Source of the DNA: Octopus bimaculoides
Lineage: Eukaryota
NCBI RefSeq assembly: GCF_001194135.2
Contig: NC_068983.1
Location: forward strand, 53,775,666 to 53,839,665
DNA length: 64,000 nucleotides
Reading direction: 5' to 3'
Shown here: positions 1-64,000 of the stretch, piece by piece
Layout of the letters: every line of letters begins with the position of its first letter
Position numbering within the stretch: the stretch's first letter is position 1
The notes under the pieces: generated by a model
Seen by the model: the letters and a program-made list of their open reading frames with translations, nothing else
Told to the model about the DNA's origin: nothing
Databases searched by the model: none
Position numbers and translations under genes: made by a program

Positions 1-134
1 ATGTTTTATGTTCAAACTGGCCAGGTCTGACCTCTCACACCTAGCCTACAATGTTATTCTAAAAATAAGTAATCACATAATTGAAAATCTCAAGGTTATG
101 AGTTAATTATCTTATGAATTTAAATAGCTCATTA

Positions 135-467
135 ACTTCATTATCTTATGAACTTCATCATCACCAAAGGCCTGCTGAATCTTCCGGATGGTTTGAGCTT
201 GGGTATCACTGAGCTTTTGACAAAACCTAATGCACTGTCTCTACTCGATGCATCTGGTCATCTTGTATGAAAATGAAAATCTGATGAGCAAGCATTACAC
301 ATTTATACTCTAGACGTAACAGCCAAGAGCTGACATGGTCTGCCAGTGTGAAAATGTTCATGCACACACAGGAAGGGTAGTGTCACCGCCCACCCAAAGG
401 GTTTTCCCCAAGCAGCATTAGTTTTGGAGTGGAAAAATAAAGTCAGATACTTATTGAACTCACCTCA
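135..467 (-). mobile_element. Mariner element, 5' end with decayed transposase N-terminus
   Basis: Terminus TA|TGAGGTGAGTTCAATAAG at 467. The minus strand reads IE*RQCIRFC/QKLSDTQAQTIRKIQQAFGDDEV (stop plus frameshift), a mariner N-terminal HTH. Confidence 0.75.
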
Positions 468-509
468 TATTTATGTGTGTGTATATATCTATATATGTGT
501 GTGTGTGTG

Positions 510-620
510 TATGTTGGTGACTAGAAGGGCATCTGGCTATAGAAAACCTACCTCAACAAATTCTGTTTGACCCATGCAAGCATGGAACAGGGGATGTTAA
601 ATTGATGATGATGATAATGA
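510..620 (+). mobile_element. 3' fragment of short retroposon family D (GAT-tailed)
   Basis: agaagggcatc...catgcaagcatgga...gttaaattgatgatgatgat, the same 3' end as copies at 6075-6297, 9085-9512, 10748-10970 and 20625-20760. Confidence 0.7.
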
Positions 621-754
621 ATGTAAGAGTTCAAATTCCACTGAAGTCAACATGGTCTTTATTCTCTCTTGGGCTAATTGAATATGTGCCAGGCAAAGGC
701 TGGGATTGGTTCAACAAGCTCTGACTAACCTTTACAAATACATGATTGCACCAG

Positions 755-756
755 TG

Positions 757-791
<35 letters not shown>

Positions 792-796
792 GTATA

Positions 797-860
<64 letters not shown>
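755..860. repeat. (TA)n/(TATG) microsatellite, representative of dozens in the window
   Basis: Direct inspection. Similar TA/CA/TATG tracts at 1920-2398, 21720-21957, 29885-30250 and 61040-61310. Confidence 0.98.
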
Positions 861-1021
861 CCAGAGTAAGCACATAAATGTGAAACAAGGTGGAAAAATA
901 GTACATACTAGAATACCAGAGGTAGAGTAACATGCTTTATTGAAAAGCACCAAAAATATCACAAAACTGTTACTCAGAGTTTCACATTCCCGTTCGTCAG
1001 ACAGTTTTGCTTTTCAATAAA
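861..1021 (-). mobile_element. Mini Penelope-like terminal-repeat remnant carrying a hammerhead
   Basis: About 160 bp between two (TA)n tracts. Contains the hammerhead at 962-1009 and a 14-bp inverted repeat ctttattgaaaagc/gcttttcaataaag. Confidence 0.6.
962..1009 (-). ncRNA. Type I hammerhead ribozyme (intact motif)
   Basis: Minus strand: caaaactgt-CUGACGA-acg(ggaa)tgt-GAA-ACUC(u)GAGU-A-acagttttg. Helix I is 9 bp, helix II 3 bp with a GNRA loop, helix III near-palindromic, cleavage triplet GUA. Confidence 0.88.
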
Positions 1022-1524
1022 GTATATATATATGTTTGTGTGTGTGTGTGTGTATATATACACACACACACACATACATACTTGTCAGCTTGTCTGTCTT
1101 TGTTATAAAAGAAAAAGATTGCTTTTCTTATGTTGATGAAGTAGAATTTGCTATAAGTTTTCATCTGTGTATGTTCATTTAAATGCAAGAAAACAACAAG
1201 TTACAAGATAAACTGGTAATACTACTCATAAAGAGTTTCTATACAATTTCTTTTGCAAAAGTTGAAAGCAACAAAATCAAAACTGAAAATATGTCAGACT
1301 GCTACAATTTGTTATTTAATGTTAAACCTGCTCTCACATTGAATGGACATATATATAAAGATAATCAAGCTATGACCATCCCATCTTTTTTTTTTTTTTC
1401 AATTATTGATAATGTAGGTGCAGAAGAACTGGTGAGACTATGAAAGCTTGTAGTACTCCATTTCTGAAATAGCAGGATTTATTTTCTCACATACTATATA
1501 GGCCACATACTATATAGGCAACGA

Positions 1525-1885
1525 TCATGTTCGGATGGTGCTTTATACGTACCTCCAGCACAGGAGCCAGCCAGGGGTTAATGGCATCGGTCACAATCGG
1601 TTGGTGCTTTTTATGTGCCACCAGCACAGGAGCCAGTTAGGCACACCTGAAATCAACCATGTTTAGCTGGTGCTTTTTACATGCCACCGGCACGGGAGCC
1701 AGTCAGGCGAGCCTCACACCAACCACGTTTAGATGGTGTTTTTATGTGCCACTGGCACAGGAGCCAGTCAGGGGGCATTGGCCCCAGCTATAATACTGGT
1801 TTTACTTGACTCAACACGTTTTCTCAAGCATATCATATTGTCCGACGCATCAGGGGTATTCTTAACAGAGCCAGACATGCGTGGC
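1525..1885 (-). mobile_element. Family D retroposon with internal 66-bp tandem repeats
   Basis: Four units start ggtg at 1537, 1603, 1669 and 1735, with core gtgccaccggcacaggagccagtcagg. The same units occur inside the copy at 9085-9512. Confidence 0.7.
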
Positions 1886-2037
1886 TAATGGATAATAAAA
1901 CGAATGTCTCTCATTTGCCATGTACATGTGTATATATTTATGTATGTGTATATAAATTTATGTATGTTGTGTATTTATATGCAGATGTATGTATGTGTAT
2001 ATATATATATATATGTATGTATGTGTATATGTTTGCG

Positions 2038-2072
<35 letters not shown>

Positions 2073-2399
2073 GTTTATGTATGTGTATATATATATGTAT
2101 GTATGTGTATATGTATGTGTATATATATATATATGTATGTATGTGTATATGTATGTATATATATATGTATGTGTATATATGTATTTATGTATGTGTATAT
2201 ATATATTTATGTATATGTATATATATATTTATGTAAGTATATGTATATATATATTTATGTATGTGTGCATATATATATGTATGTATCTGTATGTGTATAT
2301 ATGTATATGTATGTGTATATATGTATATGTATATATGTATATACATATATGTATATATGTTTTGTGTATATATGTATGTGTATATATGTATGTGTGCAA

Positions 2400-2880
2400 T
2401 TGATGAAGCACTTGAACAGTTAAAACAGCACAAGAACCGGGCAGCAGATGGAACATTTAACTGTTGATCTAGTATATTCTTCAATTATATATACTTCACG
2501 TTCAAACTGATAATTTTAATGCCCCACAATTGTTTTCATTGCTCTCTGACAAAAGTCAAGACACATACAGTAGATTTTTTGCCAAAATAAATGAATTACT
2601 GCAGAATGAGGGACCTGTTGATATAATTATGGATTTTGAAAAAGCAGCCCATAATGAATTTCTGGGTCGAATTTGGCATGCTGCTTGTTTTATTCAGGAC
2701 CAAATGTGTACAAACATGTTGTGCCAGAAGAACTAAAATGCAGATATCACGAAGATGACAGTTTTAGTCTAAAAATGCAGTGTTTTGTTGCCCTTGTCTT
2801 CCTGCTGGTTGATGATGTTGTAGATGGATAGATGATTTTCCACAGTCAGTTATATCCTATTTTGAAAATAATTATATACC
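2400..2880 (+). pseudogene. Decayed Mutator/MULE transposase fragment
   Basis: ADGTFN...LFSLLSDKSQDTYSRFF...IIMDFEKAAHN...CF..Q...FSLKMQCFVALVFL...YFENNYI, with stops and frameshifts. These are MULE DDE domain motifs. Confidence 0.85.
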
Positions 2881-3935
2881 AAAAGAAGCCCATTGTATGG
2901 GTGTATGTATGTATTTGTCTCTCCCGCCGCACCCCACTGCTCGACAACTGGTGTTGGTGTTTTTATGTCACTGTAACTTAGCACTTCAGCAAAAGAAACC
3001 GATACAATAAGTATCAGGCTCAAAATTAAAAGTATTCGGGTTGATTTATTTAACCAAAAATTCTTCAGGGCAGTGCCCCAGCATGGCTACAGTCTAATGA
3101 CTGAAACAAGTAAAAGGCAAAGAATATGAGGGAATGCTGAAAAGTTCCTGGTTATGGGTAAAAGAAAGGATCAATTGATTATGGCTTTATTCAACATATT
3201 TTCCTTCACTTTTTCTAAGCCCTGTAAAAGAACTTAGAAGTCAAGCCTCCAGCCAGGCCGTTTGCTGTGCCCTTAAAGCTAGGAACTTTTCAACTCCCCC
3301 TTGTAAAGATCTAAGAATTATTATTTTTGATATCCAAATTCTAATGATAGAGCTTTCACTTATCAAGCCCCAACTTCTAGGAAATAAACTCATACATACA
3401 TGCATTCATATATAATGTGTATGCATGATAACTAGAATTCTAGATACATATCTCTTCCATGGAGATGTCAGTTGTAAGGTTTATCTAAAAATGCTGCAAA
3501 ATACCTGTGGTGAAATAGTAATTAATACACAACCTAATAAACACTGTACATAATTTATGAGTCTAGCATTTATGCTGTGTTGCAGATAGGTTTTTCCTTT
3601 TGTTTTCAATATTTAAAAGTCAAAAGCAATTTAACGGTTAAGCTTAGTCTAAGCTGTATATAAAAACAAAGTTTTATCAAGTCTTAATTAATCCAAGATT
3701 GCTTAGCATTGTGTTCAACAAGACGTAAGAGAACAGAATCAATATGATTAATGTTGGAATGAATATGGACCATTATGATAAACATTTAATTTATTTACTG
3801 AGATGTACTTGCATAGCAAGCAACCTGATCTGAGATCATGTGCTGGAACAAAAACAGTTGCAGGGTGGAAGGTGTTTATAAGCCATTTAAGAAACACACA
3901 AAAACTGTTAGATTCACTTCAGCATTTAAATTTAA

Positions 3936-3982
3936 TTTGCCAAAATATTTTCATCGCTTTGAGACCGCGACCTGGTCACTGA
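3936..3982 (-). ncRNA. Hammerhead variant with G3-C8 core
   Basis: Minus strand: tca-GUGACCA-g-gtcgc(ggtctcaaa)gcgat-GAA-AAUAUU-U-tggcaaa. Palindromic helix III; helix I truncated to 3 bp at the palindrome centre. Confidence 0.6.
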
Positions 3983-3994
3983 TGCAGCAAGGAA

Positions 3995-4046
3995 TTTTGT
4001 CAGTAAACAGGTCACGGCCTCAAAGCAATGAAAATATTTTGGCAAA
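3995..4046 (+). ncRNA. Hammerhead variant with G3-C8 core, decayed (G5A, helix II transitions)
   Basis: tttgtca-GUAAACA-g-gtcac(ggcctcaaa)gcaat-GAA-AAUAUU-U-tggcaaa; helix I is 7 bp. Confidence 0.5.
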
Positions 4047-4225
4047 TTAAATTTAAATGTTGAAGTGAATCGTATGGTTTTTGTGTGTTTCTTAAATGGC
4101 GTATAAACACCTTCCATGCTGCAATTGTTTTGATTTAACTTATTCTATGGCATTTATCATTGTTTACTGTTTGCGTTCAGTATTGGCAAAATATCCTACA
4201 CAAAACTAGTAGAAAGAAAATATTT

Positions 4226-4436
4226 TTTCCTACTCTCTGCACAAAGCCCAAAATTTGGTGGGGAGTAGGCCAGTCAATTAGATCAACCCCAGTACACAAC
4301 TGGTACTTAATTTATTGACCCTGAAAGAATGAAAGGCAAAGTCGACCGCAATAGAATTTGAACTCAGAAAGTAAAGACAGATGAAATATTGTTAAGCATT
4401 TCGCCCGGAGTGCTAACATTTCTGCCAGCTCACCAT
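4226..4436 (-). mobile_element. tRNA-type SINE family A (ggcggcgagctggcagaa...)
   Basis: Matches the many copies with gagttcaaatt (B-box-like) and core gactttgcctttcatcctttcggggtcgataaattaagtaccag. Confidence 0.85.
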
Positions 4437-4555
4437 CCTAGTAGAAAGAAAATATTAAGAAAACAAGGATTTCCCAACAATCTGACACAACAATATTCAT
4501 CAGCTTTAGTCAATGTTCTCAACTGGTCAGTCAGGACTTTTATAAAATATTGGCA

Positions 4556-4712
4556 CAAGCATGGCTGTGTGGTTAAGGAGCTTGCTTTGCAACCTCATGG
4601 TTTCAGGTTCAATCCACTGTGTGGCACTTTGGGCCAATGTTTTCTACTATAGCACTGGATCAACATACATTGTGAGTGAATTTGGTAGACAGAAACTGCT
4701 TGGAAGCCCATC

Positions 4713-4771
<59 letters not shown>

Positions 4772-5105
4772 GTTAAAAATCACTTCTTTAACTTTCTAAG
4801 ACATCTCAACGCTTCTAAAAGCAAACTTCATTTGTTTGTTTACATTTGTTGTAATTTGAATTTAATATATATATATATATATATGTATATCTATGCATCT
4901 CTGTGTCTTGTTGTTTGTTTTTATTCCTTCCACAACCACTTGACAACTGGTATTGGTTTGTTTATGTTCCTGTAACTTAGATGTTCAGCAAAAGAAACTG
5001 ATAGATTAAGTCCCAGAATTAAAAATAAGCATTACAAATTGATTAAATGCTTCAGTACAGTGCTCCAGCATAGCCACAACCCAATGACTGAAACATGTGA
5101 AAGGT
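4556..5105 (+). mobile_element. tRNA-type SINE family B with internal microsatellite
   Basis: Head ggctgtgtggttaag...ggttcaatccc, ccttgggcaa core, central (TA)n, tail gctccagcatagccacaacccaatgactgaaac. Confidence 0.85.
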
Positions 5106-5644
5106 AAAAATTTACATTACTACATCACCCAAATAATGAATTATTACTTGATTGTTTGTTTATGACAGACAATATCTATGCTTAAGCCTTTTGTTTATCT
5201 CTTTTTACTCTAATCCAATAAGCTGGAAATGAATACTGTATGGTGAATACATCCAGTTTTCACTCTGCAAAGTATCTTCTTTCATATAATTTCATGAACT
5301 TGCAACGTTAAGTTCATATTTCTTTATAAATAAAGACGATAATAAATGTGCTCACAGCATGCCTTCATTCTGTTTTCAACCAATTATCGATCATTCAAAC
5401 TGAAGAGAACTCAATACGAAGGAATTATTCTATCTCAAATAATAAGATTTGTTCATGACTTGTAATAAGGTGCTCAGCTAACTCAAAAAAAAAAAACGTG
5501 TATACACATGCATGTATTTCATCGTCACACTTCTTTATGCTTGAGAGATGTAGACTCCTTACTAATGCCATATCAAATAACGCGAATAGTTCTCTGAATC
5601 AAAACTTCATTTACTTCTAAGTGTTTACTGGAAACAAAGGAAGA

Positions 5645-5975
5645 CCAATATCTATTCCTACAACTGAAAATGACAACAAGCACTGAAATGGTAATCAATA
5701 AGTACCACCAGCGGTACTGGATTGGCCCCATGTCCAAAGAACAGATAATGAATAACTAATGAAGACCTTCTTTTATTCTCAACTGACAACAGAAAATTGT
5801 CATCAAAGAAAACCACAACTGAGGTTTAGAGATATCTTGAAGTGGAACCTCATACTATTTGGCATTCTCCAGAAAGAGCTCCAAACAGACGTGGAAGATA
5901 GAAAACAATGGAGGAATCACTGTTATTTTGGCTGTGAATTCTTTGAGAGAACTAGAAAACATAGGGGTTGGAAAT
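5645..5975 (+). pseudogene. RTE-clade LINE, 3' fragment
   Basis: MKTFFYSQLTTENCHQRKPQLRFRDILKWNL...EDRKQWR is the RTE post-RT C-terminal pattern. Confidence 0.65.
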
Positions 5976-6074
5976 GATGGCAAATAACAGTTTAGCCAAA
6001 TGATCACCACTTTGAAATGGAGAAATGTATATTTGCATTTAAGCCAATATCAAACACAGAGCTGCTACAGCAGA

Positions 6075-6297
6075 AAGGTGGCCACCATTGGTGAGAAACT
6101 CAACTGGTGCCATGTAAAAAGCATCCGCTGCAGTCTGTAAAGTGGTTGGTATTAGGAAGGGCATCCAGCCATAGAAATCATGCCAATGCAGATAATTGGA
6201 GCTTGGTACAGTCCTCGTGCTTACCAGGTCCTGTCAAACTGTCCAACCCATACCAGCATGGAAAACAGATGTTAAATGATGATGATCATGATGATAC
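6075..6297 (+). mobile_element. Family D retroposon, 3' part
   Basis: ggaagggcatccagccatagaa...ccagcatggaaaacagatgttaaatgatgatgat. Confidence 0.75.
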
Positions 6298-6313
6298 ATA
6301 ATAATATATATTA

Positions 6314-6355
<42 letters not shown>

Positions 6356-6740
6356 ACAATATTAAAAATAAGGATTATTATTTTGAATACCTAACTAAGA
6401 ATGAACCAGTAATCGTTTGGGGGTAATCCCTTACTATTTACAAATACACACACACACACAAACACACATATATACACACATGCGCACACAATACATAAAT
6501 GAATTAAGAGAAATAGCTTGGTGTGGCCTCTTGCAGCTATTTGAACAAGAGAAATAATAAGGATACTTTAAATAACACACACAATAAATTCTTGATTTAC
6601 TGGAAATATTTCTGCTTTGAGGGATGGAGGGATCAACTCCAAGTGAGAAGAGGAGATATAATCTCGAGAATTATAAATTCTCCAGAACTGACATGTCATT
6701 AAGGAAAAGATGGTTAGATGGGTTTGTAATTAAGAGAATA

Positions 6741-6783
6741 GCTGCACACATGTTTCTGCCTCAATAAGCATCATCAGCACAGC
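6741..6783 (-). ncRNA. Type I hammerhead motif, probably inactive (H17 = G)
   Basis: Minus strand: gctgtg-CUGAUGA-tgc(ttattgag)gca-GAA-ACAUGU-G-tgcagc. Palindromic helix III; 6-bp helix I with two wobbles. Confidence 0.7.
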
Positions 6784-7523
6784 AGTTTTATTATGTTGTA
6801 TCCATCGCTCATATACACTTCGACATGAACAAAAACAAGTAGATAATACATGACCTAGATAATATATATCATCATCATTGCCATCATCATCATCCTCCTC
6901 AACATTATCATCAAAAGCATCCTCATTATTTACTGTCACATCTCCTTTTCCAGACATGATTTGGACAGTTTTGACAGAAACAGTTGAGCCAGAGGGCTGT
7001 GCTTAGCTCCAGTGCCTTCTTTGATATGGTTTCTATAGCTTGATACCCTTCCTAATGCCAACCACTTTACAGTATGTACTGGTTGGCACCAGCACTGGTA
7101 AGATCACCAAGTACTTGCAAGACAAGACCCCTCAATTGAGAGGAGCACAATATTGAAGGATGGGAAAATGATAGAGGGACAGAAACAGGGTTCTAGCTGG
7201 AGAGGTGAATACATGACTTCCCAAGCTGGAAAGGGAGAGAGATGGTGAAAGCATGTATTTGGTATGTATATATATATCCCTTTAATATTCAGATTACTAT
7301 CAAATATAATGCTTTGAATTAATCATGCATTATCTTGTAGCTTTGAGATTTCAATAACATGAAGGCAGTCAGCTGGCAGAATCATTAGCATGTCAGACAA
7401 AATGTTTAGCAATATTTCATCTGTCTTCACATTTTGAGTTCAAATTTCACTGAGGTCTACTTTACCTTTCATCCTTTTGAGGTCAATAAATTAAGCACCA
7501 GTGAAGCATTGGAATTGATTTAA

Positions 7524-7747
7524 CCCTTATATTACTGTATTTATTTTGAGATGTTCTGTGTTTCTTTCAATAAGTTCTAAATATAACAAAGAATTTAGTA
7601 AAATAACTTAGTTATCATTAAGCTAGTGTTAGGAACATAAATTGTGGCTAAAGTTTGGTGGAAGATTTTAAATCAGAACTTATGAGAACAAGACATTTGT
7701 ACTCAAAGCCCAAGGTAGTTTCAGTAGTTGGGTTGGTATCGAAAGGG
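7524..7747. mobile_element. piggyBac-type MITE
   Basis: TTAA|CCCTT...AAGGG|TTAA termini; sister copies at 7777-8001 and 18902-19121. Confidence 0.85.
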
Positions 7748-7776
7748 TTAAGAATTGTTTTTCTATTATATATCAA

Positions 7777-8001
7777 CCCTTTCATTACTGTATTTATTTT
7801 AAGATGCTGCTCTGTGATTCTTTCAATTAATTTTAACTATAACAAGAAATTTAGTAAAATAACTTAGTTATCATTAAGCTAGTGTTAGTAACATAAATTG
7901 TGACTAAGGTTTGGTGGAAGATTTGAATTCAGTACTTATGAAAACAATACATTTGTTCTACAGAGCCAGAGCCAGTTTCGGCCAGGTTGGTATCGAAAGG
8001 G
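7777..8001. mobile_element. piggyBac-type MITE, second copy
   Basis: TCAA|CCCTTT...AAAGGG|TTAA; near-identical to 7524-7747. Confidence 0.85.
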
Positions 8002-9084
8002 TTAATCAACTGGCTCCCTAACTCAAAATCTCAGGCCTTGTGATTACAGTAGAAAGGGATTTCAATGATGTAACTGTTTGTTTTTAGAAAGACAATGTAG
8101 GGTTGGTGAGAAAGACTAGATCATGGATAAAATATTTTAGCCAGATATGGCTAGTTTAAATGCCTAAAAGGGGTATATTTATCGCTGTTGTCAAGTGAAA
8201 GGAGGGTCAATCTATTATAGTCTTATGAAGAGTTTCAAGAAAGATCAGTGAATCATTTGCATGGTTCTGATTTAATAATAAACAGTAAGAGTGAAAAGCC
8301 TCGTCATTATGTAGCTTCATTCTTCTGGAGTTGATTAAATAAGTTCATTTGAATACATTGCTTCACATTGTAACAAGTGAAGCTGATATTATGAGCAGTT
8401 GAATGGAATTCATTATCATGTAATCAAAAAGTTTTTACACTACTTTTCTCACGCCCCAACATTAACCACTACTACTACTAACACCATTATTACCACTACT
8501 ACTACCAACACTACCATCCCCACCACCACCTCTTTTTCTTCTTCTTCTTCTTCTTCTTCTTCTATTCATTTACAACTCAGTACCATCAAACCATTTTCTT
8601 TTAAGAATCTAGCTGTTGCAACTGGGAATGTTTACAGAGTCCCAGGGTTGCCTGTAAATAATTCAAATACATACAACAGTATTTTTGCTATGTTCTTCCC
8701 AATTTCTTCTCTTAACTACCAATAAACAGGGATAGTTGACCGCAAGCTGAGTTGCAACAGCAGGAAATGAGGTGATTGAGTGCAACTCTTTGGGCAAAGC
8801 ATGTTTTGCTACAGTTCATTTTTAGTGCTGGCAGCACACACACACACACACATACACACAAGTGCAAGCACACGTGAAAATATACACATATAGATAGAAA
8901 GGGGGAATTACTTTGAATTTTAAAAAATGGTTTCCTTAGTATTTCCTGAATACCTTTAAAACATCAATTAAGAAAATGCTAATTATTAAAATTATTGATT
9001 ACAAAACCAACTGATTACAAGAACAATGATACACACAAGATAAAATTATTTCCTTATCTGTATCTTATATATATATATATTATC

Positions 9085-9509
9085 ATCATTGTTTAACGTC
9101 CGCTTTCCATGCTAGCATGGGTTGGACGATTTGACTGAGGACTGGTGAACCAGATGGCTACACCAGACTCCAATCTGATCTGGCAGAGTTTCTACAGCTG
9201 GATGCCCTTCCTAAGCCCAACCACTCTGAGAGTGTAGTGGGTGCTTTCATGTGCCACCGGCACGAGGGCCAGTCAGGTGGTGCTGGCAATGGTCACACTC
9301 AAAATGGTGTATTTTACGTGCCACCTGCACAGGAGCCAGTCCAGCGGTACTGGCAATGAACTTGCTCGAATGACTTTTCATGTTCCACTGGCACAAGTGC
9401 CAGGAATGCGATGCTGCGGCATAAGTGCCAGGAAGGTGACTCTGGTAACGATCACGCTCGAATGGTGGTGCCATCATGATTTCGCTTTCGCTTGCCCCAA
9501 CAGGTCTTC

Positions 9510-9512
<3 letters not shown>
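9085..9512 (-). mobile_element. Family D retroposon, long copy
   Basis: Tail tcatcattgtttaacgtccgctttccatgc on the plus strand, with internal gtgccaccggcac repeats. Confidence 0.8.
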
Positions 9513-9561
<49 letters not shown>

Positions 9562-10037
9562 ACATACACTAGCTGAAATACCCGGCATTGCCTGAGTTAA
9601 TGACTCAGAGAATTAATAGTAACATCACAAAGCTCTTTATTTAACTTATAGTAAATCTCTTCAAAAAAAAAACACTCAGCAAATTCCAGACTAAGAATAC
9701 TTTGTAGACCATTTTCTTTTTTTTTTCTTTTAATATATTTTTGTTTGATATCCAAATCCCAAAGATATACAAGTTCAGTTCTGTGAAAATTTGTGCACAA
9801 GTTCAAATCTCATGAATTCTTTTTCAGTTTTTGCTTAAACATAATGTGTAACCTAACTCAAAATTGTAATCCTAAGTGCTAACATGAAACCCCTAACATC
9901 AAATGCTCACCCTCAATGGAGCAAGGAAGAGTGTAATATGAAACCTCGTGTGTGTTTGTGTGTATGTAGAGAGAGAGAGAAAGAGAGAAAGACAGAGAGG
10001 GTGGAGCAAGAACGAGTGTGATATGAAAGATGTGTCT

Positions 10038-10069
<32 letters not shown>

Positions 10070-10970
10070 GGAGGAGAAAAAAAAAGGAAAAGTTTGGTTT
10101 AATTATAAATATAGTTGTTATAATATTAAGTTATTTCCATTCGTGTGTCTAATGTCATAAATGTATGTGTACACATGTAAATAGATTAAACTTTTCATGT
10201 AAATCATTCTTTTCTTAAAGGTGACAGCGTGTGAAATACATACATGCGTACATACCCACACAAACAATGTTTCCATTAGTCATTATCTGCTGGCTACAAC
10301 TTGGCTTTATAAACTGATTGAAAGCATGCATGTGTGCATCCCTAAATGACAGCTGTATTAATGTTACATTCCACTACCACTCCATATTTGTCTCTTACAC
10401 AACTCCGGTCTCCCCTTTTCTGATATCAGTCACTCTCCCTATCCCACCTCATTTCCTTCACACTAACACTCTTGCAGCCTTCTAATTTTATCCCAAAATA
10501 GCTCATCCTACCATTACAATTTTATAAGTTATATTAGATATATGTAGTTATACACACACATATGTACATGACAAGGTTCCACACAATTTCTGTCTACCAA
10601 ATTCATTCATGACACTCAGGAGCTATAACACAAAACACTTGCCTAAGGTGCCATGTGGTTGTAAAAACCAGACACACATGGTTGCAAAGCAAGCTCATTA
10701 ACCATCACACAGCCATGCACATACCTATATATATATATATATACATATCATCATCATCGTTTAACGTCCGCTTTCCATGCTAGCATGGGTTGGACGATTT
10801 GACTGATCTGGCAGAGTTTCTACAGCTGGATGCCCTTCCTAACGCCAACCACTCAGAGAGTGTAGTGTGTGCTTTTACGTGCCACCGGCACGAAGGCCTG
10901 TCAGGCAGTACTGGCAATGGCCACGCTCAAAATGGTGTATTTTATGTGCCACCTGCACAAGAGCCAGTCC

Positions 10971-11328
10971 NNNNNNNNNNNNNNNNNNNNNNNNNNNNNN
11001 NNNNNNNNNNNNNNNNNNNNNNNNNNNNNNNNNNNNNNNNNNNNNNNNNNNNNNNNNNNNNNNNNNNNNNNNNNNNNNNNNNNNNNNNNNNNNNNNNNNN
11101 NNNNNNNNNNNNNNNNNNNNNNNNNNNNNNNNNNNNNNNNNNNNNNNNNNNNNNNNNNNNNNNNNNNNNNNNNNNNNNNNNNNNNNNNNNNNNNNNNNNN
11201 NNNNNNNNNNNNNNNNNNNNNNNNNNNNNNNNNNNNNNNNNNNNNNNNNNNNNNNNNNNNNNNNNNNNNNNNNNNNNNNNNNNNNNNNNNNNNNNNNNNN
11301 NNNNNNNNNNNNNNNNNNNNNNNNNNNN
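10971..11328. other. Assembly gap
   Basis: Run of N. Other gaps: 12450-12459, 26546-26653, 34049-34694, 44428-44461, 46124-46133, 59938-60027, 62623-62738. Confidence 1.
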
Positions 11329-11564
11329 TATATATATATATAAAAATATATAAATATATCTATCTATCATATATATAAATATATCTATCTATCATATATA
11401 TATATAAATTATTTGTCTCTTTTTGGAAGCTCTGTTCAAAATGGTGGAAATCTTGACACAGAAATATAGCTGCAAATTTAAAGGGCAGCAAAAGCATTTG
11501 GTGGCTTGGAGTCACGCGTTTGGTGCCAGTGACATATAAATACAAATACAATGCTGGCTCTTTA

Positions 11565-12392
11565 CAAATCTTTTGTCTTACCATCCCTGTTGTATTCCTG
11601 TGAAACTTGGACTTGTTAGGAAGAGCATTTTAAACTGTTAGAACAATTCCACCAAAAATGCCTTCATTGCATTTTTAAAATTAAATGAAGTTCTTTTACT
11701 CCAAACACAGATGTTCTTGCTTCTGCAGGCATCACCTCAATTAAAGCTATGATTTTAAGGAACCAATTGAGAAGGTGTGGCCATATTGTTCGAATGGCAG
11801 ATGAACGCATGCGGAAACAGCTGTTTTATGGTGAGCTTGCAGAGGGGAAACAAATCGACATAAACCTAAAAAATGGTTTAAGGACAGCATAAAGACTACT
11901 ATGAAGTCACTTGGAATGGTTCCAGAAAATATAGAAACCCTTGCTTCGGATCAAGTTGGATGGTAAACAAAGGTGTGAAGTGGAGTGAAAGCATTTGAAG
12001 AGGCCAGGATAATGAAAGTAAGACTCAAAAGAGATCTAAGGAAGAATGTAACGATCGAGAAGGTGAATGACAATGACCTTTTTGAGTGCACAGTCTGTGA
12101 CAGACCATGCCTCTCTTTGGCTGGCCTCAAATCTCATTTGCGAACACTTGGAAAACGAACCTCCACCAACTATTCTGACTATATGTCTGTGCACACCTTT
12201 GGATGCAGTGTATGCCAAAAGGTTTGCAAATCCAACGGAGGCCTCAAAAGACATGTTGAGATCCACAAAGAGCAGAACTTATCTGGAGGTATTGGTGGTC
12301 CAAATCTGAGGTGCAATCTATGCGGGTGTTTTTTCAGAACATTGTTTGGTTGAAAAAGCCACATCAGACGCCATGATGGTGCTAAGGTGTAG
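11565..12392 (+). pseudogene. RTE/BovB-like LINE 3' fragment ending in three C2H2 zinc fingers
   Basis: VLPSLLYSCETWT...LEQFHQKCL...QLRRCGHIVRMADERMRKQLFYGEL (RT thumb and C-terminus). It is followed by CTVCDRPC..SHLRTL, CSVCQKVC..RHVEIH and CNLCGCFF..*KSHIRRH, with several stops. Confidence 0.9.
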
Positions 12393-12459
12393 GTACAGGA
12401 AGTGGTCAAACTCTGTATAAGGAGTAGACAACCACCATATATATTATATNNNNNNNNNN

Positions 12460-12502
<43 letters not shown>

Positions 12503-12589
12503 TCATACATATATATATATATTATATATATATAGATACACACACACACACATCTCTCTCTATATATATATGTCTGTATGTGTATCTTT

Positions 12590-12995
12590 TATATTTTACT
12601 TGTTTCAGTCATTAGACTGTGACCATGCTGGAGCACCACCTTGAAGAATTTTTAGTCAAATGAATCAACCCCAGTACTTATTTTTTCTATAAGACTGATA
12701 CTTATTTTATTGGCTTCTTTTGCCAAACTGCTAAGTTATGGTGATGTAAACAAACCAACACCAATTGTCAACTGGTGCTGGGGGACAAATACAAGCATAA
12801 TGACACACACACACACACACACACACACATGCAATGTGTTTCTTTCAGCTTCCATCTTCCAAGTTCACTCACAAAGCTTTGGTTGGTCTGCAGCATTAGT
12901 AGAAGACATTTGCCTAAGGTGCCACACATGCAGCAGGACTGAACCCAGAACCATGTGGTTGAGAAGCAAGCTTATTACCACACAGCCACTGTAGC
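12590..12995 (-). mobile_element. SINE family B
   Basis: Reverse complement of the family B head, core and tail. Confidence 0.85.
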
Positions 12996-13415
12996 ACGCT
13001 TCCCAAACTTTAAAGCATTAGTTACCAAAGCATTCCCCAAGACAGATTTCCTTATAAATTCCATCCCTGCTATCATATATAAATAAACCTCTTACATTAA
13101 ACTGGTTCTAACCAATGAGTGTTTAACTGGTAAATAAACATCTATGAGGAAGTGCATATGCAGTTATTGACCACTGCAGGTCATTCCTCTCTTTGAAATT
13201 GTTTCATACTGTTTGAAAAGTGAACAAAAAAGATTTACAGGATGTAATTTTCAATACAGGACCACCATAGTTCCTGTGCGAATTGAAGTGCCTTTTTTTT
13301 TTTCTTTTGCAGAACTCTGCAATAAAATGGAAAAGTGATCGTCATCTCAGCTTTTCAATATTAAAGGTCTAAATTTTGTGGCTGAGCCTCATGAGTTAAA
13401 TCTGGCCAGCCTGAT

Positions 13416-13450
<35 letters not shown>

Positions 13451-13619
13451 CAGACCATATAGAGTTGTTTTCCTTCCCACCAGTGATGTAGGTTTTTACT
13501 ATGTTTGTAATTGATGGTGCTGCAGGCTCCAGACTGAAGACAGCTAAAGAAATGTAGTAATCCTATCATTGACACAGAAACTTGAAGTCTTGTATGTGAG
13601 TCTCCATAACTGTATCATC

Positions 13620-13815
13620 CAGTGTATATGTGGCTGACCCCTAAGGGTGGATGTTACTGTTACTTTTAGCCCCAGGAGAACATCTCCTCCAGCTGGCTAT
13701 CGACATACATCTGTGTCCTGTCTGTATTTGCAAAGGGAAGTCATCCTTCCCATCTTGATCTGCGATACATACGGACTCAAGTTTCTGGGTAGTTTCCTGT
13801 CCTCAGCATACTGAC
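13620..13815 (-). mobile_element. Diverged relative of the hammerhead-bearing ~355-bp repeat unit
   Basis: Shares gatgttactgtt..tagc..acatctcctccagctggct..tgtgtc..gtatttgc..gtttctgggtagtt with 14419-15058. Confidence 0.75.
13768..13812 (-). ncRNA. Type I hammerhead motif, helix II decayed
   Basis: Minus strand: gtatg-CUGAGGA-caggaaactaccca-GAA-ACUUGAGU-C-cgtat; cleavage triplet GUC. Confidence 0.65.
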
Positions 13816-14629
13816 TTTTAATGAATCATAGATTACATAGCAAAAACAAAAATACAGTGTTAAAAAAATATCCATCCAAGTGAAAGTTATAAGACAACAA
13901 AACAAAATAAGCAAAACTAATGAAAAAAATTAACTGGAAACTAATATATATAATTAGAGAATAGACATCAATATGTATTCATATTTCTATGCTCCTGTGA
14001 AATGTTTTTGTAAAAATGTTTCATAGGATTGTAACCAAAACATCTTGCATACTATTTCTGGTTATTTTACATTCTTGCAGCGCTGTTTGCAAATATTCAT
14101 ATATCACCTTTCAAATATATTTATTCTTTCCTATTTAAAATAATACAAACTTACCTCACTTTCTTTCCTGGGGTTTCAAGTTTCTTTTCATTGTGATATT
14201 CAGCAGTGTTTGTTATGAATACCCACGGTTAAATGGAGCGTGAGATTATTAATTGTCAAATTGCTGTGGCAATTATTATGCAAATAGGGTGTATGCTTGT
14301 CAGTGTGAAAAGAGTTTCAACGAAAAATTCTATCCAGAACAACAACACAAATTTATGCATACATACCTACATAGAAGATATATACTATATATGCTGATAT
14401 ACATATATATATATGCTATATTAAATTTCTAAGCGAGAGGTAAACAGTAACAGTATGGAATTGTAAAATATATTTGCCAACTAAATGTGGCAGCCCCGTA
14501 GAGGACGATGTTACTGTTGTTATTAGCTCCAGAAAGACATCTCCTCCAGCTGGCTAACAACACACTGTCTGTGTCCCATTAGTATTTGCAAGGAGAGGTT
14601 ATCACTCCCATCTCTAGCCTTACGTGATA

Positions 14630-14674
14630 CGCATGGACCCGGGTTTCTGGGTAGTTACCCATCTTCAGTGTGTG
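14630..14674 (-). ncRNA. Type I hammerhead, unit 1 (core, helix II and helix III intact; helix I mismatched)
   Basis: Minus strand: cacaca-CUGAAGA-tgggt(aact)accca-GAA-ACCCGGGU-C-catgcg. Confidence 0.8.
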
Positions 14675-14982
14675 ATAGTCACCAGCTAGTGATGAAAACT
14701 CATTCCACTCGCAAAATACTATATGCTTTTTCTAGCGACAAATTGTCGCTGATCTTGAAAAAGGAGAAATAATCTATATTAAATCTCTGAGCAAGAGGTA
14801 AACAGTAACAGTACGGAATCGTAAATTGTATTTGCCAACTAAATGTGGCGGTCCCATAGAAGACAATGTTACTGTTGTTTTTAGCTCAAGGAAGACATCT
14901 CCAGCTGGCTGATGACACTGTCTGTGTCTGATTAGTATTTGCGAGGGAAGGTCATCGCTCCCATCTCTAGCCTTATGTGATA

Positions 14983-15027
14983 CACACAGAGCCGGGTTTC
15001 TGGGTAGTTACCCATCTTCAGTGTGTG
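14983..15027 (-). ncRNA. Type I hammerhead, unit 2 (helix I perfect; one helix III substitution)
   Basis: Minus strand: cacaca-CUGAAGA-tgggt(aact)accca-GAA-ACCCGGCU-C-tgtgtg. Confidence 0.8.
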
Positions 15028-15058
15028 ATAGTCACCAGCTAGTGATGAAAACTCATTC

Positions 15059-16838
15059 CGTGGAGGGCATGCCTGAGAGGGCCACCACAAATTGTAGTGG
15101 TCCCAGTACAGTTCTCTGTGGGACTCCGCTGAGAATTGGTGTCTCTTCAGAGTTAGCACCATTGGCTACAGCTGTCTGACTCCTGCCCTTCAGAAAGTCA
15201 TTCAGCCACTCTCCCAGTTTCCCAGTAATACCAAGGTTTTGCAGCTTGTGACGTATCATGCCATGATCAACCTTGTCAAAGGCTTTGGCAAAGTCGATGT
15301 ATATCACGTCAACAGCTGACTGGTTTAGCTATTGTTTCAGAACCCAGTCAAAGTGCTACAGCATCTGTATAAGGCAGCTTATCCCTGGACAGAAGCCATG
15401 TTGTATGTTTGTGAGAAGTTTGTTTTCTTCTAGGAATGTGATCATCCTTTCTCTTACAATGCGTTCCATTGTCTTGCTAACATGTGAGATCAGAGAGGTG
15501 GGCCTGTAGTTTTTAGCATCTGCTCTGCTCCCTCCTTTATGGAAAGGGCATATTATACCCTCTTTTAGCATGTTGGGAAGTTTACCACATGCAAGGAAAC
15601 TCTGCAAGAGCCTTTTTACAAGTGTTTAAGAGAACAGCCAGGAGTCCATCTGGGCCTGTTGCTGAGTTTAATCTCATCTCATCAATAGCCAATATTACAT
15701 CCTCTTCTGTTATGTTGATGTAATCAATGGTTGCCTATTTTCCAAATAGATTTGTTACATTGAAAAACTCTTCAGGCTTGTTTATTTGCATATTTTCCAG
15801 TGGAGAAGTAAAATCACTTCAGAATTGTTTATTTTGTGCTTCACTTATCTTCCCCAGGTCTGCAGTTAGTGAGCCACTTTTACCAAATAGTGGTCCTATG
15901 TTATAGTGTACTGAGGCAAACTCCTTTGTCAATGTTTAGAAACTTTAGGATTTCTTTTATATTTTTGACTGCCCAGATTTCTCTTTCTTCTCTTCCTTTT
16001 TCATGGGAGATTTTGAGATTATTTTCAATCTCAAAGAGTTCTTCTGTCAGGTGGAAATTCAGTCATTGAGATGTTTGTTTAAACAATTCGAGATCTTTAT
16101 TCTCTGCTGCATGAGTATTCTCCTGTGTCGAGGAATGATGTTTTTGTGTGTATTGGCTCTCTTCTCTGGGACATATTTAATGCATATGGCTCGCATTATT
16201 GACATGAATTTATTGAGTTTCATATCTATGTCTTGCATAGAGAAGCTTTTACGCCAGTCCTGTTGGAGTATCTGTTTTTCCAGTGACTTCCAGTCAGCCT
16301 CACAGAAATTTAGGCTGGATAGGGTTTGAGTGCCATCTGTGCAGAGTTTATCTTCAGTTAATTCCAAGCCATATATTGTCAGTTCTATCATGTTATAGTC
16401 TGAGAATATTGTCTGTGATATATTTACATTGTGGATGATTTCCACATTGTTTGTAAAACAGAAGTCCAGGATATTTTTGTGCCTGGTTGGAGAGAGTATG
16501 ATCTGCTCCATGAATAGCATTTTCATAAGATCAAATAAAGACTCTGCTTGATTTCGCTCTTTGTGTGTCATTCCTAGGGTTATGTTGCCCTCAAGCCACC
16601 TGATGTTGGGGACTTGAAGTCACCCATCAGGAGTATAGTAGTATGTTGATCCAATTGTGTTAGTACTTCCTTTATCGCACTGAGGCTTTCCTCAAATTTT
16701 CCATCATGATTTGAGGCAACAGGTGGGTGATATAGTGTGCATATCACTATATCAAGTTGCTTTAGATGAACTACGAGTGAGTCACACACCAAGTTTGAGT
16801 TTGGAAGCAGGGTTAATGGTGTGACATCTTCGCAGATA
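15059..16838 (-). pseudogene. CR1/L2-group LINE ORF2 fragment (AP endonuclease plus N-terminal RT), truncated at both ends
   Basis: ICTLYHPP..LLMGDF; SPTRHKNILDFCFTN..SDYN; HKGGSRADAKNYRPTSLISHVSK; YIDFAKAFDKVDHG; SGVPQRTVLGPLQF. Frameshifted. Confidence 0.92.
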
Positions 16839-16842
16839 TATA

Positions 16843-18435
16843 TTAGGTGGAGCGAAAAATGCAACTTTCAAAATTGGTAACCAAGAATCGATATTTTGAT
16901 GCAAATTAAGGTTAAAAGAAAGGTGTATAAAGAACTTTGTGGTTAAGTATATTTTTCAGGCTCTGCAATGCAATTTTTCTAAATTGCTATTTTTGGTCGA
17001 ATTTTGGCTTTCATGGATTATAAGTCGTAACGATTAATATTTCTACGTAGCTGAAGGCAAAACATTAAATATATTATCCATAAAAGGTTGCATACCAAGT
17101 TTCAATATAAATGACTAATATCTTGAGGTTCTGCATTGACAACAAAGAGAATGGGAGTGTGAACTTCTCTCCAGTGCCGCTGCAATGGTCGTTGTGTGTG
17201 GACGTATGTCATACATGTGTGAAGTTTTCTGCTTTGCACCTTGACTTTAGGCCATTGTATTAAAATTAACGATCGTGTTAAATTTAGTGTTCTTTACATT
17301 TAGTGATGACTCACAAGCAAATAACGTGTCATGATATTGAATGCCCGGCATTTGGTACTGCATGTGATTTTAGCGAGCGAGTTTTGCCAACTTACAAGGA
17401 CGTACTAAAATGTGTTTTATTTGAATGAGAAAAAGAAAAGAATGTAGTTAAGAAAGATCCTTCAATTAAGCAAATTGTCAAGATTGTAGCAGAAAAGATA
17501 ATTCTTCTTTGGCAAAAGGTATTCTTCCTTTGTGTTACAATTGAGTCAATTAAACCGAAAATCTTAAACCAAGAATTACTAAAATCTGTGAAAAATAGAA
17601 AAAAATGTGCCATCGTTTCAAACAAAGGGTAATGTGTTTAAAAAACAATGCAACAAAAGATTTATTTGACATTTCTTGTTGCAAGTGCAACTCCTTTAAA
17701 AGCTGCAGTTGTAGTGGAGACAAAAATGTAGCAGAGAGAGAAGAAAATTTTTTACAGGATCAACAGACAAATTGAAAAAATGATCATTGGCAGAATAGAT
17801 CAAGCGGTATCTGAAGAGAGCATTAAGAGGTTGATTAGAGAGAATCGGCCAGATTACAGTCACCCTTCTATGTCAGCAAAGGTAAATTTAAGATTTTCAG
17901 TTTAACTGACTCAGTCATAGCACAAGGGATGGATGCCTTTTTCCAAAGAAGAATTATCTTTTCTGCTACAATCTTGACAATTTGTTTAATTTATTTTAAT
18001 ATATGTGTAATCTAGACCTCATGTAACACATATATTTGGAAGCCATCTCATATGCAACACATATATAAAGAAAACAAAGTTGCAAAGTCTATTTATGTCA
18101 CATAATTTCGAAATTTTAAGTATGTTGCGGAGCCTGAAGATATAAATTTTAGAGCTTGAGATTTTAACACGCTTATTTTTCAAAGATTTTGCAAAAGAAA
18201 ATTAATTCGTAATAATGAATGTAAAAATAAAATGAGGAATGGCAAACGAGTTATAAATTGATTTTTTTTTGCTCATTATTCAAAATTTCAAGTTGGCTGC
18301 GGAGCCTGAAGATGTAGATTTAAGAACTTCAGATTTTAACACAATTGTTTTTTTAAGATTTCGCAATAGAAAATAGATTCTTAAAACCATATTTTGAAAA
18401 TCTGTGTAAAATGTACATTTTTTGCTCCACCCTAA
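16843..18435 (+). mobile_element. Internally deleted TIR DNA transposon, tentatively Sola-like
   Basis: TIRs TTAGG(G)TGGAGC(G)AAAAATG and catttttgctccaccctaa, flanked by TATA. The internal remnant at about 17382-17870 reads LPTYKDVLKCVL...LFDISCCKCNSFKSCSCSGDKNVAEREENFLQDQQT..MIIGRID. The superfamily call is from recalled motif similarity only. Confidence 0.6.
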
Positions 18436-18699
18436 TATACATACACACATGTATGAAAATCTCAAGAGCTTTACAAAATTTGCCAATGTCTTAATAAATT
18501 ATGTTAATTGTATGCAGTGTTGTTATAGGTTAAGTTCTATTTAAACAAAGACAGATAAATGTACTTATTTTCCTTTTACTGGCTTCAATCATTAAGTCCT
18601 TCACATAACTTATTTTATTGTCATTTTCAGGGATGCAAGATAATGTCAACATCGAAGTAAACAAACATAAACTGGGTGGTAATAAACACCATGGAGTAA

Positions 18700-19235
18700 C
18701 AAGAATGTGCCTGGCTAAGTGGTTAGGGTATTTAGCTCACAATCATAGGGTTGTGAGTTTGAAACCCAGCTGCATATTGTGACCTTGGGCAAGACACTTT
18801 ATTTTGCATTGCTCCTGACCACTCAGCTGACAAAAACGAGTTGTACCTGTATTTCAAAGCGCCATCCTTGTCACATTCTGTGTGTCTGAGAACTACATTA
18901 ACCCTTTTGTTACCATATTTCTGTTGAGATATTCTGAGTTTCTTTCAATTAATTTTAAATAACAAAGAATTTTGTAAAATAACTTACTTATCATTAAACT
19001 GGTGTTAGGAACATAAATTGTGACTAGGGTTTGCTGGAAGATTTTAATTCAGAACCTTTGAAAATAAGACATTTGTACTACAGAGCCAGAGGTGGTTTCA
19101 AGTAGGTTGATATCAAAAGGGTTAAGGGTACACATGTTTGGGGAGTGCTCAGCCACTTGCACATTATTTTCATGAGCCGGTTATTTTGTTGGTTGGATCA
19201 GTTGGAACCCTCATCGTCATAACCGATCGAGCGCC
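18700..19235 (+). mobile_element. tRNA-type SINE family C, interrupted by a piggyBac MITE at its TTAA
   Basis: Head gtgcctggctaagtggttaggg...gtttgaaaccc. Family C continues ctacattaa|MITE|ttaagggtacacatg, matching uninterrupted ctacgttaagggtacacgtg in other copies. Confidence 0.85.
18902..19121. mobile_element. piggyBac-type MITE with TTAA target duplication
   Basis: TTAA at 18898-18901 and 19122-19125. Confidence 0.9.
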
Positions 19236-19519
19236 AGCTGTGGTATCAGCCCACTCTGATACACATTCCCTAATGCTGGACATTGTTACAAAGTGGCAAG
19301 CTGACAGAATTGTTACTGCACAGCACAAAATTCTTAATGGAATTTGAACTCAGAATGTAATGATCTGGAGGAAATACCCATGGGGCTTATGTAATGAGAT
19401 AACACTGCATTAGACCAGAAGCTTAGGCAAAAGTTTATAAACTCTCTTGCTTCAAGTGCTAGGGTCATGATAAACGCTGAAGTCCTTCAAGCAGATAGGT
19501 TTCTTTTTTTCTTGTTTAA

Positions 19520-19743
19520 CCCTTTAGCATTTAAACAGGCCATATCCAGCCAAAATATTCTCTCTGTTTTATGTTCAATCTGGCCATATCCAACCTCTCG
19601 CACCTGCCTTACAATGTTAGCCTAAAAAATATACAGCCACATAATCGAAATCTCAAGGCTACAAGTTGATGCAGGATAAATTCAAAACAATGTAAATAAG
19701 TTAATATTACTACATTTTATTGAGTAATCTGAATGCTAAAGGG
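19520..19743. mobile_element. Second piggyBac-type MITE family
   Basis: TTAA|CCCTTTAGCATT...AATGCTAAAGGG|TTAA; related pieces at 1-115, about 7275-7360 and about 22060-22150. Confidence 0.85.
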
Positions 19744-19996
19744 TTAATAGGAATTCAAGCAGGTGCTTTTTATGTGACACCAGCACAAAAGCTTTTTATG
19801 TGGCACACACACACACACACACTCACAGGCATACACATAACATAGAATAAAACAGGAGAGATTGTTTATAAGATATTTAGTTACACTATCCTACACACAT
19901 TTCATTAACAAAAAATAATTATTGGTGACATAACCAAAAGGCATTGTCAAATCCTTAGAGACTTGTAAACTATATGTAACATTACTTGATTCTTGA

Positions 19997-20215
19997 ATTC
20001 TTTTCTACTCTAGGCACAAGGCCCGAAATGTTTGGAGAGGGGGCCCAGTCAATTAGATCGATCCCAGTATGCGACTGATACTTGATTTATTGAGCCAGGC
20101 AGGATGAAAGGCAAAGTCAACCTCAGCAGAATTTGAACTCAGAACGTAAAGACAGACAAAATACTGCTAAGCATTTCGCCAGGCATGCTAATGTTTCTGC
20201 CAGCTCGCCGCCTTA
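19997..20215 (-). mobile_element. SINE family A
   Basis: Full head gccagctcgccgcc on the plus strand, plus core. Confidence 0.85.
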
Positions 20216-21443
20216 ATTGATTCTTGAATTGTTGATGGAGGTAGTCAGTATAGATATAATATTTGTGTGTATACATACATACATACATACATACATACAT
20301 ACATACAGACATACATATGGATGTGTATGTATGCATATACACACAAACACAAATGATTTATATTTATATATTATTTCTATGTTGACAACAATAAAAAACA
20401 ATATGTGCAAATGAAGGGAATGAGTCAGTGCAGGAAAAAGTGCTGAGAGCAATGAAAAATTAAAGTTTGTGGGAGTAAGAAAATGTATCTAAAGAATAAA
20501 TTCAGTAGACCATGAACAATAAAAATCTACAGAGAATGAAGACAAGAAATCATAATAGGTGTGACGTGTATTAAAGTGTCACAACCAAATGTATGTTCTA
20601 TAAAACATACTTTTATACAAATGCATCATCATCATCGTTTAACGTCTGCTTTCCATGCTGGCATGGGTTGAACGGTTTGACTGAGGACTGGCAAGCCAGG
20701 AGGCTGTACCAGGCTCTAATCTGATCTGGCATTGTTTCTACAGCTGGATGCCCTTCAATACAGGCACAGATAGGGCTGTGTGGTAAGAAGTTTGCTTGTT
20801 TCCTGATACATTTGTTCAGCATTCAACCCCACTGTGTGGTATCTCAGGCAAATGTCTTCTGCTAGAGCCCTGGGCTAAACAAAACCATGCGAGTATATTT
20901 GGAAACTGAAAGATTATTGAATATGTGTGCATGTATGTGTGTGTATACACACACATATTAATATCAACTGTGACAGACTAGTGTCTCGTGTAAGAGGGAA
21001 TATACCTGCCACAGAAACCATGAAACTAACCCCATGAGCCTCTATGATGCAAGAATTCTTCATATTTATCAACATAGTGGTGTACTAGGGCAGCAAGCTG
21101 GAAGAATCATTAGCATGCCGGGTGAAATGCTTAGCGGTATTTCATCTGTCTTTACGTTCTGAGTTCAAATTCTGCCGAGGTCAACTTTGCCTTTCATCCT
21201 TTCGGGGACAATAAATTAAGTACCAGTTGCATACTGAGGTTGATCTAATCAACTGGCCCCCTCTCGAAGACACTAGTCTGTCACAGAGTTACTCATTTTT
21301 CCAGCTGTGTGGACTGGAGCACCATGGATGAAGTGTTTTGCTCAAAAACACAATGCCTCACCTGACCCAGTAATCAAAACTGCATTCATGAGTCCAACAC
21401 CTTGACCACTAACCTATGTGCCTCCAAACTCAACAACATCGAA

Positions 21444-21501
<58 letters not shown>

Positions 21502-21815
21502 ATATAGATTTAATCAAAAGATTAAAAGTGGTACTTAAAATGTTTGAGGCACCAGAACTTGGTAGGGTAAAACCAAAAACAAAATGAAGAGATTTGGTGA
21601 ATAAAATTTGAAGAAAAGCAACAAAAATTCAATAGGTTATAGCAGTACGTATGTTTCGTACAAGCTCCATTTATTCATGTAGTGAGAACACTACATAGAA
21701 TGTACAATGAAAATGATGACACAGACATATATACATATATATGTATGTATATATACAATAATACATGCATATATACATATATGTATATATGTATATATAT
21801 GTATGTATATACATA

Positions 21816-21896
<81 letters not shown>

Positions 21897-22199
21897 ATTT
21901 ATATACATAAGGATAAGATGTATATATGTGTGTATATATATGTGTGTGTGTGTGTAAATAACAAATGAAGACAGAAGATGGAATATACGAGATTATATTA
22001 ATAATCACAACAGTTGTTTCGACACCTTGAGCATCATCTCAAAACAATGAAATAATTCATCAAAGTCTCAAAGTGATGAGATAATTTTCAATTAATTCAA
22101 AACGATGTGAATAAATAAGAATTACATTTGGTGGAGTAACCTGAAAGCTAAAGATTTTATGGTGTAAAATGTATGCTTATGGAACAAATATTTTATCAT

Positions 22200-23065
22200 C
22201 TCCCACAAAACTCTCATAGCTATAATTCAGAAGAGACTTTTGGAATCATATCAGATGGTTTATATCCTGAGTGACACACATCTCAGGTAACATAGACCAT
22301 ACCACAAAGGAGAAGGTTTCATAATATACATAATTTATGCATCCACAAGATTAATATACATGACTCGTGCATCAGTACATGGATGTCATACAAACAAGAT
22401 TCATTAACTAATTGGAGATGACACCTCATTAGATATACAAGTTTTCAAAATAAAACCTGCAAGACAAAACCTATCAATAAACACACATGTACATGTGTAC
22501 ACACACACACACACTGACAATACCAACCATCTTATCAGACAACACACCCAAATTAAAACATTTTGTCACTTTCCCAAATATTATGCTTAGAGAAGACTAT
22601 AAATACATGCAATGCATCCTGTTTTTACAAATTTGGAAGTACAGAGATTTCATAAGTGTCACACACACACACACACATGCACACACACACACACACACAC
22701 ATGTACACACACACACACACACACACACCTCACCATGGCAACTTCAATAACTCCCTTGTGTTCCATGCCAGTGTGCAACAAACACTTGGTAAGAAGTCCC
22801 CCAACTCCCTCAGTCCACTAACTGATTATCATAATTTATGCACCCACATCAATGTAGATCTTAAAATCACTTTTACAAAATTGAAAGCAAAAAAAGAAAT
22901 AAAAATAAAAAAAGGCCAGTGGAACAAGTTTCATCAAGAAATGAAGTTAAAGTTTTCAGAATTAAATGACAGCACAACCAACAACATACACAGAGCAGTC
23001 CATACTTTCAATGAGATAATTATAGACATATTTGTAAAACATTCTCCATATGGCATTTATTAAAA
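22200..23065 (+). pseudogene. I/Jockey-group LINE endonuclease remnant broken by CA microsatellites
   Basis: AIIQ...HKGEG...SLDIQVFKIK, then LTDYHNL..KKGQWNKF..RAVHTFNEII..KHSPYG. Confidence 0.5.
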
Positions 23066-23084
23066 CCGCAATTATATATAAGGC

Positions 23085-23650
23085 TAATTCCGCCGGGGTC
23101 GATAAATTAAGTACCAGTTGCATACTGGGTTGATCCAATCGACTGGCCCCCTCCCCAAATATTTCGGTCTTTGTGCCTAGATTAGAAAAGAATATTTAAG
23201 CAGTAAGCTGACAGAAACGTTAGCACACCAGGCCAAATGCTTAGCAGTATTTTTTCTGTCTTTATATTCTGAGTTCAAATTTTGCCGAGGTTGACTTTGC
23301 CTTTCATCCTTTTGGAGTTGATAAATTAAGTACCAGTTGCATACTGAGGTTGATCTTATTGACTGGCCCCCTCCCCCAAAATTTCAGGCCTTGTGCCTAG
23401 AGTAGAAAAGACTATTTCAGACACATAAGATGCAGTGAGCTGCCAGAATCCTTAGCATGCTGGGCAAAATGCAAAGCAGTATTTCACCTATCTTTACATT
23501 TTGAGTTCAAATTGCACTAAAGTTGACTTTGCCCTTCCTCCTTTGGGGGGAGGGGGGGTCATTGATATAAGTACCAGTTAAGCATTGGGATTGATGTAAT
23601 CGACTTCACCCTTCTGCCAAAACTGGTGACCTTGTGCCAAAATTTAGAAT
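23085..23650 (+). mobile_element. Head-to-tail cluster of about three SINE family A copies
   Basis: Repeated core gataaattaagtaccagttgcatact and tail ttgtgcctagagtagaaaag. Confidence 0.8.
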
Positions 23651-23982
23651 TAATATTTCAGACTCACAGCATTCTGGGTTAAAGGAGACAATATTAAACT
23701 TTTGTTGACACAAGATGTCTTTATATACATACATATATAGACATACATTTATATATACACAGACATACATTTATAAACACGCGTGCGCACACACACACAC
23801 ACACACATGGTGTATGAATCTCTGCTAATATACATCTATGTATATATATATATATATGTATACATATGTAAATATATGTATATATGTGTGCGTGTGTATG
23901 TGTAGACTGTATGGGGTCTACATCTGTAGACCATATGGGGTCTACATCTAGCATAATGGATGTCCACTTAGAGGTCATCCGT

Positions 23983-24041
<59 letters not shown>

Positions 24042-24544
24042 GTACATATGATGTATATTCATTACACACACACACACATCATACATGCATATATACACAC
24101 ATGCATGCACATACAAATACACTCACATAAACACCTGTTTTATGAGAGACAATTTTATCAAATAAAAACATAAACTTTACAAATATCATTGGGTTGAGTC
24201 AATTTTTTTACTAACAGATACAATAGCTATTATCTGTAGATAGAAACCAATTATAACACACACCTTTAACTACTAAAGTACTTTATCTTCAATTGTACAT
24301 CCGCATTAAACTGACTTATTGACTTTTCTATATAAAATACTTGAATGTTAAGTAAACACTTAGCATTATTAGGGAAAAGCTCTCCAATGGTGACTCTACT
24401 GCTTTGATAAATCCTTTCTTACCACTTTAAGTTTGGCTTGACCTCTAACGACTGTTTACCTGCTAATAGGATATTGAGCCCTTCCATGATGACCTCAGCC
24501 AATAAATAAACTATGTAAAATTCCCTAGTACACCTATCCATTCA

Positions 24545-24720
24545 TGCATCTTCTCTTCTCATTATTCCTAGGAAGTTTCGTGCGGATAGAGTCCTCCGGC
24601 AACTCCACCATGGTGTCCTATCAGAAACAACCATCATTACCCTTTCTGGCTGGTCTCTGAGGTTTGACCAACTGAGACTATGGATATTATTCAACCATTT
24701 TGTTCTTGTTCTACCTATGA
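24545..24720 (-). pseudogene. RTE-clade LINE, extreme 3' fragment
   Basis: GRTRTKWLNNIHSLSWSNL...V.DRTPW, the RTE C-terminal GRPR..W motif. Confidence 0.6.
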
Positions 24721-25025
24721 TAATTTGCATTGAGAGAATTAGCACTTCTATATACAGAAACTGCATGTATAAAAGATATATAGAAATGTAGCGATTCACT
24801 ACAAAAGGAAACAACCTTTAAACCTTTTTTTTTTCCCCCTTCTGGTCTAACTACTTAATATTCGAACCCACAGCATTAACTAATTTTTTTTGCTTATTAT
24901 CATCTTTGCTCTTCTTTGGATCAATATGTTATGTGTATCTATAGAGAGACAGACAGACAGACAGAAAGGTAGATAGATCAATAAATATATAGACAGGCAT
25001 TAACCACATGCATGAAAAAGGCACA

Positions 25026-25410
25026 GTACATTTTGGTTATCTCACCCCCATTAAAAAATTGGATTATTTTCCCACTAAAAAGTTGAGTTTATGTGGCAAC
25101 AAAAGACTGGATTAAAAGAGTTACACATTGTTGACTTTTGGCCTCCTCAATAGGAAAGGTATGATTTGTTATTAAAATGTTATCAGATTCAATTAAGATG
25201 TTTAATTTTTTCAATTTTCATGTTTATTAATTTTTTCAATTTTGTATGATTTCTTATAAAAATATCAAATTCAATAAGATGTTTAATCTTTCCACTTTTC
25301 ATGTTTATAAATTTTTTCATTTTTTTTTTGTTTTATTGAGGGTTAAACAATCTTTTTAGTTGGGGGTGATAGCCCAATTTTTAATGGGGGTGAAATAACC
25401 AAAAAGTACC
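25026..25410. mobile_element. MITE with ~55-bp TIRs and an internal ~80-bp duplication
   Basis: ttttggttatctcacccccattaaaaaattgg versus ccaatttttaatgggggtgaaataaccaaaa. Confidence 0.75.
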
Positions 25411-26237
25411 AAAGACGCAGATACAGTTGCATGGTTACATAGTTATAGGTATGTATGTATGCAAGTATGAATGTATTCATGTATCTGTATGTTTGTATGT
25501 AAGTACATGTGCAAGTATCAATATTTGTATATACGTACGTATAAACAAGTATATTTATGTGTTCGTATGCACACACACACTCACACATATGCATACATAT
25601 TTACTATTCATAATATATAGAAATCACTAGTTAGCTAGCTAGACAGACATATGTGCATGTATATATGTATCATTTGTTCTATTGCATGTGTATGTAATCG
25701 TATATATACATCTTTACGTATTGTGTGTTTTTAATCCAATTCTTACCACATATTCAATCTACATTGGAGGATTATTGTTTTGTTTCACACATCGATTCTT
25801 TTTAAGATTTAACTTTAATTTTGATATTTTTAATTATGCAATACAAAATTTTAAATGCATTTTAACGTTCTTCTTTCATTAATTCAATTACCTAATCAAG
25901 TTAAACCAGTTCCCCCATCTCCACTCCGATGTTTGAATTACAAATCATAAAACTTCTATTTGCCTAAAAATCAAACGAGAGTTAAGTCCCTTGAACCAGG
26001 TTCTATAGTTTGTGGACTTTCAATACTTCGAACATGCAACGGTAATTTCATTTATGTGGTCCTCGCAAATTAACACATTAAACAAGAAAATAAGTATAAT
26101 AGTTTATATATTGTCGTCTATGTACACAACTACGTATGTATGTTCTTCTTGTTATTTTATGTATTTTGTTTATCGTTTTTTATTTTTTTATTTATATTGA
26201 TTCGGCTTCAGTTTTCTGATATTATTATCGTTTTTAC

Positions 26238-26356
26238 GTTTACGGCCATATCACATTGAAAACACCGGTTCTCGTCCGATAACCGAAGTTAAGCAACATC
26301 GAGCCTAGTTAGTACTTAGATGGGTGACCGCTTGGGAAACCTAGGTGCTGTAAACG
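26238..26356 (+). rRNA. Full-length 5S rRNA-like copy, probably retroposed
   Basis: GTTTACGGCCATATCAC...CCGAAGTTAAGCAAC...AGTACTTAGATGGGTGACCG...GCTGTAAAC. Helix I pairs fully (GTTTACGGC/GCTGTAAAC) and boxes A and C are present, but helix II has two mismatches. Confidence 0.9.
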
Positions 26357-26398
26357 TCTTTCTATCCTTTTAGCCCCCTTTGGGCAATAAAGAAATAA
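26238..26398 (+). mobile_element. 5S-headed retroposon (5S plus SINE-A-type tail) with a 13-bp TSD
   Basis: Tail tttagccccctttgggcaataaagaaataa matches the family A tail at 47640-47669. Flanks ttatcgtttttac (26225-26237) and ttgtcatttttac (26399-26411) match at 11/13. Confidence 0.8.
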
Positions 26399-26682
26399 TT
26401 GTCATTTTTACTTTTGTGTTTGTCTTCAAATATAAAGTTAATTCATCCATTCTTATTTATTCTTAAATACCTCATTAGAGAAACGAAATAGTTATTCAGT
26501 AAGAGTCACTTTTCTCCATTGATTATATATATATATATACATATANNNNNNNNNNNNNNNNNNNNNNNNNNNNNNNNNNNNNNNNNNNNNNNNNNNNNNN
26601 NNNNNNNNNNNNNNNNNNNNNNNNNNNNNNNNNNNNNNNNNNNNNNNNNNNNNACACATGCATACATACATGCATGCATATG

Positions 26683-27240
26683 CACAACAGACCTGTTATA
26701 ATGATTTGGGATAGAGAAGAGAACCTGTGCACCCTTGTGGAAATTAGCTGCCCAGTGGATGTTAACATAAAGCTGAAGATCAGTGAAAAAGAGAACGCCA
26801 TGCTGAACTATTGAGAAATTTGCAGTTACTCTATCAAGATTACAAGTTTAGGTTTATACCTGTAATTAATGGGGCCCTGGGATATGTAACACACTGCCTA
26901 AATACCAATCTTGAGAAATTTGGCTTCTCAAAACCAGAAAGGAGAAAGCTAATTCGAAGGCTACAGATCCAATCCATCGCTAGAACTGTAAAAATCTGTA
27001 AAACTTTCCAGAAGTTTATCATTCAAATATGTATGAGTATGTCTAGATATGTAACTATATGCATGAGAATACATACATAAAACATACAAATCTGCACGTA
27101 TATACGTAATACATACATGCATACGTGTGAATCAGTATATACAGACTGCTTACAGTACATTCTGTCTCACCTAGGGATTCGTCTGGGAATCCTTGAGAAC
27201 TGAATGCCTGGAAGGTACATGAAAAACATTTATACATACA
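26683..27240 (+). mobile_element. R4/Dong-like non-LTR retrotransposon 3' end (REL endonuclease)
   Basis: HNRPDLL*WDREENLCTLVEISCPVDVNI...RNLQLLYQDYKFRFIPVINGALG (PD-(D/E)xK), then a 3' UTR. Confidence 0.85.
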
Positions 27241-27579
27241 CATAGATAGATTCAAACGGCAGCTGCACAGAAACTCAAATACAACCAACCATAGTCAACT
27301 AACACAGCATTAATTCCTCATACTAAATATAAAAATATGAAATCCAAATGAACTTAAAAGAAATAAACCTGCACCTGCACGCCCAGTTAGAAAACCTTCC
27401 TGAACCACAAGTCACCCTATGATCACTCTATAATTTCTGCAGTTCCCTTAATGTTTTGTTAATTCAAAATTTCCCTGCCGCGATAAAGCTACTGATCAAT
27501 AAGAAGTACTGAACTGTTAAATTTAACTTATCATAGTTAATACAATATTGAGTTCTGTTTTATATGTACGTATGTGTTA

Positions 27580-27810
27580 TTTCTTTACTATCCACAAGGG
27601 GCTACACACAGAGGGGACAAACAAGGACAGACAAACGGATTAAGTCGATTATACCGACCCCAGTGCGTAACTGGTACTTATTTAATCGACCCCGAAAGGA
27701 TGAAAGGCAAAGTCGACCTCGGCGGAATTTGAACTCAGAACGTAGCGGCAGACGAAATACCGCTAAGCATTTCGCCCGGCGTGCTAACGTTTCTGCCAGC
27801 TCGCCGCCTT
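27580..27810 (-). mobile_element. Young full-length SINE family A
   Basis: Head, core and tail ...tagccccttgtggatagtaaagaaataa, all CpG-rich and intact. Confidence 0.9.
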
Positions 27811-29394
27811 GTATGTATGTATGTGTGTTTGTATGTATGCGCGCGCAAACACAGACACGTGTTGCACGTGTTCTCGCACTCTTATAGACATACTCGTACA
27901 TGTGCAGTGTGTGTACATCTACACATGCATACATACATCGTTAGAGAGAGAGAGAGTGATGCAAATATATTGTTATATATGAGTTTATACACACACACAT
28001 AGGTAGCTAGCTAGCTAGATAGATAGATGTGTGTATATATGTATGTATTATGTATACATGCGTGTGTGTGTGTGTGTGTATTATATATGTGTGTGTATAA
28101 GCACACACCACATACATATCTACTTTTCTGTTCTCATAGACTCATACACATTCCCAAACATGAACACACAATAGCGTGTTTAGCGTATATGCATTAAAAA
28201 ATCTATCCCCGCCTTCTAAAAGTCTAACCATAAATCAGTAGATTTATTCTGCAGAAAAATTTTAAAATCAAGTTAGACTTGCACAACCAATACGAAGATA
28301 TTCCAAGCATCCTGTAAAAGAACTAAGCCTAGCTACTAATAGGGAATCCATAACACACGACTGCTAAATATATCGTGTAAATATATTGCTAAAGCTATAG
28401 TACACGAGGCTGATACATAAATGCTATATGTGCATGACAGAGGGAAAGCTAAAACAAACACTTCTCTTATCATTTGTTAAGATTGAATTATGTAACATCT
28501 GAAAATGAAAAGAAAATGCTTCCAAATATTACATCGAATGAAGATTACAGAAAGATCAACACCTAACAAGAGCAGAAGAAAAGGGCGTAATTGTTGCATG
28601 GTAGGGAAAGATTCATACTTAAAGATGGGGTGACACTGAGGTAGGTAGGTAGATAGATATTGAGTGGATGGATGGGGAGAGAGAAAAAGAAGGGGATTGG
28701 TAGATAGTATATACAAATAATATACATTATATTTTGTGTGTGTGTTAAATTGTAGTGAGTACGCAAAACAGCGAGAATCAAAACATTGATGAATATGCAT
28801 TGATTAACATGTTCTGGCTGATGTGAGTGTGCATATTTACAGTTGATTATGTGTGAATAAATATACACATGAATGTCGTATGTATGTATGTGTTTATATC
28901 ACGAATATTACTATACTAAAGCACATGGTAGTCTACGATGTATTTTTCGCTGATACAGGTTTGTAAAACAATTGATAACAACCCTTTCAACTACAGGCAC
29001 AAGGCCTGAAATTTTGGAGGAAAGTGCTAATCGATTACATCGACCCCAGTGTTCAAGTCATACTGATTTTATCAACCCTGAATACAGAGTTGACCTCAAG
29101 GGAATTTGAACTTGAAACGTAAAGACGGATGAAATGCTGCTAAGCATTTTGCTCGGCATGCTAACAGTTCTGCCAGATTAATGTTGAACTTGCAGTAAAG
29201 AGTGCTTCGGTGCACTGCGTCTTGTCGGGAAAGGATAAAAGAGGGAAGAGAAAACGGCAAGAGAAAAGTCAAGTAAAGAAAGCACCAAAAGTACATGCAC
29301 TGTTTACAGAATAAAACACACGGAAACAGAAAAGAGGACCGTAGCAGAGCCATAAAAACAAAAGAAAGGGTTCATAGGTACATCAGTCGTGTTA

Positions 29395-29650
29395 GTGAAT
29401 TTCGGGAAACATGGTGTTTTTTGAAGGATGCAGTGTCTTAACAATAACTGATGTGGATAGTTTGTTTCGGGCTACGACAATCCTGAGAGTGAAAAAACTG
29501 TTTTCGAACGTCATAGGAGCTTCGCAGTTTTTCGATTTTAAAAGAAGCCGGCTGTAGAGGAGTGTGTAATTGAGAAAAATCAACAAACTTATACATCTGG
29601 TTAGCTTTGATTTTATCCACCTCCAATCGATCGACAGGGAAAGTCGATTA
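29395..29650 (-). pseudogene. CR1-type LINE, extreme 3' fragment
   Basis: FKIEKLRSSYDVRKQFFTLRIVVARNKL, the CR1 ..R..FF..R.V..WN.L motif. Confidence 0.6.
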
Positions 29651-29887
29651 TTTTGCGAAATTCACAGTCAGAACAACGAGATAAGGAAACGAAAACCTCC
29701 GACCCACTTCGGTCGGCTTTGAATTTTTGGGAGCAAATCCGAGTTATCCACAATAGTTTTATTAAGATCTCTGTAATTTATCTATCTATCTATCTATCTA
29801 TCTGTCTATCTACATGTATGTATTATATATGTCTATTCATACATAAATACATACATACAAACGTAAGTACATTCATACGTTCGTAAA

Positions 29888-29934
<47 letters not shown>

Positions 29935-30073
29935 ATATATGTATGTATGTATATATATGAATGTATGTATATATGTATGATTGTATGTATATATATATAT
30001 GAATGTGTGTATGTGTATGTATGTATATATATGTATGTGTATATATATATGAATGTATGTATGTATATATACA

Positions 30074-30107
<34 letters not shown>

Positions 30108-30145
30108 TGTATGTATGTGTGTGTATATATATATATATGAATGCT

Positions 30146-30191
<46 letters not shown>

Positions 30192-30568
30192 TGCGTGTGT
30201 ATATATATATATATATATATAAATGTATGCATGCATGCACGTATGTATGTACAATATAAGCGTTCAGTTGTCCATGTGTCAGGAAAAAAAGCACTCTCTA
30301 AACGAAATTTTGAGCAGTTATATTTTATGTATTCGAGTATTATATCGTTGGTTATGGCATATAACTGGTGAGAAAGTTACCATTAGTTTCACGTCTCCTA
30401 ATTCACTTAGCAATATTGACAACTCAGACCTGCTGGTCAGAAGCATGTAGCCTCTTTATTTTAGAAGTAAATACTAATAGAGAGTGAAACCATTGGTAAC
30501 TTCCTAATCAATTATATCCCATAACCAAAGATACCCTACTCGACTATATATATATATATATATATATA

Positions 30569-30781
30569 GTAAATAAAATAAAAACGTAGAACAAACACAA
30601 AATAACAACAACGTGAGGACGTGGTACATGTGAAGTATTAGCTGACGCTCAGGGAAGGAAAGAAAGGTAGTTTAACGTTTCGAGCAAAGCTCTTCTTCAG
30701 AAACAGAGGAAAATCCAATAGGAAAAGAAGACGGAGAAAAAGAAATCGCCAACGATTCACATGAGGTTACATTTTGAAATG
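30569..30781 (-). mobile_element. Penelope-like terminal-repeat remnant between (TA)n and (GATA)n
   Basis: Contains the minimal hammerhead at 30670-30704; ends in a T-rich tail at the (TA)n tract. Confidence 0.6.
30670..30704 (-). ncRNA. Minimal type I hammerhead ribozyme (intact motif)
   Basis: Minus strand: gttt-CUGAAGA-a-gagc(ttt)gctc-GAA-ACGU-U-aaac. Four-nt palindromic helix III; triplet GUU. Confidence 0.78.
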
Positions 30782-30814
<33 letters not shown>

Positions 30815-32082
30815 AGATAGGGATGGCCGGTCTATAGGGATAACCCTGAGTTTCACGTCCACTTGCTAGAGAGGCCATAGGTGACCATGCTGGGGCACTG
30901 CCTTGAAGAATTTTTATTGAATGATGAATCGAGCCCATTACTTCTGTACTTTTTTTTCTTGTTTTAAAGCCTGATAATTATTCTGTCGGCCTGTTTTACT
31001 GAATTGATAAGTTACGGGGACATAAACACAACAACGCAAGCACACACACGTGTGGGTGAGACGGGCTTCTTTCAGTTTCCGTCTACCAAATCCACTCACA
31101 AGGCTTTGGTTGACTTGAGGCTATAGTAGAAGACACTTGCCCAAGGTGCCACGCAGTGAGAGTGAACCCGGAACCATGTAAGCAAGCTAATTACCACACA
31201 GTCACTCTTGCGCCTACTTCTGAATATTATTTTATTAATTAGATTTTTTCAGATTTTTTTTTTTTTTCTAGTTTTTGTAACTAATTTCCAAATCAAATAA
31301 AAATGTTTGAATTGTTTTAGTTTTCGTTATTGTTATCTATTTTTGATTATCATGTTGTTCTTCATCTTCTTGTTGATGACATTAATGCAAGTACTGCTGA
31401 TCCAAGAGTTCTTGGACCGTTTATCTTATTTATCTATTGCTACATGTTATTATGTAACAAACAACGAACAAAGTAAATGAAAAATTAACAAAATAATATA
31501 TAATTATTAAAAATAAAAGTTTTAAAAAAAACTTACGTTTTCGTGTGTCACTTCCTTATATATGCTTATATTTATATATACACATGAACATATACCACTA
31601 TAAATATATACACATATATATGTATGTGTATAAATTTATACGTATAATAAAACTATACTTGTAATCTCAAAACCAATCGCTATTTATGATATTCCTAGTT
31701 TCTCTTTAAACCAAGAACCTGTTCAAATTAAAGGTGTATATATATATACATGTACATATATATAATAGAAGTAATCTTTAGTTAAAAGAGAAACCTTTCA
31801 TTAGCATGTTGACATCGACGACGACGGTGACGATGATGACTTGGTAATAGATCTGGTTTTTATTTTTTTTTATTTTTTTTTAGTGCTTTTCTTTTCTGGT
31901 TTTTTTTTTTTATTTATTTTTGTATCACAAAAGTTTTTTTCTTTTCGTTTTCTTTTTTATTATTGGATGAACTAAATAAGCTTAAAGTAAAAAGAAATGT
32001 TCAACGCTAAATTTCTGCTTGACCAAAGTGAATGAGGCCAACTATTTATTATTTGTCATTATTGTTACTTTTATTATTATTG

Positions 32083-32134
<52 letters not shown>

Positions 32135-32670
32135 CAGTTAGACAACGAAGAGGGTTTCTTATGATAATAATGTTATTTTGATTTCTTTTCAAACGGCAGC
32201 TATTGTAAAATATAGATTTGAATACGGGTATTTTAAAACGTTTGTCTGTGTGAGGTGTATGTTTGTGTGTGTATGGGTACGTGTGCATCTAGGTGTGTAT
32301 ATAGATAACTGTGTGTGTGTATGCGCACATGAATGTGTGTGCGTGTGCAGGCATGTGAATGGGTGTGTATGTGAGCGCGCTTATATCTGGTATGCATGTA
32401 TGTATGTGTGAGAATATGAAAGTTTATGCTTCTACCGGTTTTCTTAAGTGTGAGCATATGTACAACTATCTTTTGTCAGGTATCCCACATGCTTACGAGT
32501 GTATATATTGATATGCATACGAGTTGGTGTGTGTATGTATGTTAATCTGTGTGCGCGTGTGTGTGAATGTGTCGGTATTTTTTCGCAATCATTCAACAAG
32601 TATGTATCTATACGTGAATATATTTCTCACATTAACTATTTCTATGTACCTATGTTTCTTTCTATTTAAT

Positions 32671-32714
<44 letters not shown>

Positions 32715-33194
32715 CCTCTCTCTCACACACACACACACATATACAGCAGGTATTTATTTCAGCTTTATTAAGCACAGCTAAAAAGCATTCATTTGTGACG
32801 AGCAATTCGTCCAAGTACACCTTTATACATATTTAGTCTTTCACTACATTTTTTCTCTATTTTCTCCTCGTTTGTTCGTTCGTTCATTACCTCTTTCTTT
32901 CTTTCATTTTTCTTTTGTTGCTTCCCCCCTCTCTCTCACTGTCACTCTATCTATCTATCTGTCTGTTTGTCTATCTATCTATGTCTGCCTGTCTCTCTCT
33001 CTCTCCTCTCTTTATATATACATACATACATACACATACACGTCTGTATGTATGTAGGTAGGAATGTATATATGTGTGTGTGTGTGTGTGTGTTCTTGAA
33101 TGGCTTACAAACATTTTCCACGCTGCAATATAAATATTAATATATTCATATACATATATACACATATAAATGCATGTGTGTGTGTGTGTATGCT

Positions 33195-33407
33195 CTTTAC
33201 TATTTTACTTGTTTCAGTCATTTGACTGCGGCCATGCTGCAGCACCGCCTTTAGTCGAGCAAATCGATCCAAGGACTTATTCTTTGCAAGTCTAGTACTT
33301 ATTCTATCGGTCTCTTTTGCCGAACTGCTAATGTTACGGGGACATAAACACATCGGTTGTCAAGCGATGTCGGGGGGACAAATGCAGACACACAAACATA
33401 TACACAA

Positions 33408-33454
<47 letters not shown>

Positions 33455-33612
33455 TATATACGACGGGCTTCTTTCAGTTTTCGTCTACCAAATCCACTCA
33501 CAAGGCCCGAGGCTATAGTGGAAGACACTTGCCCAAGGTGCCACGCAATGGGACTGAACCCGGGACCATGTGGTTGGTAAGCAAGCTACTTACCACACAG
33601 CCACTCCTACAC
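33195..33612 (-). mobile_element. SINE family B
   Basis: Complete head, core, microsatellite and tail. Further copies at about 31020-31215, 36792-37170, 37690-37890, 41095-41400, 43965-44545, 46963-47205 and 51745-52090. Confidence 0.88.
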
Positions 33613-33991
33613 ACGTACATGTATAGTTAAAGTCATAAGAATTTTATAAGCTTTCGAGAAAGCGTCAATTTTTTTTTTCTCGAAGCACAATAAAATTTAG
33701 CCGTAAAGAATAGCATGTAAGGATCTTTTTTAAAACGGGGGCCACATTTTTCATTAATGTTTTACGTAGTGTTTTTGGTACCGAAAGACTTTCAAACTTC
33801 GTATACTTATCTATTTTGTGTTATAGAACAGAAAAATATTTTTGTATTCGAATTTATTTCATGTAAAAAATTGTCTTATTTCGATAATTTCAACCAATCA
33901 CTGACGTCCACTCAGCCGATATACATTAAGTGCCGACTACATAAACAAACGATTCTTCGTTTTATTTGCTTTTTTCATTTTAAATTTGCTT

Positions 33992-34048
33992 TAACCCTAA
34001 CCCTAACCCTAACCCTAACCCTAACTCTAACCCTAGGGTTAGGGTTAG
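33992..34048. repeat. Interstitial telomeric repeat with strand switch, (TAACCC)n then (TTAGGG)n
   Basis: taaccctaaccc...ctaactctaaccctagggttagggttag immediately before a 646-N gap. Confidence 0.95.
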
Positions 34049-35175
34049 NNNNNNNNNNNNNNNNNNNNNNNNNNNNNNNNNNNNNNNNNNNNNNNNNNNN
34101 NNNNNNNNNNNNNNNNNNNNNNNNNNNNNNNNNNNNNNNNNNNNNNNNNNNNNNNNNNNNNNNNNNNNNNNNNNNNNNNNNNNNNNNNNNNNNNNNNNNN
34201 NNNNNNNNNNNNNNNNNNNNNNNNNNNNNNNNNNNNNNNNNNNNNNNNNNNNNNNNNNNNNNNNNNNNNNNNNNNNNNNNNNNNNNNNNNNNNNNNNNNN
34301 NNNNNNNNNNNNNNNNNNNNNNNNNNNNNNNNNNNNNNNNNNNNNNNNNNNNNNNNNNNNNNNNNNNNNNNNNNNNNNNNNNNNNNNNNNNNNNNNNNNN
34401 NNNNNNNNNNNNNNNNNNNNNNNNNNNNNNNNNNNNNNNNNNNNNNNNNNNNNNNNNNNNNNNNNNNNNNNNNNNNNNNNNNNNNNNNNNNNNNNNNNNN
34501 NNNNNNNNNNNNNNNNNNNNNNNNNNNNNNNNNNNNNNNNNNNNNNNNNNNNNNNNNNNNNNNNNNNNNNNNNNNNNNNNNNNNNNNNNNNNNNNNNNNN
34601 NNNNNNNNNNNNNNNNNNNNNNNNNNNNNNNNNNNNNNNNNNNNNNNNNNNNNNNNNNNNNNNNNNNNNNNNNNNNNNNNNNNNNNNNNNNNNNATTGTG
34701 GTTTTCGTCACTGTTTACCATTATTTTTTTTTTTTTAATTTAATGTATCATAGATGTAATTTTTGACGCTGAATCCGAATTTGTTATTCATTTATTCCTG
34801 AAAAATTTTCCAAAAATACTACAGGTGTTCAAAGTTTGATAATTTTCAAAATTTTCAGCCAATCAGAAAACGGCGCGTTCGCTGCCTTTTCCATCAGCAG
34901 GGTGGGGGTGGGGGCATCTGCATGTCAAAACATGAAACTAGCTACAGTAAACTGAAAAACACGAAAACATTCGCGAACAAATTAAATATTTAAAAGCTAC
35001 GAACAAACCAACAGGAGTTGCTAGAAACGATAGTCAGAACGTTAAAATATACACTAGCAAAATAAACAGTGAAAACTGAAAAACATACGCGAGCAAATTA
35101 AATATTTAAAAGCTACGAGCAAAGCAACAAGGGGTGTTAGAAATAACAGTCAAAACATTTATTAGTTTAAAAATT

Positions 35176-35400
35176 TCAAGAACGAAAGTTTGCAATACAC
35201 TCTAGGATTTTGTAGAATAAATTATCTTTCTCATATCTCCTTCTCCACATAAATTCACAAAGATAAGAGTGAACTATGGAACGGTGTTTCCCACACTGGC
35301 GTTTGTTTCCACGCTTTACAGATGCCCAGGTACTCTCAATTTGTTGATTACACCCAATTTGGTGGTTACACTCCTTGTGCGCATGCGTAGCATCTTTAGT
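35176..35400 (-). pseudogene. Merlin (IS1595/ISXO2-like) transposase C-terminal fragment
   Basis: QQIESTWASVKRGNKRQCGKHRSIVHSYLCEFMWRRRYEKDNLFYKILECI; the IES.W and SYL.EFMWR motifs. Confidence 0.8.
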
Positions 35401-35726
35401 TACTATGGAAACAGTTCTTCGCCACGGTGATGTGTAAAACACTCGCTTCTGATTGGCTAAAATACCTAAATTTTTCAAAATTTAAAGGCTAATAACTTTT
35501 TGATTATGGATTTATGGGGGAAATGAATTTCATTTTCATAATTAGGATACAAAACTTAATCCATATACCAAATTTGAAAACAATTGAAACAAAATTATTA
35601 GCAGTGACGAATACGACAAAGATCCATGATTTTCGAAATACATCACATACAGCTTTAAAGAATAGAATGATAAATATTGGGTCGAAAAACCTTTTTGGAT
35701 AAAAAATAGACAGAAAAAATTCTAAG

Positions 35727-35798
35727 GGTTGCTTTGGTCCAATGGTAGAATGCCTGCCTTGTTTACAGGAAATGTGGGTTCGAATCTCACGCGCCGTC
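35727..35798 (+). pseudogene. Degenerate tRNA-like sequence
   Basis: tggtagaatgc (A box), T arm gtggg-ttcgaat-ctcac and anticodon arm cctgc/acagg; the acceptor stem does not pair. Confidence 0.5.
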
Positions 35799-35840
35799 TT
35801 CGACTTTTTGTCTCCAAAAGGGATTACTGTACGTGATATA

Positions 35841-36058
35841 CAGTAATCCTTCGCCATATCGCGGTTCACCTATCGCAGTTTATTATTTAAGCATACATCG
35901 ATTCCTCTGAGGTGTTGTTTTGCATTTATAATAAAATAAATATATACAAATTATAAAAATAATAATAATGATATATACAGTACTGTTTCTACTTCGCGGA
36001 TTTTCACATAACGCGGAGGTTTTGGAACGTAACGCCCACGATAGTCGAGGGATTACTG
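35841..36058. mobile_element. pogo/Tigger-type MITE
   Basis: TA|CAGTAATCCTTCG...CGAGGGATTACTG|CA. Confidence 0.8.
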
Positions 36059-36918
36059 CATTTATTCCCGAAAGGAGTTGTGTGTGTGTGTTTGTAATCT
36101 TATTCCCACCATCAGGCCAGGCACTGATCATTACATCTGTGGTGTATTCGAAAAGGGCACGAAATCCCAATCGAGGCTCCCTCTGCCCCTCTTCCTCTTC
36201 CGGTCAGTTCACGGTTCCGGTCAGCTCCCCAGTTGCTGACGACATACTACAACATCCAATCCTTCTCTCATTGACCTTTTGGAACTCCTTCCTGCTCATG
36301 TCTTTCTTGCAGATGATTTGCAATGGCTCAATAGGAACACTATTGGCATCAATTTCACCATTTTAAGAGGGTCTACAAAAGTCATGGCACGATGCTTTTC
36401 ACCGGAGCCCCATGATTTTCTCTGTCTTCGGGTAAAGAACTAATGTCCGAAATGCTGAGCGTTTTTCCTTTCCTTTCAAGCGTTAAGATAGATAGACAGA
36501 CGGACAGACAGACAGAGTGTGCAGTAAGGTCCGTGGTAGTAGAATCCAAGAAGTATAGATTTCCAACTGTAATCCTGGGGAAGTGGCAAAGGTCCGAGAA
36601 GAAGGTAGGAGAAGAGATGAGAATCCAAGAGAGGAGAAAGTCCAGTCAGTCAGGATGAAAAAAAATAATCCCGTTCTAGGAAAACTAATTTTCAAATCAA
36701 AGTTAATATATGTAAGTCTGCTCTAAATTTAATCGGGAAAAAAAATAGCAATACGCATTTGGTAAGTTTGGAAAATATTACAAATGATAGGACAGCGTGG
36801 CTTTGTGGTAAGAATCTTGCTTCGTAACCACATGGTTCCGGTTCAATCCCACTGCGCGGCACCTTGGACAAAGCCTTGTGAGTGGATTTGGTAGACGGAA
36901 ACTGAAAGAAGCCCACCG

Positions 36919-36958
<40 letters not shown>

Positions 36959-37607
36959 TATATATATACGTATGTATGTATATATCTTTGTGTTTGTGTT
37001 TGACAACCAGTGTTAATTTGATTACTTCCCCGTAACTTAGCGATTCGGCCAAAAAGACCGATAAAATAAGTGCTAGGCTTTAAAAAATATGTTCTGGGGT
37101 CAATTCATTCGACTAAAATGTCTTCAGGGTGGCGCTCCGGCATCTCCGCTGTCAAATGACTGCAGCAAGTAAAAGATAAAAACAAAAAGATCCATTTTGA
37201 AAAGAATTGAACATAAGGAAGACAAGATGCGAAAAGAGGCAACACCATTGTTATCATTAATTCGTTCAAATCTTCAGTTTGTTAAGCTAGGCTGTCTAAG
37301 GTTGGTCTTATTAGCAACTGACCGATAGACGAAACAAAACAAGCTAATCATAAATCTTTATCATTTAAAAGAACATATATATCTGCCAATCACGTAATGA
37401 GTCGTCTTTTTATTGGTGGCCTGAAAAGATACATACATGTCTGTACACAATGCTAATTGTCATGGTTTTAAGCATCGAACTAAAATGGGACATTCATGTG
37501 AGAGTCGCATTATAAAAGTTTGCAGATCATCGACTGGGCTACAAACGACAGATTCGCTGCTCATTAACAAGCGATGGTAATACTTATTAGTGAGTCGACT
37601 TCAGAAT

Positions 37608-37642
<35 letters not shown>

Positions 37643-38604
37643 GCACGCACACATATACACGTTCGTACCTATGTACATATATATGCATATTCTTTTATTT
37701 GCTTCAGTCATTTAACTACGGCCATGTTGGAGCACCGCCTTTACTCAAATAGATTGGCCCCAGGACTTATTCTTTGTAAGCCTAGTACTTATTGTATCAG
37801 TCTCTTTTGCCAAACCGTTACGTTGCGGAGACGTAAACACACCAGCATCAGTTGTCAAGCGATGGTAGGTGGGGACAAACACACACACACACACACAATC
37901 CAAATAAGAAGACAAAGATAGATCTTAGCAGATCTTTAGGGATCCATTACAATTGTTTCTGTACCAGTTCTGCTTTCAAAATTTGTTTACGCAAAGTTCC
38001 CAACGAAAGTTTACGAAATATTTGCGGTTTTAGACATCAGAGTGGCACTTCTTCAGTCCTGTATAAAAGGTGTAGGCTTATATTGTTTACCAGATTTTGT
38101 GTTTTACTTATATCGGGAAGAAACAAAAAAGTAAATAAAGATAAAAATGTACGATGGAATTACCCCATCTTTCTACCCTATCAGAACCTTATATGTGTGT
38201 GTGTGAAGCTTCTTTTAGTTTCCGTTCACTAAATGTACTGAAAAGGGTGTTAGACTTGAAATTATAGTAAAAGACACATGCCTATTTGCCGCGCTGTGGG
38301 ACTGAACCCAAGATCACATGGTCGGAAAGCAAACTCCTCAACCATACAGCCACGCCTGTGCCTATTAGTTTTTAATCCTTTTATTTACTTTTCTGATATC
38401 CTTTTGTTTGTGATTGTTTGTGTTTGGAGTGAGTTGTTATTGTCGTCGTTTGGAAACGAAGCAAAGAGGATAACGATAATGTTTCTCCTTTCTCAGTATC
38501 TTCGTTTCATTTTTCTGCATCGTTGCTTTACTCCTAATCGTTTCATTATAGCAACACGCAGGCGAATCCTCTTGGAGTTACCTCATTTCAATCTAAGTGT
38601 TACT

Positions 38605-38900
38605 AGCACTCCGTCGGTTATGACGTCAAGGGTTCCTGGTGATCCCATCAGCGAAACAACCTGCTCGTAAAATGAACGTGCAAGTTGCTCTAAGCACTCC
38701 ACAGACACGCATACTCTTAATGTAGTTCTCAGCATGATTCGGCGTGACACAGAATGCGACAAGGCTGGCCCTTTGAAATGCAGGTACTACTTTATTTTGC
38801 CAGTTGAGTGGACTGGAGCAACGTGAAATAAAGTGTCCGCCGGGAATCGAACTCATGACCTGAGCCGAATACCCCCTAGTCACTTAGCCATGCGCCTTCA
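38605..38900 (-). mobile_element. SINE family C
   Basis: Homologous to 58065-58446. Other copies at 21285-21425, 50370-50632, 55622-55945 and 62470-62852. Confidence 0.8.
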
Positions 38901-40135
38901 CTTAATTTAAGAAATGTACAAACATTGCTAACATCATTTCCTTGCTTCCAACGCCTTGAAATTCAATTGTAAACTCGAAGAGAGAGAGAGAATCCAACTT
39001 CGACGTGGTTTGAACTCAGATCGTAGACTGCTGAAACACTTCGTCTGTAATAAAATGCTCCTAACACAGTTTGTTGCTCGGGTTATTATTTTTCTTACTG
39101 GATATAAAAATACTTTTTCGAGGTGAACGTGATTTGACCTGACCTACATGTTTACTTCTGAAAAGTAATGGGTAAGCGGCCAGTGAGGAGACACAAGGAT
39201 ACTATTTCAGCTTTGTTTCATCTTGGCTAGTATTGTTCTCGAAATATGATTCAATGTGAAAGCAATCCCTTTGACCTTGAAATATATTTGGGTTAAAGTC
39301 TCAAAATGAAGAAATTAGTTTTATTTACTTAAAGATTGAATCACGATTTAATTTCAAGGAAGTAAAGAAAAGAAGAAAAAAGAGGGATTAATCGGCTGAA
39401 GATGGCGGAGTAGGAGTACAGCCCTGAACAAATATCGTATTCAGCCGTACTTTGCAGATATGACTGTGGTGGCGTTGCTGCGGTGAATGGCTAGCGACCC
39501 TCGCTGCGGCAGCCATCCCACCTCGCAGGGCTCATTTCTCAGATAGGCCGTAGTTATCCTTATTTTGTGGAAGAAATTGGTCGTGCGGGTTACGAGAACT
39601 AAAATGTACGTACGGTTTTCATGTTATATTAAATAAATGTATGTTTATATATTGGTTATTTCACACACATTGTTTACATGAAATTATGGGATGTCACTGT
39701 CGTCACTTTCGGTAAATATCGCAATTTACTTTCATTTTTTAGAACAATACACTTTCACTTCTTTACGACGGTTAAATTACATGTTGACGAGGACATTGCC
39801 CGTGGTTCTACTAAGATTTATTACAATAACTTAATTACCGTTTTTATTGTTTCTTATAATTTATTTTGTAAAACAAAATGCTAAAGTCAATTAAAATGAT
39901 TTAATTATTGTTTTACAGTAGATTTTAAGAGCATCTTTCGCACTTGGTGACTAGTCGGATTAAGCAAGCTGACTTAATTGCTGTTTTATAGTAGAATGTT
40001 TAAACATTATTCACACGTTCGATTCTCTGCGGCACTTCCATTTTGTACCAGGGGTCAGCATAAGCAGTGGCGTAACTAAAGTATGTGCCGCCCGGTGTAG
40101 CCCTTGACTTTCCGCTCCCCTTCCCCGGTCCCAAT

Positions 40136-40345
40136 ACTATTTATAGAGGTTTATACAGCAAGCTACAAAGTACTGCTCCCATAAAAGCGTCATCTAGGTC
40201 AGACCGCACCCACCCCACCCTACCCCAGCTACCATGTTTGTCCATCGGAGAGAATCGGTCACCCATCTAAGTACTGACTTGGCACGATGTTGTCTAACTT
40301 CGGTGATGGGACAAGTAATGTTTTCTATGTGATATGGTCATACCG
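40136..40345 (-). mobile_element. SINE3-like element: truncated 5S head (40255-40345) plus unrelated body
   Basis: Minus strand: gtatgaccatatcacatagaaaac...ccatcaccgaagttagacaacatcgtgccaagtcagtacttagatgggtgaccg. It then switches to a non-5S body ending ...ttgctgtataaacctctataaata. Confidence 0.75.
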
Positions 40346-42399
40346 GACATAGGTGACCTTCCATTACGTACCTGTTCGACAAGTCTATTACCCATTCAAA
40401 TATTCGGGTCAGGAGTTCGGTCCAAGGATAATTTCACTCTTCCTCCAAACTTCCTGGATAAGTGGTCAGTTGGGAGTTCTGCCCTTTCTCCTCTGACCAA
40501 GAGATAAAAACAGTTCGTTAATCCACTACCAGGATGTGTACTTTACCTTATTGACCTGGAAAATATTAAAAAACAAAACAAAGTTGACTCAGCGGGATTT
40601 GAACTCAAAACGCAGAAATCCAGCACAAATGTTACAAAGCATACTAACTGATGCTCTAACAATTTCACTAATCCTCTGCCGAGATTGGTACTTTATCCTA
40701 ACGGCTCGGATAATATTAAAAGAAAAAATGAAAGAGTTGACTTCTGCTGCAGGATTTGAACTTAAAATGCCGAAATCCGGAACAAAAACCCTGCAAAGCG
40801 ATAAATCCAATACTCCAACGTCTCAACCAATTCGTCACCTTATGAAATGCTGCAAATTTATTAGGAAGAGAAGACAATGGTCGTATATGTGTATTATTAG
40901 ACAGAAGTGAAACACTAGTCAGTAGGCTAAATTATAGTGTATTAAACGTATGAAGTGCTATTTAAAGGGCGGTTTACAGTAGTTGATGATAAAGGTAGAA
41001 ATTTCATTTTCGTTATCTGTACTGAAATATATGACTATCAAGTGCATCTAAATAAAGGATTTCCACACGGAAGTCGTATTCAAACGAAAAGTAGCCCTGG
41101 TCTAGCATAGTTGTGTGGTTAAGAATCTCGCATTGCAGTCACATGGTCTCGGGTTCAGTCCCACTACATGGTCTTGAGCAATGTTTTCAGCAATAGCCCA
41201 GGCCGATGAATGCCTTGTTAATTGAATTTTTAAAAGGAAACTTAAAGCATATCTATCTATCTGTCTGTGTGTCACTATCGCTTCACAACCGGTGTTGGTT
41301 TGTTTACGCCCTCGTAACTTATCGGTTCAGCAAAAAAGATATCTATAGAATAAGTACCAGGCTTTAAAAAAACACAATCCAGTGACTGAAACAAATAAAA
41401 GAAGACAAACATACAGACAGACATGGGCATTCCTGAAATTCTCCATGTGAGATTCTTAGGAGAATAGATGCACACACTTGGGTGTATGCATCGATTATTC
41501 AACCATCACACCAACTCAACCACAGATTTACAAATTTGCTTAACTCAAAAAATGTTGTTGCTTTGTTAGCAACCGGCTTCAACTCACTCAAGAAGAACTT
41601 ACATTAAACTAAAGAAAAAAAAAAACACGCACATGTAAGATATGTATGAGTATACATATATTTATCGGTCTACTTTGTGCAATGTATTTTTTATTTAAGA
41701 TGGTAGGACGTGGTTTTAGCAAGATTTAACTGTTATTTCTAGCCGCTTGTGTGACTACATAGAGGCATCATTCAGCGGTCACAATTGTTAACGTGTTTGC
41801 TTAAGCATTCTGGTACAAGTGGTAAACGGCACGATTCCCAGCTAGCGAGCTTGGTGAAAGAAAGAAAGAAAGAAAGAAGGACTAATGCAGTCGCAGCCTC
41901 ACTACCGTGTTAAATCCCAGATGAATCATCTTCACGAGTGTTTCAATAATCCATTGAAGTTATTTCAGTTTATGCTTTTCCCGCAGGAAAGATTGCAAAC
42001 TTTACAACTTTGCTGTGTGATGACATTGTCCATATAGGCGCAGGCATGGCTGTGCAGTAAGAAGTTTACTTCCCAAACCGTTTGGTTCAGGGTTCAGTTC
42101 CACTGCAAAGTACTTTGGACAAGTACCTTCTACTACAGCCTCGGGCCGACCAAAGGATAGAGGCCAGGCTAACGTGAACCACCTCTTCCCAGAGCTGGCA
42201 GAAACATTAGCACGCCAGCCGAAATGCTTAGCGGTATTTCGTCTATCTTTACGTTCTGAGTTCAAATTCCGCCGAGGTCGACTTTGTCTTTCATCTTTTC
42301 GGAGTCGATAAATTAAGAATCAGTTGTATTCTGGGGTCGATCTAATCGACTCTCCCTTCCCCAAAATTTCGGGCTTTGTGCCTAGAATAGAAAAGAATA

Positions 42400-43618
42400 C
42401 ACTCAGACATGACAAAAGTAAATAGACACCCTATAAAACATCGTTTTATGCTTATTTTAACTGAAAAAAGTTTGTATTTTTTTATTACTTGATATGTTTA
42501 TGTTTTAGCTCCTGTATGTGACTGTTTAATCATGCCACATACAAAAGAAGGCTTGGGACTGTCCGAATTTCAAAGAGGTCGTATTTGGTGTCAATCTGAA
42601 AGTGGACCTAGTCAGAGTAAAATCGCAGAAACCTTGGGATCCCACTTTCTACAGTTAGTAGAGTGATTGTGCAATTCACCAGGGAGGGCAAGGAGTTCAC
42701 ATTACCTCGACCAGGGCCCTCTGACAGGACCCTTCTCTTTGTTAAGTGAAGTGTGGAGGATAATCTTCGTTGCAAGGCTTCTGATATAGCAGAATAAGTT
42801 GATGTCAATCTCCGAACAGCTAGCTGTCAGGTATCACCGCAAGCTTGGCTACTATATCAGAGCAGTAAGAAGGAAGCCACTTCTTCGACCAGCCAATATC
42901 AAGCAGAGAAAAGATCGGGCCAGTGAGATGGTGGGGAGGCCACAGTCATATTCTCTAATGCGTCCAAATTTGCTGTATTTTCTGACAGTGGTCCAGTGTG
43001 ATCAAGAATTTGACGTGAAAAGATTGCAATTAGCAACGAAACACAGTCTGAGGAGCAATTTGGAGCAATGGTCGATCAGAGCTGGTGGAATGTGAGGGAA
43101 ACATAAACTCAGATAAATATGTGTCCATATTGCAGAAAGGACTCCTTCCGATCTTCTCCAGCGGTGAAATGATTTTAAAGAAGACTCTTTATTTATGAAA
43201 GATGGGGGTCCTTGTCACACGGCTAAAAAGACCCAAGGTTGGCTGGAAGAGAATGGCGTTAAAAAAGTTTCCATAGCGAAGCCAGTCACCAGATATGAAC
43301 CCTATTGGACACCTCTGCGTCATAATGAATAGAACATTTCGAACACTTCATAAAAAGAGCAACAAAGCATATTCAAAGCCAAATCTTTTGAGATTACTGC
43401 ATGAAACTAGGCAAGAAATTCCTCAAGAGAATATTCATCATCTGATCAGTAACGTTCCTAATAGGATCCTTACACTGAAAAATGTAATGGAAGGGCATGT
43501 CTACTAAACGTTAGATATTCACATTATAATAATTAATAAATAATTTGAATGTATGATTTCAGATTTAAATTAATTTTAACGAGTATAAGAGTGTGTATTT
43601 ACTTCTGTCATGTCTGTG
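42400..43618 (+). mobile_element. Complete-length decayed Tc1 transposon
   Basis: TA|CACTCAGACATGACAAAAGTAAATAGACAC...GTGTATTTACTTCTGTCATGTCTGTG|TA. Transposase remnants RKPLL, FSD, DGGPCHTAK and QSPDMNPI, with stops and frameshifts. Confidence 0.9.
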
Positions 43619-44819
43619 TATAGACAAAATTTTCCTGTAGCAAACGTAATTCTAGCACTACCAACAAGGAAAATAATTCTTATAAATTCCATATTGGAGT
43701 TACCTCCCTTGCAAGTATCCTCTCATTTAGATTTCTTAATACACTTACAGGGAGTTTTTGTCTACTAATCGTCTAAATTATCTGGAATGATAGAAATTTT
43801 TCGCTTCAGTATATTACATAGGTGGGGCCTAACTTTGCTTATATTTAGTATGCAGAAGACGTCCCCGTGATATTTCCCTCTCATCCATTTTATTGTTGAG
43901 TCAAGCATTGAAATATACCTCGCAGAAGACATTCTTGTGTCTTCTTCCTATATGTTTTAACGCTTATCTTTTACTTGTTTCAGTCATTAGACTGCAGCCA
44001 TGCTGGGGCACCGTCTTCAAGAAATCTAGTTGAACGGATCATCCCCAACAATTTGTTAATTTTCATTTTTATATTGGTATTTTATCGACTTTTGTGCCAA
44101 AACGCTAAGTTACAGGGACATAAACACCATCATTGGCTGTCAAGCGGCGGTAGGACGCGCGCGCGCATACATACACACACAATATATTACTCTTTTACTC
44201 TTTTACTTGTTTCAGTCATTTGACTGCGGCCATGCTGGAGCACCGCCTTTAGTCGAGCAAATTGACCTCAGGACTTATTCTTTGTAAGCCTAGTACTTAT
44301 TCTATCGGTCTTTTTTGTTGAACCGCTAAATTACGGGGACGTAAATACACCACCATCGGTTGTCAAGCGATGCCGGGGGGACAAACACAGACACACAAAC
44401 ATATATACATACATACATACATATATANNNNNNNNNNNNNNNNNNNNNNNNNNNNNNNNNNNTATATATATATATGTTTTGTGTGTATGTGTGTATGTGT
44501 ATATATACGACGAGCTTCTTTCAGTTTCCATCTACCAAATCCACTCGAAAACCAGCTGGAAATAGCAATTAAAACTTCCTCAAGTCAAGATCCACTCAGT
44601 TTAAAAAGTAAGGGTATATTAGAAAAATTTAGTCCTAGACATATAATAATGGTGGAGGAAGGAGAGACATGGATGAAATACCTTTGTGACGATGTCTGTG
44701 TGATTTAGGGATTAAGTAGCCATGTGACAGATTCTGTTTGTTTATTTCTTTGTTTTGTTGTTAATGTTTTTGTCATGTTCTTTCTCTTCACCTGCTCGAC
44801 CGAGCAACTCTAATATAAA

Positions 44820-44950
44820 ATTAAACAACAATTACCAGAACGACGACGACGACAGCGACAACAACAACAAAAACGGCAACTACGCCACCACCACCAACAA
44901 CAACAACAACCTCAACAACAAAACCGTTTGCAACAACAACAATAAGGACG
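44820..44950. repeat. (AAC)/(GAC) trinucleotide low-complexity tract
   Basis: Direct inspection. Similar (TAG)n at 32083-32135 and 49385-49432; (TATC/TGTC)n at 49670-49920. Confidence 0.95.
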
Positions 44951-45462
44951 ATGGTGACGAGAAAAAAACATCCAATTCGTGGGAAAGAAAAAAGGGAGAA
45001 TGCGAACGAAGGTTCGTAAAGAGGAGAAGAGACGTTTGGAAATACGAGCGGAGCAATGGAGCGTGAAGGTAACCAGGACGACCCACGACTGCGGGGGCGG
45101 CGGCGGCGGCGATTGTAATTGGAAGAGAGGACAATTCTATTCAATAGTTGTATTGGAAAAATACAAGAGAAATTTATGATACGGGGGACGGGGGTAAACA
45201 GTAGCAAAGATGATAATATTAATAAACAAGAGCAGTTTGTATGTGGTTACCTGACGCCCATATCACGCCCATTATCATAAATACGTAAATCACCAATTCA
45301 TAAAGTAGTCTTAGGTATCCACTAAGACATGATGGTTACGGATGGAATGCTTTTCATCCCAGTAATCGACACACACACCTGACGAGTCACCTATTCCGCT
45401 AAGACCCTTAAAGGTGCGAAACCAATGACCACTCTTTGACCATTATACATACATAATATATA

Positions 45463-46486
45463 TGTAGTGAAACCATCTCTCCCACTGTTATAAATATTAA
45501 CAAGTGCGGGCGTAGCAGAGAGCAGCTTGCTGTGTCCATCACCTGACTGACTATTATTTCGGCGGCATTTGCCTCGTACCGTTCCCGCCAGGACGCAAAC
45601 TGACCAACCACAGCCACGAATAAGGTCACGTGAGAGTATTTTTCTGATGCCTTCTGGAGCCCCTATTTTACTATAAATAGACTAAATTATCCCCGCCAAT
45701 TCGTCGCGGCTCAGATCTTCTGAGATCTGGCCGCTGACCACACACGCGTAACACAGCACCAACCAACCAGCCAGTTCCAGCGACGACATCAACACCATCG
45801 TCCAACTACGACTACCAGCATCGCCGCCAGCGTCAACATGACTTCTACACGTACACAAGCTACCAACAGCTAACCAAACAACCACCGCAGCTTCTCGACC
45901 CTGTTTGTGTGATTTGCTCACCACGAAACCAACAGCCAGAATTCAGCCTGCGAAGAACATCTGTATTCAAGAACCCAGCCCGACATAGAAGCCCTAACAT
46001 CACGACGAGTGACCGCTCTGCCTTAACGCCTTAAATTCTTATATACAGACACTTACTACTGTGTACTCTAATTAAGAACTGGTAAATTCTAATTCGTGTT
46101 ACTGACTCTTATCAATACTATGTNNNNNNNNNNTCGTGTTACTGACTCTTATCAATACTATGTATCTCTCGCATTCACATACATGTATTACTCGCACACA
46201 CTCTTTTGTTTACATGACGGCCTGTCTTATATTGCGTTTTAATATGTCGCATTCACTCACACACAGACATACAGTTTAATGCTCCAATAAATCTTACTGT
46301 TATTCATCTCTATCGGTTGCGTTCCTATCTTTTATCTTACTGGCAAATTTCTTAGTTCTCTATGTTATAGAATTATAACATACTATCATTTCATATTTTT
46401 GTGTCGACCGTGTGACGCGTTTAAAAAAGGAGCCTGTTTTCCATTCGTCACCATTTCTCCTTTTGGTTCGCACGGTCGTTCTTACA
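45463..46486 (+). mobile_element. Probable solo LTR
   Basis: TGTAG...TTACA termini with TATA on both sides, internal ctataaatag TATA box and an aataaa signal; no coding remnant. Confidence 0.5.
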
Positions 46487-46594
46487 TATATATATGTGTG
46501 TGTGTGTGTGTGTAAGCTCATCCACTTTGGAAAAAAGGAACATACACAAACAATGACATTCTCTACCGTCGGTAGACTTCGTAGCGTCGAGTCA

Positions 46595-46925
46595 TAGCAG
46601 AGACTTAGGCGTAACTGTCGCCACTAACCTTAGCAAAAGTGAGCACATCAACATAAAGAGTCGAGATGAGACGTAGAATGTGCACATGGATCCTCAGAAC
46701 TTTTCAATCTAGAGATCATGAAACAACAATCCTTTTCTTCACTACGTTTGCTTGGTCTCACTTCGATTATTTTTACTGATTGTGGTCCCCCTACACATAA
46801 CAAGATATAATGAGGATTGAAGCACCGCAGAGATTAATCACACAAATAAATGGCATGACTGGCCTTAATTATTGGGCTCGCCTCAAAAGGGTGAAACTTT
46901 ATTCTCCCCAACGCCGCCCTGAGCC
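46595..46925 (+). pseudogene. CR1 LINE RT C-terminal fragment
   Basis: RDLGVTV..NL...WILRTF...; RIEAPQR..I.GMTGLNYWARLKRVKLYSPQRR. Confidence 0.75.
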
Positions 46926-47209
46926 TATATTTTTTGTAGAAAGCGGAAAATATTCCACCAATAGGCGCAGGAGTGTCTGTGTGGTAAGTAATTTGCTTAC
47001 CGACCACATGGTTCCGGTTTCAGTCCCACTACGTGGAACCTTGGGCAAGTGTCTTTACTATAGCCTCAGGGTGACCAAAGCTTTCTGAGTGGATTTGGTA
47101 GACGGAAACTGAAAGAAGCCCGTCGCATATATCTGTGTTTGTCCCCCAATCATCGCTTGACAACTGATGTTCGTGTTTACGTCCCCGTAACTTAGCGGTT
47201 CGGCATGAA

Positions 47210-47670
47210 ACAGTAAGGCGGCGGGCTGGTAAAAACATTAGCACGCTGGGCGAAATGCTTAGTGGTATTTCGTCTGTTTTTACGTTCCGAGTTCATTTTC
47301 CGCCGAGGTCGACTTTGCCTTTCATCCTTTCGGGGTCGATGAATTAAGTACCAGTTGCGTACTGGGGTCGATCTAATCAACTGGCCCCCTCTCCAAAAAT
47401 TTTGGGCCTTGTGCCTAGAGTAGAAAATAATATTTAGGGCGTCGAGCTGGCAGAAACGTTAACACGCCGGGCGAAATGCTTAGCGGCATTTCGTCTGCCG
47501 TTACATTCTCAGTTCAAATTCCGCCGAGGTCGATTTTGCCTTTCACCCTTTCGGAGTTGATAAATTAAGTACCTGTTACGCACTGAGGTCGATGTAATCG
47601 ACTTAATCCCTTTGTCTGTCCTCATTTCTCCCCTCTATGTTTAGCCCCCTGTGGGCAATAAAGAAATAAA
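47210..47670 (+). mobile_element. Two tandem SINE family A copies with different tails
   Basis: The first ends gtgcctagagtagaaaa; the second ends tagccccctgtgggcaataaagaaataa. Confidence 0.88.
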
Positions 47671-48574
47671 TATATTTAAAACAGTAAGCATAAAAATAGC
47701 TGATTAAAAATCAATCCATCTAAAAATAATTAGGCGATGAAAAAATGACGACAGTAGTGCAATCGCAAATATAATTTTTTTTCCACACATTTCAACAAGC
47801 AAGGGAGGCAATTTAGAACATGTTACTACAATATTAGACATTTTCAGCGGAGCATAGATTTCATTTTATTTGCCGAATGACTAGATTACTTAGTGATAGT
47901 ACAATACTCTAAATGCAATGAAGTCTCACAAGCATAAGACCCTACTGAATAGTGTTAAGTTCTGAAAGTTCTCCCTTCATGTAGTTTCCCTCTGTCATAT
48001 TGTTGTTGCTTAATGTCCATAAAACGATAGTATTTTCAAATATACATATTTTTCACTTGCTTATCTCTTGAAGTAGTGGTAATGTTGGTGGTGGTGGTGG
48101 TGGTGGTGATTACCGATGAGATACAAGTACTTGTAATTTTAATCAACGATAAAGCAGCTGCAGCATTAGTATCTGTAGTAGTAGTATTAATGATGGTGGT
48201 AGGGGGGGGGGGTAGTATTATTGTTATAAATACACGTGTTATATATATAAATGCTCAAATATATGTCTCTGTGTGTGTCCATGCCTGTCTTTAGGTAACA
48301 CGGCTAGAAAAACCGGTGCTTTGTTTGTGTCCCATATTTTAAAATGTTCGGCAAACAGATCGATAAAATAAGCACCAAAGTTTTAAAAAATAAGTACTAG
48401 GATCGATATGAACGACTAAAACACTTGCATCAAATTGGTGCTCCAGCATAGCCACAGTCCAACGACTGAAACCTTTTCTAGAGTTAAGCATTTCGTCTGA
48501 CTCCATCGATTTTTTTTTACTCATTGCCCTCAGCGCCGCACACATTGACCTGTTAATATTGACCGTCACACCAA

Positions 48575-49140
48575 GGCGGTGAGCTGGCAGAAACGTTAGC
48601 ACACCGGGCGAAATGCTAAGTACCACCGAAGTCGACTTTGCCTTCCATCCTTTCGGGATTGATAAATTAAGTACCAGTTGCGTCCTAAGGTCGATCTAAT
48701 CGACTGGCCCCCTCCCCAAAAATTTCGGGACTTTTACTGAAAGGAGAGAAGAATCGTTAGCATGCCGGGCGAAATGCGTAGTGGTATTTCGTCTGCCGCT
48801 ACGTTCTGAGTTCAACTTCCACCGAGGTCAACTTTGCCTTTCATCCTTTCGGGGTCGATAAATTAAGTACCAGTTGCGTCGATCTAATCAACTGGCCTAA
48901 AAATTTCGGGCCTTGTGCCTCCAGGGCGGCGAGCTGGCAGAGTCGTTAGCACGCCGGGCGAAATGCTTAGTGGTGTTTCGTCAGTCACTACGTTGAGTTC
49001 AAATTCCGCCGAGGTTGACTTTGCCTTTCATCCTTTCAGGGGTCGATGAAATAAGTACCAGTTACACACTGGAGTCGATGTAATCGACCAGCCGCCCCCT
49101 TTCCTCAAAAATTTTCAAGGTCTTGTGCCTAGAGTACAAA
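48575..49140 (+). mobile_element. Head-to-tail cluster of three to four SINE family A copies
   Basis: Repeated gttagcac(a/g)ccgggcgaaatgc head and core. Confidence 0.85.
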
Positions 49141-50641
49141 TAATTATTATTGCTACATATCTTAATTGACCTAGAAAGAAATGAAAGGCAAAGACGACCG
49201 ACTCCAGTGGGATTTGAACCCTGAATGTGAAGAGGACGAATGTCCCAAAACTTCATGAAACATTTAGTGCGAGAGCTTGAACGGTTCTGTATACTCACCT
49301 TCGATCTTTTCGTTCTTCTCACTGGCGGTGATGCGCTTCGATAACACTGTCCGACATACCTACAACAACAACAATAAGTACTTCTACTAGTAGTCGTAGT
49401 CGTCGTCGTCGTAGTAGTAATAGTAGTAGTAACAGCTCCGCGACGATCTAGAGCTACTCCCTACTATAGACGATAACCATAACTACAATCCCATCCACCA
49501 CCGGCTCCAGCCACTATCCTATCTTTAAATTGAATGAGAGAGAGAGAGAGAGATGAGTGGGGGGGAGAAAATGAGATAGGACGAGAAAGGAGAGGTGAGA
49601 CTTGCAGGACAAACAGGTAATTTTAGTGTGGACTGAAAATAACTCCTATCTATTATAAACAAATAAATCTATCTATCTATCTGTCTGTTTGTCTACCTAT
49701 TCGTGTCTTTTTTTGTCCATCCTACCGACCGTCCGTCTGTTTGTCTGTCTATCCATCCACCCATCTATCTATCTATCTATCTGTCTGTCTATCTATCTAT
49801 CTATCTATCTCTCTATCTGTCTGTCTGTCTGTCTGTCTATCTACCTATCTGTCTATCCATCTATCTATCTATCTATCTGTCTGTCTATCTATCTGTCTGT
49901 CTATCTCTGTCTGTCTGTCTGTATGGTGTTGTGACATTTCTGAGATGAAACAACTCACCTCTTATCAAATAAATAAACATTCATGAAAGTGTACTGCGGA
50001 GACGTGAAACGTTCAAGCTTATACGGTCAAGAAAGAAAGAAAGAAAACGGGGAGTCAGGTGGGAAGAAGGGATGGCGGAGATGTAAAGCTCGTGAATGCT
50101 CAAAACAAGACAGGGTTTGGTTTTTGAATCTCGTTATTCCGGATTCGATCCACTTTCTTAACCTTTGCTTGCCCAATATTTTGTGAGTGTTATTTAGTCA
50201 GCAGAATCTACGAGAAAGCACGACGCATGGTATGAGTTCTTTCTCTCTTTTTAATTTAGAGTCAATTTTAACCAGCCTCCTGCTTCGTAGTAAACTTGTG
50301 AAGGAAAGTATCTTGCTTTATTCATCATCAGATTTTATTGTCTACATATTGTGATTTTTTTTGTAATTTCGTCGCCCTTTCAAAGCCTAGCCAGGCTCAT
50401 GGGCCCGGTTTCCCGGTTTCTATGGCGTATGTGTTTCCCCCCAGTCCATCGCAGCGTCACTCAAGAAACAGGAAGAAAGAGTGAGAGAAAGTTGGGGCGA
50501 AAGAGTACAACAGGGGTCGCCACCACCCCCTGCCGGGGCTTAGGTGTTTTCGCTCAATAAACACTCACAACGCCCGGTCTGGGAATCGAAACCGCGAGTC
50601 CGCTGCCCTAACCACTGGGCCATTACGCCTCCACATACTCA

Positions 50642-50674
<33 letters not shown>

Positions 50675-50719
50675 TTATGTATTCATGTATGTATGTATGT
50701 ATGCATGCATGTATGTCAT

Positions 50720-51620
50720 TATTCAGTTTTATTTCAAGATTTCTTACCAATAGAGAAAGAATCAGTTTCTAACCTAGATCCAAGGTTCCTTCATTGGAAT
50801 TTCAACATCAATGTGCAGATTTGTATGTCTTATGTCTATTGTCATGCATTTAGTTGCATATCTAGACATGCTTATTTATATTTAAATGTAAACTTCTGGA
50901 TAGTTTTACAGATATTTTTACAGTTCTAGTGATGGCTTAGATATGTATCCTTCGAATTAGCTTTCTCCTTTCGGGTTTTGAGAAGCCTAATTTCTCAATA
51001 TCGGTATTTAGGCAGTGTGTTACGTATTCCAGGGCCCCAATAATTACAGGTATAAATCTGAACTTGTAATCTGGATAGAGTAACTGCAGATTTCTCGATA
51101 GTTCAGTGTAGGTATTCTTTTTCACTAATCTTCAGCTTTATGCTAACATCCACTGGGCAGCTAATTTCCACAACTGTACAGTTTCTCTTCTCTATCCCAA
51201 ATCATTATATCAGGTCTGTTGTGCTTACATTTTATTGGGGTCTTCATTGGGACATTCCACCAGTACTCCCTTTTATTATGAGTAACTATGGCTTCTGCCA
51301 CGCTATGGGTTCTTATTTCTTTGTTCTTGAGGTTATCCTTCCAACGGATTTCATTATAGAGTGTTCTAGCTACATCATGTCTCTTCGGTAGATAATACCG
51401 TGATGACATTTTCGAACAACTGCTTATGGTGTGGGTAATATCTTCGGTGTTAACTCCGCAAAGTCTGCATCGGTTGTCACATTTTACTGCTTTTCCTGCA
51501 TCTCTGTCCCTTTTGTGCATCAGGTACTTGGTTGATATTTCCTGTTCCTGGATTGCAAACGCATACTCTTCAAAGTGGGAGGTTGTAATCCGGCTATTGG
51601 TCCATGATAGACTGCTTTCA
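50720..51620 (-). mobile_element. R4/Dong-like non-LTR retrotransposon 3' part (CCHC knuckle plus REL endonuclease)
   Basis: CRLCGVNTEDITHTISSC..YYLPKRHDVAR..WWNVP..KHNRPDIMIWDRE..RNLQLLYPDYKFRFIPVIIGALE; ends on a (CATA)n tract. Confidence 0.9.
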
Positions 51621-51685
51621 TGATTAATGTTACTATCACGAGCTATTCTTATAATGTAACGGTTCTAATGGCAATACATCAAAGT

Positions 51686-52193
51686 CAGGGCCAGCCCAAG
51701 GTACCGGCAACTCGGGCAGTCGCCCGGTGCGCCATGTGGTTTTTATTCTTTTATCCTTTTATTTGTTTCAATCATTTGACTGCGGCCATGCTGAAGCACC
51801 GCCTCTAGTCGAACGAATCGCCCCCAGGACTCATCCTTTGTAAGCCTAGTACTTATTCTATCGGTCTCTTTGGCCGAACCGCTAAGTAAGGGGACGTAAA
51901 CACCAGCATCGGTTGTCAAGCAATGGTGGGGAGACAAACATATACACACATATATATATACACGATGGCCTTCTTTCAGTTTCCGTCTACCAAATCCACT
52001 CACAAGGCTTTGGTCGGCCCGAGGCTATAGTTGAAGACACTTGCCCAAGTTGCCACGCAGTGGGACTGAACCCGGCATTATGTGGTTGGTACATTTTCAG
52101 TTTTTCTCTTTGTGGAAGTTCTAAAAAAATATTCTTGTAAAGGCTCCGAAGTACAGCTTGCCTGGGGCACTTGCAACCCTAGGGACGGCTCTG
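51686..52193. mobile_element. hAT-type MITE with a nested SINE B
   Basis: CAGGGCCAGCCC...GGGACGGCTCTG termini; 8-bp flanks atcaaagt and gccaaagt. Confidence 0.65.
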
Positions 52194-53380
52194 GCCAAAG
52201 TGCGCTGGACACTTAATTTTTAAATTCCTATCTCATAACTCGTTTGTCGCATAGACTCTCTTCAATACGTTTCCAGCAATATTTCTTGCTTTGTGGGACT
52301 CGTCGACGTTAATGGTCTTCCAGAATGCCTTCCAAACTCTAATTTGTTCCATCTGCTTCAGACTTATCTCTAATTCGAGTGATGGTATGTCGCGTAGGTG
52401 AATCTGTTTGAAACCCACTTCTAAACTGTCTTTGCGAATTTTGACTGTTTTCAAATTTCCAGTTGCACTTTAAGGTAAACTTCTTTTGTTCAAAGCTTCA
52501 TCTGTCTCCCTTTATTATTTCTAACGGCTTAAATCTAAAAGATGAAAAGAAAATTGAGTTATTTGCTATTAAAATATGTATACATTTTTGGGACACCCAG
52601 TACACACGCTCACGCGCACACACAAAATATGTTTTTGTGTGCGCGTTTATTCTTCGTCAGCTTAACTGGCGAGGGATGGACATTATTTTATACCTGCGAA
52701 TGGTATGAATATCATTAAAAAAGAAAGAAGCAAAAATATCAATAAGTAAATAACTATTATGAAAATATTGCTATAGTAATTGAGTTCACTGACTCATATT
52801 CCAGGCACTCCTTTGTCACATTTATCGCTTTGATGTAAGGCTGGCTGTGACCTTGTAATACAACAATACTGTTGCTCACTGAGCCTAATATATTTCGTTT
52901 TGTATTTAATTTGCCAAATTCTTGAAGTGAACTCGTGTCAATACACTTGTTTGTTGACTCGTGTAATTTATCTTATTTCAAAGAAATAAAATATCAAGAA
53001 TGCCGAGGACATTGACATTCTCAGCTTCGAGAACTTACCACCGCAACACCACTGTCAAACAGAATTGAGACACTGGGAAACATGAGTGTCTCTTCGGCAA
53101 GATCGCCTGACCAGTGATCTCTTATTTGTTTCTGTCACTGAATGCAGCAACACTGGGCGGGGTTTAGTCGAACAAATTCGCCATGATACTTATATGAATA
53201 TATTTTTTATGGGTGCGTATTTAAGACATTTGCTTTGGAATCTTGTGGTTTGGAGTTCAAGGGACCTTAAGCAAACATCTACTTTAGCCTCGGGGCGATC
53301 AATGCCTTGTAAGTGAATATGGTAGACGGAAGATTTGGTAGATTAAAACTGTGTCACGTGTGTGCGTGTGCGTGCGTGCG

Positions 53381-53717
53381 TATTTATCCTTCGCCGATTA
53401 AAAGAGTATTCGCTAAGAAAACCGATGGACGGTAATTTACGAACAAAGTTCGTTGATTCGTGTTCCATGCACTCTTCTCCCACACGCCGTTTTGATACAA
53501 GCTGAGCCAGTGACTGGTTCGCTGTGAACTTGTAAAACGACACTGTTGATCAAAAGGCACGTCATATTTTATTGCAAAGAAATGAAATATCAGGAACGTT
53601 GAGGACATTGACATTCTCAGCTTCGGGGACTTACCGCTGTTGTCCAACAGTTTTGAAACACGGGGTAACATGGGTGTTTCTACACCAAGATCGCTTGACC
53701 TGCTAGAAATAGAAACT
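53381..53717. repeat. Local duplication, copy 1 (copy 2 at 56279-56618; diverged partial copy at about 52985-53112)
   Basis: By eye the core is identical between the copies apart from one indel. Confidence 0.9.
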
Positions 53718-54447
53718 AAATCTAAATGTATTCAGAAGCAAACGTTACTGTCTTAAAGCTGGAAAGGATACATTCCATTTTGTAGTTCTACATACACTTT
53801 ATCTATTTTATTTTTTATCTTTTACATGTTTCAGCCACTGGACTGTGGCCATGCTGGGGCACTGCTTTGATGTTTTACTCGAATAAATCGACTATAATAC
53901 TTGTATTTTTGTTTTTAAGTCTTGCATTCCATTCTATCGGTCTTGCTTCTGCCGAAACTTTAAGTCACTTACGAGGAAATGCAATTTTGCATAAACCCCA
54001 CTATTTCACTGCTACTTTATTTTATCTACTCCGAAAGGATGAAAACCAAAGTGGAGCTCGGCGGAATATTGATATCAGAACGTTAAGAGCCGGAAGAAAT
54101 GTTGCCGAGTATTTTGTCCGATATACTAACGATTCTCCGAACGCGCTGCCTTAAGGAACGGAGAAGAGCGATTTCTCAGCTTGGCACAAGGGAATAAATT
54201 ATGTGAGATAGTTCATACCGTGGATTTAAAGAGGCCTCAGTGTATGACTGGTATAATTTAGTATAGTAGTTCTCAACCATCTATTTTTTTTTTTGACCTA
54301 TCGACCCTTTTGATTATGATTTTATTTGGAGGGACCCTCTTAGCCATTTAATATTTAAAAACTAGTTTTATAGGCTCTTCTGTCAAAATCCCTGTTTTGT
54401 TTTTCACACGTTCATTTGAGTAGGTCTGTAATAATCTGTCCGAGAGA

Positions 54448-55227
54448 CAGGCTGTCTTAGTAGCATTATAGATCCCCGGGCAAACCAATGCACTGGGCTC
54501 TACACAGCTCCGTCGCGTGACTTTTAGAGGTCCCCTGCAACTTTTTGTTTCGAGGCCTCATCCATTCAATCAAAATTCATGATCTACGCACCTTTTATTC
54601 ATAGCTATATTTTACTTTATTCTATCTGAAGCTCAATATTTCACGTTATCCTAAAGAACATCTTTAAAAGTACGACAAGTTAAACTTATTTAGGTCTATT
54701 ACAAATTTCAATAAGTAAAACTTCCAGATATGAATAAAAGAGCATTTTTATAATCCAGGCAACTTTCAGAGACAAACACGGCGCACTTTTCGCTACGCCA
54801 AATCATCGATCAGTTGAGAATAATCAGGCCGAGAACTAAGTTCGTGTTCAATAAATGTCATAGACAATCCACAAAGTCTGGTACACTTTTGTGGTACAAT
54901 GTAATATTTTTGCAAGAACTTTTCAGGGTACAACGTATTATCGTTTTATTTCTTGAAAATTACAGTTAACATAGTTTAATTTTTGTTCATCTTAACCAAA
55001 GTAAATAGATGACTCATCTACGTACTTTGATCTTAACATGGGGCCCCTCAACCGCGGAGCCCCTCACCCCGCGACCGCAGGAACTGTAGGGGCTTAGCGA
55101 TGGCCCTAGCCCTACAGTATTTATTTACTGACAGTAATCCATAACATAAATAGTACAGACTTGGGCCCCTTAGCCTGTAAGGTTCCTGGACAACTGCCCA
55201 GCGTGTCCACGTCTTAAGACGGCACTG
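54448..55227. mobile_element. hAT-type MITE nested in another MITE (about 54266-55583)
   Basis: CAGGCTGTCTTAG...CTTAAGACGGCACTG termini; 8-bp flanks ccgagaga and atgagaga. The outer element has tagttctcaacc and ggttgaaaactac ends. Confidence 0.65.
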
Positions 55228-56278
55228 ATGAGAGAAAATGTTTCAGTGGACCGAAACATGCTGAACTGCATAAAACGCTCAAGAAAGAAACCTCGTTGTT
55301 TCTTACAATAAATACATCTAAAGTAAAAAATTTTCATGGATCCTTTAAATACTTTCGTGGATCCCCTGTTAACTATTTTGCTTGCGTGAAACCTCTATTT
55401 ATTGTGGACCCCCAAAATCTTATATAGACCACCTCAGGGGCCCAGCTAAGCCCATGCAGTTCCTGCAGTCGCAGGAAGGAGATGGGGTGCTCCGCGGTTG
55501 AAGGGCCCCATGTTAAGATCAAAGTACATAGATATGTCATCTATTTACTTTGCTAAGACCTCCGGGACATTGGTTGAAAACTACGGCTTTGATTGATCCC
55601 AGAAAGATAAAGTATAATGTAGGAGCACTACGTCGGTTACGACGACGAGGGTCCCAGCTGATACGACCAGCGGAACAGCCTGCTCATGAAATTAACGTGC
55701 AAGTGACTGAGCACTCTACAGACACGTGTACCCCTAACGTAGTTCTCAGGGAGACTCAGCGTGACACATAGCGTGACAAGGCCGGCCATTTGAAATACAG
55801 GTACTACTCACTTTTGCCAGCTGAGTGGAATGAAGCAACGTGAAATAAAGTGTCTTGCTCAAGGACACAACGCGTCGATGGGAATCGAACTCACGACATT
55901 ACGACCGTGAGCCGAATGCCCTAACCTCTAAGCCACGCGCCCTCACAAAGTATAATGTAGACCATGGCGTAATTTGAATTCACAAGTAACCATATGCGTG
56001 ATATGGTTGTGTGTTTAAGACGTTTGTTTTGGGATCCTGTGGTTTGGAGTTCAGTCCCAAACTGCAAGGGACTCTAGGCAAATATCTTGGACTGCAGCTT
56101 CAGGGCTTCCAATGCCTCGAGAGTGAATTTGGAGACGGAAGATTTGTGTAAAATCGCGTCACGTCCACACACGCGCGTGTGCGGTCGTGCATGCTTATGT
56201 GTGGGGGTAGGGTGTAAGGGTGGGAGTGTATGTGCTTGCGTGCGTGCTTACCTATGTGTGTGTGCGTACGTGCGCGTG

Positions 56279-56618
56279 TATTTATCCTTCGCCGATTACA
56301 TAGCGGGAAAGTATTCGCTGAGAAAAGTATTCGGTGAGAAAGGACGGCGCTTTACGAACAAAGTTCGTTGATTCGTGTTCCATGCACTCTTCTCCCACAC
56401 GCCGTTTTGATACAAGCTGAGCCAGTGACTGGTTCGCTGGGAACTGTTGATCAAAAGGCACGTCATATTTTATTGCAAAGAAATGAAATATCAGGAACGT
56501 TGAGGACATTGACATTCTCAGCTTCGGGGACTTACCGCTGTTGTCCAACAGTTTTGAAACACGGGGTAACATGGGTGTTTCTACACCAAGATCGCTTGAC
56601 CTGCTAGAAATAGAAACT
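56279..56618. repeat. Local duplication, copy 2
   Basis: See 53381-53717. Confidence 0.9.
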
Positions 56619-56777
56619 GAATCTATTCTAAACCAAACCTTACTGTCTTAAAACTAGGAAGGACACATGCCAATTTGTAGATCTAGATACACTTTATTAC
56701 TGGACTGTAGCTACGCTGAAGCATCGTTTTGAAAAATTTAAGTCGAATAAATTAACCCCCAATTGTCAAGTGCAGGT

Positions 56778-56825
<48 letters not shown>

Positions 56826-58064
56826 TACATATACGACAGCTTTCTACAGTTTTCATCAACAAAATACACTGGCAAAGTATTTGTTGACCCGTGGCTACAG
56901 CAGCAGAAGAAATTTGCCCATGGTGCCGCGTAATGCCACTAAACCAGAAAACTCATGGTTGTAAAGCGTACTTCTTCACCATAGGAAAATACATTAGTTT
57001 CAAATTTTAGCACAAGGCCAGCAATTTCGGGGGAAGGGGTATGTCGGTTACATCAATCCCAATACTCAACTGATACTGGGATTGATGTAACTGGGATTGA
57101 TTTATCGATCCCGGAAGGATGAAAAGGAAAGTGACCCCAGAACGTAAAAACGGATGAAATGCCACTAAGCAAGCATTTTGTCCGACGCGGTAACGCTTCC
57201 GTCAGTTCGGCTCCTTAATAATCCTGAGATAGGCACAAAACCTGAAATTTTAGGGGAGGGGGTAAGTCGATTATGTCGACCCCAATGTTCAACTGTTAGT
57301 TATTTCATCAACTTCGAAAGGATGAAAGGCGAAGTCGACCTCAGCGGTATTTGAACTCAAGAACGTAAAGATAGACGAAATGCCGCCAAGCATTTTGCCG
57401 GCGTGCTAACGATTCTGCCAGCTCACTGCCTTACTATGGGAAAATATATCTTAAAAACAAATCGAACAATCATCAGAGATCTTATTGAAACCCATGTTAT
57501 TGTCTGAATAACTGACGTTCATCATTCGCTTATAACAACAATAGCAACAACAGGAGCAACTATTACTAGTTTTAATCGGATATGAATGGTCCTCGCCCCT
57601 TTTAGAATTCATAATTCAGTCCCTTAACAAACAGTTTACAAACAGTAGATTGCCAATCCTTTAAGCTTTAAATAATAAATATTAGGTATATAGTTACAAT
57701 ATATAGAAATATTAATTATAAGTACCATCCCAATGGCAACTGCAAACAAATAACCTAGGTTTTCTTATAATGCACTGGCTGGTCCAAGTTTAAACACGAG
57801 TAACCTACTTTCTAACTCAAACAGATCAATTGTATTGGGTTAATAAATATTACATAATGTCATTTATTTGAACGGAAGATAATAAAAAGAAAGTCTTAGT
57901 TCAGAAAATTTTCTCGTACCACTTCTTAACTCTTTCTGTCAACTCATTTCAATCTAAATGAGTTTTTTCAACCAGTTTTTACTTATAGACCCCTTTGGTT
58001 ACTATTTAATTCTAGTGATACTCCATAGCCATTCGATTTTTAAAAGCTAATTTTATAGATTTTG

Positions 58065-58446
58065 TTGGCACTCCGTCGCTTACGACGTCGTGGGTTCCAG
58101 TTGATCCAATCAACGGAACAGCCTGCTCGTGAAATTAAAGTGCAAGTGGCTGAGCACTCCACAGACACGTGTACCCTTAACGTAGTTCTCGGGGATATTC
58201 AGCGTGACACAGAGTGTGACAAAGCTGATCCTTTGAATTACAGGCACAACAGAAACAGGAAGTAAGAGTGAGAGAAAGTTGTGGTGAAAGAGTACAGCAG
58301 GGTTCACCACCATCCCCTGCCGGAGCCGCGTGGAGCTTTAGGTGTTTTCGCTCAATAAACACTCACAACGCCCGGTCTGGGAATCGAAACCGCGATCCTA
58401 TGACCGCGAATCCGCTGCCCTAACCACTGGGCCATTGCGCCTCCAC
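58065..58446 (-). mobile_element. Full-length tRNA-headed SINE family C, inserted in a hAT-like MITE
   Basis: Minus-strand head gtggaggcgcaatggcccagtggttagggcagcggattcgcgg...ggtttcgattccc (A and B boxes). Confidence 0.9.
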
Positions 58447-59805
58447 TGATTTTATATATATACTTGTTTCAAAATTCTTATTTTACTTTCCGCACTTTAA
58501 CTTTTAAGTTGAACTATATAAAATATTCGAGAAAAGAAATCTAGCTGTTTCTTACAATAAATACAACTAAAACAAGTTTTTCAGGGATGCTTGCGTCCCC
58601 CGTCCCCCACTTCCAAAAAAATTCTTATATGGACTTCGGTTGAAAACTACTGATCTAAATCAAATGTGTTTGAAACCATTTCTCTTTGTAACTCTTTACT
58701 GGGTGGTTTAAGTCTGTTTTTTTTTTAGAATATTTTTTCTTTAACTCACTCACAATAAGGTGCTGTGACATAGTGGCGTCTCCTTCAGGAGGAATATTGT
58801 GATCTCAGTTATTTATATGTCATAGAACCTGAGTAACCGGCCCTATAAGTCCTAGGACTCGAGCCAGTAATCTCCAGTGGTTGTTGATGATGATGAATAT
58901 AAGATGGAAGATTTTGAATGAATATTAACTCTCACAATAATGTTATTCATTTTAATGTACAAATGATTTGAGATTATAGAATTTTATAGAAGGGATAGTC
59001 AGGTGATTATAAGAAATTGTATGAAGGTATTTTGTGTTCACACTTTGCCGATTGTGGTTCACGTACAAAAATTCTGCTCAAGATTTTTGATCAAGTAGAA
59101 TATTCCTCTTGTTCTTGTATGATTTGTTGAAATGATATATTTTTCTCATTGCTTCATATTGATCTACCTGCGAGTTTTGCTAAATCTTGTCAAGACAGAC
59201 ATTAGCATGGACGCTACAAACGTCCCCATCATTTTCATTCCTTTTCTTGGTAGTCAGGCTGTCTGCGGACTGGTCAGACATATCAAGAACAAGCCGACAG
59301 GAAGTTTCCACGGACACAAGTTAGTTTGATATGAATGACACTAAAATATATGCGATCTGGAATAAAATTATTTGTTTGGGCAATTTTCCTTTCTTTCATC
59401 CATAGAAATACAATTTTAATCTTAGCTTTGCTTTATCGATTCCAGAGATCCATGTTTTGATCGAACTTCACACGAATGATCTCCCCGCAAATAATTTGTA
59501 TTGCTTGATAGACAAAGATCTAAATAACTGGTGTAAAGCCTACAATTGTAAAATTGTGAATCTGAAGCGTATGCAGTTAATCTTTCAACAAAAAACAGAA
59601 TATCTGCAATGAGATTTATAGGTTGCAAACTGTTTACACCAGTAACAAATATATCGCAGCTTTTATCTTATGTTCATTTATCATGAATGCGTTCCTTTAG
59701 ACGAGAACAGCAACCACGAAATTTGAAACAAATTATGGTTTATTTCACTTTAAAACATGGAGGAAATGGTTTTAGGGGAATGAATCACTATTTGTTTTAA
59801 TGTAT

Positions 59806-60915
59806 ACTAGCAAGCGCACCCGTCCTTTGGACAGTTTAAGTTGCTTTGATGGTATTTTTTTTCACCAAATAATTGAACTACTGAGAAGGTTTATGAGTAG
59901 CACGGCAGTCTATATTTCCGAGTAACCTAGGAGCGGANNNNNNNNNNNNNNNNNNNNNNNNNNNNNNNNNNNNNNNNNNNNNNNNNNNNNNNNNNNNNNN
60001 NNNNNNNNNNNNNNNNNNNNNNNNNNNATAGTTGCTTTTCTCGAAAGCGAAATTTCTTGTCAGAAACAGCCACATAAAATGGTGTAACGAAATTGAAAGA
60101 AGATGGTGAAATTTCCCCTTTGCGATTTTATTTTTTTCCCGACAGCATAGGGAGTTATTCTTTCTTCCCTCATAGCCTGCGCATAAACTGCATAAAGTTA
60201 AATTGGTATGGGGCTTTCTGAAAGATACGTACAGCTTTCGCAAGTGGAAGCAAAACTCTTATTTAAAGATTGATTCTTTGAGACGAATTATATGTGATTG
60301 TTTAAAAAAGAAGCCAGAACCGACAATGGAAGCTAGAACGAAAGGCTAGAACGACAATGGACAACAGTTAAAATATCATAATGGATGGGTAAATAAGCAT
60401 CCTCAAAGTGAAACAAAGCATTCGTAGGTAAACAAAGGTATCAACAAATAGAAGAGAAGGAAGAGAACACCGTTTAAGTAACTCAGAATAGGTTAATTTA
60501 AGCTTGCCAGTTTAATGCAGTTTAAATATGGAGATTAAGATTGTTTGGTATTGGATATTCATCGCATACAGTGTTCCTAGTCAATTTAATCACTGTGGCA
60601 GGTGGACAGTCGAAATAAATAAATAGACAAAATCCTTTCACTTTTATAAAAAGATCGAAAAAATATGGAAGACCCTGCATACAAAACAAACTATGTCCAT
60701 TTAAGTCCATTTATGCGGGAGCTCTGGGCAAATTGTTTAGTGCATGAACATCCTTGGGACATAAGTATTGTGCGTGTAAAATTTGGTGAAAATCGGTTGA
60801 GAATTGTAGAAGTGTATGCGTTCAGTGTTCTTAGTTAATTTAATCACCGCACCGTCGCTGGTGGACAGTGGAAATAAATAAATATACAAAATCCTTTCAC
60901 TTTTATAAAACGAAT
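59806..60915 (+). mobile_element. Non-autonomous Helitron/DINE-like element (tentative)
   Basis: Starts tactagcaagcgcacccgtcc; contains aaatttggtgaaaatcggttgag; ends in two tandem copies of ...ggtggacagt.gaaataaataaata..caaaatcctttcacttttataaaa. A similar start, actagctgaaatacccggcattgc, lies at about 9568. Confidence 0.4.
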
Positions 60916-61037
60916 TCATCTACAAGGTATTGGTTGGGCCTGAACTGTAGGAGAAGACTATTTCCAAAGATACCGTGCAATATGGAACTGAGCCCAAAAC
61001 CACGTGGCTGCAAAGCTAGCTTACACAAACACACAGA

Positions 61038-61102
<65 letters not shown>

Positions 61103-62879
61103 ATGTATGCATACATGCCTGTATGTATGCATGTATGCATGCGTGCATGTATAAATGTATGCATGCATGCACGTATGTATGCATGTGTATATATATGCAT
61201 GTATATATATGTATGTATGTATGTATTTATTTATGTATGTATGTATGTATGTATGTATGTATGTATGTTTGTTTGTATGTATGTATGTATGTATGTATGT
61301 ATGTATGTATTTGAACTGTCCTAAATGAGATTGATAGTGAAAGGGTGTTTCAATAATTTCTCCACACATTTCGTGTTGTGTAAAATTCTCAAACAAAACG
61401 TTTTTCATCCGAACTAATTATCTTCGTGCGGATATTTCATTGGTTAATATAATTTCTTAAGTTCGTGACAAGAACTTAAGAAAGACAAATACGTAGGATA
61501 AACAAGGGTTGTTTGTGAGCTAAAAGCAAATGCGACCAGAGATTTGAATTAAGTTATATTAGTCGAGGGTGTACAATATATATATTAACGAATTTCTAAA
61601 TCCCGAAACTTGAAACTAAATATTTGGAGTAAGATAAGTTAAATATGGAAGTTAAATATAAAGTAGTTCAAAAGAGAATATGGAACATGTCAGGTGTCTT
61701 TCTTTCTAAAGCTCCATTATTTTAAATTTCTCTGGGGGAACCTGTCAGCTTAGTTGTTAATTTCGGGTTATTTGCCTAAGATATATACTTTTTTAATGGG
61801 TCTTTCAATTTAATTAGGATTAAGAGATAGTAGCAGATAAATAGAGTTAATGTTTGACATAGTATTTTCGTAAAGTCCAAGTGTGTTATAGAAACATGAC
61901 AACATTTGTATGTTTTAGTAATATTTACCCTTATACTGCTAAATGATACATAAGGAGTTATTGTATTAAACTTTGTTGCGAGAATTCTTTTTTGCCTCTG
62001 TATCGTATTAATGACTGGGAAGGTGGTGAGCTCACAGAATTGTTAGCATGTCAGGATCGATAAAGTAAGTACCAGTTGAGCACTGGAATCGATGTACTGT
62101 CCAGCACTCTGTCTCAAACTTTGAGGTGTTGTGCTTATAATAGAAAGGATTACACTGTCTATTAATAGATAAATGATTCTGGAGACACAGTGACATATTT
62201 ATTATCTTATATATCTTATCTGATCATTTATTTATTTTAGTTTTATTTTGTTCTCTTTGATTCAGCCTATTTCGTGACCAATTTGGATTTGTAGTTTATC
62301 GTGTATTTGTCCTTTGCATATAATTTGATATGCTAATGAAATGTTTAGAACATCTTCAACGAGGAGTGTGTTTTACGTGAAATAAAGATTCATTCAACAA
62401 ATTGATTAATGCATAGGGCTGAAGAGTCAATATTTTCCACTTTCCTGGAATAATTTTTTTTATGCGCCCTTTTAAAGCCTAGCTAGGCTCATGGGCCCGG
62501 GGTCTATGGCGTATTTGTTCCCCCCACCCCCCAGCTGGACGGGACACCAGTCCATCACAGCGTTACTCAAGAAACAGGAAGAAAGAGTGAGAGAAATTTG
62601 GGGCGAAAGAGTACAACAGAGGNNNNNNNNNNNNNNNNNNNNNNNNNNNNNNNNNNNNNNNNNNNNNNNNNNNNNNNNNNNNNNNNNNNNNNNNNNNNNN
62701 NNNNNNNNNNNNNNNNNNNNNNNNNNNNNNNNNNNNNNTGGAGCTTTAGGTGTTTTCGCTCAATAAACACACAACGCCCGGTCTGGGAATCGAAACCGCA
62801 ATCCTCCGACCGTGAGACCGCTGCCGTAACCACTGGGCCATTGCGCCTCCACTTCCTGGAATAATACTAATTTAATATT

Positions 62880-63070
62880 AGGCGGCGAGTTGGCAGAGAC
62901 GTTAGCACGCCGGACGAAATGCTTAGCGGTATTTCGTCAGTCATTACGTTCTGAGTTCAAATTCCGCTGAGGTTGACTTTGCCTTTCATCCTTTCGAAGT
63001 CGATTGGAGTCGATCTTATCGACTGGCCTCCTCCCCAAAAATTTCGGGCGTTGTGCCTAGAGTAGAAAAG
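62880..63070 (+). mobile_element. SINE family A
   Basis: ggcggcgagttggcagagacgttagcacgcc...gtgcctagagtagaaaag. Confidence 0.88.
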
Positions 63071-63369
63071 TATACTGATTTAATGTATTATATATTCCAG
63101 CAATAAACTTTTGGTAAAGTGTCAGGGAGACAATTATAGAATTATTCAATAAAACGAGTTGTTCACTTCATTCTCCTTGTTAGTATGTATATATATTATA
63201 TAAGTTGCGATGGCTAAATTATCGCCATTTTATATTATTAATTTCGCACACGTGCGTTGTTTTTTATTTTGTCGACTACACTGCATAGTAGGGTCAGTTG
63301 GGCACCGTCTGTGAAAAAAACAGCACCACAATGCTTTTCACTCAGCCAGAAATTTGGAAACGACATGCA

Positions 63370-64000
63370 GTACTGCTTGACATTTGCTCCAGAAGCTCCA
63401 ATACGAACATTTTTTTGCGAACAGTTTTAAATGGCCCATTCACACGGGCCATTCTTGACACGTTCACCTACCTTTCAACAAACTTACTGGGTAACACTAC
63501 CTCCCTGTCCAGCCTCACTTTCCTTTCCAAGTGGAACCTGACAAAGTCAATGAGGCCTTGGCCGAAGGGGAAGGTACTCGTCTTCAACCCGTTCTATCGC
63601 GTCCACCACACAACTTCTTTCGCTATAGCCACCAGAAAAAGAAAAACTGCCTGTCCTTCCCGGCCAAAGGAAGGAAGCAGGACGATCTTCACAATGGACT
63701 CGGACGATAGACGGATCCGTCCTACGCTTGACAATAACTGTTCGACAAAGCTCCACAAGTCTGTACGAGAGCGTGCAGAACGGTTTCATTGCCCCGCGTG
63801 CATCTCGGACAAGCCCGTGTGACTGCACATCCGTGCCTGTAGAGCTTATCACGAACCGGCAGAGCCCCCGGTTGCACTGCCAGACCAGGGATTTCTGGAA
63901 GTTATCCATAGACCTTGGTTCGAAAATCCTTCGGAAGAGACCAGCCAATTGATCACTCCCGACGCCCAGAACCGCTCCGAGAACGTCGTCACTCTTGCCC
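63370..64000 (-). pseudogene. Tx1/L1-clade LINE ORF2 C-terminus with zinc knuckle, running off the window
   Basis: RRIFEPRSMDNFQKSLVWQC / DKLYRHGCAVTRACPRCTRGNETVLHAL / LWSFVEQLLS..AIAKEVVWWTR*..RFHLERKVRL, with frameshifts and stops. Confidence 0.8.

Follow-up and report, generated by a model that had tools for sequence, protein, structure and literature searches.

Type I hammerhead ribozymes with a short palindromic helix III occur in the pseudo-LTRs (pLTRs) of Penelope-like elements (PLEs) and in metazoan non-LTR retrozymes, and they cleave as dimers (PMC4209133, PMC7229834, PMC6765202). The retrozymes carry the hammerhead in head-to-tail repeats of ~150-450 bp, from dimers to multimers; they are non-coding, have a GC content <45-50%, and are without LTR, PBS, or PPT (PMC7229834). 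Further retrozyme criteria are the loop 1/loop 2 tertiary contacts of canonical hammerheads and the presence of unit-length linear and circular RNA, and the satellite hammerheads of newt and axolotl, counted among retrozymes, act as dimers (PMC7229834). The minimal hammerhead of PLEs has an absent or minimal helix III (palindromic 15.2-16.2/loop 3), an unpaired nucleotide between A9 and 10.1, a helix I of 4-5 bp, and a helix II of 6-8 bp, and it sits in pLTRs flanking an ORF for reverse transcriptase (RT) and GIY-YIG (PMC4209133). The pair G10.1-C11.1, which closes helix II, is conserved in hammerheads (PMC4209133). Cephalopod genomes are already known to hold Rfam-detectable hammerheads as well as PLEs (PMC6962438, PMC8557442).

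We analyzed a 64,000-nt stretch of the Octopus bimaculoides genome (NC_068983.1), here called the window. Its first 31 kb probably contains fossil hammerhead retroelements, short and non-coding, that belong to four unrelated families of the Penelope-derived/metazoan non-LTR retrozyme kind. The features are as follows, with the evidence for each in parentheses.

862-1019, minus strand: F1 element, ~158 nt of unique sequence with s1 at its 5' end (sequence context)
961-1010, minus strand: s1, hammerhead motif of family F1 (strict and relaxed descriptors passed)
6741-6783, minus strand: s4, hammerhead-like motif of family F2 (mode B descriptor)
13608-13809, minus strand: copy C of family F3, partial and diverged (blastn, repeat search, nhmmer E = 3.8e-22)
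13768-13812, minus strand: s5, diverged F3 hammerhead (core and helix inspection)
14408-15059, minus strand: F3 tandem array, 1.8 units (repeat search, blastn, nhmmer)
14630-14674, minus strand: s6, F3 hammerhead of unit B (core and helix inspection)
14983-15027, minus strand: s7, F3 hammerhead of unit A (descriptors A and C, fold)
15035-16867, minus strand: decayed APE-type (jockey-like) LINE (translation, Pfam, homologues, tblastn end points)
30670-30704, minus strand: s8, min-HHR-type motif of family F4 (mode C descriptor, features compared with PMC4209133)

Hammerhead motifs and their families

An earlier note on this DNA listed eight hammerhead motifs, and we find the full core at six of them (s1 and s4 to s8), all on the minus strand. 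In these sites a CUGANGA...GAAA core is accompanied by a short palindromic helix III, and helices I and II can pair. Each keeps 11 of the 11 invariant core positions (C3-U4-G5-A6-N7-G8-A9 ... G12-A13-A14-A15.1). The palindrome of helix III is ACUCUGAGU in s1, ACAUGU in s4, ACUUGAGU in s5, ACCCGGGU and ACCCGGCU in s6 and s7, and ACGU in s8. The note had thus named the kind of motif correctly. The six sites fall into four families of short repeats that are unrelated to one another: F1 (s1), F2 (s4), F3 (s5 to s7), and F4 (s8).

The two remaining sites, 3936-3982 and 3995-4046, have no CUGANGA (≤1 mismatch) 5' of their GAAA; together they make up the arms of a single inverted repeat (3851-4131, 281 bp, 85% complementary). 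With these two removed, the family count is four and not about five, as had been proposed. The description of the set as repeatedly amplified applies to F3, with three copies; F1, F2, and F4 are each present once in the 64 kb.

The s1 motif reads GCAAAACUGU CUGACGA ACGGGAAUGU GAA ACUCUGAGU A ACAGUUUUGU. It has a helix I of 10 bp (1010-1001 with 970-961), the core CUGACGA at 1000-994, a 3-bp helix II with A10.1-U11.1 and a GGAA loop (993-984), GAA at 983-981, helix III at 980-972, and A17 at 971. The F1 element lies between (TA)n at 757-861 and (TA)5(TG/CA)n at 1020-1082, and the microsatellites themselves set its boundaries. It is predicted to fold at -34.4 kcal/mol (z = -2.3), and its downstream part is complementary to the core of the hammerhead. 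No second F1 copy was found in the window by blastn or nhmmer.

The s4 motif (GCUGUG CUGAUGA UGCUUAUUGAGGCA GAA ACAUGU G UGCAGC) has a perfect CUGAUGA core, a helix I of 6 bp including two G-U pairs, a helix II of 4 bp, and ACAUGU as helix III; blastn and nhmmer found no further F2 copy in the window. The s8 motif (GUUU CUGAAGA A GAGCUUUGCUC GAA ACGU U AAAC) has a helix I of 4 bp, an unpaired A after A9, G10.1-C11.1, a 4-bp helix II with a UUU loop, a helix III reduced to ACGU, and U17 at 30674. Folding does not predict that its helix I forms alone, and the window contains no further F4 copy.

Most copies are decayed and carry a disabling defect. The helices around the core have their open ends in helix I, a type I topology, and s1 (961-1010) and s7 (14983-15027) alone are intact by a rule of ≤1 mismatch per helix. 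The nucleotide at the cleavage position is A17 in s1, C17 in s5, s6, and s7, U17 in s8, and G17 in s4. The rule of A15.1-U16.1 followed by H17 therefore holds everywhere except at s4, which is predicted to be uncleavable because of its G at position 17 (6747). Helix I is broken in s6, helix II is broken in s5, and helix I is only 4 bp in s8. The pair closing helix II is A-U in F1, U-A in F2 and F3, and G-C only in F4, after the unpaired A; the canonical G10.1-C11.1 is thus missing from three of the four families (F1, F2, and F3). Hammerhead mutagenesis indicates that A-U or U-A in place of G10.1-C11.1 should lower activity.

The occurrence of the motifs is not random. A descriptor allowing ≤1 mismatch per helix found s1 and s7, compared with 0.005-0.013 loci per dinucleotide shuffle; s1 passes in both strict and relaxed form and s7 passes descriptors A and C. 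Permitting G17 (mode B) added s4 with 0.013 loci expected, and the min-HHR-type descriptor (mode C) found s8 with 0.007 expected. The union descriptor gave 4 loci in the window and none when the sequence was reversed. There are 10 bare CUGANGA-N8-30-GAAA pairs, compared with 3.2 ± 1.6. The shuffle check proposed with the earlier note thus came out in its favor: the motif density (2-4 loci) is not matched in dinucleotide-shuffled sequence. The p-values are optimistic because the descriptors were written after the sites were seen, but the excess is still large. The Rfam hammerhead models reported none of the six sites at the gathering score. At E≤10, no hammerhead family was among the matches listed for a 32-kb search, and none appeared for slices of 1.5 kb, 121 nt, 81 nt, and 76 nt.

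The F3 array and the adjoining LINE

The F3 array consists of unit A (14707-15059, 353 nt) and ~0.82 of a unit B (14408/14416-14706), which are 88-92% identical. The repeat period is 353-358 nt, and 353 nt separate the predicted cleavage sites. An (AT)n tract (14403-14414) lies 2 nt from the end of the array; 5.3% of positions are this close to a microsatellite tract. The 353-nt RNA between the two sites folds stably (-108.7 kcal/mol, z = -4.93) with its ends paired. GC content is 0.41-0.43 for the F3 units and 0.35-0.46 across the hammerhead units. Six-frame fragments overlapping these units contain no Pfam domain.

The s7 motif of unit A reads CACACA CUGAAGA UGGGUAACUACCCA GAA ACCCGGCU C UGUGUG. 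It has a helix II of 5 bp with U10.1-A11.1, a helix III with one mismatch, and C17 at 14989. Its helix I has 6 bp but runs on beyond a bulge and can be extended to ~12 bp with two bulges, 15040-15037 pairing with 14979-14976 as the distal part. The s6 motif of unit B has a helix II of 5 bp, a perfect palindrome as helix III, and C17 at 14636, with three of six pairs left in helix I; cofolding predicts two helix II hairpins joined by an 8-bp intermolecular helix III. In s5 the core is CUGAGGA, C17 is at 13774, and three changes in the 5' strand break helix II. Copy C, which includes s5, is ~70-74% identical to F3 unit positions 36-236; it begins at the 5' end of the hammerhead and is without positions 1-35.

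Across the three F3 copies the core is invariant and the helices are variable. Between copy C and units A and B, three helix pairs changed on both sides with pairing kept and 84% of cells are paired; for three sequences this is not significant, as 134 of 500 shuffles equal it. No more copies of any family were found in the window and the collections searched.

The LINE beside the array has the same orientation and amounts to the 5' two-thirds of the element. It encodes an endonuclease at ~16867-16062 and an RT at ~15734-15035 (Pfam Exo_endo_phos_2 and RVT_1), the latter with 77% identity to its best homologue, Octopus bimaculoides XP_014783059.1. The element is 3'-truncated within the RT, ahead of the YxDD box; the break coincides exactly with the start of the F3 array, and tblastn alignments of RT relatives end at 15035-15068. 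Its 3' half was sought downstream and not found. Among the 300 longest six-frame fragments of the window, Pfam gives no GIY-YIG domain, and RVT_1 only in this APE-type LINE, which upholds the earlier statement that the window has no Penelope RT or GIY-YIG ORF. ARAGORN found no tRNA-like or Pol III promoter part.

Origin of the hammerhead elements

Several observations support fossil retroelements. F2 and F3 match the published architecture, with a helix I of 6 bp, a helix II of 4-5 bp, and a helix III whose 1-2-bp stem carries a palindromic loop. The F3 array lies beside (AT)n and PLEs favor (TA)n (PMC8557442), and the GC content of the F3 units falls within the retrozyme range (PMC7229834). 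In a live copy, read-through transcription would come first. Two hammerheads, from tandem units or from two transcripts, would then pair through the palindromic helix III to form an active dimer, and the RNA would be circularized by a host RtcB-type ligase. A reverse transcriptase supplied in trans would copy the circle more than once round, and the multimeric cDNA would be inserted, often at (TA)n microsatellites. We infer cleavage, dimer action, circularization, and the identity of the RT in this scheme. The hammerhead loci of this window have probably lost their activity, since only s1 and s7 are intact, s1, s4, and s8 have no nearby partner, and s6, the partner of s7, has lost helix I. With F1, F2, and F4 in single copy and no further copies in the window and the collections searched, amplification and mobility are putative.

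The motifs could instead be solo or truncated pLTR leftovers of autonomous PLEs, in which the hammerhead served processing of the PLE transcript and the ORFs were deleted or lie outside the window. Type I hammerheads whose helix III is short and palindromic are a constant feature of PLE pLTRs (PMC6765202, PMC4209133), PLEs make partial tandems in addition to preferring (TA)n targets (PMC8557442), and s8 shows specific min-HHR traits. A 2026 preprint places retrozymes as the sister group of pLTRs, which makes it difficult to tell them apart. We nevertheless consider pLTR leftovers unlikely, given the absence of GIY-YIG and of RVT_1 outside the APE-type LINE in the 300 fragments, an s1 element of just ~158 nt, and a 353-nt F3 period that suits retrozyme units (150-450 bp) and not the ~3 kb spacing of a pLTR-ORF-pLTR arrangement. 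It is far less credible that the motifs do not descend from ribozymes and represent chance matches, or else plain hairpins and inverted repeats, of DNA rich in AT and microsatellites. Rfam's silence on all sites, the plain palindrome at 3936-3982/3995-4046, descriptors tuned after the fact, and the minimal s8, with a helix I that folding does not predict, point that way; the excess over shuffles, the empty reversed control, the 11 invariant positions at six sites, and the F3 copies that keep the core while their helices vary all argue against it.

For F3, the pair s6/s7 might have arisen when a 353-nt segment, made of the truncated LINE end and one F3 insertion, was duplicated locally in tandem, without rolling-circle retrotransposition; part of the hammerhead would then perhaps be LINE RT coding sequence just past the YxDD box. 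The unit starts at 15059, yet the tblastn alignments of some RT relatives reach 15035, and a DNA alignment with a related LINE gene reaches 14995, through the core. Copy C starts at the hammerhead, and the QKPED codons of the related LINE have GAAAC followed directly by CUGAAGAUG. This extension of the LINE is weak, with an unanchored score of 21 against 20.6 ± 3.0 by chance and anchored p-values of ~0.04 and ~0.10, and the alignment to the closest relative (P0001) stops at 15065. Copy C bears this hammerhead too, with putatively compensatory changes and without LINE sequence ahead of it, and 15040-15037 has a pairing partner as distal helix I. We therefore regard such an origin as quite improbable, although LINE flank that was duplicated as well may account for the first 25-35 nt of the F3 unit, in which case the tandem would have arisen by local duplication and not as a rolling-circle product. 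The fusion could also be a template switch, in which the LINE RT starts on circular or multimeric hammerhead RNA and jumps to the LINE mRNA; we give this very little weight. If true, it would be direct evidence that LINEs, besides PLEs, mobilize metazoan retrozymes. A more radical variant has the F3 hammerhead evolve out of LINE RT coding sequence. The LINE-retrozyme junction bears on which enzyme mobilizes animal retrozymes, a question that a single locus cannot settle.

Comparison with described elements

F3 resembles the metazoan non-LTR retrozymes as a non-coding tandem unit of retrozyme length and GC content with strongly structured RNA. It differs from retrozymes in having just 1.8 units and no long arrays, in U10.1-A11.1 instead of G-C, and in being missed by the Rfam model Hammerhead_1. 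Head-to-tail repeats are found in F3 alone, whereas F1, F2, and F4 are single copies.

The schistosome Sm-alpha and Sj-alpha are SINE-like elements with hammerheads that are canonical and Rfam-detectable. The octopus elements resemble them as short non-coding dispersed or tandem elements with a type I hammerhead, but are without the tRNA-like/Pol III promoter part and without a Rfam match. The type I topology and very short palindromic helix III, which implies dimer action, are shared with the minimal hammerheads of PLEs (PMC4209133, and Lunse et al. 2017, cited in PMC6765202). Also shared are a high diversity in sequence among the families of one genome and the nearby (TA)n. The window differs in having no RT/GIY-YIG ORF or recognizable pLTR, and a helix II of 3-5 bp compared with 6-8 bp. 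F1 to F3 have neither the unpaired nucleotide nor G10.1-C11.1; the minimal PLE traits appear only in s8 (unpaired nucleotide, 4-bp helix I), though its helix II is 4 bp.

Among animal retroelements, hammerhead repeats form an established but under-annotated class, and small circular RNAs arise from them naturally. The present finding holds but is an ordinary one, and knowledge of the class is unchanged. Several unrelated hammerhead families in this window escape Rfam models and ORF-based annotation entirely, which is of use for repeat annotation of cephalopod genomes, famed for RNA-level novelty, and for the choice of circRNA candidates. The local density of hammerhead-bearing repeats is roughly one per 5-8 kb. 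Assembly gaps at 10971-11328, 12450-12459, and 26546-26653 each lie within a microsatellite and at least 1.3 kb from every motif; their continuity is irrelevant to each motif and to the 353-nt spacing of s6 and s7, and matters only for the overall density per kb.

Minus-strand motifs with type I topology

At all eight sites that an earlier note had described as hammerheads, the plus strand reads TTTC...TCAnCAG, so any hammerhead must lie on the minus strand. Six of the eight have type I topology: CUGANGA, a stem-loop, GAAA, a short palindrome, one nucleotide, and the complement of the strand preceding the core. The helix III palindrome starts with A and ends with U in these six.

Hammerhead-like motifs of families F1 (s1), F2 (s4), F3 (s5, s6 and s7) and F4 (s8); position 17 is the cleavage site
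961-1010, minus strand: s1; helix I of 10 bp, CUGACGA, helix II of 3 bp, helix III ACUCUGAGU, A17
6741-6783, minus strand: s4; perfect CUGAUGA, helix I of 6 bp, helix II of 4 bp, helix III ACAUGU, G17
13768-13812, minus strand: s5; F3 sequence copy, helix II lost
14630-14674, minus strand: s6; F3 copy, helix III a perfect palindrome ACCCGGGU, helix I pairs 3 of 6
14983-15027, minus strand: s7; F3 copy, complete except for one helix III mismatch
30670-30704, minus strand: s8; minimal, with helix I of 4 bp, an extra A after A9, helix II of 4 bp, and helix III reduced to ACGU

G at position 17, as in s4, is the sole base after which a hammerhead cannot cleave. The finding holds for six of the eight sites, and the copies here are mostly dead. 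The other two (3936-3982 and 3995-4046) contain no CUGANGA even with one mismatch, and permuted arrangements were also rejected; both belong to one 281-bp inverted repeat (3851-4131), in which each is an arm. With these palindrome arms removed we count four families, where about five had been proposed. The arms of the inverted repeat are 85% complementary and meet near 3990, and its outer part (3858-3900) partly matches 33085-33128. The repeat may be of foldback or MITE-like type.

The motifs exceed chance expectation. We used an explicit descriptor with at most one mismatch per helix and took dinucleotide-preserving shuffles of the window as background. This descriptor matches s1 and s7, with 0.005-0.013 loci expected per shuffle. 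Permitting G17 adds s4 (0.013 expected), and a descriptor modeled on the published minimal hammerhead matches s8 (0.007 expected). The union descriptor finds four loci in the real sequence versus none when that sequence is reversed without complementing. There are 10 bare core pairs versus 3.2 +/- 1.6, and the four beyond the six motifs lack helices. The exact probabilities are optimistic because the descriptors were fitted once the sites had been seen; post hoc fitting does not account for the two-orders-of-magnitude excess. Motif density in dinucleotide-shuffled sequence, a control that the earlier note had proposed, is therefore not similar to that of the window.

Rfam hammerhead models were not among the matches listed for any of the six motifs, with either the gathering score or E<=10 as cutoff, in searches of 32 kb, of 1.5 kb, and of three slices of 76-121 nt. 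The cmscan output otherwise held microsatellite ‘miRNA’ noise and one 5S rRNA. In three of the four families helix II is closed by A-U or U-A, not by G10.1-C11.1, and hammerhead mutagenesis indicates that replacing this pair should reduce activity. The pair is listed as highly conserved in the 2014 Penelope paper (PMC4209133), and its absence likely contributes to the Rfam silence. Given the lack of an Rfam match and the A-U or U-A closing pair, we describe the motifs only as core-complete and hammerhead-like, with putative catalysis.

All six motifs lie on the minus strand within the first 31 kb, and an adjacent LINE is also on the minus strand. The shared strand is not significant (about 1 in 8 with four independent insertions). 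The common orientation could be that of a host transcription unit.

The F3 tandem array and the neighboring LINE

Family F3 and the LINE next to it
13608-13809, minus strand: copy C (with s5), a partial third copy, 70-74% identical, starting at unit position 36
14408/14416-14706, minus strand: unit B (with s6), head-to-tail with unit A and 88-92% identical
14707-15059, minus strand: unit A (with s7), 353 nt
About 16867-16062 (endonuclease) and about 15734-15035 (RT), minus strand: decayed APE-type LINE (jockey-like)

In units A and B, cleavage is predicted to follow the C residues at 14989 and 14636, respectively, a spacing of exactly 353 nt. The intervening RNA has a folding energy of -108.7 kcal/mol versus -81.3 +/- 5.6 in shuffles (z = -4.9), and its ends are predicted to pair with each other. 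The GC content of F3 is 0.41-0.43. Metazoan non-LTR retrozymes, which are non-coding retroelements, carry type I hammerheads in low-GC tandem units of 150-450 bp (PMC7229834); F3 matches this description in its type I hammerhead and 353-nt low-GC tandem unit. The earlier note had named the right kind of element. F3 helix III, a two-pair stem with a palindromic tetraloop, is like that of amphibian elements, which are reported to need dimers (PMC7229834, PMC4209133). The predicted cofold of s6 has two helix II hairpins linked by an 8-bp intermolecular helix III. The invariant core positions are kept in all three copies, and three helix pairs are altered on both sides yet still paired. These double changes are equaled by 134 of 500 shuffles, and with three sequences the covariation is not significant. 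Several of the differences in helix I (CG to TG or CA) resemble CpG decay, consistent with the CpG depletion of the window.

The closest relative of the LINE RT is Octopus bimaculoides XP_014783059.1 (77% identity); this single transposon protein points to a probable octopod source for the DNA. Among the 300 longest six-frame fragments of the window, Pfam finds RVT_1 only in this APE-type LINE and no GIY-YIG, which bears out the earlier claim that no Penelope ORF is evident. The F3 array start (15059) coincides with the end of LINE RT homology (15035-15068, depending on the relative), and the 3' half of the RT is absent downstream. The LINE (15035-16867, minus strand), truncated inside the RT, is joined in the same orientation to the hammerhead array (14408-15059, minus strand).

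When the LINE is aligned as DNA with L001, a gene of a related LINE, the alignment continues through the hammerhead core to 14995. Unanchored, this extension is no better than chance; anchored, it has p ~0.04 when counted from where the repeat begins and ~0.10 for the stretch across the hammerhead. With these weak scores, we set the junction at 15059-15035 and do not regard it as proven that the motif derives from a LINE; support for homology between the hammerhead and the RT coding sequence of LINEs is weak. Copy C starts at the hammerhead 5' end (unit position 36), and the 35 nt that precede this position in the unit can be read in two ways. They could be the distal part of helix I in a 353-nt circle, or they could be co-duplicated LINE flank, which would make the tandem a local duplication. 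The junction itself, a single locus, may be a template-switch product of a LINE reverse transcriptase, as such an event would be expected to leave a LINE truncated at its 3' end and joined head-to-tail to a retrozyme array. It may instead have formed by insertion followed by deletion. Reviews describe the mobilizing enzyme of animal retrozymes as not known and Penelope-like elements as favored by co-occurrence (PMC7761336; 2026 preprint).

Single-copy families and published relatives

F1, F2, and F4 have one copy each in the window. Searching each element against the window with nhmmer gave no further copies of any family, and even with one mismatch permitted in the core, no decayed partner motif was detected close to s1, s4, or s8. 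In this arrangement, dimers of F1, F2, and F4 would form between separate transcripts only. The F1 unit is ~158 nt and is bounded by (TA)n and (TA)5(TG)n; just 2 nt separate the end of the F3 array from (AT)n, and only 5.3% of positions are that near a microsatellite tract. (TA)n is the preferred target reported for Penelope-like elements (PMC8557442). The microsatellite proximity of F1 and F3 fits such targeting, a suggestive but weak argument because the F1 boundaries are themselves set by microsatellites. No tRNA-derived SINE features were found. The F3 and F1 core patterns had no matches in metagenome and viral collections, and a protein search for other copies gave no homologues of a spurious ORF that spans an F3 unit.

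Hammerheads have been known in animal tandem repeats since 1987. Minimal hammerheads acting as dimers have been known in Penelope pseudo-LTRs since 2014 (PMC4209133), and non-LTR retrozymes, including one from a mollusc, since 2020 (PMC7229834). For the giant squid, the genome paper reports 235 matches to Rfam Hammerhead_1 (PMC6962438), and Octopus Penelope-like elements are already catalogued (PMC8557442). We found no published account of F1-F4 or of octopus retrozymes in open-access text. F1-F4 are further families of an already known class of hammerhead-bearing elements.

Assembly gaps and other repeats

The window is eukaryotic in character: its GC content is 0.36 and its CpG observed/expected ratio 0.68, it is very rich in microsatellites, and it contains a 5S rRNA match as well as a TTAGGG-type repeat. 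Three assembly gaps, each bordered by microsatellites, fall within the span of the motifs (10971-11328, 12450-12459, and 26546-26653). The closest motif is 1.3 kb from any of them and none crosses a gap; the 353-nt spacing of s6 and s7, the sole mechanism-relevant distance, lies inside one uninterrupted block. The gaps thus affect only motif density per kb.

The 5S rRNA match (26238-26356, plus strand; 104 bits, E = 1e-21) is full-length, eukaryotic, and AT-shifted relative to the consensus, and 190 nt separate it from the gap at 26546. Candidate identities are a true gene, a pseudogene, and the head of a 5S-derived SINE. At 33995-34048, the very end of a contig, (CCCTAA)n runs directly into (TTAGGG)n (‘...ccctaaccctagggttagggttag’), followed by a 646-N gap (34049-34694). 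All six motifs are on the near side of this head-to-head telomere-repeat junction. The junction may mark an interstitial telomeric site or a scaffold join between unrelated contigs, or it may be a fold-back artefact. We looked for a hammerhead core within 1 kb of this repeat, as in endonuclease-deficient Penelope-like elements, and found none.

An abundant dispersed repeat of ~215 bp, probably a SINE, occurs on both strands at 4218-4434 and at least 15 other places (for example 19997-20209, 23203-23417, 42192-42399, and 47225-47435), with 72-84% identity between copies. Another short repeat, at 31060-31104, is found again at 33462, 36873, 47080, 51964, and 44509. The open frame at 11979-12350 (plus strand) matches C2H2 zinc fingers several times (Pfam, lowest E 6e-7) and may be a ZNF gene exon or part of a transposon. 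Elsewhere in the window there are weak MULE-transposase and Tc3 HTH fragments and a second LINE tail, with zf-RVT at about 51164-51664 and an RT fragment at 46593-46923. A 66-nt unit (TGGTGCTTTTTATGTGCCACCGGCACAGGAGCCAGTCAGGC...) is repeated in tandem 2.6 times at 1602-1772, and related sequence occurs at 9241-9576 and at 10790-10970, the latter adjoining the first gap.

What the first reader, a model, noticed from the sequence alone, without database searches (positions are those of the whole stretch)
14419..15058. Tandem ~355-bp repeat with one hammerhead per unit: candidate retrozyme producing a 353-nt circular RNA
Seen: two head-to-tail non-coding units, each with CUGAAGA-UGGGU(AACU)ACCCA-GAAACCCGG(G/C)UC on the minus strand. 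The predicted cleavage sites (14989/14988 and 14636/14635) are 353 nt apart. The copies carry complementary defects (unit 1 in helix I, unit 2 in helix III), so the consensus is a perfect ribozyme, and the 8-nt palindromic helix III suits pairing between adjacent units. Known: metazoan non-LTR retrozymes are tandem units of a few hundred nt with type I hammerheads, whose monomers circularise, and they have been reported in bivalves. Inference: a cephalopod retrozyme family. I cannot tell whether it is already described.
Basis: partly seen in the sequence, partly recalled or inferred. Interest (0 to 1): 0.9.

Follow-up and report, generated by a model that had tools for sequence, protein, structure and literature searches.

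The report
Decayed hammerhead-ribozyme repeat in octopus-like DNA
A 643-bp non-coding stretch holds 1.8 head-to-tail copies of a 353-nt element, each copy with a hammerhead self-cleaving ribozyme; it looks like a worn-out copy of an animal 'retrozyme', a known class of small mobile elements not yet reported in cephalopods in the papers I could search.

Summary
On the minus strand, unit A (15058-14706, 353 nt) is followed by unit B (14705-~14416, the first ~290 nt), which ends in a (TA)n-like microsatellite. Each unit has a complete type I hammerhead core. The GUC cleavage sites are exactly 353 nt apart. No such motif appeared in 200 shuffled windows. The excised monomer is unusually structured (z = -5.1), non-coding and 41% GC. 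A third, degenerate partial copy lies 600 bp away.

This fits the published description of metazoan non-LTR retrozymes, which are thought to depend on Penelope-like elements. The flanking LINE's best relative is an Octopus protein.

The locus itself looks dead. The units differ by 12%, mostly by transitions, many of them at CpG sites. Each ribozyme has one damaged helix. There are only 1.8 units.

Other cautions:
- Pair 10.1-11.1 is U-A, not the canonical G-C.
- No Rfam hammerhead model matches.
- No other family copies could be retrieved.
- Transcription, cleavage and circles are untested.

Verdict: probably a new member of a known kind, of moderate to low interest. One oddity is unexplained: the array directly abuts a LINE cut in mid-reverse-transcriptase.

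The parts
14706..15058 (-). Unit A: complete 353-nt repeat unit, including a 63-nt tail (unit positions 291-353) that unit B lacks
   Evidence: Self-BLAST and alignment; sequence read
14416..14705 (-). Unit B: the first ~290 nt of the unit, 88% identical to unit A, cut off at ...AATTTAATATAG
14983..15027 (-). Hammerhead A (45 nt). Helix I is CACACA/UGUGUG (6 bp, perfect), and it can extend with bulges across 15035-14975. Core is CUGAAGA...GAAA. Helix II is UGGGU-AACU-ACCCA. Helix III is ACCCGGCU (15.2-16.2 is a C.C mismatch). C17 is at 14989.
14630..14674 (-). Hammerhead B (45 nt). Core and helix II are the same as in A. Helix III is the perfect palindrome ACCCGGGU. Helix I is CACACA/CAUGCG (3 of 6 pairs mismatched). 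C17 is at 14636.
14636..14988 (-). Predicted 353-nt monomer between the two cleavage sites. 41% GC; linear MFE -108.5 kcal/mol (circular -103.2); 63% of bases paired. Helices I and II of the ribozyme are present in the MFE fold.
   Evidence: 100 shuffles: -80.7 +/- 5.4, z = -5.1, none as low
14380..14415 (.). (TA)n-like microsatellite directly after the truncated end of unit B; presumed AT-rich insertion target
   Evidence: Sequence read. AT-rich or microsatellite targets are reported for Penelope-like elements (PMC11167929, PMC8557442).
13625..13826 (-). Copy C: an old partial copy of the same family, about 70% identical over unit positions ~38-219. Its hammerhead is degenerate (13812-13768): core CUGAGGA...GAAA, helix III ACUUGAGU, helix II with only 2 pairs left, helix I GUAUG/CGUAU.
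15062..16971 (-). Decayed LINE with endonuclease and RT domains, stops and frameshifts. Its RT homology stops at the 5' end of unit A, just before the YxDD box. It is context, and may or may not belong to the same insertion event.
   Evidence: Pfam RVT_1 and Exo_endo_phos_2; tblastn with relatives ends at 15065-15056; best relative is an Octopus 'jockey-like' protein

Best explanation
The stretch 15058-14416 (minus strand) is a 1.82-unit head-to-tail genomic copy of a 353-nt non-coding element with one type I hammerhead ribozyme per unit. I read it as a decayed member of a non-LTR retrozyme family, that is, a non-autonomous hammerhead repeat dependent on Penelope-like elements, in an octopus-like genome.

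The mechanism below is inferred from the published families; none of it is shown here. Active arrays of the family are transcribed as oligomers. The ribozymes cleave after GUC (C17). Because helix III is a 2-bp stem on a palindromic CCGG loop, two neighbouring ribozymes probably pair through the 8-nt palindrome ACCCGGGU and cleave as a dimer. The released 353-nt monomers carry a 5'-OH and a 2',3'-cyclic phosphate and are circularised by a host tRNA ligase into a strongly self-paired circle. Unprocessed multimers or circles are then reverse-transcribed by a retroelement enzyme, most likely from a Penelope-like element. That enzyme nicks AT-rich DNA and starts inside the RNA, which yields partial tandems such as this one, ending in a (TA)n tract.

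This particular locus is most likely inactive. Both ribozymes carry a damaged helix, and the copies have diverged by 12%, mostly by transitions, many at CpG sites.
For: - Exact duplicated ribozyme, with cleavage sites 353 nt apart.
- All invariant core positions are present in both units, helices I and II are as expected for metazoan type I ribozymes, and no comparable motif appeared in 200 shuffles.
- Cofolding two unit-B ribozyme segments gives the intermolecular 8-bp ACCCGGGU helix, with both helix II hairpins intact.
- The monomer MFE has z = -5.1 and 63% of bases paired.
- The unit is non-coding.
- Size (353 nt) and GC (41%) fall within the published ranges: 170-400 nt and under 45-50% GC, with mussel units of 350-390 bp (PMC7229834).
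- A third, diverged copy retains the ribozyme layout. Two helix I pairs are changed on both sides (A-U to G-C, C-G to U-A). 79.5% of cells are paired, against 7-51% when the partners are slid.
- The array ends in an AT-rich microsatellite as a partial tandem, as described for Penelope-like elements.
- Substitutions between A and B are 25 transitions to 5 transversions, with 10 transitions at CpG sites. This fits neutral decay in a methylated genome.
Against: - No Rfam hammerhead family matches, at the gathering threshold or at E <= 10, even on 91-nt slices.
- The pair next to the core (10.1-11.1) is U-A, whereas G-C is described as highly conserved (PMC4209133).
- Each ribozyme has one defective helix.
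- There are only 1.82 units.
- Covariation rests on three sequences and does not exceed the shuffle control (287 of 500 shuffles did as well).
- No further copies were found in any collection I could reach, so family size and arrangement are unknown.
- There are no transcript data.
- Units A and B are identical over the first 68 nt but 13.5% diverged afterwards. That does not fit one circular RNA copied 1.8 times and then left to decay neutrally.
Confidence: 0.62

Rival explanations
1. It is a relic of a Penelope-like element itself: a partial tandem of pseudo-LTR sequence whose internal ORF has been deleted, not a separate small non-autonomous family.
For: - Penelope-like elements carry type I hammerheads in their pseudo-LTRs, form partial tandems and prefer AT-rich or microsatellite targets.
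- A 2026 preprint argues that animal retrozymes derive from these pseudo-LTRs.
- A second, minimal Penelope-type hammerhead candidate lies at 30700-30674 in the same window.
Against: - The two ribozymes are only 353 nt apart, and the 63 nt of 'internal' sequence holds no ORF remnant.
- The only RT nearby is a LINE with an AP-type endonuclease; no GIY-YIG or Penelope-type RT was seen next to the array.
- This ribozyme has a 6-bp helix I and a looped helix III, i.e. the 'canonical metazoan' layout rather than the minimal Penelope variant.
- I did not scan the whole window for Penelope ORFs.
Confidence: 0.2
2. It is a single insertion of a SINE-like element carrying a hammerhead (as with Sm-alpha of schistosomes), or a fragment of satellite DNA, that was duplicated at the DNA level. 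On this reading the tandem says nothing about rolling-circle or multimer reverse transcription.
For: - Only 1.82 units are present.
- Copy C is a lone partial copy.
- A and B are identical for 68 nt and then 13.5% diverged, which points to DNA-level recombination or gene conversion.
Against: - The junction between units is clean and head-to-tail, with no spacer or target duplication.
- The end of unit B lies inside the unit and next to a (TA)n tract, which fits reverse transcription starting inside the RNA.
- Satellite arrays would normally be much longer.
Confidence: 0.12
3. It is a hammerhead look-alike that arose by chance in an ordinary repeat and has never cleaved.
For: - No Rfam match.
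- Non-canonical U-A at 10.1-11.1.
- In one reading frame the CUGANGA box forces an A-[D/E]-[D/E] peptide, so chance resemblances of this sort do occur.
Against: - 0 of 200 shuffles gave a comparable motif.
- The layout is retained in a 70%-identical third copy, with two pairs changed on both sides.
- The palindromic helix III, 353-nt tandem spacing and strongly folded monomer all agree with the known class.
Confidence: 0.05

Closest known systems
Non-LTR retrozymes of invertebrates, e.g. Mytilus galloprovincialis (Cervera & de la Pena 2020, PMC7229834)
   Same: - Short head-to-tail units (350-390 bp in mussel, 353 bp here).
- One type I hammerhead per unit.
- Low GC and no coding capacity.
- No LTR, PBS or PPT were noticed on reading the sequence; I ran no specific search for them.
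- A strongly self-paired monomer.
   Different: - No sequence similarity could be tested.
- Only 1.82 decayed units are present here, against arrays and thousands of copies in mussel.
- Pair 10.1-11.1 is U-A.
- circRNA expression is shown in mussel and untested here.
Amphibian satellite 2 / axolotl retrozymes HHR_Amex1 and HHR_Amex2 (330-350 bp units)
   Same: [quoted passage not shown]
- Unit length is about 350 nt.
   Different: - The host is a vertebrate and copy numbers are huge (about 120,000).
- The conserved loop 1-loop 2 tertiary contacts reported there cannot be recognised here.
Hammerheads in the pseudo-LTRs of Penelope-like elements (Cervera & de la Pena 2014, PMC4209133; Frangieh et al. 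2024, PMC11167929)
   Same: - Type I topology and a palindromic helix III.
- Partial-tandem organisation.
- Insertion at AT-rich or microsatellite DNA.
- A 3' end that lies inside the unit, consistent with internal initiation of reverse transcription.
   Different: - There is no RT/GIY-YIG ORF between the repeats.
- Helix I is 6 bp and helix III has a loop, whereas the minimal Penelope variants have a 4-5 bp helix I, no loop 3 and an extra nucleotide before 10.1.
Sm-alpha SINE-like hammerhead repeats of Schistosoma
   Same: A non-coding element of about 330 nt carrying a type I hammerhead, dispersed in the genome.
   Different: No box A/B-like motif was evident on reading the unit; I ran no scan, and my knowledge of these elements is from memory.

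Membership tests
Hammerhead ribozyme, type I | Invariant core: C3 U4 G5 A6 N7 G8 A9 ... G12 A13 A14, the A15.1-U16.1 pair, and H17 (not G) at the cleavage site | tested here: met
   CUGAAGA ... GAAA ... (G/C)UC is present in both units
Hammerhead ribozyme, type I | Three helices around the core, with helix I open-ended and helices II and III closed | tested here: inconclusive
   Helix II is 5 bp in both units. Helix I is 6/6 pairs in A but 3/6 in B. Helix III is 2 bp plus a CCGG loop in B but only 1 bp in A. No single copy has all three helices intact.
Hammerhead ribozyme, type I | Conserved G10.1-C11.1 pair at the base of helix II | tested here: not met
   The pair is U-A (CUGAAGA-U...A-GAAA) in units A and B. 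Its conservation is stated in PMC4209133.
Hammerhead ribozyme (Rfam hammerhead families) | Match to a curated covariance model | tested here: not met
   No hammerhead hit at the gathering threshold or at E <= 10 on 901-nt and 91-nt slices
Hammerhead ribozyme, type I | Site-specific self-cleavage | not testable with these tools
   Needs in vitro transcription of monomeric and dimeric constructs
Metazoan non-LTR retrozyme (PMC7229834; working definition in the 2026 bioRxiv preprint 10.64898/2026.07.22.740005) | Head-to-tail repeats with a type I hammerhead in every unit | tested here: met
   There are two ribozymes in two consecutive units 353 nt apart, but the array has only 1.82 units
Metazoan non-LTR retrozyme | Unit of about 150-450 bp, GC under 45-50%, non-coding | tested here: met
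   353 nt and 41% GC. No frame exceeds 81 aa, and there are no protein relatives.
Metazoan non-LTR retrozyme | Monomer RNA is highly self-paired | tested here: met
   MFE -108.5 against -80.7 +/- 5.4 for shuffles, z = -5.1; 63% of bases paired
Metazoan non-LTR retrozyme | Many genomic copies, from dimers to long multimers | tested here: inconclusive
   There are three copies in this window. No host genome was available, and scans of viral, metagenome and prokaryote collections found nothing related.
Metazoan non-LTR retrozyme | Expressed as unit-length linear and circular RNA | not testable with these tools
   No transcript data could be reached
Penelope-like element (autonomous) | Telomerase-like RT plus GIY-YIG endonuclease ORF between the two ribozyme-bearing pseudo-LTRs | tested here: not met
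   Only 353 nt separate the ribozymes and no ORF lies between them. The adjacent RT is a LINE with an AP-type endonuclease.

The most novel reading that the evidence does not exclude
The LINE fragment and the ribozyme array form one chimeric retrocopy. On this reading a reverse transcriptase began on retrozyme RNA at the (TA)n target, copied 1.8 units, then jumped to a LINE mRNA in mid-RT and copied it towards its 5' end. That would be a fossil showing that a jockey-like LINE enzyme, not a Penelope-like element, mobilised a retrozyme. Which enzyme moves animal retrozymes is an open question, left between 'LINEs or PLEs' in PMC7229834.
Probability: 0.08. Interest if true: 0.6.

Novelty: new member of a known kind. 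Interest (0 to 1): 0.33.

Why it matters
If the family is confirmed genome-wide, it would extend hammerhead retrozymes, and the abundant small circular RNAs they produce in mussels, corals and salamanders, to cephalopods. In the searchable literature I found only an uncommented count of Rfam hammerhead hits in the giant squid genome paper (PMC6962438) and no description of a retrozyme. The ribozyme variant is missed by every Rfam hammerhead model because of its U-A 10.1-11.1 pair and 2-bp helix III. Annotation pipelines therefore probably undercount such elements. The locus itself is a dead copy and has little functional weight.

Tried and rejected
1. Rfam scans at the gathering threshold and at E <= 10, including 91-nt slices, found no hammerhead family.
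2. Tandem Repeats Finder did not report the repeat; self-BLAST and alignment did.
3. I looked for other family copies through pseudo-peptides of the unit in the 5.8-billion-protein collection, using an antisense 81-aa frame and a sense 77-aa frame. There were no hits.
4. DNA pattern scans found nothing related. Viral contigs gave 0 hits. Metagenomes gave 0 with the family-specific pattern. Prokaryotic genomes gave 0.
5. Exact-product look-ups of the LINE ORF and of the Octopus relative returned nothing on record. The contig of relative P0002 (L121, 796 bp, from a metagenome) is just an RT fragment.
6. I tested whether the 5' part of the unit, including the ribozyme, continues the LINE RT: VFITSW..HTED..RNP against VVVTSYADD..RNPED, with copy C reading YAEDRKL. 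I rejected this.
   - A collinear global alignment gave p of about 0.02, but the local alignment was not significant.
   - A profile of the RT segment ranked the unit peptides below 2,000th of 15,910 window peptides.
   - The A-[D/E]-[D/E] match is forced by the CUGANGA box in that frame.
7. I found no target-site duplication around the array alone or around LINE plus array; the longest shared words are 9-mers of TA-rich sequence.
8. The missing 3' part of the LINE RT is not found after the array or anywhere else in the window. A simple insertion of the array into the LINE is therefore excluded.

Full report
**Observation**

Read on the minus strand, 15058-14706 is a 353-nt unit (A). It is followed directly by 14705-~14416 (B), which repeats the first ~290 nt of A at 88% identity. 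B then runs into a (TA)n-like microsatellite. The 30-mer CTGAAGATGGGTAACTACCCAGAAACCCGG occurs exactly twice in the window, at 15021-14992 and 14668-14639, with none expected by chance. Tandem Repeats Finder did not list the repeat. The array is 1.82 units, not two full ones.

**The ribozyme**

- Both units have every invariant hammerhead core position (CUGAAGA ... GAAA ... UC).
- Helix II is 5 bp (UGGGU/ACCCA) with an AACU loop.
- Helix III is 2 bp closed by the palindromic loop CCGG, so that A15.1-U16.1 spans the 8-nt palindrome ACCCGGGU.
- Helix I is open, which makes this type I.
- Unit A has a perfect 6-bp helix I (CACACA/UGUGUG). It can extend through two bulges to about 12 pairs. A G-to-C change breaks the 15.2-16.2 pair.
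- Unit B has the intact palindrome but three mismatches in helix I.
- A descriptor matching the unit-A ribozyme found nothing in 200 dinucleotide-preserving shuffles of the window.
- Cofolding two unit-B ribozyme segments gives, as the minimum-energy structure, the intermolecular 8-bp helix III with both helix II hairpins preserved. This is the dimeric conformation described for metazoan type I hammerheads with a weak helix III (PMC4209133; PMC7229834).

Three cautions apply to the ribozyme:
- The pair next to the core (10.1-11.1) is U-A, whereas G-C is described as highly conserved.
- No Rfam hammerhead model matches at any threshold, even on 91-nt slices.
- Cleavage cannot be tested here.

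**The unit**

The RNA between the two cleavage sites (14988-14636) is 353 nt and 41% GC. Its linear MFE is -108.5 kcal/mol, against -80.7 +/- 5.4 for shuffles (z = -5.1). In that fold 63% of bases are paired, and the region before the ribozyme pairs with the region after the cleavage site. Helices I and II of the ribozyme are present in the fold. The unit has no frame longer than 81 aa, and two pseudo-peptides found no relatives. These features match the published description of metazoan non-LTR retrozymes: 150-450 bp head-to-tail units, low GC, a type I hammerhead per unit, and highly self-paired circles of 170-400 nt, with mussel units of 350-390 bp.

**A third copy**

At 13806-13625 a partial copy (C) is about 70% identical to unit positions 38-219.
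- It keeps CUGAGGA ... GAAA and a helix III of 2 bp plus a tetraloop (ACUUGAGU), but only 2 pairs of helix II remain.
- Against unit A, two helix I pairs differ on both sides (A-U to G-C, C-G to U-A).
- Overall, 79.5% of cells are paired, against 7-51% when partners are slid by 1-3 columns.
- With three sequences the shuffle control is uninformative (287 of 500), so this is weak support.
- Using C as outgroup, the ancestral helix I was probably CGCACG/CGUGCG. The A and B versions follow from CpG-to-TpG/CpA decay. This is my inference.

**Age and state of the locus**

A and B differ by 30 substitutions (25 transitions, of which 10 are at CpG sites) and two indels. This pattern fits neutral decay, so the locus is probably inactive. 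Its two 'complementary defects' are ordinary mutations rather than a design.

One detail is unexplained. The first 68 nt of A and B, up to two bases before the cleavage site, are identical, while the remaining 223 nt differ by 13.5%. The chance of that under a uniform rate is about 6e-4 or less, by my calculation. It argues against a single circular RNA being copied 1.8 times and then decaying evenly. It points instead to gene conversion or recombination, or to a template made of different monomers.

**Context**

Immediately 5' of unit A lies a decayed LINE with AP-type endonuclease and RT domains. Its closest named relative is an Octopus 'jockey-like' protein at 76% identity, which supports a cephalopod host. 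RT homology runs down to about 15062 and stops at the array, just before the YxDD box. The rest of the RT is nowhere in the window. The array therefore did not simply split the LINE. Three possibilities remain:
- insertion with deletion of the target;
- a later deletion;
- a template switch from retrozyme RNA to LINE mRNA.

I found no target-site duplication.

I also tested whether the 5' part of the unit is itself the continuation of the RT, and rejected the idea. A collinear alignment gave p of about 0.02. The local alignment was not significant, and a profile of the RT segment ranked the unit far down the list.

The 3' end of the array lies inside the unit, next to (TA)n. This matches what is reported for Penelope-like elements: AT-rich or microsatellite targets, internal initiation of reverse transcription, partial tandems and use of unprocessed RNA.

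**Comparison with what is known**

The element behaves like, and meets the testable sequence criteria of, a metazoan non-LTR retrozyme. A 2026 preprint argues that these derive from the pseudo-LTRs of Penelope-like elements. It is not an autonomous Penelope-like element, since no ORF lies between the ribozymes. In the searchable literature I found no description of retrozymes in cephalopods. The only mentions were 235 Rfam 'hammerhead 1' hits in the giant squid genome paper and the presence of Penelope-like elements in cephalopods. The present variant would not be among such Rfam hits.

**What could not be done**

No cephalopod genome or transcriptome was reachable. Pattern scans of viral, metagenome and prokaryote collections, and the protein-based tricks, found nothing related. 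Family size, array lengths, intact ribozymes, expression and circularity all remain untested.

**Verdict**

This is a real, non-random, hammerhead-bearing partial tandem. It is most likely a dead copy of a retrozyme-type family in an octopus-like genome, and so a new member of a known kind. Interest is moderate to low. The LINE junction is the only feature that might bear on an open question, namely which enzyme mobilises animal retrozymes.

Noticed in passing
window 30674-30700 (-), inside a ~215-bp stretch between a (TATC)n tract and a (TA)n tract (30575-30795): A second, unrelated hammerhead candidate of the minimal Penelope type: CUGUUU-CUGAAGA-A-GAGC-UUU-GCUC-GAAA-CGU-U|AAAC. It has an extra nucleotide before 10.1, a G10.1-C11.1 pair, the palindrome ACGU with no loop 3, and a 4-bp helix I. 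A descriptor written after seeing it found 0 hits in 300 shuffles. There is no other copy in the window.
   Followed up: partly
window 14991-15058 vs 14638-14705 (-): The first 68 nt of units A and B are identical, while the following 223 nt differ by 13.5%. The switch falls two bases before the ribozyme cleavage site. Gene conversion or a chimeric template are possible; the cause is unexplained.
   Followed up: partly
window 15035-15062 (-), and copy C 13790-13812 (-): In the LINE's reading frame the unit reads VFITSW..HTED..RNP, and copy C reads YAEDRKL, loosely resembling the RT segment VVVTSYADDTK..RNPED that should follow the junction. Profile and local-alignment tests do not support homology. 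The CUGANGA box forces A-[D/E]-[D/E] in that frame.
   Followed up: yes
window 26238-26356 (+): A full-length 5S rRNA match (104 bits, Rfam RF00001), single copy in the window. I did not examine whether it is a gene, a pseudogene or a 5S-derived repeat.
   Followed up: no
window 33992-34048 (+), next to an N gap: Telomere-type repeat (TAACCC)n that turns directly into its inverse (GGGTTA)n at a scaffold gap. It is either an interstitial telomeric repeat or an assembly artefact.
   Followed up: no
window ~12850-12990 (-); similar sequence near 31040-31100 (-): A repeat that, from memory, resembles the abundant tRNA-derived SINE of octopus genomes (…GGTTCTGGGTTCAGTCC…GGCACCTTAGGCAAATGTCTTCTAC…). 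Related peptide strings recur in several ORFs across the window.
   Followed up: no
window 51164-51664 (-) and 11985-12353 (+): An ORF with a weak match to the zinc-binding domain of reverse transcriptases (zf-RVT, E = 0.0026, below Pfam's cut-off), possibly another LINE remnant. A separate 122-aa ORF has C2H2 zinc fingers.
   Followed up: partly

What the first reader, a model, noticed from the sequence alone, without database searches (positions are those of the whole stretch)
26225..26411. 5S rRNA fused to a tRNA-SINE tail with a 13-bp TSD: a SINE3-type chimera
Seen: a complete 5S-like sequence is followed within about 10 nt by tttagccccc(t)tgggcaataaagaaataa, the 3' end of SINE family A (47640-47669; variant at 27580-27603). 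The whole is bracketed by an 11/13 direct repeat. Helix I and the CCTAG/CTAGG helix pair fully, while helix II has two mismatches. Known: 5S-derived SINEs (SINE3) borrow LINE tails, and LINE RTs make chimeras by template switching. Inference: either a one-off chimera or a new 5S-headed family using the same LINE partner as family A.
Basis: partly seen in the sequence, partly recalled or inferred. Interest (0 to 1): 0.75.

Follow-up and report, generated by a model that had tools for sequence, protein, structure and literature searches.

The report
Octopus 5S-headed SINE-type retrocopy
A complete 5S ribosomal RNA copy, fused to the short 3' tail of a neighbouring tRNA-derived SINE, was inserted into an octopus genome as one retroposed unit; elements of this 5S-headed kind are already known, and catalogued in octopus, so it is a clean example, not a surprise.

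Summary
Rfam finds a full-length 5S rRNA at 26238-26356 (104 bits, model 1-120), with only two non-standard pairs, both in helix II. Twelve bases later comes a 30-nt block (26369-26398) that matches the 3' end of a tRNA-type SINE at 47640-47669 at 29 of 30 positions and ends at the same last base. An 11/13 direct repeat abuts 5S position 1 and the last tail base (chance about 6e-5 to 3e-3). This is one retroposition event of a two-part unit, 5S head plus LINE-type tail: the simplest SINE3 design.

Two indirect facts favour a multi-copy family over a one-off chimera. A second 5S-derived fragment lies 14 kb away and shares the same helix-II variants. A published Octopus vulgaris repeat annotation lists four '5S' SINE families covering 9.8 Mb, roughly one copy per 64 kb.

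The design has direct precedents (HaSE1/HaSE3, CoeSINE4/CoeSINE5, zebrafish SINE3). Verdict: real, well defined, new member of a known kind, modest interest.

The parts
26225..26237 (.). Left copy of the target-site duplication (TTATCGTTTTTAC)
   Evidence: Matches 26399-26411 at 11/13 and ends one base before 5S position 1.
26238..26356 (+). Full-length 5S rRNA-derived head (119 nt). It carries the region that in 5S genes holds the internal Pol III promoter (box A, IE, box C).
   Evidence: Rfam RF00001, 104.1 bits, model 1-120, two non-standard pairs only, both in helix II. 47% GC with 8 CpG retained.
26357..26368 (+). 12-nt linker TCTTTCTATCCT between the 5S 3' end and the tail block. CTAT (26362-26365) may already belong to the tail, matching CTAT at 47635-47638.
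   Evidence: Alignment A1, nhmmer and direct reading. There is no A-run and no internal direct repeat, so nothing suggests two separate insertions.
26369..26398 (+). Tail shared with tRNA-SINE subfamily A. It contains a GCCC-N5-GGGC hairpin and the terminal AATAAAGAAATAA. Its first bases, with 26368, form a T4 run (26368-26371).
   Evidence: 29/30 to 47640-47669 with 0 expected by chance. All three tail-A copies end at the same terminal base. Hairpin predicted but not significantly stable. T-runs listed.
26399..26411 (.). Right copy of the target-site duplication (TTGTCATTTTTAC). Its T5 run (26405-26409) could terminate a Pol III transcript that reads through the tail.
47436..47669 (+). Reference copy of the tRNA-type SINE carrying tail A (tail module about 47604-47669)
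27577..27808 (-). Second tail-A copy of the tRNA-type SINE, 89% identical to 47436-47669, with a diverged tail (TGTAGCCCCTTGTGGATAGTAAAGAAATAA)
40253..40345 (-). Second 5S-derived fragment (5S positions about 4-96, 83% identical to the first), followed by unrelated sequence and lacking tail A
   Evidence: blastn 83% over 88 nt. nhmmer E 2e-14. Alignments. Not detected by Rfam at E<=1.

Best explanation
This is a 161-bp retroposed unit: a complete sense-strand 5S rRNA sequence joined to the last 30-37 nt of the 3' tail carried by a minority subfamily of the local tRNA-derived SINE. A LINE's target-primed reverse transcription inserted it in one event, leaving a 13-bp target-site duplication.

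Shown: the two modules, their shared orientation, the exact ends and the single TSD.

Inferred: reverse transcription started on the tail, which the LINE enzyme recognises. The 5S part was joined either by a template switch onto 5S rRNA (when the design first arose) or because the copied RNA was already a 5S-tail SINE transcript made by Pol III from the 5S internal promoter.

I think it most likely that this copy belongs to a multi-copy 5S-headed (SINE3-type, head-plus-tail 'simple') SINE family of octopus, which shares its partner LINE with tRNA-SINE subfamily A. A unique accident is the less likely reading. The stated confidence refers to family membership. That it is a single-event retroposed composite I hold at about 0.9.
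For: Composite retrocopy:
- Full-length 5S, model 1-120.
- Tail 29/30 to the SINE tail, ending at the same terminal base as both tail-A SINE copies.
- An 11/13 TSD abuts 5S position 1 and the last tail base, P about 6e-5 to 3e-3.
- No separate repeats flank either module alone.

Modular tails in this genome:
- Of 14 tRNA-SINE copies in the window, 2 carry tail A; most of the others read through to their 3' ends carry a different tail B.

Family rather than one-off:
- A second 5S-derived fragment lies 14 kb away in the opposite orientation. It shares the unusual helix-II CA/CA variants while 8 other CpGs in the first copy are intact. These variants were therefore in the source sequence and are not private decay.
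- The host is an octopus.
- The curated O. vulgaris repeat annotation lists SINE subdivision '5S' with 4 consensus families covering 9,831,953 bp, 0.35% of the genome. That predicts about 225 bp per 64-kb window; 254 bp of 5S-derived sequence is seen here.

Precedents for 5S- and tRNA-headed SINE pairs sharing 3' parts: HaSE1/HaSE3 and CoeSINE4/CoeSINE5.
Against: - No second copy of the 5S-tail junction was seen. The window holds only one, and no octopus genome or reads could be searched.
- The second 5S fragment lacks tail A and stops at 5S position about 96, so it may represent a different family.
- Part of the 9.8 Mb labelled '5S' in O. vulgaris could be tandem 5S rDNA. The 'recently active' 5S entry is 7 insertions totalling 42 kb, about 6 kb each.
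- A T4 run (26368-26371) lies between head and tail and could stop Pol III before the tail is transcribed, so this particular copy is a poor master.
- An intact, full-length 5S is also what one-off small-RNA/LINE chimeras look like.
Confidence: 0.55

Rival explanations
1. One-off chimeric retrocopy. During a single retroposition of a tail-A SINE or its partner LINE, the reverse transcriptase copied about 30-40 nt of the tail, switched template onto a mature 5S rRNA and copied it to its 5' end. The product was never transcribed and copied again.
For: The junction occurs once in the window. The 5S part is complete and structurally intact, as in U6/L1-type chimeras. A T4 run at 26368-26371 would hinder transcription through the tail. 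Retroposed 5S copies are argued to be weakly transcribed because type 1 promoters depend on upstream signals. 5S/LINE-1 chimeras in primates are independent events that do not propagate.
Against: 5S-derived sequence is dense here, with two pieces in 64 kb. '5S' SINE families cover about 0.35% of the O. vulgaris genome, so a random dispersed 5S-like copy is more likely a family member. The primate 5S/L1 chimeras are mostly truncated and antisense, unlike this full-length sense copy.
Confidence: 0.35
2. Two independent neighbouring insertions: a 5S retropseudogene, and later a severely 5'-truncated tail-A SINE or LINE copy that landed right behind it.
For: Nested and adjacent SINE insertions are common in this window, for example 47217-47430 directly followed by 47436-47669.
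Against: The only good direct repeat brackets the composite, not either part. No A-run or TSD remnant lies at the internal junction. A 30-40 nt insertion landing within 12 nt of the 5S end, plus a chance 11/13 outer repeat, is improbable.
Confidence: 0.04
3. A DNA-level fragment or orphon of the 5S rDNA array, with the 'tail' being the normal spacer downstream of the 5S gene.
For: The tandem 5S rDNA unit of this species could not be examined, so its spacer sequence is unknown.
Against: There is only one full-length 5S in 64 kb and no tandem unit. The unit starts exactly at 5S position 1 and ends exactly at the terminal base of the SINE tail, with a TSD. Those are the marks of an RNA intermediate. 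No canonical T-run terminator directly follows position 120.
Confidence: 0.03
4. Assembly artefact: a false join of a 5S read and a SINE read in a short-read scaffold.
For: The scaffold has many N gaps; one (26546-26653) lies 135 bp downstream.
Against: 5S and the SINE share no sequence that could seed a false join. The unit sits in uninterrupted sequence and is framed by a matching TSD.
Confidence: 0.02

Closest known systems
SINE3 (5S rRNA-derived SINEs; zebrafish SINE3, Kapitonov & Jurka 2003, as cited)
   Same: 5S-derived head carrying the type 1 Pol III promoter region, a 3' end of LINE type, TSDs, short and non-coding.
   Different: No body or central domain here; the head is an essentially intact full-length 5S joined almost directly to 30-37 nt of tail. 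Copy number is unknown. The host is a cephalopod.
HaSE3 / HaSE1 of Helicoverpa armigera (PMC3272025) and CoeSINE5 / CoeSINE4 of coelacanth (PMC5786205)
   Same: A 5S-headed and a tRNA-headed SINE in one genome share their 3' part. This is explained by a template switch from the tRNA-SINE RNA to 5S rRNA and by dependence on one partner LINE.
   Different: HaSE3 shares body and tail with HaSE1, at 94% between the two consensus sequences. Here only the last 30-37 nt are shared. An RTE partner was identified for those families; none was found here.
Chimeric retrogenes made by LINE template switching (U6/L1, 5S/L1; Buzdin et al. 2003 as cited; bioRxiv 10.1101/2025.02.02.635956)
   Same: A small RNA at the 5' side, the 3' end of a retroelement at the 3' side, and one TSD around both.
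   Different: Primate 5S/L1 chimeras are mostly truncated and antisense and end in L1 poly(A). This one is full-length and sense, and it ends in a specific non-poly(A) tail of the kind read by 'stringent' LINEs. Such a tail would leave the product itself mobilisable.
'5S' SINE families in the curated Octopus vulgaris repeat library (Bonar et al. 2026, PMC13282606, Suppl. Table 1)
   Same: Same genus-level host and same class label. The abundance (4 families, 9.8 Mb) fits the density of 5S-derived pieces in this window.
   Different: Only totals are published in the text I could read.

Membership tests
SINE (SINEBase criteria, PMC3531059) / SINE3 class | At least 60% identity to 5S rRNA over at least 60 nt at the 5' end (5S-derived head) | tested here: met
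   Rfam 5S model matched end to end, 104.1 bits against a gathering score of 38.
SINE (SINEBase criteria) / SINE3 class | Short (<1 kb), interspersed not tandem, non-coding | tested here: met
   161 bp between the TSD copies. It is the only gathering-level 5S in 64 kb. All frames are closed.
SINE (SINEBase criteria) / SINE3 class | [quoted passage not shown] | not testable with these tools
Scans of metagenome, genome and viral contigs found no octopus DNA. The protein collection holds almost no octopus contigs. Indirect support only: a second 5S fragment in the window and 9.8 Mb of '5S' SINE in O. vulgaris.
SINE (SINEBase criteria) / SINE3 class | 3' tail shared with a partner LINE | tested here: inconclusive
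   The tail is shared with a tRNA-type SINE (29/30, same terminus). No LINE ending in this tail is present in the window. The LINE fragments that are present (15056-16867, 26680-27077, 51164-51664) do not carry it.
SINE (SINEBase criteria) / SINE3 class | Pol III transcript must run from the head through the tail | tested here: inconclusive
   The 5S promoter region is conserved. However, a T4 run at 26368-26371 lies before the tail core, and a T5 run follows the tail. Transcription was not testable.
Retroposed insertion by target-primed reverse transcription | Target-site duplication abutting both ends; 5' end at RNA position 1; 3' end at the element's canonical terminus | tested here: met
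   11/13 TSD, P about 6e-5 to 3e-3. 5S model position 1 aligns at 26238. The terminal base is the same as in two SINE copies.
Template-switch chimeric retrogene (Buzdin type) | Each junction is unique and the product is not propagated | not testable with these tools
   Needs a genome-wide count of the junction; see the copy-number row above.
Functional 5S rRNA gene / 5S rDNA array | Tandem units with spacer, and a T-run terminator directly after the gene | tested here: not met
   A single full-length copy in 64 kb. GTCTTTC follows position 119 instead of a T4+ run; the first T4 lies 12 nt downstream.

The most novel reading that the evidence does not exclude
The element represents an uncharacterised 'head-plus-tail only' 5S SINE family of octopus: an unmodified 5S rRNA joined almost directly to a 30-37 nt LINE recognition tail that a minority tRNA-SINE subfamily also uses. 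This would be the minimal viable SINE3. Together with the tail-A/tail-B swap in the tRNA SINEs, it would make octopus a natural system for studying how SINE heads and tails are exchanged and how short a tail a LINE will accept.
Probability: 0.45. Interest if true: 0.45.

Novelty: new member of a known kind. Interest (0 to 1): 0.3.

Why it matters
SINEs make up roughly a tenth of octopus genomes, and their expansion is specific to octopuses. Knowing which heads, tails and partner LINEs are in play helps explain that expansion. A 5S head fused directly to a very short tail would define the minimal sequence the partner LINE needs to recognise. It would also add a mollusc to the short list of lineages with 5S-derived SINEs. 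As a single locus, though, it only illustrates a mechanism that is already well documented.

Tried and rejected
No run ids were available, so read laying was not used, and I did not try to get round this.
- Junction scan of JGI metagenome contigs (GGTGCTGTAAAC-N0-30-TTAGCCCCC): two hits, both chance matches in non-5S sequence.
- Scan for the conserved SINE core in GTDB genome contigs and IMG/VR: one unrelated bacterial hit and none, respectively.
- Sampling the octopus genome through protein look-ups: the LINE RT fragment identified the host (XP_014783059.1, Octopus, 71%). The collection holds almost no octopus contigs; the best contig is a 796-bp ENA metagenome scaffold.
- Translating the junction for a protein-level search: rejected, because all frames are closed within about 30 codons and lack start codons.
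- Full-text search for sequence strings of the 5S, tail and SINE: no paper.
- Old 5S rRNA compilations and the octopus genome paper were not held, so the species' true 5S rRNA sequence could not be compared.
- The LINE 3' fragment just downstream (26680-27077) as the partner: rejected, because its 3' region lacks the tail.
- Tail hairpin GCCC-N5-GGGC: predicted, but not more stable than shuffled sequence, so I make no structural claim.

Full report
**What is there**

The sequence at 26225-26411 breaks down as follows:
- TTATCGTTTTTAC (26225-26237), the left direct repeat.
- A 119-nt 5S rRNA sequence (26238-26356).
- 12 nt, TCTTTCTATCCT (26357-26368).
- TTTAGCCCCCTTTGGGCAATAAAGAAATAA (26369-26398).
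- TTGTCATTTTTAC (26399-26411), the right direct repeat.

Rfam's 5S model matches 26238-26356 end to end: model 1-120, 104.1 bits against a gathering score of 38, E 9.5e-22. It is the only gathering-level RNA family hit in the 64 kb. The only pairs flagged as non-standard are two adjacent ones in helix II. Helix I (GUUUAC.../...GUAAAC) and the CCUAG/CUAGG helix are intact. ARAGORN finds no tRNA gene in the window.

**The tail**

- The 30-mer recurs once more within three mismatches, at 47640-47669 with one mismatch. No such match occurred in 100 shuffles.
- That site is the 3' end of a tRNA-type SINE copy at 47436-47669.
- A second copy of the same SINE lies on the minus strand at 27808-27577. 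It is 89% identical and carries a diverged tail.
- In a three-way alignment all three elements end at the same base...AAAGAAATAA, after which the flanks are unrelated.
- Upstream of the 30-nt block the chimera resembles the SINE only weakly. CTAT at 26362-26365 may correspond to CTAT at 47635-47638 with a small indel. The shared tail is therefore 30 nt for certain and at most about 37 nt.
- Of 14 copies of this tRNA-type SINE in the window, only two carry tail A. Most of the others read through to their 3' ends carry a different tail (...GGCCTTGTGCCTAGAGTAGAAAAGAATA), joined at the same point of the body. Tails are exchangeable modules in this genome.

**The direct repeat**

The two 13-mers match at 11/13 and abut 5S position 1 and the last tail base exactly. 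The chance of at least 11/13 at a fixed position is:
- 3e-4 with local base composition;
- 6e-5 among all real local 13-mer pairs;
- 3e-3 across the whole window at the same spacing, a figure inflated by microsatellites.

The repeat finder extends the similarity to 19/24 (26218-26241 versus 26392-26415), overlapping the last 7 nt of the tail and the first 4 nt of the 5S. I treat that extension as AT-rich coincidence or weak target-site similarity and build nothing on it. Neither module alone is flanked by a repeat, and there is no A-run at the internal junction.

**Reading of the anatomy**

Three features are the marks of an RNA intermediate inserted by target-primed reverse transcription in a single event: a unit that starts at RNA position 1 of 5S, ends at the canonical terminus of a SINE/LINE tail, and is framed by one TSD. 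That rules out, with good confidence:
- a piece of a tandem 5S array, since there is no tandem unit and no T-run terminator directly after the gene;
- two independent neighbouring insertions;
- a false assembly join, since the two modules share no sequence and sit in uninterrupted sequence.

The steps beyond this are inferred from established knowledge of 'stringent' LINE/SINE pairs that share a 3' tail (reviewed in the papers read). The LINE enzyme primes on the tail. The 5S part became attached by a template switch onto 5S rRNA, either in this very event or earlier, when a 5S-tail master element arose.

**Host**

A decayed LINE fragment at 15056-15625 (-) has as its best named relative XP_014783059.1, a jockey-like reverse transcriptase of an Octopus species, at 71% identity. 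The window is 37% GC, with many N gaps and microsatellites. The tRNA-type SINE load fits published descriptions of octopus genomes, where SINEs are the leading repeat class.

**One-off or family?**

With no run ids, read laying could not be used.
- A junction scan of JGI metagenome contigs gave two chance hits.
- Scans for the SINE core in GTDB genomes and IMG/VR found no octopus DNA.
- The protein collection contains almost no octopus contigs.
- The junction is closed in all reading frames, so a protein-level search was pointless.

Two indirect observations bear on it.

1. The window holds a second 5S-derived fragment at 40345-40253 (-). It covers 5S positions about 4-96 at 83% identity (nhmmer E 2e-14), is followed by unrelated sequence and has no tail A.
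   - It shares with the first copy the two helix-II changes (CACAU.G / CAACAUCG) that create the two mismatches.
   - The first copy still has 8 CpGs, so these changes are not private CpG decay. They were present in the common source, either the species' own 5S gene or a 5S-derived master.
   - A second, independent 5S-derived piece 14 kb away is unlikely unless such pieces are dense in this genome.
2. A curated repeat annotation of Octopus vulgaris (Bonar et al. 2026, PMC13282606) lists a SINE subdivision '5S' with four consensus families covering 9,831,953 bp.
   - That is 0.35% of the genome, or about 225 bp per 64-kb window.
   - This window contains 254 bp of 5S-derived sequence.
   - Caveats: it is another species, I could not see the consensus sequences, and some of that total may be tandem 5S rDNA. 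The paper's 'recently active' 5S entry is 7 insertions totalling 42 kb.

Against family membership of this particular copy:
- A T4 run at 26368-26371, created by one extra T relative to the SINE tail, could stop Pol III before the tail core.
- An intact full-length 5S is also what one-off small-RNA chimeras look like.

Weighing these, I put family membership at about 0.55 and a one-off chimera at about 0.35.

**Comparison with what is known**

[quoted passage not shown] Closer precedents exist for exactly this situation:
- HaSE3 of Helicoverpa armigera is a 5S head on the body and tail of the tRNA-derived HaSE1. It is explained by a template switch from HaSE1 RNA to 5S rRNA, and both depend on an RTE LINE.
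- Coelacanth CoeSINE5 (5S head) and CoeSINE4 (tRNA head) share their 3' sequences.

One-off chimeras of 5S rRNA with LINE-1 are catalogued in primates, about 10% of chimeric insertions. They are mostly truncated and antisense, and they do not propagate.

SINEBase's working definition requires at least 100 copies and a distinction from RNA pseudogenes. That criterion is the one I could not test. This element differs from the precedents in being minimal: no body, an essentially unmodified 5S, and only 30-37 nt of tail. I found no paper describing a 5S-headed SINE of cephalopods in structural detail. The class label does already appear in the O. vulgaris annotation.

**Verdict**

The element is a real, cleanly bounded, single-event retrocopy of a 5S-plus-tail unit, most likely a member of the 5S-class SINEs of octopus. 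It is a new member of a known kind and of modest interest. A single BLAST of the junction against an octopus assembly would settle the family question.

Noticed in passing
window 40253-40345 (-), context 39900-40700: A second 5S-derived fragment (5S positions about 4-96, 83% identical to the first). It breaks off just after the box C region and continues into unrelated G-rich sequence. A tRNA-like SINE head lies directly upstream on the same strand (about 40575-40700), and a B-box-like motif lies on the opposite strand near 40010-40040. It may be the head of a different 5S-SINE family or part of a nested cluster; its ends could not be defined.
   Followed up: partly
window 47217-47669, 48575-49088, 23206-23613: tRNA-type SINE copies sit head to tail or nested. 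For example, a tail-B copy at 47217-47430 is followed after 5 nt by the tail-A copy at 47436-47669. Of 14 copies in the window, 2 have tail A and most of the others read to their ends have tail B, with the switch at the same point of the body (...TAATCGACT).
   Followed up: partly
window 15056-16867 (-): A decayed, frameshifted LINE fragment with weak endonuclease (Exo_endo_phos_2, below the Pfam cut-off) and reverse transcriptase (RVT_1) matches. Its best named relative is an Octopus jockey-like RT (71%). Its 3' end is not in a form that shows tail A.
   Followed up: partly
window 26680-27077 (+) and 51164-51664 (-): Two fragments that look like the C-terminal part of one LINE family (…DIMIWDREEK… motif; weak zf-RVT match on the second). 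The first lies 280 bp downstream of the 5S element, beyond an N gap, but its 3' region lacks the tail, so it is not the partner.
   Followed up: partly
window 26546-26653: A 108-N assembly gap flanked by (TA)n and (CATA/CATG)n microsatellites lies 135 bp downstream of the element. The window has eight N gaps in all, typical of a short-read scaffold.
   Followed up: no
window 11979-12350 (+): An open frame of 124 codons with C2H2 zinc fingers (Pfam zf-C2H2, zf-C2H2_4), ending near a 10-N gap. It could be an exon of one of the expanded octopus C2H2 genes or part of a transposon.
   Followed up: no
window 42790-43504 (+) and 2473-2733 (+): Weak traces of DNA transposases: a Tc1/mariner-type HTH_Tnp_Tc3_2 match and a MULE domain match, both below the Pfam cut-offs.
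   Followed up: no
window 26218-26241 vs 26392-26415: The direct repeat around the element extends to 19/24 if the last 7 nt of the tail (GAAATAA) are compared with the 7 nt upstream of the left TSD (GATATTA). This may be a hint of target-site preference or just AT-rich chance.
   Followed up: no
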